Below are positions 1 through 20,000 of a DNA stretch of 20,000 nucleotides, one piece after another (the stretch's first letter is position 1; each line of letters opens with the position of its first letter). The notes under the pieces are model-generated. The model saw nothing but the letters and a program-made list of their open reading frames with translations, was not told the origin of the DNA and ran no database searches. The stretch comes from an uncultured virus (IMG/VR IMGVR_UViG_3300008117_000029) (lineage: Duplodnaviria > Heunggongvirae > Uroviricota > Caudoviricetes): the IMG/VR virus record IMGVR_UViG_3300008117_000029, positions 117,795-137,794 of that record; one strand, given 5' to 3'. The position numbers were made by a program, and so were the translations under genes.

Positions 1-1820
1 ATTCTAACGTTGTAGGACCAACAACGTTCAGTCAAAATGGAACGTCTAATGGTAAACCAAGATGGACAAGTAGTAATTCACAGAACATTGTGTGGAAAGG
101 AACAAGATGGGAACTTGTTGGTTCAGATTTGATAACACCAATAAACCCTGTGGGGGGAGGTATTTTTGCGTCCTCAACCACTTCATTACCACCTTTAGGT
201 GGTTGGAGTTTACTTGGTGGAACACAAACTTATACTATAAATGTAACTTTAGGTTCTTGTCCTACAATAATACCACTTCAAGTGACAACAACAAAACAAG
301 ATGCGTCTTGCAACAACCAAACGAACTGTGATGGTTCAATAACGGTTAGTGCGAGATTTGGATTAGCACCATATCAATATTCGATTAATAACGGGGTATC
401 ATATCAAACCTCAAATATTTTTACAAATCTTTGCCCGAACACATACAATATTAGAGTTATAGATGCCGCGAATAATATAGTTAATCAATCGGTTCAAATA
501 AGTTCAGTGGGAAGTCCACAAACATATCAAATTAATATTATAACACAACCACAATTAAACACTGAGGTATCTTCAAATAATATTTCAACGAAAACAACAT
601 ATTTTTATGTTACTTCGGTTCCGCCTATACCTAATGGAGTTGTGGTTAATTTCAATTTGACAACATCATCTATCAAGACATTCAATGGACCAGGAACAGG
701 AACTTGTGTAGACAACTTTACTATTCTACAAAATGGTTCAACAAAGACACCTTTCTCCACAGACATAGATACTGTTATTGGAAGTAGACCAAACTGTAAT
801 CCCGAGACACAAAGAATTGATACTGAGACTGACCAATATTCGTTGGAACTCTCAAATTTTAGCACTGTTTCAGGTTCTACTACTTCGATATTAACAATAA
901 CCGATGGTCAAGTTGGAGCTCAGTCCAACTGCACAACTAATCTACAACAGACAATTTCTTTTCAAGTTTCTGATGTAGTCATCAAAGGATGCACTTGTTG
1001 TTCAGCGGTAGGTGATACAGAAAAAACACAGGTGAATAACAACTCAATCACCTATCAAGGTCAGGTTGATACACCTGAATGTGTAACATGTCAAGGTGTT
1101 ATTCAAAGTGGTAACATTTATCTCAACATGAATCAATTAGTTGGAGGATTAATTTGTTCAGGACCAAATAAGGTGGGTTGTTTCCAAAATTTCAGATATA
1201 GCCCTACTGGTGGTGTTCTTACAATTGATTCAGGACTATCCACATATCCGTGTGGTATATCCCCAAATAATAATGTTCAATACATGCAGGCAAACTTCCA
1301 AACACCAACAAGCGACAATTATTATGTTGAGGTTAAAGCAATGCTGAATGACGTTGAAGTTGGCTCGGGTATTTTCAACGGATTCTGTTCTGCGGGAATA
1401 AATGAAAGTGTTAGTGTTGTTATGTATAACCCGATTAATCTTGTTGCAGGTGATGTGTTCAAGATGGTTTATAATAGTGATGGTGGAAGTATTGTTTGTA
1501 ATCCTGTGACAAGTTTGATTGTGACACCAACTACTAATTTGGGTGAACCCGCAGTGGACATAGTAATTACTACGCAAAACATTGTGACAATTGATACTAG
1601 TTTTTCGATTCAGATTGAGACGAGTAACTATGGGGTATTTTATAAAACCGTAACAATAACAAGTGGAAATTCTTCGGGTAATATGATAGACAACGTTTCA
1701 GGAAGTCCAGGACCTGACCCAACAATAGTTGCTTATTGTATTGACAGCGTAGATAATTCTCTTATCTCTTGTTCATCAAAACAATGTTCAAACGCGAGCT
1801 GTAAATGTGCACAGGATTAA
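1..1820 (+). CDS. Large Thr/Ser/Asn/Cys-rich virion or adhesin-like protein with an SprB-like repeat (5' partial)
   Basis: The frame of ORF 90..1820 is open from position 3 (SNVVGPTTFSQNG...), so the start lies upstream of the window. Segment DGSITVSARFGLAPYQYSINNG..QTSNIFTNLCPNTYNIRVIDA matches the SprB-repeat pattern. Composition is beta-rich and the neighbour is a tail-like gene. Confidence 0.65.
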   Translation, partial: SNVVGPTTFSQNGTSNGKPRWTSSNSQNIVWKGTRWELVGSDLITPINPVGGGIFASSTTSLPPLGGWSLLGGTQTYTINVTLGSCPTIIPLQVTTTKQDASCNNQTNCDGSITVSARFGLAPYQYSINNGVSYQTSNIFTNLCPNTYNIRVIDAANNIVNQSVQISSVGSPQTYQINIITQPQLNTEVSSNNISTKTTYFYVTSVPPIPNGVVVNFNLTTSSIKTFNGPGTGTCVDNFTILQNGSTKTPFSTDIDTVIGSRPNCNPETQRIDTETDQYSLELSNFSTVSGSTTSILTITDGQVGAQSNCTTNLQQTISFQVSDVVIKGCTCCSAVGDTEKTQVNNNSITYQGQVDTPECVTCQGVIQSGNIYLNMNQLVGGLICSGPNKVGCFQNFRYSPTGGVLTIDSGLSTYPCGISPNNNVQYMQANFQTPTSDNYYVEVKAMLNDVEVGSGIFNGFCSAGINESVSVVMYNPINLVAGDVFKMVYNSDGGSIVCNPVTSLIVTPTTNLGEPAVDIVITTQNIVTIDTSFSIQIETSNYGVFYKTVTITSGNSSGNMIDNVSGSPGPDPTIVAYCIDSVDNSLISCSSKQCSNASCKCAQD

Positions 1821-1838
1821 TAAAAAAAGGATGACAAA

Positions 1839-1845
1839 TATTTAT
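1839..1845 (+). promoter_or_regulatory. TATTTAT motif, candidate phage late promoter
   Basis: Lies in the 30-nt gap, 5 nt before ATG 1851. The same motif occurs in the gaps at 15469 and 19858. Confidence 0.4.
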
Positions 1846-1850
1846 TCGTA

Positions 1851-4094
1851 ATGGCTTATATAATTAAAAATACTTCGGGTCTAATTAACACAAGATTAAC
1901 TGACGTTGGTCGTAGAAAGATATCACAAGGGAATTTCAACATTTCTTATTTCCAAATAGGGGATAGTGAAGTTAATTATCAGGCCGTTCCTAACTATAAT
2001 CAAACTAATAATAACATTTTGATGCCTGATTTCAATGCTCAAAATGACACAGGTTCCCCTCAGTCCAACAAAGAAAATGTGAAATATCCTTACTATGTTC
2101 AGGGTGGTATCGGTAACACATACGGAATACCTTACATGGATTCTACATTTCAAGAAGTTTATAATTCTGCTGGTGAAAAAGGATTTTTCATGACGGGAGG
2201 AACTCAAGGTAGTTGGACGGCACAAACTTCATCTGCATATACAATAACTTCTAACTATTGGGTTGCACAAGATACGCTCACAGGTCAAACAACGATAGAC
2301 ATCGAATTAGATACAAACCCACTTACACTCGAGCCATCATCAGGAACACCCTCAATAGGTGATTTTGTTACATTAATACTCGGAGTAGGACTTACAGGTT
2401 TTGTAGGTAACTATCCTGTTTTCACATATAAAATTCAAAACATAAGCCCTTCAACAGGAACCTCTGGAACAACTCCATGGACACTTACCTTAGATAGAAG
2501 TGTTCCAGATTTAAGTTCTTTTTCATTATCAGGAGAATATGCAAGAGTTCTGATATATCCTTCAGGTATGACTGTTCTTTATGATTTCATAACACCAGCA
2601 CCTTATTGGCAGACTGACACTATTAATTTTGAATCACCATGTGATGTTTCAAACCGTGAAAATACTTTAATTTGGAACATGAATATTCCTTGGTCAGAAA
2701 GTCCTGCTGGTCTTTTCAGTAACGCTTATGAAGATTATACAAAATACGGTTCAGTAACTTACATCGGGACTAAAGAATATTTGGGATATCAAGAGCCTTC
2801 AGGTCAAACCGATACAAGTCAAGTTTTTTATTACAATTCGTTTGATGAGAAAGTAGTTGTTAGACCCCAAGACCAAAAAGCAATTGCAATCATACACTAC
2901 ACTAATCAAGATATTGACCATGTTTATGGCGAGAAGTTTTCAACTATTCCTTATGACCCACAGAACCCTTCGAATCAAACAGGTTTAGCGAGACACCTTA
3001 AGGTTACAATACCTACTTTGATGTGGCATAAGTCGACAGGAAACACAATTGGTCAAACATTCTTTATCGACCCACCAGGTTATGATTTATGTAAACCATA
3101 CTATATCAAATCAACCAAAAACATTGATATGAACGACCCTGGTATTCGTTATTATCATCTTTGGGATACAAATCCTGATAGTAATGGTAATTTGAATAGA
3201 ATTGGCAAGGTTTTCCCTGATTCACAGACCATTGTAATTGACGATGAGGAGGTAATAGCGGCTATGTCTTATAAGGCTAATAGAAACTGGACTCTATCAG
3301 CACCTAAACTTTCTTATTTGGCACCTAATACTTGTTTCACGAACAACTCAACCGCCACAGGTTTACTTACTGCTGATACACAAACACTTTGGGTAACCTA
3401 TAGATTCAACAATACAGGATTTACTGATTCATTACACTGTAATTATTATTCGAAAATTGTTGGACCTTCAACAGGTTGCACAGACACAAGTCAAAATGTT
3501 GCTGTCAGATTCGGACCAGAGTTTCAATTTTTGAATCAACCTTCACCTTCTTCTACGGCTATTAATCTGACAGGATATTGTGCAAACTCATTGATGATTC
3601 TTTGTCAAATGGTTTCAGGTGACACTAGACCAAGTCCAACTGATTGGAAATACATTGATGTTACAGACCAAATATCTGGTTCATCGGTTAATGGATATAT
3701 TACAATGTCAGGATTGACAGGCACAACATTCCAAATAGATTTGGCAACGTATCAAAGTGCAGTTACAAACAGTGATATATATAACCTCGCCTCTTACATA
3801 GACATTCCAACAAACAATCAAACAGATTATTTGAATTTTGGTGATGAGTATTACTTCTATGGTAATTTCACAACAGATATTTCGGCAACAATATATGAGA
3901 TGAGATACTTGATAAATTTGGGAAGAAATCAATTCACTAACACTTCTAACCCAACATGGACAAGTGGAACTACTTCATATGTTACCGAAATTGGTCTTTA
4001 CGATTCCAATAAAGACCTTATTGTTATATCTAAGCTACAGTCTCCCGAATTGAGACAAGGTATTCAACAATACGTAGTGAAATTAGATTTTTAA
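1851..4094 (+). CDS. Phage structural protein, baseplate or tail-collar-fibre-like
   Basis: 747 aa. N-terminal LTDVGRRKI...F.I..FQIGDSE and C-terminal VTEIGLYD..DLIVISKL..P motifs resemble the two halves of a tail-collar/baseplate domain, around a long T/S/G/N-rich insert. Confidence 0.6.
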   Translation: MAYIIKNTSGLINTRLTDVGRRKISQGNFNISYFQIGDSEVNYQAVPNYNQTNNNILMPDFNAQNDTGSPQSNKENVKYPYYVQGGIGNTYGIPYMDSTFQEVYNSAGEKGFFMTGGTQGSWTAQTSSAYTITSNYWVAQDTLTGQTTIDIELDTNPLTLEPSSGTPSIGDFVTLILGVGLTGFVGNYPVFTYKIQNISPSTGTSGTTPWTLTLDRSVPDLSSFSLSGEYARVLIYPSGMTVLYDFITPAPYWQTDTINFESPCDVSNRENTLIWNMNIPWSESPAGLFSNAYEDYTKYGSVTYIGTKEYLGYQEPSGQTDTSQVFYYNSFDEKVVVRPQDQKAIAIIHYTNQDIDHVYGEKFSTIPYDPQNPSNQTGLARHLKVTIPTLMWHKSTGNTIGQTFFIDPPGYDLCKPYYIKSTKNIDMNDPGIRYYHLWDTNPDSNGNLNRIGKVFPDSQTIVIDDEEVIAAMSYKANRNWTLSAPKLSYLAPNTCFTNNSTATGLLTADTQTLWVTYRFNNTGFTDSLHCNYYSKIVGPSTGCTDTSQNVAVRFGPEFQFLNQPSPSSTAINLTGYCANSLMILCQMVSGDTRPSPTDWKYIDVTDQISGSSVNGYITMSGLTGTTFQIDLATYQSAVTNSDIYNLASYIDIPTNNQTDYLNFGDEYYFYGNFTTDISATIYEMRYLINLGRNQFTNTSNPTWTSGTTSYVTEIGLYDSNKDLIVISKLQSPELRQGIQQYVVKLDF

Positions 4095-4095
4095 T

Positions 4096-4698
4096 ATGGC
4101 TAAAAATATTGTTAAAGACTCCCCTAAGATTTTAGGATTGGATGTGTCCACCAAAACTATTGGATGGGCTTTGTTTGATATTGAATCAAAAAATTTATTA
4201 GAACTTACACATATTTCACCGGTCCCAAAACCAAAAAGTGAAAATAAAATCGAGGAACTCATTCTCAAATCGGGCATTTTTAGGAACAAACTTTCTGAAT
4301 ATGTAGGATTAGGAATCCAAAATGTCATTATCGAGGAACCACTACTTAATTCAAACAACGTGTATACGGTTGGAACTCTTATGAGGTTCAACACTTTGAT
4401 TTGTAAAGAAGTGTATGATATCTTAGGAGTAGTTCCTGAATTTATGTCTACTTACAACTCAAGAAAATTTGCATTCCCACACTTAGTTCAGAAAAATGAT
4501 AAAGGTAAATTTGTATTGTTCGGGGGTTTTCCTAAAGACATAGATAAAAAAGTTATCATATGGGAGTTGATTGCGAAAAGAGAACCACAAATTACTTGGT
4601 TATACACAAAAAACAACACCCTTAAAAAAGAAAACTTCGACCAAACAGACGCTTACTGTGCAGCACTAGGTTACATGAAGATGAAAGAAATTTGGTGA
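4096..4698 (+). CDS. RuvC-like (RNase H fold) Holliday junction resolvase
   Basis: ILGLDVSTKTIGWA (catalytic D), VIIEEP (E) and FDQTDA (DxxD) in RuvC order; 200 aa. Confidence 0.75.
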   Translation: MAKNIVKDSPKILGLDVSTKTIGWALFDIESKNLLELTHISPVPKPKSENKIEELILKSGIFRNKLSEYVGLGIQNVIIEEPLLNSNNVYTVGTLMRFNTLICKEVYDILGVVPEFMSTYNSRKFAFPHLVQKNDKGKFVLFGGFPKDIDKKVIIWELIAKREPQITWLYTKNNTLKKENFDQTDAYCAALGYMKMKEIW

Positions 4699-4722
4699 TT
4701 TAAAGAACAAAGCATATCTTTG
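4691..4722 (+). promoter_or_regulatory. Bacteroidetes-type sigma-70 promoter (-33 TTTG, -7 TAnnTTTG)
   Basis: TTTG at 4691-4694, 20-nt spacer, TATCTTTG at 4715-4722, then 4 nt to ATG 4727. Confidence 0.75.
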
Positions 4723-4726
4723 TGGT

Positions 4727-5095
4727 ATGCACATGTTGAGAACACCACACACAAAGTCAATTTCCAAAGTTGTAAAAAAATTTGGTAACAAGATACCCAT
4801 ATCCAACTCACAACTCAAAGGAACTTTTACAATCAAAAACTACCGTTCATACTCTCACCTCGAAGAAGTAGATATAATATTCGAAGGGCAAATTTTCGTT
4901 CACTATAATAGGAAAAAAGATTGGTATAGTTCTTCAGTCATGACTGACGTTTTTCCAAATGGGGGAAGAGTTTCAAAAATTAAAGTCAATCGATTCATAA
5001 GACGAAACATTTTTTTTGATGTTAAAACTTACTTAAAGTATTTCGATATTGAAATACCCTATTATGATTTGATTAAGAAAATTATTTGGAAATGA
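4727..5095 (+). CDS. Hypothetical basic protein
   Basis: 122-aa ORF filling the gap, with its own promoter and an ATGA overlap with the next ORF. Confidence 0.7.
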   Translation: MHMLRTPHTKSISKVVKKFGNKIPISNSQLKGTFTIKNYRSYSHLEEVDIIFEGQIFVHYNRKKDWYSSSVMTDVFPNGGRVSKIKVNRFIRRNIFFDVKTYLKYFDIEIPYYDLIKKIIWK

Positions 5096-5253
5096 TAATA
5101 TTTTTTTACATTTGGGTCACGCTTCTTATTATAACGGTCGTTTTCTTCATTTTTGCTGGTTTCATAGAAAAAAATTTTGATGAAAATCATCCGGTAAAAA
5201 AATGGTGGAGAAAACACGTTGTGGCAGAAGCACCTAAAGATATCGACATATGA
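5092..5253 (+). CDS. Small single-pass membrane protein, 53 aa (absent from the ORF track)
   Basis: MIIFFYIWVTLLIITVVFFIFAGFIEKNFDENHPVKKWWRKHVVAEAPKDIDI*. ATGA overlaps at both ends (5092-5095 and 5250-5253). Confidence 0.75.
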   Translation: MIIFFYIWVTLLIITVVFFIFAGFIEKNFDENHPVKKWWRKHVVAEAPKDIDI

Positions 5254-6167
5254 GTGATGAAATAGAGGTTTTAGTTGAACTCCTTAGTGATTTTTTAGGT
5301 GAACCTAATCAGCACTATGAATCAAAGGGGCAAATATCTTTTGACTGCCCTGTCTGTGCGGATGAAAAAGGTTTGGATAAAGGAGACGGTAAAGGAAACC
5401 TTGAGATTAACTATATCCGACACGTTTACAAATGTTGGGCTTGTGGTGAAACTCACGGAACACACGGACCCTTGGGTAAACTTTTCGATGGACATGCAAC
5501 AAAACAACAAAAGAAAGTTTACAATCTTATCAAACCCGAAGAGTTCAAACAGGAGGATAAAAAAAGACTCAGATTAAGACTACCTGAAGGGTTCACTTTA
5601 TTTAAAGATTCAAATCCTAGATTCATTCCTCATATTGAAGCTTACAAATACCTTCAATCTCGTGGTATATCAGATGAAATGATTGAAAAATATAAGATTG
5701 GATATACGGTTCAAGGAGATTTTGCATATAGAGTAATTATACCGTCTTTTGACAAAGAAGGTGTCTTGAATTATTTTGTTGGTAGAGCATGGGTTAATAA
5801 AAAGATGAAATACAAAAATCCTGCTTCAGTCCCTAAAGACGAAATCATATTCAATGAAAAACTAATTGATTGGGATAAGGAAATATACCTCGTAGAAGGT
5901 GCCTTTGACTCATTCTTTCTTCCAAACCCGTTAGTGATGCTTGGTAAAAAAATGAGTAAACTCATTTTCGAAACCCTTTATACAAGGGCAAATGGAAATA
6001 TTACAATATGTGTCGATGGTGATGCTTGGGATGACGGTCTCAAAATGTATCACGAACTGAATGGAGGTCGTTTGTATAATAAAATAAAAATTGTTAAATT
6101 ACCTAAAGACAAAGACGTTTGTGATTTGAAAGGTAACATCGAAGAATTCTATTATGAAATTAAGTAA
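5250..6167 (+). CDS. DNA primase, DnaG/T4 gp61-like (Zn finger plus TOPRIM)
   Basis: CPVC...CWACG zinc finger, YLQSRGI, RVIIP, GRA..KYKNP, and TOPRIM motifs LVEGAFD and CVDGDA. Confidence 0.88.
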   Translation: MSDEIEVLVELLSDFLGEPNQHYESKGQISFDCPVCADEKGLDKGDGKGNLEINYIRHVYKCWACGETHGTHGPLGKLFDGHATKQQKKVYNLIKPEEFKQEDKKRLRLRLPEGFTLFKDSNPRFIPHIEAYKYLQSRGISDEMIEKYKIGYTVQGDFAYRVIIPSFDKEGVLNYFVGRAWVNKKMKYKNPASVPKDEIIFNEKLIDWDKEIYLVEGAFDSFFLPNPLVMLGKKMSKLIFETLYTRANGNITICVDGDAWDDGLKMYHELNGGRLYNKIKIVKLPKDKDVCDLKGNIEEFYYEIK

Positions 6168-6996
6168 CGTAGCCAATGAATTAAGGGAAATAATTTCCCG
6201 AAGACAAGACGAATTAGGTCTTACTTTCCAAGAAGAAAAACATATATACACAATGGATGGTAAGACAAGTTGGCCATCAGTTTCGAAAGTCTTGAAACAT
6301 TTTTATAAGCCATTTCCCACCGAGGAAGCTGCGTATAATAAAGCTGGTGGTGACCCTGAAAAACAACAACAACTTATCGAGGAATGGGCGGCAGCTGGTT
6401 CTTATTCCACGAATTTGGGAAGTAGAGTGCACTTCGTTTTGGAAGAAGAAGCCATTAAGAGATATGGTTCCTATAAAGAGGTTAGAAAACCTGTTTTCGA
6501 ATGCGATTTAACCCAACTCATGAAAAGTGATAAAATGATAGTTGCGGGTAAAAGATATTTGGATTTATTGGAACAAAGAGAAGTTGTATTGTTAGATACC
6601 GAGATGGTTCTCGGAGACCCTGAACTTGGTTATACGGGTCAACCTGATAAAGTATGGTTAACCCATAATGTTAATAAAAATGACTTCGGATTGTTAATTA
6701 CAGATTGGAAAACAAATAAACCAAAAAACTTCCTTGAAAATGATTACACAGAAAGAATGTATGAACCTTTCGAGGAATTACCGAATAATGCCTTGGGACA
6801 TTATTTTGTTCAATTACCTCTTTATGGAAAACTCTTATTGAAAATGTTAAAGGGTTCCAAATATGAAAATATCAAAGTTTATGGTTGTATTATTGCACAT
6901 CTCAGAGAAGATACACAATTTGAAGAGTTCAGAGTTCCAAAAAAAGTAATCGAAACTGTGATGGGTATGGACATCAAAAAATATTTGAATAAATAA
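6154..6996 (+). CDS. PD-(D/E)XK exonuclease (RecB/Cas4-like phage family)
   Basis: PSVSKVL, GSRVH, TE, GQPDKV, DWKT and QLPLY motifs. Confidence 0.8.
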   Translation: MKLSNVANELREIISRRQDELGLTFQEEKHIYTMDGKTSWPSVSKVLKHFYKPFPTEEAAYNKAGGDPEKQQQLIEEWAAAGSYSTNLGSRVHFVLEEEAIKRYGSYKEVRKPVFECDLTQLMKSDKMIVAGKRYLDLLEQREVVLLDTEMVLGDPELGYTGQPDKVWLTHNVNKNDFGLLITDWKTNKPKNFLENDYTERMYEPFEELPNNALGHYFVQLPLYGKLLLKMLKGSKYENIKVYGCIIAHLREDTQFEEFRVPKKVIETVMGMDIKKYLNK

Positions 6997-7014
6997 TAAT
7001 TTTTACTATATTTT
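6984..7014 (+). promoter_or_regulatory. Possible variant Bacteroidetes-type promoter
   Basis: TTTG at 6984-6987, 19-nt spacer, TATATTTT at 7007-7014 (one mismatch to TAnnTTTG), upstream of ATG 7028. Confidence 0.4.
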
Positions 7015-7027
7015 AAATAAAAACTGT

Positions 7028-7264
7028 ATGCAAGATTTAACCCCAAAAATTGATTTGAGACAATGTGACAACGTCAAGTGTGAGAACTGTGGTGGGATTT
7101 TTTTCCGTGAAGTATTACTTCTAAAAAGAGTTCCTGCACTGATGACAGGTTCCCGAGAAGACACAAATGTTCCCTTCTCAGTAACAAAGTGTGATAGTTG
7201 TGGACATGTTAATAAAGGATTTAATCCATTTGAAGAAGAAACAAAATCATTAATTAATGATTAA
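7028..7264 (+). CDS. Small zinc-ribbon protein
   Basis: CENC...CDSCGH; 78 aa; overlaps the start of the Mre11 gene. Confidence 0.75.
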   Translation: MQDLTPKIDLRQCDNVKCENCGGIFFREVLLLKRVPALMTGSREDTNVPFSVTKCDSCGHVNKGFNPFEEETKSLIND

Positions 7265-8036
7265 AAAATTAGTCCATTTTTCTGACCTTCATATTAGGTT
7301 GTTCAAAGACCACGAACTTTATCGTGGGATTTTGATGCAAGCACTTAGCGAGTGGAAAGCTCTTGCGCCTGATAGAATTGTATTCACAGGTGACTTGGTT
7401 CACTCCAAAAATCAAATGACACCTGAATTGGTTGAATTTGTTGCTTGGGTTTTGGCTCAATGTGCTGAAATAACAAAAACAATTGTAATTATCGGTAATC
7501 ATGATTTTTTGGAAAACAACAACACTCGTCTCGATGCATTGACACCGATAATAGACTCACTCAAAAACGAAAACATTTCTTATTTCAAAAACAGAGGTGT
7601 TTATGAGGATGATAATATTAATTGGTGTGTGTTCTCTCTCATGGAGCATAACATTCCACCTGAAATAAAAAAGTCAGAAAGAATTAATATAGGTTTATTT
7701 CATGGACCCGTTCAAGGATTATACACTGATATTGGTTATAAGTTTGAGGATGGTTTCGATTCGAACAAATTCAAAGGGTGTGATTTAGTTCTATGTGGCG
7801 ATATTCACAAAAGGCAGATATTTGACATACCTGGTGGTAAGAAAGCTTATATGATTGGTTCCACTATACAACAAAACTTTGGTGAAACAGTAAGGAAACA
7901 CGGATACGGAGTATACGAAATCGAAAAAGACGAATACACTTTCATTGATTTACCTAACCCTAAACCTTTCCTTTCATTCTATATTAATTCAATTGATAAT
8001 TTAGAGAAGGGAACTGAAAAGTTAGTTAATTATTAA
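7257..8036 (+). CDS. sbcD: Mre11/SbcD/T4 gp47-like metallophosphoesterase nuclease (catalytic domain only)
   Basis: All five motifs present: SDLH, GDLVH, GNHD, FHG, GDIH, followed by GS.IQQNFGE. Only 259 aa. Confidence 0.88.
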   Translation: MIKKLVHFSDLHIRLFKDHELYRGILMQALSEWKALAPDRIVFTGDLVHSKNQMTPELVEFVAWVLAQCAEITKTIVIIGNHDFLENNNTRLDALTPIIDSLKNENISYFKNRGVYEDDNINWCVFSLMEHNIPPEIKKSERINIGLFHGPVQGLYTDIGYKFEDGFDSNKFKGCDLVLCGDIHKRQIFDIPGGKKAYMIGSTIQQNFGETVRKHGYGVYEIEKDEYTFIDLPNPKPFLSFYINSIDNLEKGTEKLVNY

Positions 8037-8037
8037 G

Positions 8038-8853
8038 ATGGAAGTTAAACTTAATCTTTCCAAAGATGAACTTAAAGAATTGGTTTCTTATTGTAATCTC
8101 AACGATTTACTTATAAGCTCAGTTGTCAAGGAATCCTTTACAACTGGATTCAACATTGAAAGATATGGTTTGTTAAATGCTGGACCAAAAGTGACCGAAA
8201 AAGAAGTCATCAAAGAAGTTGTAAAGAGAGTTGAGATACCGGTGGAAATTGAAAAAGAAGTTGTCAAAATTGAATATGTGGAGATTGAAAAACCAGTCGA
8301 AGTTATCAAAGAGGTTATTGTAGAAAAAATTGTTGAGGTCATAAAAGAAATTCCAATTGAAAAGGTAGTTGAAAATGTGGTCGAGGTAATCAAAGAAATC
8401 CCTGTTGAAAAAGTTGTGGTCAAAGAAATAGTAAAAGAGGTGCCTGTTGAAAAAGTGATTGAAAAAATCGTAAAAGTTTCAGACGATACTCAAATAAATG
8501 AGTTGTTGTTCAAAATACAACAGTTGGAAAATCAACCACCAAAGATTGTTGAAGTTGTAAAAGAAATCCCTGTTGACAAAGTTGTGATACAGGAAAAAAT
8601 AGTGGAGGTTACTAAAGAAATTCCAATTGAGGTCATCAAAGAAGTGGTGATTGAAAAAGTCACAGGAGGGGATTTACAACCTAAACTGGATGCTTTACAG
8701 AATACAGTTCAGAAACTAAAACAAGACAACATAGAAAAAGACAAAAAAATAAAAGAATACGAAAAAACAATTCAAGATATTCAAAAGTTCCAAGAAGATA
8801 AAAAAGCAATGTTCTTGAGGGGCTCGAATCTTGATGATAATCTTTATAAATAA
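8038..8853 (+). CDS. V/E/K/I/P-repeat protein (alveolin/articulin-like low complexity) with a C-terminal coiled coil
   Basis: Many EVIKEIPVEKVV-type units at about aa 52-147 and 168-208, then a heptad-like tail. Confidence 0.8.
   Translation: MEVKLNLSKDELKELVSYCNLNDLLISSVVKESFTTGFNIERYGLLNAGPKVTEKEVIKEVVKRVEIPVEIEKEVVKIEYVEIEKPVEVIKEVIVEKIVEVIKEIPIEKVVENVVEVIKEIPVEKVVVKEIVKEVPVEKVIEKIVKVSDDTQINELLFKIQQLENQPPKIVEVVKEIPVDKVVIQEKIVEVTKEIPIEVIKEVVIEKVTGGDLQPKLDALQNTVQKLKQDNIEKDKKIKEYEKTIQDIQKFQEDKKAMFLRGSNLDDNLYK
8190..8665 (+). repeat. Degenerate in-frame tandem repeat encoding (E)V(I/V)KE(I/V)P(V/I)EK units
   Basis: Recurrent gaaaaag/aaagaa/gttgaa words. The repeat is conserved in protein and diverged at synonymous positions. 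Confidence 0.7.
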
Positions 8854-8859
8854 TATTTT

Positions 8860-9213
8860 ATGACACAATTAATTTTATGGATGATAATGACTTATGGAAT
8901 AAGCAACATCTTGGTTTATGGGAGCATTTTCAACGGACCGAGAAATAAAATAAACAAATTGGCGGCAAGCGAGCATACACTATTCAATGGATTTTGGGTT
9001 TTCTTATCCGATATGTTGAAATGTATGATGTGCACACCAACTTGGGTTGGATTTTTCTTCGGAATTTTCTTATATTCACCAGTTCATACTATACTTGAAG
9101 TATCACCATTTGTATCGTGGTTTTTTGATGGGATGTTGGCTTCTGGTTCTGTATGGGCAATTAATTCAATAATCGAGTGGTTTGAACAAAATAGACCACA
9201 ACAAAACAATTAA
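8860..9213 (+). CDS. Membrane protein with CxxC...W motif (DUF1360-like)
   Basis: About three hydrophobic segments and the motif LKCMMCTPTWVG. Confidence 0.6.
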   Translation: MTQLILWMIMTYGISNILVYGSIFNGPRNKINKLAASEHTLFNGFWVFLSDMLKCMMCTPTWVGFFFGIFLYSPVHTILEVSPFVSWFFDGMLASGSVWAINSIIEWFEQNRPQQNN

Positions 9214-9216
9214 AAA

Positions 9217-9402
9217 ATGGGAACGTCAAAAAAAAGAGGTGGAGCAAAGGCTCACAGAAAAAGAGTTCAATCAAGAAACACTCAAATCAATGCACAAAAA
9301 AATGTTATGCAAAAATTGTTTGAGGAACAAATGAAACTACAGATAGAGGAAATGAAGAAGAAAGATGCTCAAACATCAGGTCTAACAACAACACCTCAAT
9401 AA
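9217..9402 (+). CDS. Small basic helical protein
   Basis: 61 aa with K/R-rich N-terminus (SKKRGGAKAHRKRV); fits the gap exactly. Confidence 0.7.
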   Translation: MGTSKKRGGAKAHRKRVQSRNTQINAQKNVMQKLFEEQMKLQIEEMKKKDAQTSGLTTTPQ

Positions 9403-9404
9403 TA

Positions 9405-11783
9405 ATGAAATGGGATTTGTTCAATCCAAAACCAGAATTTAACTACAAAGAGATGTCACACAAACTCGATACTTCAGCTTTGGATAACCCTTACATTCAA
9501 GTGATTTGGGAAGACTCTTCTGAAAATTTTACACAAGAAAGAATCAAGTCTGTTAAGCAATACTTCATGAAGAAGTATGCCTCAACAAACGTAAATGTAA
9601 TTACCAAAGTAAAAACAACAGACGATACCCAGCAAACTATAGATGTTACCATGAATATCATGGACCAAAACTATCTCAGAGAGTTGGTCAGAAATTTCTT
9701 GGAATCTAAAAACCAACATCAGTATTTTGACCAAGTCATGAATATCGACTTAGCGGTTGAAAATAGAATGTTGATAAATGAGGTCGAAGTAACCCCCTTC
9801 AAGAGATGGTATATCAAAAAGATAGAGTTTAGTAACTTTCTTTCTTACGGGGAAAATCAAGTAATTGATTTTGACAAGTGTAATGGTATCACAGTAGTTG
9901 AATCTGACCCACCAAACTTTGGAGGAAAAACTGTATTGACGGTAGATTTATTATTGTTCTTATTCTTTAACTCAACAACCAAAACACAGAAAGCAGAGGA
10001 AATCTTTAACCGTTTTTCTGACAAAAACAAAGTAACCGTTAGAGGTGAAATTGTTATTGATGGTGAGGAATATGTTATTGCAAGACAAATTGAAAGAAAA
10101 AAGGCTAAGTCAGGAGAATGGAATGTTAAAACTGAATTGGAGTTTTTCAAAAAACTCGCTGATGGACAACTTCAAAACTTCACTGGTGAACAAAGGAGAG
10201 AGACTGAGGACTTCATCAAAAAATCGATAGGTAATATCGATGACTTTTTGATGACCATTGTGACTACCGCTTCGAATTTAGAGGATTTATTGGAGGCAAA
10301 GCCAACAGCACGTGGACAAGTGTTGAGTAGATTTTTGGGGCTCGAATTCCTGAAGAAAAAAGAAGAAACAGGTAAAGAAATTTATTCTGACTTTTCTAAA
10401 GGTATGTTGTCCAATGTATATAATACTGAAACTTTGAAGCAAAACAATTCAGAGTCAAATGAAGAAATAAAAGTTCTCGACAGTCAAATTATCGATTCTC
10501 AGGAAAAAATGAAAGATGTTGATAACAGGCTTCAAAAGGGTCAAGATTATAAAGAAAATCTTCTTAAATCCAAGCATAACGACATAGACCAAGAACTTGT
10601 TAGACTAAATCCAAATACTCTCAAGACAGAAATAGAAAACTTCAAAAATTCATCTAAGTCGATTCAAACTCAAATAAACGAAGTTAAGATTATTGAGCCC
10701 AAAGAGTTCTATCATGAAGACCAACACGACGCGGTGAAAGATGTAATCAAATCGAGAAATGGTGAGTTGGTGTTAGCAGAAAATAAAGTTGAAGAAATAC
10801 AAGAATTGATAGAAAAGTATGGGGATGGAATCCAGTGCGAGCACTGCGGAATCAAATTAATGGAGGCATCCCTAACAAAGAAAAAAATAGAACAGTTAGA
10901 AGGATATAAAAAACTTGTCAGGGAATTCAGAAAAGAAATCGGAGATTTAGAAAAAAAAGAACAGTCTTTCACCCAACTGAAAAAAGACTTTGATGAGTAT
11001 GAAAGAAACAAACTCATAAAAGAAAAGTATGAATTGTCTTTGGAGTCTACGAAACTTAAACTCGAGCAAGCTCAAGACAAACTGACAAGATATGAAGAAG
11101 TTCAAGATAAGATTAAAAAGAACAATGATATTGATGCTCAGTTAGTGAAGGCGGGAATGAGGATAGACGATTTAATTAATGAGAAGAGAGATTACGAAAG
11201 AACTATAACATCTAACCAACTTCAAATAAAAAACCTCAAACAACAAATCGATAAGAATCTCGAAATGATTCAAACAATTACCGAGGAGTTTGAAAGGGAA
11301 AAAATATATAAGATATATTTGGAGGTATTTGGTAAAAATGGTATCTCGAAAATTATAATGAAGACGATGATGCCGTTAATCAATCAAGAACTTCAAAGAC
11401 TCCTCATGGATTCTTGTTATTTCAATCTTGAAATAAGAATTAACGATAAAAATGAGGTAGAATTCATGATGATTGATAATTCAACTGGAATCGAAAAACC
11501 AATGACATCAGGGTCTGGTTATGAAAGAACGATAGCTGCTATGGCACTAAGAGCCGTGTTGTCAAAAGTGTGTTCATTACCAAAACCAAACATTATTGTA
11601 TGGGACGAAGTTTTTGGTAAGATTTCAAACGAAAACTTAGAAATGGTAGGGGAGTTTTTTTCTAAGATGAGAGAATACTTCGAGAAGATTTTTGTTATCA
11701 CGCACAATCCTTTGGTAAACAATTGGGCTAATAATGTGGTTAGAATTTCAAAAACGGAAAATATTTCTAAAGTTTCTCAATAA
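9405..11783 (+). CDS. sbcC: Rad50/SbcC/T4 gp46-like ATPase with a ~130-aa N-terminal extension
   Basis: IKKIEFSNFLSYG, Walker A-like PPNFGGKT, long coiled coil with central CEHC zinc hook (10836-10847), signature-like SGSGYE, Walker B IIVWDE, H-loop ITHN. Confidence 0.9.
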   Translation: MKWDLFNPKPEFNYKEMSHKLDTSALDNPYIQVIWEDSSENFTQERIKSVKQYFMKKYASTNVNVITKVKTTDDTQQTIDVTMNIMDQNYLRELVRNFLESKNQHQYFDQVMNIDLAVENRMLINEVEVTPFKRWYIKKIEFSNFLSYGENQVIDFDKCNGITVVESDPPNFGGKTVLTVDLLLFLFFNSTTKTQKAEEIFNRFSDKNKVTVRGEIVIDGEEYVIARQIERKKAKSGEWNVKTELEFFKKLADGQLQNFTGEQRRETEDFIKKSIGNIDDFLMTIVTTASNLEDLLEAKPTARGQVLSRFLGLEFLKKKEETGKEIYSDFSKGMLSNVYNTETLKQNNSESNEEIKVLDSQIIDSQEKMKDVDNRLQKGQDYKENLLKSKHNDIDQELVRLNPNTLKTEIENFKNSSKSIQTQINEVKIIEPKEFYHEDQHDAVKDVIKSRNGELVLAENKVEEIQELIEKYGDGIQCEHCGIKLMEASLTKKKIEQLEGYKKLVREFRKEIGDLEKKEQSFTQLKKDFDEYERNKLIKEKYELSLESTKLKLEQAQDKLTRYEEVQDKIKKNNDIDAQLVKAGMRIDDLINEKRDYERTITSNQLQIKNLKQQIDKNLEMIQTITEEFEREKIYKIYLEVFGKNGISKIIMKTMMPLINQELQRLLMDSCYFNLEIRINDKNEVEFMMIDNSTGIEKPMTSGSGYERTIAAMALRAVLSKVCSLPKPNIIVWDEVFGKISNENLEMVGEFFSKMREYFEKIFVITHNPLVNNWANNVVRISKTENISKVSQ

Positions 11784-11789
11784 AAGCCA

Positions 11790-11797
11790 TACATTTG
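11790..11797 (+). promoter_or_regulatory. Bacteroidetes-type -7 promoter element
   Basis: TACATTTG, then 4 nt to ATG 11802; no clear -33 TTTG. Confidence 0.65.
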
Positions 11798-11801
11798 CGA
11801 T

Positions 11802-12320
11802 ATGGAAAGACAAGGTCACGGTTTTGATTACCAAAGACAACTCTGTGAAAGATATAACCTATCTTCAGATGATAACTACACGGGTATTTGGGATGCCTAT
11901 CGTCAAGATGGAACCCCATGTGTAGTTAAAACCTTCAAACAAAATTCGGAAATTCCCTTGGCCGATATATTCAATAATGTATCGAGAGATAAAGACTTCT
12001 ATTTAATGTATGGTGTTTGGAAAGGTAAAAAATCAAACATTGTTGAAGAAAAAGTTATATTAGTAGACGTTGAAAAATGGAAAGAGTTATTCACTTGGGA
12101 ACACTTCGAAGAACTTAAACATTGGATTAAAAATGTTGTTTCCAATAGTTATGACTACGATACCACTTGGAAGTCTGAAGTAAAAGAGTGGAAAGAAAAG
12201 TGGGGTGAAGAAAGAATCGTTCAACCTAGATTCAAAAGAGACCATAAAACCCAACGTAGAATACAATCTGCGGTTTCTTACAAAAACTTGGAAACTTTTT
12301 TAGATTATGTCAAAAAGTAA
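11802..12320 (+). CDS. Putative type II restriction endonuclease (PD-(D/E)XK-like)
   Basis: 172 aa with QGHGFDYQ helix, WDAY and VVKT in PD-(D/E)XK-like spacing. It overlaps a methyltransferase gene by 14 nt, so the call rests largely on context. Confidence 0.5.
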   Translation: MERQGHGFDYQRQLCERYNLSSDDNYTGIWDAYRQDGTPCVVKTFKQNSEIPLADIFNNVSRDKDFYLMYGVWKGKKSNIVEEKVILVDVEKWKELFTWEHFEELKHWIKNVVSNSYDYDTTWKSEVKEWKEKWGEERIVQPRFKRDHKTQRRIQSAVSYKNLETFLDYVKK

Positions 12321-13077
12321 GTATGGTTTAGACCAATTTTATACAAAATCTGAGGTCGCTCGAAGGTGTTTAGAGACTCTGAATCTAACTGATTATGATA
12401 CAATCATAGAGCCATCGGCAGGAGAGGGTGTTTTTTTTCATTTGGCGGAACACCAAGACAAAATAGCCTACGACATTGAACCTAAGTCTGATGATATAGA
12501 ACAATGTAATTTTTTGACTAAGGATTTAAGTTTCTTGGGGAATCGTAAAGTGCTTTTCTTTGGTAATCCTCCATTTGGGAGAAATTCAAGTCTTGCATTA
12601 AAATTTATAAAAAAGTGTTGTCTTCACGCAGACACAATCGCATTCATATTACCCAAAGGTTTCAAAAAAAGGTCAATGATTGACAAGATTCCTCTCAACT
12701 TTGAGGTTTCATTAATTCAGGATTTAACTGAGGATATTTTTACGTTCGAAGGAAAAGATTTCATGGTCCCATGTGTTTGGGTTATCTTGAAAAAAACCGA
12801 AGTTCTTAGAGAGAAAGAAATAAAACTTTCTCCCACAAAATTTACTTTCACCACAAAACAACATGCGAATTTAGCAATCAGAAGAGTTGGTATCAATGCT
12901 GGAGATGTTTTCACTGATACAGATGTATCAATTACTTCACATTATTTTCTTAGAGTCGAAGACCCTCAAACAGCTCAACGTTTAATATCACAAATTCAAT
13001 TTAGTTCAGGTGATACTACAGGTCCAAGAAGTATACCCAAAAATGAACTTATTATTAAGTTGGACCAAATTTTGTAA
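12307..13077 (+). CDS. Amino (probably N6-adenine) DNA methyltransferase, gamma-type motif order
   Basis: Motif X DQFYT, motif I IIEPSAGEGVF, DIEP, motif IV GNPPFG, IAFILP. Confidence 0.88.
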   Translation: MSKSKYGLDQFYTKSEVARRCLETLNLTDYDTIIEPSAGEGVFFHLAEHQDKIAYDIEPKSDDIEQCNFLTKDLSFLGNRKVLFFGNPPFGRNSSLALKFIKKCCLHADTIAFILPKGFKKRSMIDKIPLNFEVSLIQDLTEDIFTFEGKDFMVPCVWVILKKTEVLREKEIKLSPTKFTFTTKQHANLAIRRVGINAGDVFTDTDVSITSHYFLRVEDPQTAQRLISQIQFSSGDTTGPRSIPKNELIIKLDQIL

Positions 13078-13101
13078 TTGTAAAAATATTCAGTATCATT
13101 G
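13071..13101 (+). promoter_or_regulatory. Bacteroidetes-type sigma-70 promoter
   Basis: TTTG at 13071-13074, 19-nt spacer, TATCATTG at 13094-13101 (one mismatch), then 4 nt to ATG 13106. Confidence 0.65.
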
Positions 13102-13105
13102 CAGC

Positions 13106-13582
13106 ATGCAAATTTTCTTACCATATTCCGATATGAGAAAATCTCTTAAATCCCTCGACAACAAACGTCTCGGTAAACAAAGAGTTGAAACTTATCAAAT
13201 AATATCAGCAATCACCCGTAGGCCTAAGTTAGATGGAACACCATACAAAGGTTGGTTAAACCATCCTTGCACGGTTATGTGGAGAGACTATGTCCCTGCG
13301 TTGAAATTGTATATGAATTATTCAATTGCAGAATGGATTTGTCGAGGATTCAAGAATACGATGAGTTTTGAACAATACATTGAGAATGATGTTATTATAC
13401 CACCATTCATTGGAAACGAAAGATTTCATTCATCTCACCGTGCCAATCTTTTGAAAAAAGAACCTGAATTTTATCAAAAATATGGGTGGTCCGAAGACCC
13501 TTCAGACCCTTACGTATGGTTGGATAATGAAGGTAAATGGTATGAACAACATTCAGGAAAAAAAGGAAGAGTATATCTATGA
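13106..13582 (+). CDS. Pyrimidine-dimer DNA glycosylase / endonuclease V (DenV)-family protein, MSMEG_6728-like
   Basis: MQIFLPY..LDNKRLGKQRVE..Q, GWLNHP..MW, EW..RG, HSSHRANLL.K.P.FY. Start reassigned from 13010 to ATG 13106 using the family N-terminus and the promoter position. Confidence 0.8.
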   Translation: MQIFLPYSDMRKSLKSLDNKRLGKQRVETYQIISAITRRPKLDGTPYKGWLNHPCTVMWRDYVPALKLYMNYSIAEWICRGFKNTMSFEQYIENDVIIPPFIGNERFHSSHRANLLKKEPEFYQKYGWSEDPSDPYVWLDNEGKWYEQHSGKKGRVYL

Positions 13583-14118
13583 AACATTTAACATTCAAGA
13601 AAATAGGGGTTGAACATCACCCAATCAAAGTTTGGAAAACTGACTTAGTTACAGAAGTTGCTATTTATCAAGGCGAACGAGGTCAAAACCCCGAGCTTGA
13701 TTTTGTGGTTAAGTATAAAGAAGAGGGAAAAAGGTTGAGAACCCCATCTCACACACATTGGATAGTTGACTTATTGGTTAAAGGGTCTCATAGTTCAGTT
13801 TTCAAAATGAACTATCTATATAGTTTTGTTAATGACCTCATAAAAATCTACGATGAGTCCGAAAAGTTCTCATCTATTCAAGAAAGAAATACATACGATT
13901 TGAAACACCCACAAGTTATGGGTAATAAACACTCTCAACTTAGGGGTCATGGGTATTATACAGTTGAAACAATTACAGCATTTGTTGAACTTTTTTCAAA
14001 GTGTGAAAAACAATCAGATGATGCTTTTATGTTTCGCGGGCTACTTACTTTGGTAAAAGAGTATTGTGAAGGAAAAAAAGATTTTTATCAAATAGTTGGA
14101 TTATCCAAGAGAGTTTAA
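13579..14118 (+). CDS. Hypothetical protein
   Basis: 179 aa, ATGA-coupled to the upstream gene; motif-like segment RLRTPSHTHWIVDLLVK. Confidence 0.75.
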   Translation: MKHLTFKKIGVEHHPIKVWKTDLVTEVAIYQGERGQNPELDFVVKYKEEGKRLRTPSHTHWIVDLLVKGSHSSVFKMNYLYSFVNDLIKIYDESEKFSSIQERNTYDLKHPQVMGNKHSQLRGHGYYTVETITAFVELFSKCEKQSDDAFMFRGLLTLVKEYCEGKKDFYQIVGLSKRV

Positions 14119-14120
14119 CC

Positions 14121-14128
14121 TATATTTG
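14121..14128 (+). promoter_or_regulatory. Bacteroidetes-type -7 promoter element
   Basis: TATATTTG, then 4 nt to ATG 14133. Confidence 0.7.
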
Positions 14129-14132
14129 CTTT

Positions 14133-14651
14133 ATGAAAAAATACATTTTATCAGTAATTGGTAAATTCGAAAACGAGAAGATGTGTCAAGAGTTAGCACT
14201 ATCATTAACCCCTATTGTTGACTCACCTCACATGAAATTCCAACACACAAACGGTATTTTGATATTCCATTTTGCCTCTGAGGTTGAAAAAAGTGAAATA
14301 TTTGAATACATCCGTGGAATTCTCTATGGTATAACCGAAGCATTTATTCTGACAGAATTACATGACAATATGACATTGTCTATGCCGAAAGAAATAGAAA
14401 GTCATCTTTTAGACTTAGAAAATTCAAGTGATGACGTTGAGATGAATATCGACCTTAATAGAATTAAAAGGAATTTAGATTTCATGGACGAAGAGGAAGA
14501 TGACGATTTTGTGGCATTACTTTTGGGTGAAAAGAATAACCTGTTTCCTAAACCATCCTTAGACCAAATTTTGGACAAGATGATTGACAAAGGGTTTGAA
14601 AATCTTACAGAGTTCGAAAAAGATATATTAAAGAGTTATAGTAAAAATTAA
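14133..14651 (+). CDS. Acidic protein with a C-terminal DUF6576-like helical domain
   Basis: C-terminal LDQILDKMIDKGFENLTEFEKDIL fits the xDxILDKIxxxGxxxLTxxEKxxL pattern; acidic linker DEEEDDD. Confidence 0.6.
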   Translation: MKKYILSVIGKFENEKMCQELALSLTPIVDSPHMKFQHTNGILIFHFASEVEKSEIFEYIRGILYGITEAFILTELHDNMTLSMPKEIESHLLDLENSSDDVEMNIDLNRIKRNLDFMDEEEDDDFVALLLGEKNNLFPKPSLDQILDKMIDKGFENLTEFEKDILKSYSKN

Positions 14652-14654
14652 TCT

Positions 14655-15452
14655 ATGAAGGAAAAAAGTGTAATCCCAATTAATCAGGAAGAAATTAACG
14701 CCTACCTTAAAGAAGTAAGAAAACTTAAGGTAATGACGGTAGAGAGAGAAAGAGAACTTTCTAGAAAAATGTTATCAGGTAGAATCTCAATCCAAGAGAA
14801 GGAAGAAATAAAAAAAGAAATTCTCGAGGGTAACTTAAGGTTTGTGATTACTGTTTCCAAACAATATCAAAACCAAGGGTTAGATTTACCTGACCTTATC
14901 GCTGAAGGTAATTATGGTCTTATGAAAGCGATTGAGAATTTTGATTGGTCAAAAAATCTTAGATTCATATCATACGCTGTGTGGTGGATTAGACAATCCA
15001 TACTTCAATCCTTGAATGAAAATGCTAGAACAATTCGACTACCAGTAAATGTGGTTCAAGAACTACATAAGGCGAAAAAAGAACTTGACAAGGTGGGGAC
15101 TGAACTTCCTGAGAAGTTTCTCAACCTACCATCTATTGTGAACTTGGATAGCCCACTTAACGAAGAGGGAGATACGCTTTTGGATGTTGTTCCAAATCCA
15201 AATGCTGAAAGTGCGGACTCAGGACTTTCTTCAGAGCAAACACTTAAAGATAAATTACTTTCACTTCTCGATGTTCTCGATGAAAGAGAAAAGGTAATCA
15301 TCCAAGATTATTTCGGGTTATCTGGCTCAACAAGAACATTAGAAGATATTGGTAATGACTTTGATTTAACTAAGGAAAGGGTTAGACAAATCAAAGAAAA
15401 AGCCCTCAGAAAACTTAGGAATGAAACGGGTAGTTTGTTCGACTACATGTAA
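14655..15452 (+). CDS. RNA polymerase sigma-70 factor (RpoD-like, Bacteroidetes type; no region 1.1, shortened region 3)
   Basis: Region 1.2 YLKEV; region 2 NLRFVITVSKQYQNQG...DLIAEGN.GL..A...FD...RFISYAVWWIRQSILQ; region 4 TLEDIG..F.LTKERVRQIKEKALRKLR. Confidence 0.93.
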   Translation: MKEKSVIPINQEEINAYLKEVRKLKVMTVERERELSRKMLSGRISIQEKEEIKKEILEGNLRFVITVSKQYQNQGLDLPDLIAEGNYGLMKAIENFDWSKNLRFISYAVWWIRQSILQSLNENARTIRLPVNVVQELHKAKKELDKVGTELPEKFLNLPSIVNLDSPLNEEGDTLLDVVPNPNAESADSGLSSEQTLKDKLLSLLDVLDEREKVIIQDYFGLSGSTRTLEDIGNDFDLTKERVRQIKEKALRKLRNETGSLFDYM

Positions 15453-15459
15453 TTAAAGG

Positions 15460-15497
15460 TAAAGGGTGTATTTATTAGATACACCTTTTATATTTTT
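15460..15497 (+). terminator. Probable intrinsic terminator after the sigma gene
   Basis: Stem AAAGGGTGTAT (15461-15471) pairs with ATACACCTTTT (15479-15489) with one G-U pair, followed by a T-rich tract. Confidence 0.6.
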
Positions 15498-15501
15498 ATG
15501 A

Positions 15502-15540
15502 TATTAAAATTATAAATCTAAGTTGTATTAAAATTATAAA
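15502..15540 (+). repeat. 15-nt direct repeat TATTAAAATTATAAA, two copies
   Basis: Exact copies at 15502-15516 and 15526-15540, directly upstream of ATG 15544. Confidence 0.7.
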
Positions 15541-15543
15541 ATT

Positions 15544-15825
15544 ATGAAAAAATTTATTCAAAACAATTTCACAGTTATCGTATTGGTAATTGCGGTATTA
15601 ACCTTTTTTAAGGGATGTGGAGATTCAAGAGATTTAAGTAGGATTAAATCAGAAATAAGAGCAATAAAAGATTCAACTTATACTAAAACCGAGTTGAATA
15701 AGGAACTTAAGATTTCAGGTCTTGAGGCTGAAAAAAGAATGATTCAAGCGACAGATAGAAAACTTCTTGATGTAAGAAGACAAACTGAAATCGAAGAAGA
15801 AATAAAAAAATTAAATAAAAAATAA
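15544..15825 (+). CDS. Membrane-anchored or lipoprotein-like coiled-coil protein
   Basis: MKK, hydrophobic stretch, FFKGCG, then a charged helical region. Confidence 0.7.
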   Translation: MKKFIQNNFTVIVLVIAVLTFFKGCGDSRDLSRIKSEIRAIKDSTYTKTELNKELKISGLEAEKRMIQATDRKLLDVRRQTEIEEEIKKLNKK

Positions 15826-16544
15826 TGAACTGGATACAAAAAAACTTTAAAACCCTAATATACGTTGCCTTCTTGGTTCCGATTATTACGGTTGCTATTG
15901 TTTCCATTTCTCACGTAACAACTTGGTATGGTATTTCTAATCCATTGAGTTGGTCGATATATCTTTCAATAGGGATTGAAATCGCTGCTTTATCAGCGTT
16001 AGCCGCAATTGCGGCTCAAATGGGTAAAAAAGTATATTTCCCATTCATCATTGTTACGTTGATACAATTCATTGGAAACATATTTTTTGCATATCAATAT
16101 ATTGATATAAACAGCGAATCTTTCAAAGATTGGGTTGATATGGTTGACCCCATCGTTTCATTTTTAGGTGTAGAATCTGGTGACCTCGTTGGACACAAAA
16201 GATTCTTGGCTTTGTTCGCAGGTGGTATGTTACCATTGATATCCTTATCGTTCCTACACATGCTTGTGAAATTCGAAGAGGAAGAAAAAAGAAAACTACC
16301 GGTCAATAATTTCGACTTGGATATAGAAGAATTGAGTAAACAAGCTGGACTGAAAGAGGCCGAAATCGAAAAAGAAAAATTCACTCCAACTGAAGATGAA
16401 TTAAAAAAACTTGAAGAAGAACTGAGGAAACTAAATGAACAAAAGTTTGGAAACCTACAAGAACCAATTGTTTATGATGAAACACCCTCAGTTAAAGAAA
16501 CTAATAATAAAAAGGTATTGAGTTATTTGAGAAGAGATGCTTAA
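15825..16544 (+). CDS. Multi-pass membrane protein (about 4 TM) with a charged C-terminal tail; holin candidate
   Basis: Four hydrophobic segments in aa 12-150 and an E/K-rich tail; overlaps the amidase start. The holin role is inferred from context only. Confidence 0.55.
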   Translation: MNWIQKNFKTLIYVAFLVPIITVAIVSISHVTTWYGISNPLSWSIYLSIGIEIAALSALAAIAAQMGKKVYFPFIIVTLIQFIGNIFFAYQYIDINSESFKDWVDMVDPIVSFLGVESGDLVGHKRFLALFAGGMLPLISLSFLHMLVKFEEEEKRKLPVNNFDLDIEELSKQAGLKEAEIEKEKFTPTEDELKKLEEELRKLNEQKFGNLQEPIVYDETPSVKETNNKKVLSYLRRDA

Positions 16545-17142
16545 AATCCAAAAATACGGAAACTTCAAACCGATTGGGAAACAAAAGAAAAAAAATCAAA
16601 TAATATTATGTCATACTTCAAGGGAGGTCGGGGAATTCCTGGTCTCCCTTAAATTTAGATATAATGGACAATATGATAAAATCCCAAACTACGTTGTAAC
16701 AAGAAAGGGTGAGGTTTTACAACTTCTACCAGAGTTAGGTCATTCGAACATATTTCCTAAGGAACAAATCAATAAGAACTCAGTCATAATATGTCTTGAG
16801 AACCTTGGATGGTTGGAAAAGAAACCATTAACCAATCATTATATTAACTGGATTGGAAGTATTTATAATGACAAGGTTTATGAAAAAAAATGGAGAGACT
16901 ACTTTTTTTGGCAACCTTACACTGACATTCAAATGGAATCAACAGCTGAACTGTGTAAAATGCTAGGAGAGTCGCTTAACATAAAACTGAGGTCAATAGG
17001 TCATAACACAAAAATCGATGGGATTACTGATTGGGAGGGAATAATTTCAAGGAGTAATATCGACACAATGTATACGGACCTAAATCCTTCATTTCAATTC
17101 GAGACCTTACAAAAATATTTTGAAAATGAACAATATGCTTAA
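16537..17142 (+). CDS. N-acetylmuramoyl-L-alanine amidase-like protein (Amidase_2 fold)
   Basis: IILCHT, PNYVVTRKGEVLQLL, NKNSVIICLEN, YTDIQ..S..ELC..L and TDLNPSF in family order. Confidence 0.72.
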   Translation: MLKIQKYGNFKPIGKQKKKNQIILCHTSREVGEFLVSLKFRYNGQYDKIPNYVVTRKGEVLQLLPELGHSNIFPKEQINKNSVIICLENLGWLEKKPLTNHYINWIGSIYNDKVYEKKWRDYFFWQPYTDIQMESTAELCKMLGESLNIKLRSIGHNTKIDGITDWEGIISRSNIDTMYTDLNPSFQFETLQKYFENEQYA

Positions 17143-17701
17143 CGAAGAAAGATACGATGAAATCAAATCTCTTTTGAAAAAATCGAGACTGATATTCGAA
17201 CAAGAGACACAAATCAATGTCGCCAAAGACCTTGAAAAAAGGATTGAAAGAGACAATCAATATGATACTGCGGTTTCTGATGAAGAGAAAGGTGAAAAAC
17301 CAACACCTGAAGACAAAACTCAGAAATATAGAATTTCAGGTGGAATCTTAGCCCTTCATGGTAAGGACAGAAGTGAATTGGATATTACAACAGACGATAA
17401 AGTTGCATTCCAAGAAACCATGGATGAATTCGTAGAAGAGGTTTCTGACCTTGTAGATTTCAATGTCTTGAATGTTTATCAAAATAATGTTGAATGGTCT
17501 GGGAAATTAATTGATGAAGACTTGGAATTTATCTTCACAATTGGGGAAGATAGTGGAATTTATATCAATGGACAAATGGTTAAGGTTGACCAAGAATTTC
17601 TGGATTTAATTAATAAACTTCAACAATTCTACCAAAAATTCAAATCCAAATGGGGTAAAGTTTTGGCGAGTAGAAAGAAAACAAAAGAATCACCAATTTA
17701 A
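17126..17701 (+). CDS. Hypothetical acidic protein, possibly virion/head-associated
   Basis: ORF 17120..17701 opens with TTG; ATG 17126 or 17135 is more likely. Has N-terminal LNE/IFE motifs. Confidence 0.65.
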   Translation: MNNMLNEERYDEIKSLLKKSRLIFEQETQINVAKDLEKRIERDNQYDTAVSDEEKGEKPTPEDKTQKYRISGGILALHGKDRSELDITTDDKVAFQETMDEFVEEVSDLVDFNVLNVYQNNVEWSGKLIDEDLEFIFTIGEDSGIYINGQMVKVDQEFLDLINKLQQFYQKFKSKWGKVLASRKKTKESPI

Positions 17702-17702
17702 T

Positions 17703-18065
17703 ATGATTAGTAAAATTCTAAATTTCTTAAAGAAACATTACATAACAATCCTTAAAGTTATTTTCGGATTGTTCATCCTTTATTATTTAATATTTTTCCT
17801 GACACCAAGGGTCCAAATGGCTGCCGACCAAAAACAACAACTTGATTCACTCAATGTTGTTATTAAGCAACTTCACGAAGATAATTTGAAATTGGAAAAC
17901 AAGATTTCTGATTTCAACAATGAAATTGAAAAAGTAGACCAAACTATCGGCAAAATAAAAAATCAAAAAACAATTGTCAAAGAAATTTATCATGAAAAAA
18001 TTAGCAATATTGATAAGCTTACTTCTCGTGAAGTCGATAGCTTTTTCACAGATAGATACAAGTAA
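17703..18065 (+). CDS. N-terminal TM plus coiled-coil protein (i-spanin/Rz-like architecture)
   Basis: Basic N-terminus, TM VIFGLFILYYLIFFL, about 60-aa coiled coil; its 3' end overlaps the next gene out of frame. Confidence 0.6.
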   Translation: MISKILNFLKKHYITILKVIFGLFILYYLIFFLTPRVQMAADQKQQLDSLNVVIKQLHEDNLKLENKISDFNNEIEKVDQTIGKIKNQKTIVKEIYHEKISNIDKLTSREVDSFFTDRYK

Positions 18066-18402
18066 GACTGAAAAGTGTTTTCCCTTACCTGTGGTTAAGC
18101 AAATAATGAAAGACTTAATAAGTGGAGATTCTGCAAAGGCACAATTGAAACTCACTGAATTCCAACTTATTGAAACCGAGAAAAAAGTAGGACTCAAGGA
18201 CAGCGTTATTACAATTCTTAGAGCAAAAGAAACGAATTATCTCACAATAATTGATTCTGAGAAACAAAAGTTTGATATCATGGAAAGATATTCAAAAAAA
18301 TTAGAATTTGATTTGAAGAAAGAGAAAGTAAAAAGTAAATTCAATTCTATCCTTGGCACAGGTCTGATTGCTGTATTAACGTTCTTTTTAATAACCAAAT
18401 AA
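17992..18402 (+). CDS. Exported coiled-coil protein with signal peptide and C-terminal TM (spanin-partner-like)
   Basis: Likely start ATG 17992: MKKLAILISLLLVKSIAFS/Q, a signal peptidase I-like site followed by Q. C-terminal ILGTGLIAVLTFFLI. Confidence 0.6.
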   Translation: MKKLAILISLLLVKSIAFSQIDTSKTEKCFPLPVVKQIMKDLISGDSAKAQLKLTEFQLIETEKKVGLKDSVITILRAKETNYLTIIDSEKQKFDIMERYSKKLEFDLKKEKVKSKFNSILGTGLIAVLTFFLITK

Positions 18403-18647
18403 TGGCATTTACAAATTCAGAAATAAAAGAAATTGAAACATTAGTCCGCAAGGAGGTTAGAAACTTTATGCAGAATAATACTGTCAAACAATTCGAGGAT
18501 AAACTTCTTGATACAATAAGAAAAGAAATCAAAAAAGGAAAACTCGAAGGTGATATAAAAGATATAACTCTTAGGATGTTCCGTGAATTTTACCAGTTCA
18601 TGTGGACCAACAGAGGTTATTGGGAACCTAGATTGAAAAACGCTTAA
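18402..18647 (+). CDS. Hypothetical helical protein
   Basis: 81 aa; TAATG overlap with the upstream gene. Confidence 0.7.
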   Translation: MAFTNSEIKEIETLVRKEVRNFMQNNTVKQFEDKLLDTIRKEIKKGKLEGDIKDITLRMFREFYQFMWTNRGYWEPRLKNA

Positions 18648-18648
18648 C

Positions 18649-19854
18649 ATGGGATTTAATGCTGCAGAACAATTCAAAAAAGCCATAGACAAGGCTTTCA
18701 CAACACAACCAAATGTAAAGTTGAATTCCTCAACTATGAAAGATGCAACTAGATTGAAACAATCATTTAAAGAAGAGAAACTAGAGGGTGGTAAGGCAGA
18801 TAAAATGAGTTTGGGTGACATTGCTCACAAACACAAGGTTGATGTCAAAAAACTTACACATGAATTTCTTAAAGGAGTCAAAATTGAGACTGAACACACC
18901 AAGGATAAGAACATGGCCAAAGAAATCGCTATGGACCACTTATATGAAGACCCAAAATATTATTCTAAGTTGAGTAAAATAGAAACTAAGGAGGACGATA
19001 AAGTTACCGCAAAAAGACAATTTGCGACAGATTTACAAGCCGATAAAGACTATATCGATTTTAAGAAGAGAGCGAAATACAAACAAGGATATAAGGAGTT
19101 TAACTTCGGTTTACCCAATGTAACGAAAGATGACCCTTACATCAAGAAAAGAAAGTGGGGTAGACCTGGCAAAGAGAAAACGAATGAAAAAGTAGATAAG
19201 GAGTTGAAAGGTAATGATAAAGATATGGTGGACGGAATCATTGAAATTCTGAATCAAATTAATGATAAAGGAAATAAGATGAAGGTTGCTAAAAACATGG
19301 TTCAAAAATTTAAGAAAGAAGGTGTAAAGTTTGATTACGATGACTTTTTTCAAAAGTGTGGGTTGGGAAAAAAAATTGAAAATAAGGAGGCGACAGGGTC
19401 AGGTTCATCAGGGGCATTTGCGGGTCCTATTGCATTTAAAGACAGTGATTTTCTAAGAAAGAGTTTTGCTGAAACTCCAAAACTTAAAGAGGGTATTGCA
19501 GTAAATGCAATGGGCCTCAATGGTATTGAAAAGGCTGAAACAAAAGAAGCGACAGGTTCGGGTTCAGTTGGTGGTTATGAAACACCTGCAATGTGGGCTA
19601 AATCCACAAAGAAAAAAGATTGGGGGCCAAGTAGGAAAACCCAAGTCCCTGGTGGTTCATTTGTAAAAGTAAAAAAGAAATGCACGAAATTCCCATATTG
19701 TAATCAGGGTGACATAAATGCTTTGAAAATTACGAAAAATGAGTCTGTAAAAGAAGCAATAAAATCAATTTCCAAAAAATTCAAAATCAGTGAAAATGTT
19801 ATTATCACAATATTGGAGCACGAGTTTGAGAAAATTAATAAAAGACCAAAATAA
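18649..19854 (+). CDS. Lys/Glu-rich mosaic protein with a DUF5661-like domain; possible head-internal protein
   Basis: KGVKIETEHTKD...AKEIAMDHLYEDPKYYSKL segment, two KEATGSGS.G repeats, and CTKFPYCNQG. Confidence 0.65.
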   Translation: MGFNAAEQFKKAIDKAFTTQPNVKLNSSTMKDATRLKQSFKEEKLEGGKADKMSLGDIAHKHKVDVKKLTHEFLKGVKIETEHTKDKNMAKEIAMDHLYEDPKYYSKLSKIETKEDDKVTAKRQFATDLQADKDYIDFKKRAKYKQGYKEFNFGLPNVTKDDPYIKKRKWGRPGKEKTNEKVDKELKGNDKDMVDGIIEILNQINDKGNKMKVAKNMVQKFKKEGVKFDYDDFFQKCGLGKKIENKEATGSGSSGAFAGPIAFKDSDFLRKSFAETPKLKEGIAVNAMGLNGIEKAETKEATGSGSVGGYETPAMWAKSTKKKDWGPSRKTQVPGGSFVKVKKKCTKFPYCNQGDINALKITKNESVKEAIKSISKKFKISENVIITILEHEFEKINKRPK

Positions 19855-19857
19855 AGA

Positions 19858-19865
19858 TATTTATA
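19858..19865 (+). promoter_or_regulatory. TATTTATA motif, candidate phage late promoter
   Basis: In the 26-nt gap before ATG 19881. Confidence 0.4.
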
Positions 19866-19880
19866 TTAAAAACACACATA

Positions 19881-20000
19881 ATGGACAAGTTTCAAAAACA
19901 TATTGACAATCTTATTTCTAAAATCCTCAATGAGGAAATCGAGAGCAAGGTTAAACAAATTACCGAAGAAAAAGGTGAATGGCAGGAAATTGAAGTTGAG
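19881..20000 (+). CDS. Hypothetical protein (3' partial; absent from the ORF track)
   Basis: MDKFQKHIDNLISKILNEEIESKVKQITEEKGEWQEIEVE, open to the window end, with an A-rich leader. Confidence 0.7.
   Translation, partial: MDKFQKHIDNLISKILNEEIESKVKQITEEKGEWQEIEVE

Follow-up and report, generated by a model that had tools for sequence, protein, structure and literature searches.

Restriction-site avoidance by phages is already known, and the closest described case is Staphylococcus phage K, which has no GATC, an absence read as escape from Sau3A restriction (PMC6532042). According to Rusinov et al. 2018, the words avoided by non-temperate dsDNA phages are those of orthodox Type II systems, with complete or near-complete site elimination in about a tenth of viral genomes (PMC6286503). 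As described by Rusinov et al. 2015, a genome with an orthodox Type II system tends to avoid the sites of that system, genomes that have long held separate nuclease and methylase genes lose the cognate word, and avoidance without a system can be the trace of a lost system (PMC4687349). For GTAC, the described systems include HpyAXII of Helicobacter pylori and CviQI of chlorella virus NY-2A, the methylases of which give GTm6AC (PMC2588503, PMC4357717), and several genomes in which GTAC systems are old are reported to contain little GTAC (PMC2588503). R.HpyAXII is grouped with R.PabI (PMC2588503), a GTAC enzyme described as a base-excising glycosylase (PMC4357717).

Here, we analyzed a window of 20,000 bases, the record of which covers part of the 321-kb genome of a T4-like jumbo phage; by gene content, its host probably belongs to freshwater Bacteroidota. 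Like phage K as described, it is a large virulent myovirus wholly without GATC, and we likewise read the loss as escape from a host GATC cutter; unlike phage K, it has a 321-kb genome, has lost a second word, GTAC, and carries its own nuclease/methylase cassette. Whereas Rusinov et al. 2018, as described there, pair phages with known hosts and enzymes, the host here is placed only in Bacteroidota, by gene content, and whereas the account of Rusinov et al. 2015 concerns cellular genomes, the carrier here is a virus and we infer the cognate word from association alone. What is added to the known phenomenon is a putative restriction-modification (R-M) family, carried by viruses, the presence of which goes together with GTAC loss.

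GATC and GTAC in the window and the complete genome

The initial annotation had claimed that GATC and GTAC are absent from the 20 kb, and the counts bear this out: neither word occurs in the window. In dinucleotide-preserving shuffles, the mean was 68.8 (sd 8.4) for GATC, with all 200 shuffles above the observed count, and 39.4 (sd 6.1) for GTAC, and all 200 shuffles contained many sites of both words. Base composition predicts 61.0 copies of each, a maximal-order Markov model predicts 61.1 and 40.3, and the Poisson probability of finding none is 10^-26 for GATC and 10^-17 for GTAC. The other 4-bp palindromes said to be present do occur, with window counts ranging from 1 for GCGC to 82 for TCGA (CCGG 4, GGCC 8, CTAG 11, AGCT 19, ACGT 30, TGCA 44, CATG 47), and one-letter neighbours of the two missing words are at or above expectation (e.g. 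GATA 146/115 and GTAA 115/85, observed/expected).

The Markov counts that the initial annotation had suggested put both words far under expectation genome-wide as well as in the window. The whole 137,794-base record contains GATC 0 times against 440 expected and GTAC 28 times against 299 expected; in a complete, near-identical record of 321,283 bases, the corresponding values are 0 against ~1013 and 87 against ~658, and CCGG (77/312) and CTAG (232/456) are further depleted palindromes. Complete absence thus extends beyond the window for GATC, while that of GTAC is confined to it. Because 17.65–17.69 kb of the window are matched at 100% identity in 7 other public viral records, the site loss is not an accident of assembly.

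We compared codon shares in site-forming contexts with those elsewhere. The Asp codon GAT is used in none of 538 cases before a C-starting codon (71.6% elsewhere), the Ile codon ATC in none of 980 after a G-ending codon (23.1% elsewhere), and the Gly codon GGA in none of 373 before TCN (38.6% elsewhere). In GTAC-forming contexts, the Val codon GTA is used in 31 of 935 cases and the Tyr codon TAC in 13 of 441, compared with 28.1% and 33.0% elsewhere, respectively. Dipeptides able to encode the sites are found at 0.88–1.07 of expectation. Because the sites were lost through synonymous codon choice, selection acted on the DNA word and not on the protein. On the basis of the counts and this codon-context test, the window (1..20000) is a stretch without GATC and without GTAC that forms part of a genome-wide purge. 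We conclude that the loss of both words is restriction-site avoidance, i.e. the selection signature of restriction-type enzymes, as had been proposed; the synonymous choices, together with the avoidance of other 4-base palindromes by relatives instead, uphold that reading. The 87 residual GTAC sites lie in clumps (index of dispersion 3.3, reached by 0 of 10,000 random placements), and the densest patch contains a host-like outer-membrane protein gene, as expected of DNA that arrived after the purge.

Different ages of the two losses

A comparison across about 230 related loci shows that GATC and GTAC did not disappear at the same time. Using an observed/expected ratio (O/E) of <= 0.2 as the threshold for a low word, GATC is low in 66 of 79 and GTAC in 0 of 80 among 80 capsid-relative loci; in a random viral sample, the corresponding numbers are 11 of 79 and 0 of 73. 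The complete relative G211 lacks the nuclease/methylase pair and has GATC 0/846 and GTAC 742/818 (observed/expected); the complete relative G212, also without the pair, has GATC 635/932 and GTAC 694/663 and is short of other palindromes instead (TCGA 37/400, CATG 107/733, AGCT 73/257). Accordingly, neither complete relative without the pair is GTAC-poor, and the two pair-carrying lineages both are (0/38 and 1/37 in ~20-kb loci). GATC loss is old, widespread in the clade, frequent among environmental viruses and unconnected with the enzyme pair, and GTAC loss is recent and restricted to this phage lineage.

We also considered a Dam-type D12 methylase as a cause or partner of GATC loss. The phage has such a gene 5.3 kb beyond the window, next to a gene for a leucine-rich-repeat protein rather than a nuclease. 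Among 72 loci carrying this methylase (69–87% identity), GATC is at O/E <= 0.2 in 30 and > 0.33 in 35, some keeping it in full (e.g. 93/82 and 83/85, observed/expected), and GTAC is at <= 0.2 in 6 of 70. Its presence fails to track the loss and this candidate was rejected.

A predicted restriction-modification cassette and its family

On the plus strand, a variable island (11784..14654), delimited by gap lengths in comparison with relatives and by Pfam matches of its flanks, lies between a conserved sbcC-like gene (9405-11783) and a sigma-factor gene (14655-15452). This sbcC-to-sigma interval spans 2.87 kb in the window, compared with 0.59 kb in G211 and 1.17 kb in G212, and a search of these two complete relatives for the pair found it in neither. 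The island contains a nuclease-like gene, a methylase gene, a pyrimidine-dimer glycosylase gene (13010-13582) and two ORFs.

The first gene of the pair (11802..12320, plus strand) encodes a protein of 172 aa with a predicted restriction-endonuclease (PD-(D/E)xK) fold, the nearest folds being those of the methylation-dependent nucleases NhoI, Eco15I and DpnI. No Pfam match was found for this protein. Among 50 relatives, one matched PF09225 (PvuII endonuclease family) with an E-value of 0.003, below the cut-off, and 12 weakly matched DUF6998; in the neighbouring Atlas cluster, 44% of the members carry PF09225. Membership in PF09225 was rejected because there is no sequence-profile match, and the likeness to PvuII is in the fold only.

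The second gene (12307..13077, plus strand) encodes a gamma-class N6-adenine-methyltransferase-like protein of 256 aa from a virus-dominated family, recognized by the motifs DQFYT, EPSAGxG and GNPPFG. It has the SAM-binding motif I (EPSAGxG) and the catalytic motif IV (D/N)PP(Y/F), and G86-N87-P88-P89-F90-G91 are invariant in an alignment of 41 family sequences. The protein has 2251 homologues; its Atlas clusters are viral, and part of them carry PF26055 (Mtase_EDM2). It matches PHROG 5172 (E 2e-49) and PHROG 799, "DNA methyltransferase" (E 2e-10). A structural model (pLDDT 89) has fold matches including KsgA/Erm, M.TaqI and CamA. Pfam gives only weak RrnaAD matches, likewise weak in 27 of the 41 family members. 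Among solved structures, rRNA adenine methylases alone resemble it in sequence (Erm, E 1.5e-4), and because of this weak likeness RNA could be the substrate. Compared by published description, M.HpyAXII is also gamma-class and has its motif IV asparagine, N87, at the same position, but it has 331 aa rather than 256 aa; the R.HpyAXII/R.PabI group differs from the window's nuclease-like protein, which has the PD-(D/E)xK fold instead. Like the window's pair, CviQI is virus-encoded (PMC2588503, PMC4357717).

The two genes are separate neighbours on one strand and overlap by 14 bases. Among 69 distant viral carriers of the methylase, both genes are adjacent, in varied orientation, in eight, and the methylase has no nuclease-like gene nearby in 61; in two proteins, P0146 and P0174, the two domains are fused in one chain. 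The fold of the first protein and the N6-adenine methylase motifs of the second make "nuclease/methylase pair" a fair description of 11802-13077, and the pair is most likely an orthodox Type II R-M system, a prediction that presupposes active enzymes acting on DNA.

In the 69 viral loci with a 38–53% identical methylase, the most depleted palindrome is GTAC (433/1856 = 0.23), and no other palindrome tracks the methylase family as closely. GTAC is at O/E <= 0.2 in 32 of 59 carrier loci (26 of 47 once near-copies are merged) vs 0 of 73 random viral loci (Fisher test, p = 1e-14), and the GTAC-poor carriers comprise 13 of 27 giant-virus contigs and 19 of 32 other contigs, including phage contigs, and span 19–60% GC. 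In 18 of 67 viral carriers GTAC is kept, as is GATC in many, and GTAC is not scarce in six Bacteroidota genomes that have a methylase homologue on its own (O/E 0.61–0.97). Carriers are mutually related and come from shared habitats, so that the association is partly confounded by common descent. Because methylase-carrying viral loci are GTAC-poor and random ones are not, the pair most likely reads GTAC. By contrast, GATC is unlinked to the pair because G211 has no GATC without having the pair, and because many carriers keep GATC. Of the suggestion that one of the two words is the target of the pair, therefore, the GTAC half gains indirect support and the GATC half gains none; nor does the phage stay "site-free", given its GTAC sites genome-wide.

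Explanations for the two losses

The account that we favour, at a probability of roughly 0.6, is site avoidance that combines an old, host-driven loss of GATC with a recent loss of GTAC tied to a GTAC-reading cassette. GATC-directed restriction met in hosts would have driven the total loss of GATC, with the window's pair uninvolved. The lineage-specific loss of GTAC would have accompanied the 11802-13077 cassette: the methylase would protect the GTAC sites still present, and the cassette nuclease, or GTAC nucleases of hosts or rival viruses, would make each remaining site a liability, so that sites would be lost over time.

A possible but distinctly less probable explanation is that hosts cut both words and that the pair reads another word, or RNA, and rides along by descent or habitat. 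In its favour, five GTAC-poor relatives (L345, L346, L365, L367, L369) have no pair in their fragments, which are 14–61% complete, so that GTAC loss may arise without the pair; moreover, the methylase stands alone in most of the distant carriers, its bacterial carriers are not GTAC-poor, its sequence is nearest to rRNA methylases, and varied host enzymes would leave each lineage with its own set of avoided words, as is observed. Yet GTAC loss is rare in viruses, being seen in none of the random or capsid-relative loci and in 6 of 70 carriers of the D12 methylase, and 32 of 59 carriers of a single methylase family show it, in giant-virus as well as phage contigs of widely differing GC content; no other palindrome tracks this family as closely. 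Also, none of 201 genomes from the candidate host family and 1 of 401 from the phylum were found to have the nuclease-like family.

For enterobacterial phages, methylation pressure has been proposed as the cause of GATC loss. That Dam-type regulation or methyl-directed repair nicking, rather than restriction, removed GATC here is improbable. In the candidate host family, few genomes have a recognisable GATC nuclease (DpnII family, 1 of 201 genomes; Sau3AI/MutH-like family, 4 of 201), D12-class methylases are present in 77–79 of these 201 genomes, and the phage has its own, all of which would fit such pressure. However, the four MutH-family matches, long ORFs with two domains, are of the Sau3AI type and are not MutH, the D12 methylase does not track GATC loss, and the disappearance of ~1000 sites together with the depletion of CCGG and CTAG is the usual restriction pattern.

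We regard as quite improbable a weapon in which GTAC of host or rival DNA is marked by the methylase and only marked sites are then cut by the nuclease, the phage being spared through its loss of the word. Methylation-dependent nucleases do head the list of fold matches, the window is free of GTAC, and such a weapon would force methylase carriers to lose the word, in keeping with the strong positive association; but the 87 GTAC sites in the genome would be self-targets, single-chain nuclease-methylase fusions would be self-destructive on any DNA with the word, and carriers of methyl-directed systems, as described, generally do not avoid their sites (PMC4687349). Chance, composition or an assembly artefact, for which we found nothing in favour, is refuted by shuffles that all have many sites, Markov expectations of 61 and 40, the same sequence in 7 other records and a codon-context pattern of directed avoidance.

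The complete loss of ~1000 expected GATC sites from a 321-kb genome is among the larger cases of a known evasion trick. Because relatives date the two losses differently, the pattern of lost sites can serve as a record of which enzymes a phage lineage has met. Of more use as a lead is a small methylase family in phages and giant viruses, sometimes paired or fused with a restriction-fold nuclease, the carriers of which are GTAC-poor. More tentatively, and we would not wager on it, a virus-borne GTAC R-M family with a PvuII/NhoI-fold nuclease and an EDM2-like adenine methylase may be common to jumbo phages and giant viruses of eukaryotes and include the cassette as one member, with carriers stripping their own GTAC so that the nuclease is usable against host or rival-virus DNA; if so, the missing word would testify to a weapon of the virus itself and not to host defence. 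If the pair reads GTAC, a specificity would be assigned to several thousand unnamed proteins, and own-site avoidance, described for cellular genomes, would extend to viruses.

Loss of GATC and GTAC in the window and the genome

The initial annotation, read by eye, had both GATC and GTAC missing from the window, and this reading was right, because counts on both strands gave zero for each word; every one of the other 4-base palindromes that it named was also found. At 33.9% G+C, either word would be expected 61 times from base composition, and the maximal-order Markov expectation is 61.1 for GATC and 40.3 for GTAC. Dinucleotide-preserving shuffles of the window (n=200) gave means of 68.8 GATC (sd 8.4) and 39.4 GTAC (sd 6.1) and reached zero in 0/200. 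The one-letter neighbours of both words are present at or above expectation. The loss of GATC and GTAC is real and large. Site loss of this kind has a precedent in phage K (PMC6532042), and site avoidance in viruses has already been surveyed (PMC6286503).

The window forms the 20-kb end of a virus record of 137,794 bases that is itself a fragment. Between 17.65 and 17.69 kb of the window is found at 100% identity in seven further public viral records, one of which, G001, has 321,283 bases, a 200-base terminal repeat and a CheckV completeness of 100%, and contains the entire 137,794-base record at 99.6–99.9% identity. The record thus covers about 43% of this jumbo phage (loci L101–L117). Whole-record 4-mer counts made in the fetched DNA gave observed/expected values of 0/440 for GATC, 28/299 for GTAC, 40/144 for CCGG and 127/218 for CTAG in the 137.8-kb record, and of 0/1013, 87/658, 77/312 and 232/456, respectively, in G001. 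GATC is missing genome-wide and GTAC is down about eight-fold in G001; the window is one of the GTAC-clean stretches of the genome, and the suggestion of a phage free of GTAC does not extend to complete G001, where 87 sites are left.

To follow how the words went, we called genes in G001 by a simple longest-ORF rule (395 ORFs, 94% of G001) and compared codon usage in site-forming contexts with usage elsewhere. For GATC, Asp GAT makes up 0/538 before a C-starting codon (71.6% elsewhere), Ile ATC 0/980 after a G-ending codon (23.1% elsewhere) and Gly GGA 0/373 before a TCN codon (38.6% elsewhere). For GTAC, the corresponding values are 31/935 for Val GTA before a C-starting codon (28.1% elsewhere), 13/441 for Tyr TAC after a G-ending codon (33.0%) and 11/386 for Gly GGT before an ACN codon (52.3%). 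Control codons go up in the same contexts. Because codons are avoided where they would form a site and the dipeptides spanning would-be sites stand at 0.88–1.07 of expectation, selection has acted on the DNA word and has been met almost wholly by silent changes. This supports the restriction-type selection that had been proposed from the sequence.

The 87 GTAC sites of G001 are clumped, with an index of dispersion of 3.3 in 5-kb bins that was reached in 0/10,000 random placements. The densest patch, G001 120–140 kb, holds 21 sites (about 52 expected) and includes a host-like outer-membrane protein gene with seven GTAC (14 expected) and no GATC (7 expected); of the residual GTAC, nine are in a single 1433-aa gene and four in the gene for the capsid protein. 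The clumps fit DNA gained by exchange after a purge.

The phage and its likely host

By its genes this is a T4-like tailed phage, with a gp23-type capsid protein, a gp20-type portal, a large terminase, sheath, gp25, baseplate J, gp32 and a family B polymerase. Among named phages, even the nearest are distant (37–45% capsid identity): Flavobacterium phage immuto, Microcystis phage Mel-JY01 and Rhodothermus phage RM378. When the phage collection was searched for near-identical DNA, no match came up, and a tRNA scan of the window and of the 137.8-kb record found none. Because the phage encodes three proteins with SprB repeats, a protein with a type-IX-secretion sorting domain, a spanin-like gene and an outer-membrane barrel fused to CarboxypepD_reg, its gene content points to a host in Bacteroidota. 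The best 80 genome matches of the barrel gene are almost all Bacteroidota, and its best cellular matches (66–69%) are labelled Sediminibacterium or Chitinophaga; a guess at family level is tentative. We note that the closest copies of the outer-membrane protein gene (78–79%) lie in two contigs, L120 and L138, that had been assigned to MAGs of Cyanobium and Gammaproteobacteria, and that L120, with no GATC against 19 expected, may come from a phage and have been placed in a bacterial MAG.

Capsid relatives are encoded in more than 770 viral contigs and the D12 methylase of the phage in more than 600, and the clade is therefore an abundant uncultured one. The phage carries about 15 glycosyltransferases (GT2, GT4, GT9, GT10, GT11 and GT25 families), GDP-sugar dehydratase/epimerase genes and FkbM-type methyltransferases (L001:10639-19238; L002:231-4042 and 16170-19058; L006:10235-15530) as well as a UDP-galactopyranose mutase (L112:11803-12906), a full glycan building set that is unusual in phages. 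It also encodes ribosomal protein bS21, a ClpB-like ATPase, ClpP, DnaJ, Hsp20, an Fe/Mn superoxide dismutase, a SET-domain protein, PPK2, a UvrC-like nuclease and a Y-family polymerase; coordinates recorded for this set are L106:8711-8893, L107:795-2807, L108:7387-8061, L115:2230-3147 and L107:201-668. In G001 1-5000 and 270001-275000, G+C rises to 47–50% at long genes for collagen-like repeat proteins (1623 aa and 780–874 aa) with endosialidase-chaperone ends, and in the first of these two stretches CTAG is commoner than expected (43/31).

Separate histories of the two losses

The comparison used 80 loci that surround the capsid gene in relatives with 72–94% capsid identity. GATC has an observed/expected ratio (O/E) of at most 0.2 in 66/79 of these loci (341/2640 in total) and GTAC in 0/80 (1983/2353 in total); in other relatives TCGA, CCGG or CATG is missing instead. 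In a random viral sample of 80 loci, the same threshold is reached by GATC in 11/79 and by GTAC in 0/73. Of two complete relatives, G211 (321 kb) shows GATC at 0/846 and GTAC at 742/818, and G212 (296 kb; L285–L299) keeps both words (GATC 635/932, GTAC 694/663) but has nearly lost TCGA (37/400), CATG (107/733) and AGCT (73/257). The loss of GATC is old, polymorphic and ordinary, and the loss of GTAC is particular to the lineage of this phage; the added value of the comparison is that the two losses are dated apart. A sub-lineage of the same clade (L345, L346, L365 and L367) reverses the pattern of most relatives, with normal GATC (83/85, 62/68, 69/73 and 74/82, respectively) and GTAC nearly lost (1/24, 1/19, 0/25 and 1/27). 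In L220, a 14-kb contig from a giant-virus bin, nine 4-base palindromes are nearly missing together: GATC 0/65, AGCT 0/32, GCGC 0/32, GGCC 0/22, CTAG 0/15, GTAC 1/28, CCGG 2/15, CATG 5/38 and TGCA 7/40.

G001 has two more DNA methylases, both outside the 137.8-kb record: an N6_N4 (beta-class) enzyme most like CcrM and a D12 (Dam-class) enzyme at L300:2034-2870 (G001 281034-281870), 5.3 kb beyond the end of the window. Both are present in G211 and neither in G212, which is without all three methylases of this phage. A Dam-class methylase thus sits in a genome without any GATC; by sequence it matches no solved Dam enzyme at E 0.001. The D12 methylase was rejected as a partner in GATC loss, as 30 of its 72 carrier loci have a GATC O/E no higher than 0.2 and 35 have one above 0.33, and its 440-aa neighbour was rejected as a nuclease, being a leucine-rich-repeat protein.

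On the host side, we sampled 201 genomes of the candidate host family and 401 of the phylum. The DpnII family occurs in 1/201 family genomes, the MutH/Sau3AI family (long two-domain ORFs) in 4/201 and D12 methylases in 77–79/201. The family of the nuclease-like protein described below was found in none of the 201 (0/201) and in 1/401 of the phylum sample; that single carrier has two copies, neither of them next to a methylase of the family present in the window. GATC could have been removed by a mixture of strains, some cutting unmethylated and others methylated GATC, and total loss would then be the only safe state.

A putative nuclease/methylase pair and the loss of GTAC

The nuclease-like gene (11802-12320, + strand, 172 aa) has no family match in Pfam, PHROGs or NCBIfam and no match to solved structures in a sequence search; its family counts 288 cluster representatives in a large library. 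Its structural model (mean pLDDT 96.4) gave Foldseek matches to the restriction endonucleases Eco15I-N, DpnI and PvuII (E 3e-4 to 9e-4, TM 0.32–0.41). D31 and K43 are conserved, but the classic motif has no conserved acidic residue in its middle, and by sequence the protein does not belong to the PvuII family. The methylase gene (12307-13077, + strand, 256 aa) overlaps it by 14 bases and encodes DQFYT, EPSAGxG and an invariant GNPPFG, which as sequence motifs are the marks of a putative gamma-class N6-adenine methylase. Model comparison matched its fold to KsgA/Erm and also to M.TaqI and CamA, and sequence matches to solved or curated families are weak and to rRNA adenine methylases (Erm/KsgA). 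Its Atlas neighbours form virus-dominated clusters, part of them with PF26055 (Mtase_EDM2), and its named homologues are all 'hypothetical protein' or 'predicted RNA methylase'. The two domains are fused in single proteins (P0146 and P0174), and the two genes adjoin, in varied orientation, in 8/69 distant viral loci. Because of these folds, motifs, fusions and adjacent occurrences, the label 'nuclease/methylase pair' is reasonable.

Conserved sbcC-like and sigma-factor genes flank the 2.87-kb island that holds the pair; in G211 and G212, which are both without the pair, these flanking genes are 0.59 and 1.17 kb apart, respectively. In relatives no pair was found near the capsid gene, where only L085 has a methylase homologue (36%). 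The same variable island holds, after the methylase, a pyrimidine-dimer DNA glycosylase of the T4 endonuclease V type (13010-13582; Pfam E 6e-22); because the GTG start given for it leaves a 68-base overlap with the methylase gene, the true start may be further downstream.

The initial annotation proposed, as one of two options, a link between the pair and one of the two words. For GATC this link is ruled out, because G211 has no GATC and no pair; many methylase carriers also keep GATC (for example 60/79, 86/109 and 41/39). For GTAC, by contrast, it is probable on indirect evidence, because carriers of the methylase tend to be GTAC-poor. Specifically, GTAC stands at 0/38 and 1/37 in the two lineages that have a close copy of the pair, and among 69 distant viral loci with a methylase 38–53% identical, of which many come from giant-virus bins, depletion is strongest for GTAC among the palindromes (433/1856 = 0.23). 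Where at least 10 copies are expected, GTAC O/E is at most 0.2 in 32/59 of these loci (giant-virus contigs 13/27, other contigs 19/32) and at most 0.33 in 45/59; the GTAC-poor fraction is 26/47 once near-copies are merged. A quick tree of the methylase is not cleanly divided into GTAC-poor and GTAC-keeping branches, with 12 changes of state against 15.8 in shuffles. Among controls, GTAC-poor loci number 0/73 in random viral loci (Fisher p = 1e-14 against carriers, which are not independent samples), 0/80 in capsid relatives, 6/70 in carriers of the D12 methylase and 0/78 in Bacteroidota loci.

Several observations count against this link. GTAC is kept in 18/67 methylase carriers, and the nuclease-like gene is not nearby in 61/69 distant ones. 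No pair was found in the 14–61% complete fragments of five GTAC-poor relatives, among them the L345, L346, L365 and L367 sub-lineage. The methylase family occurs in 6/401 Bacteroidota genomes, and all six have normal GTAC (O/E 0.61–0.97).

According to PMC4687349, genomes that have long held orthodox Type II systems lose the cognate word, and avoidance without a system can be the trace of a lost one. GTAC is described as scarce in several genomes with GTAC systems (PMC2588503), and the same source places the motif IV asparagine of the gamma-class H. pylori GTAC methylase at N87, the position that it has in the window methylase; we regard this shared position as a lead and not as a test. That the pair accounts for the loss of GTAC is plausible, and the analysis yields a lead that can be tested, namely that viruses with this nuclease/methylase family are poor in GTAC, whether they are phages or giant viruses.
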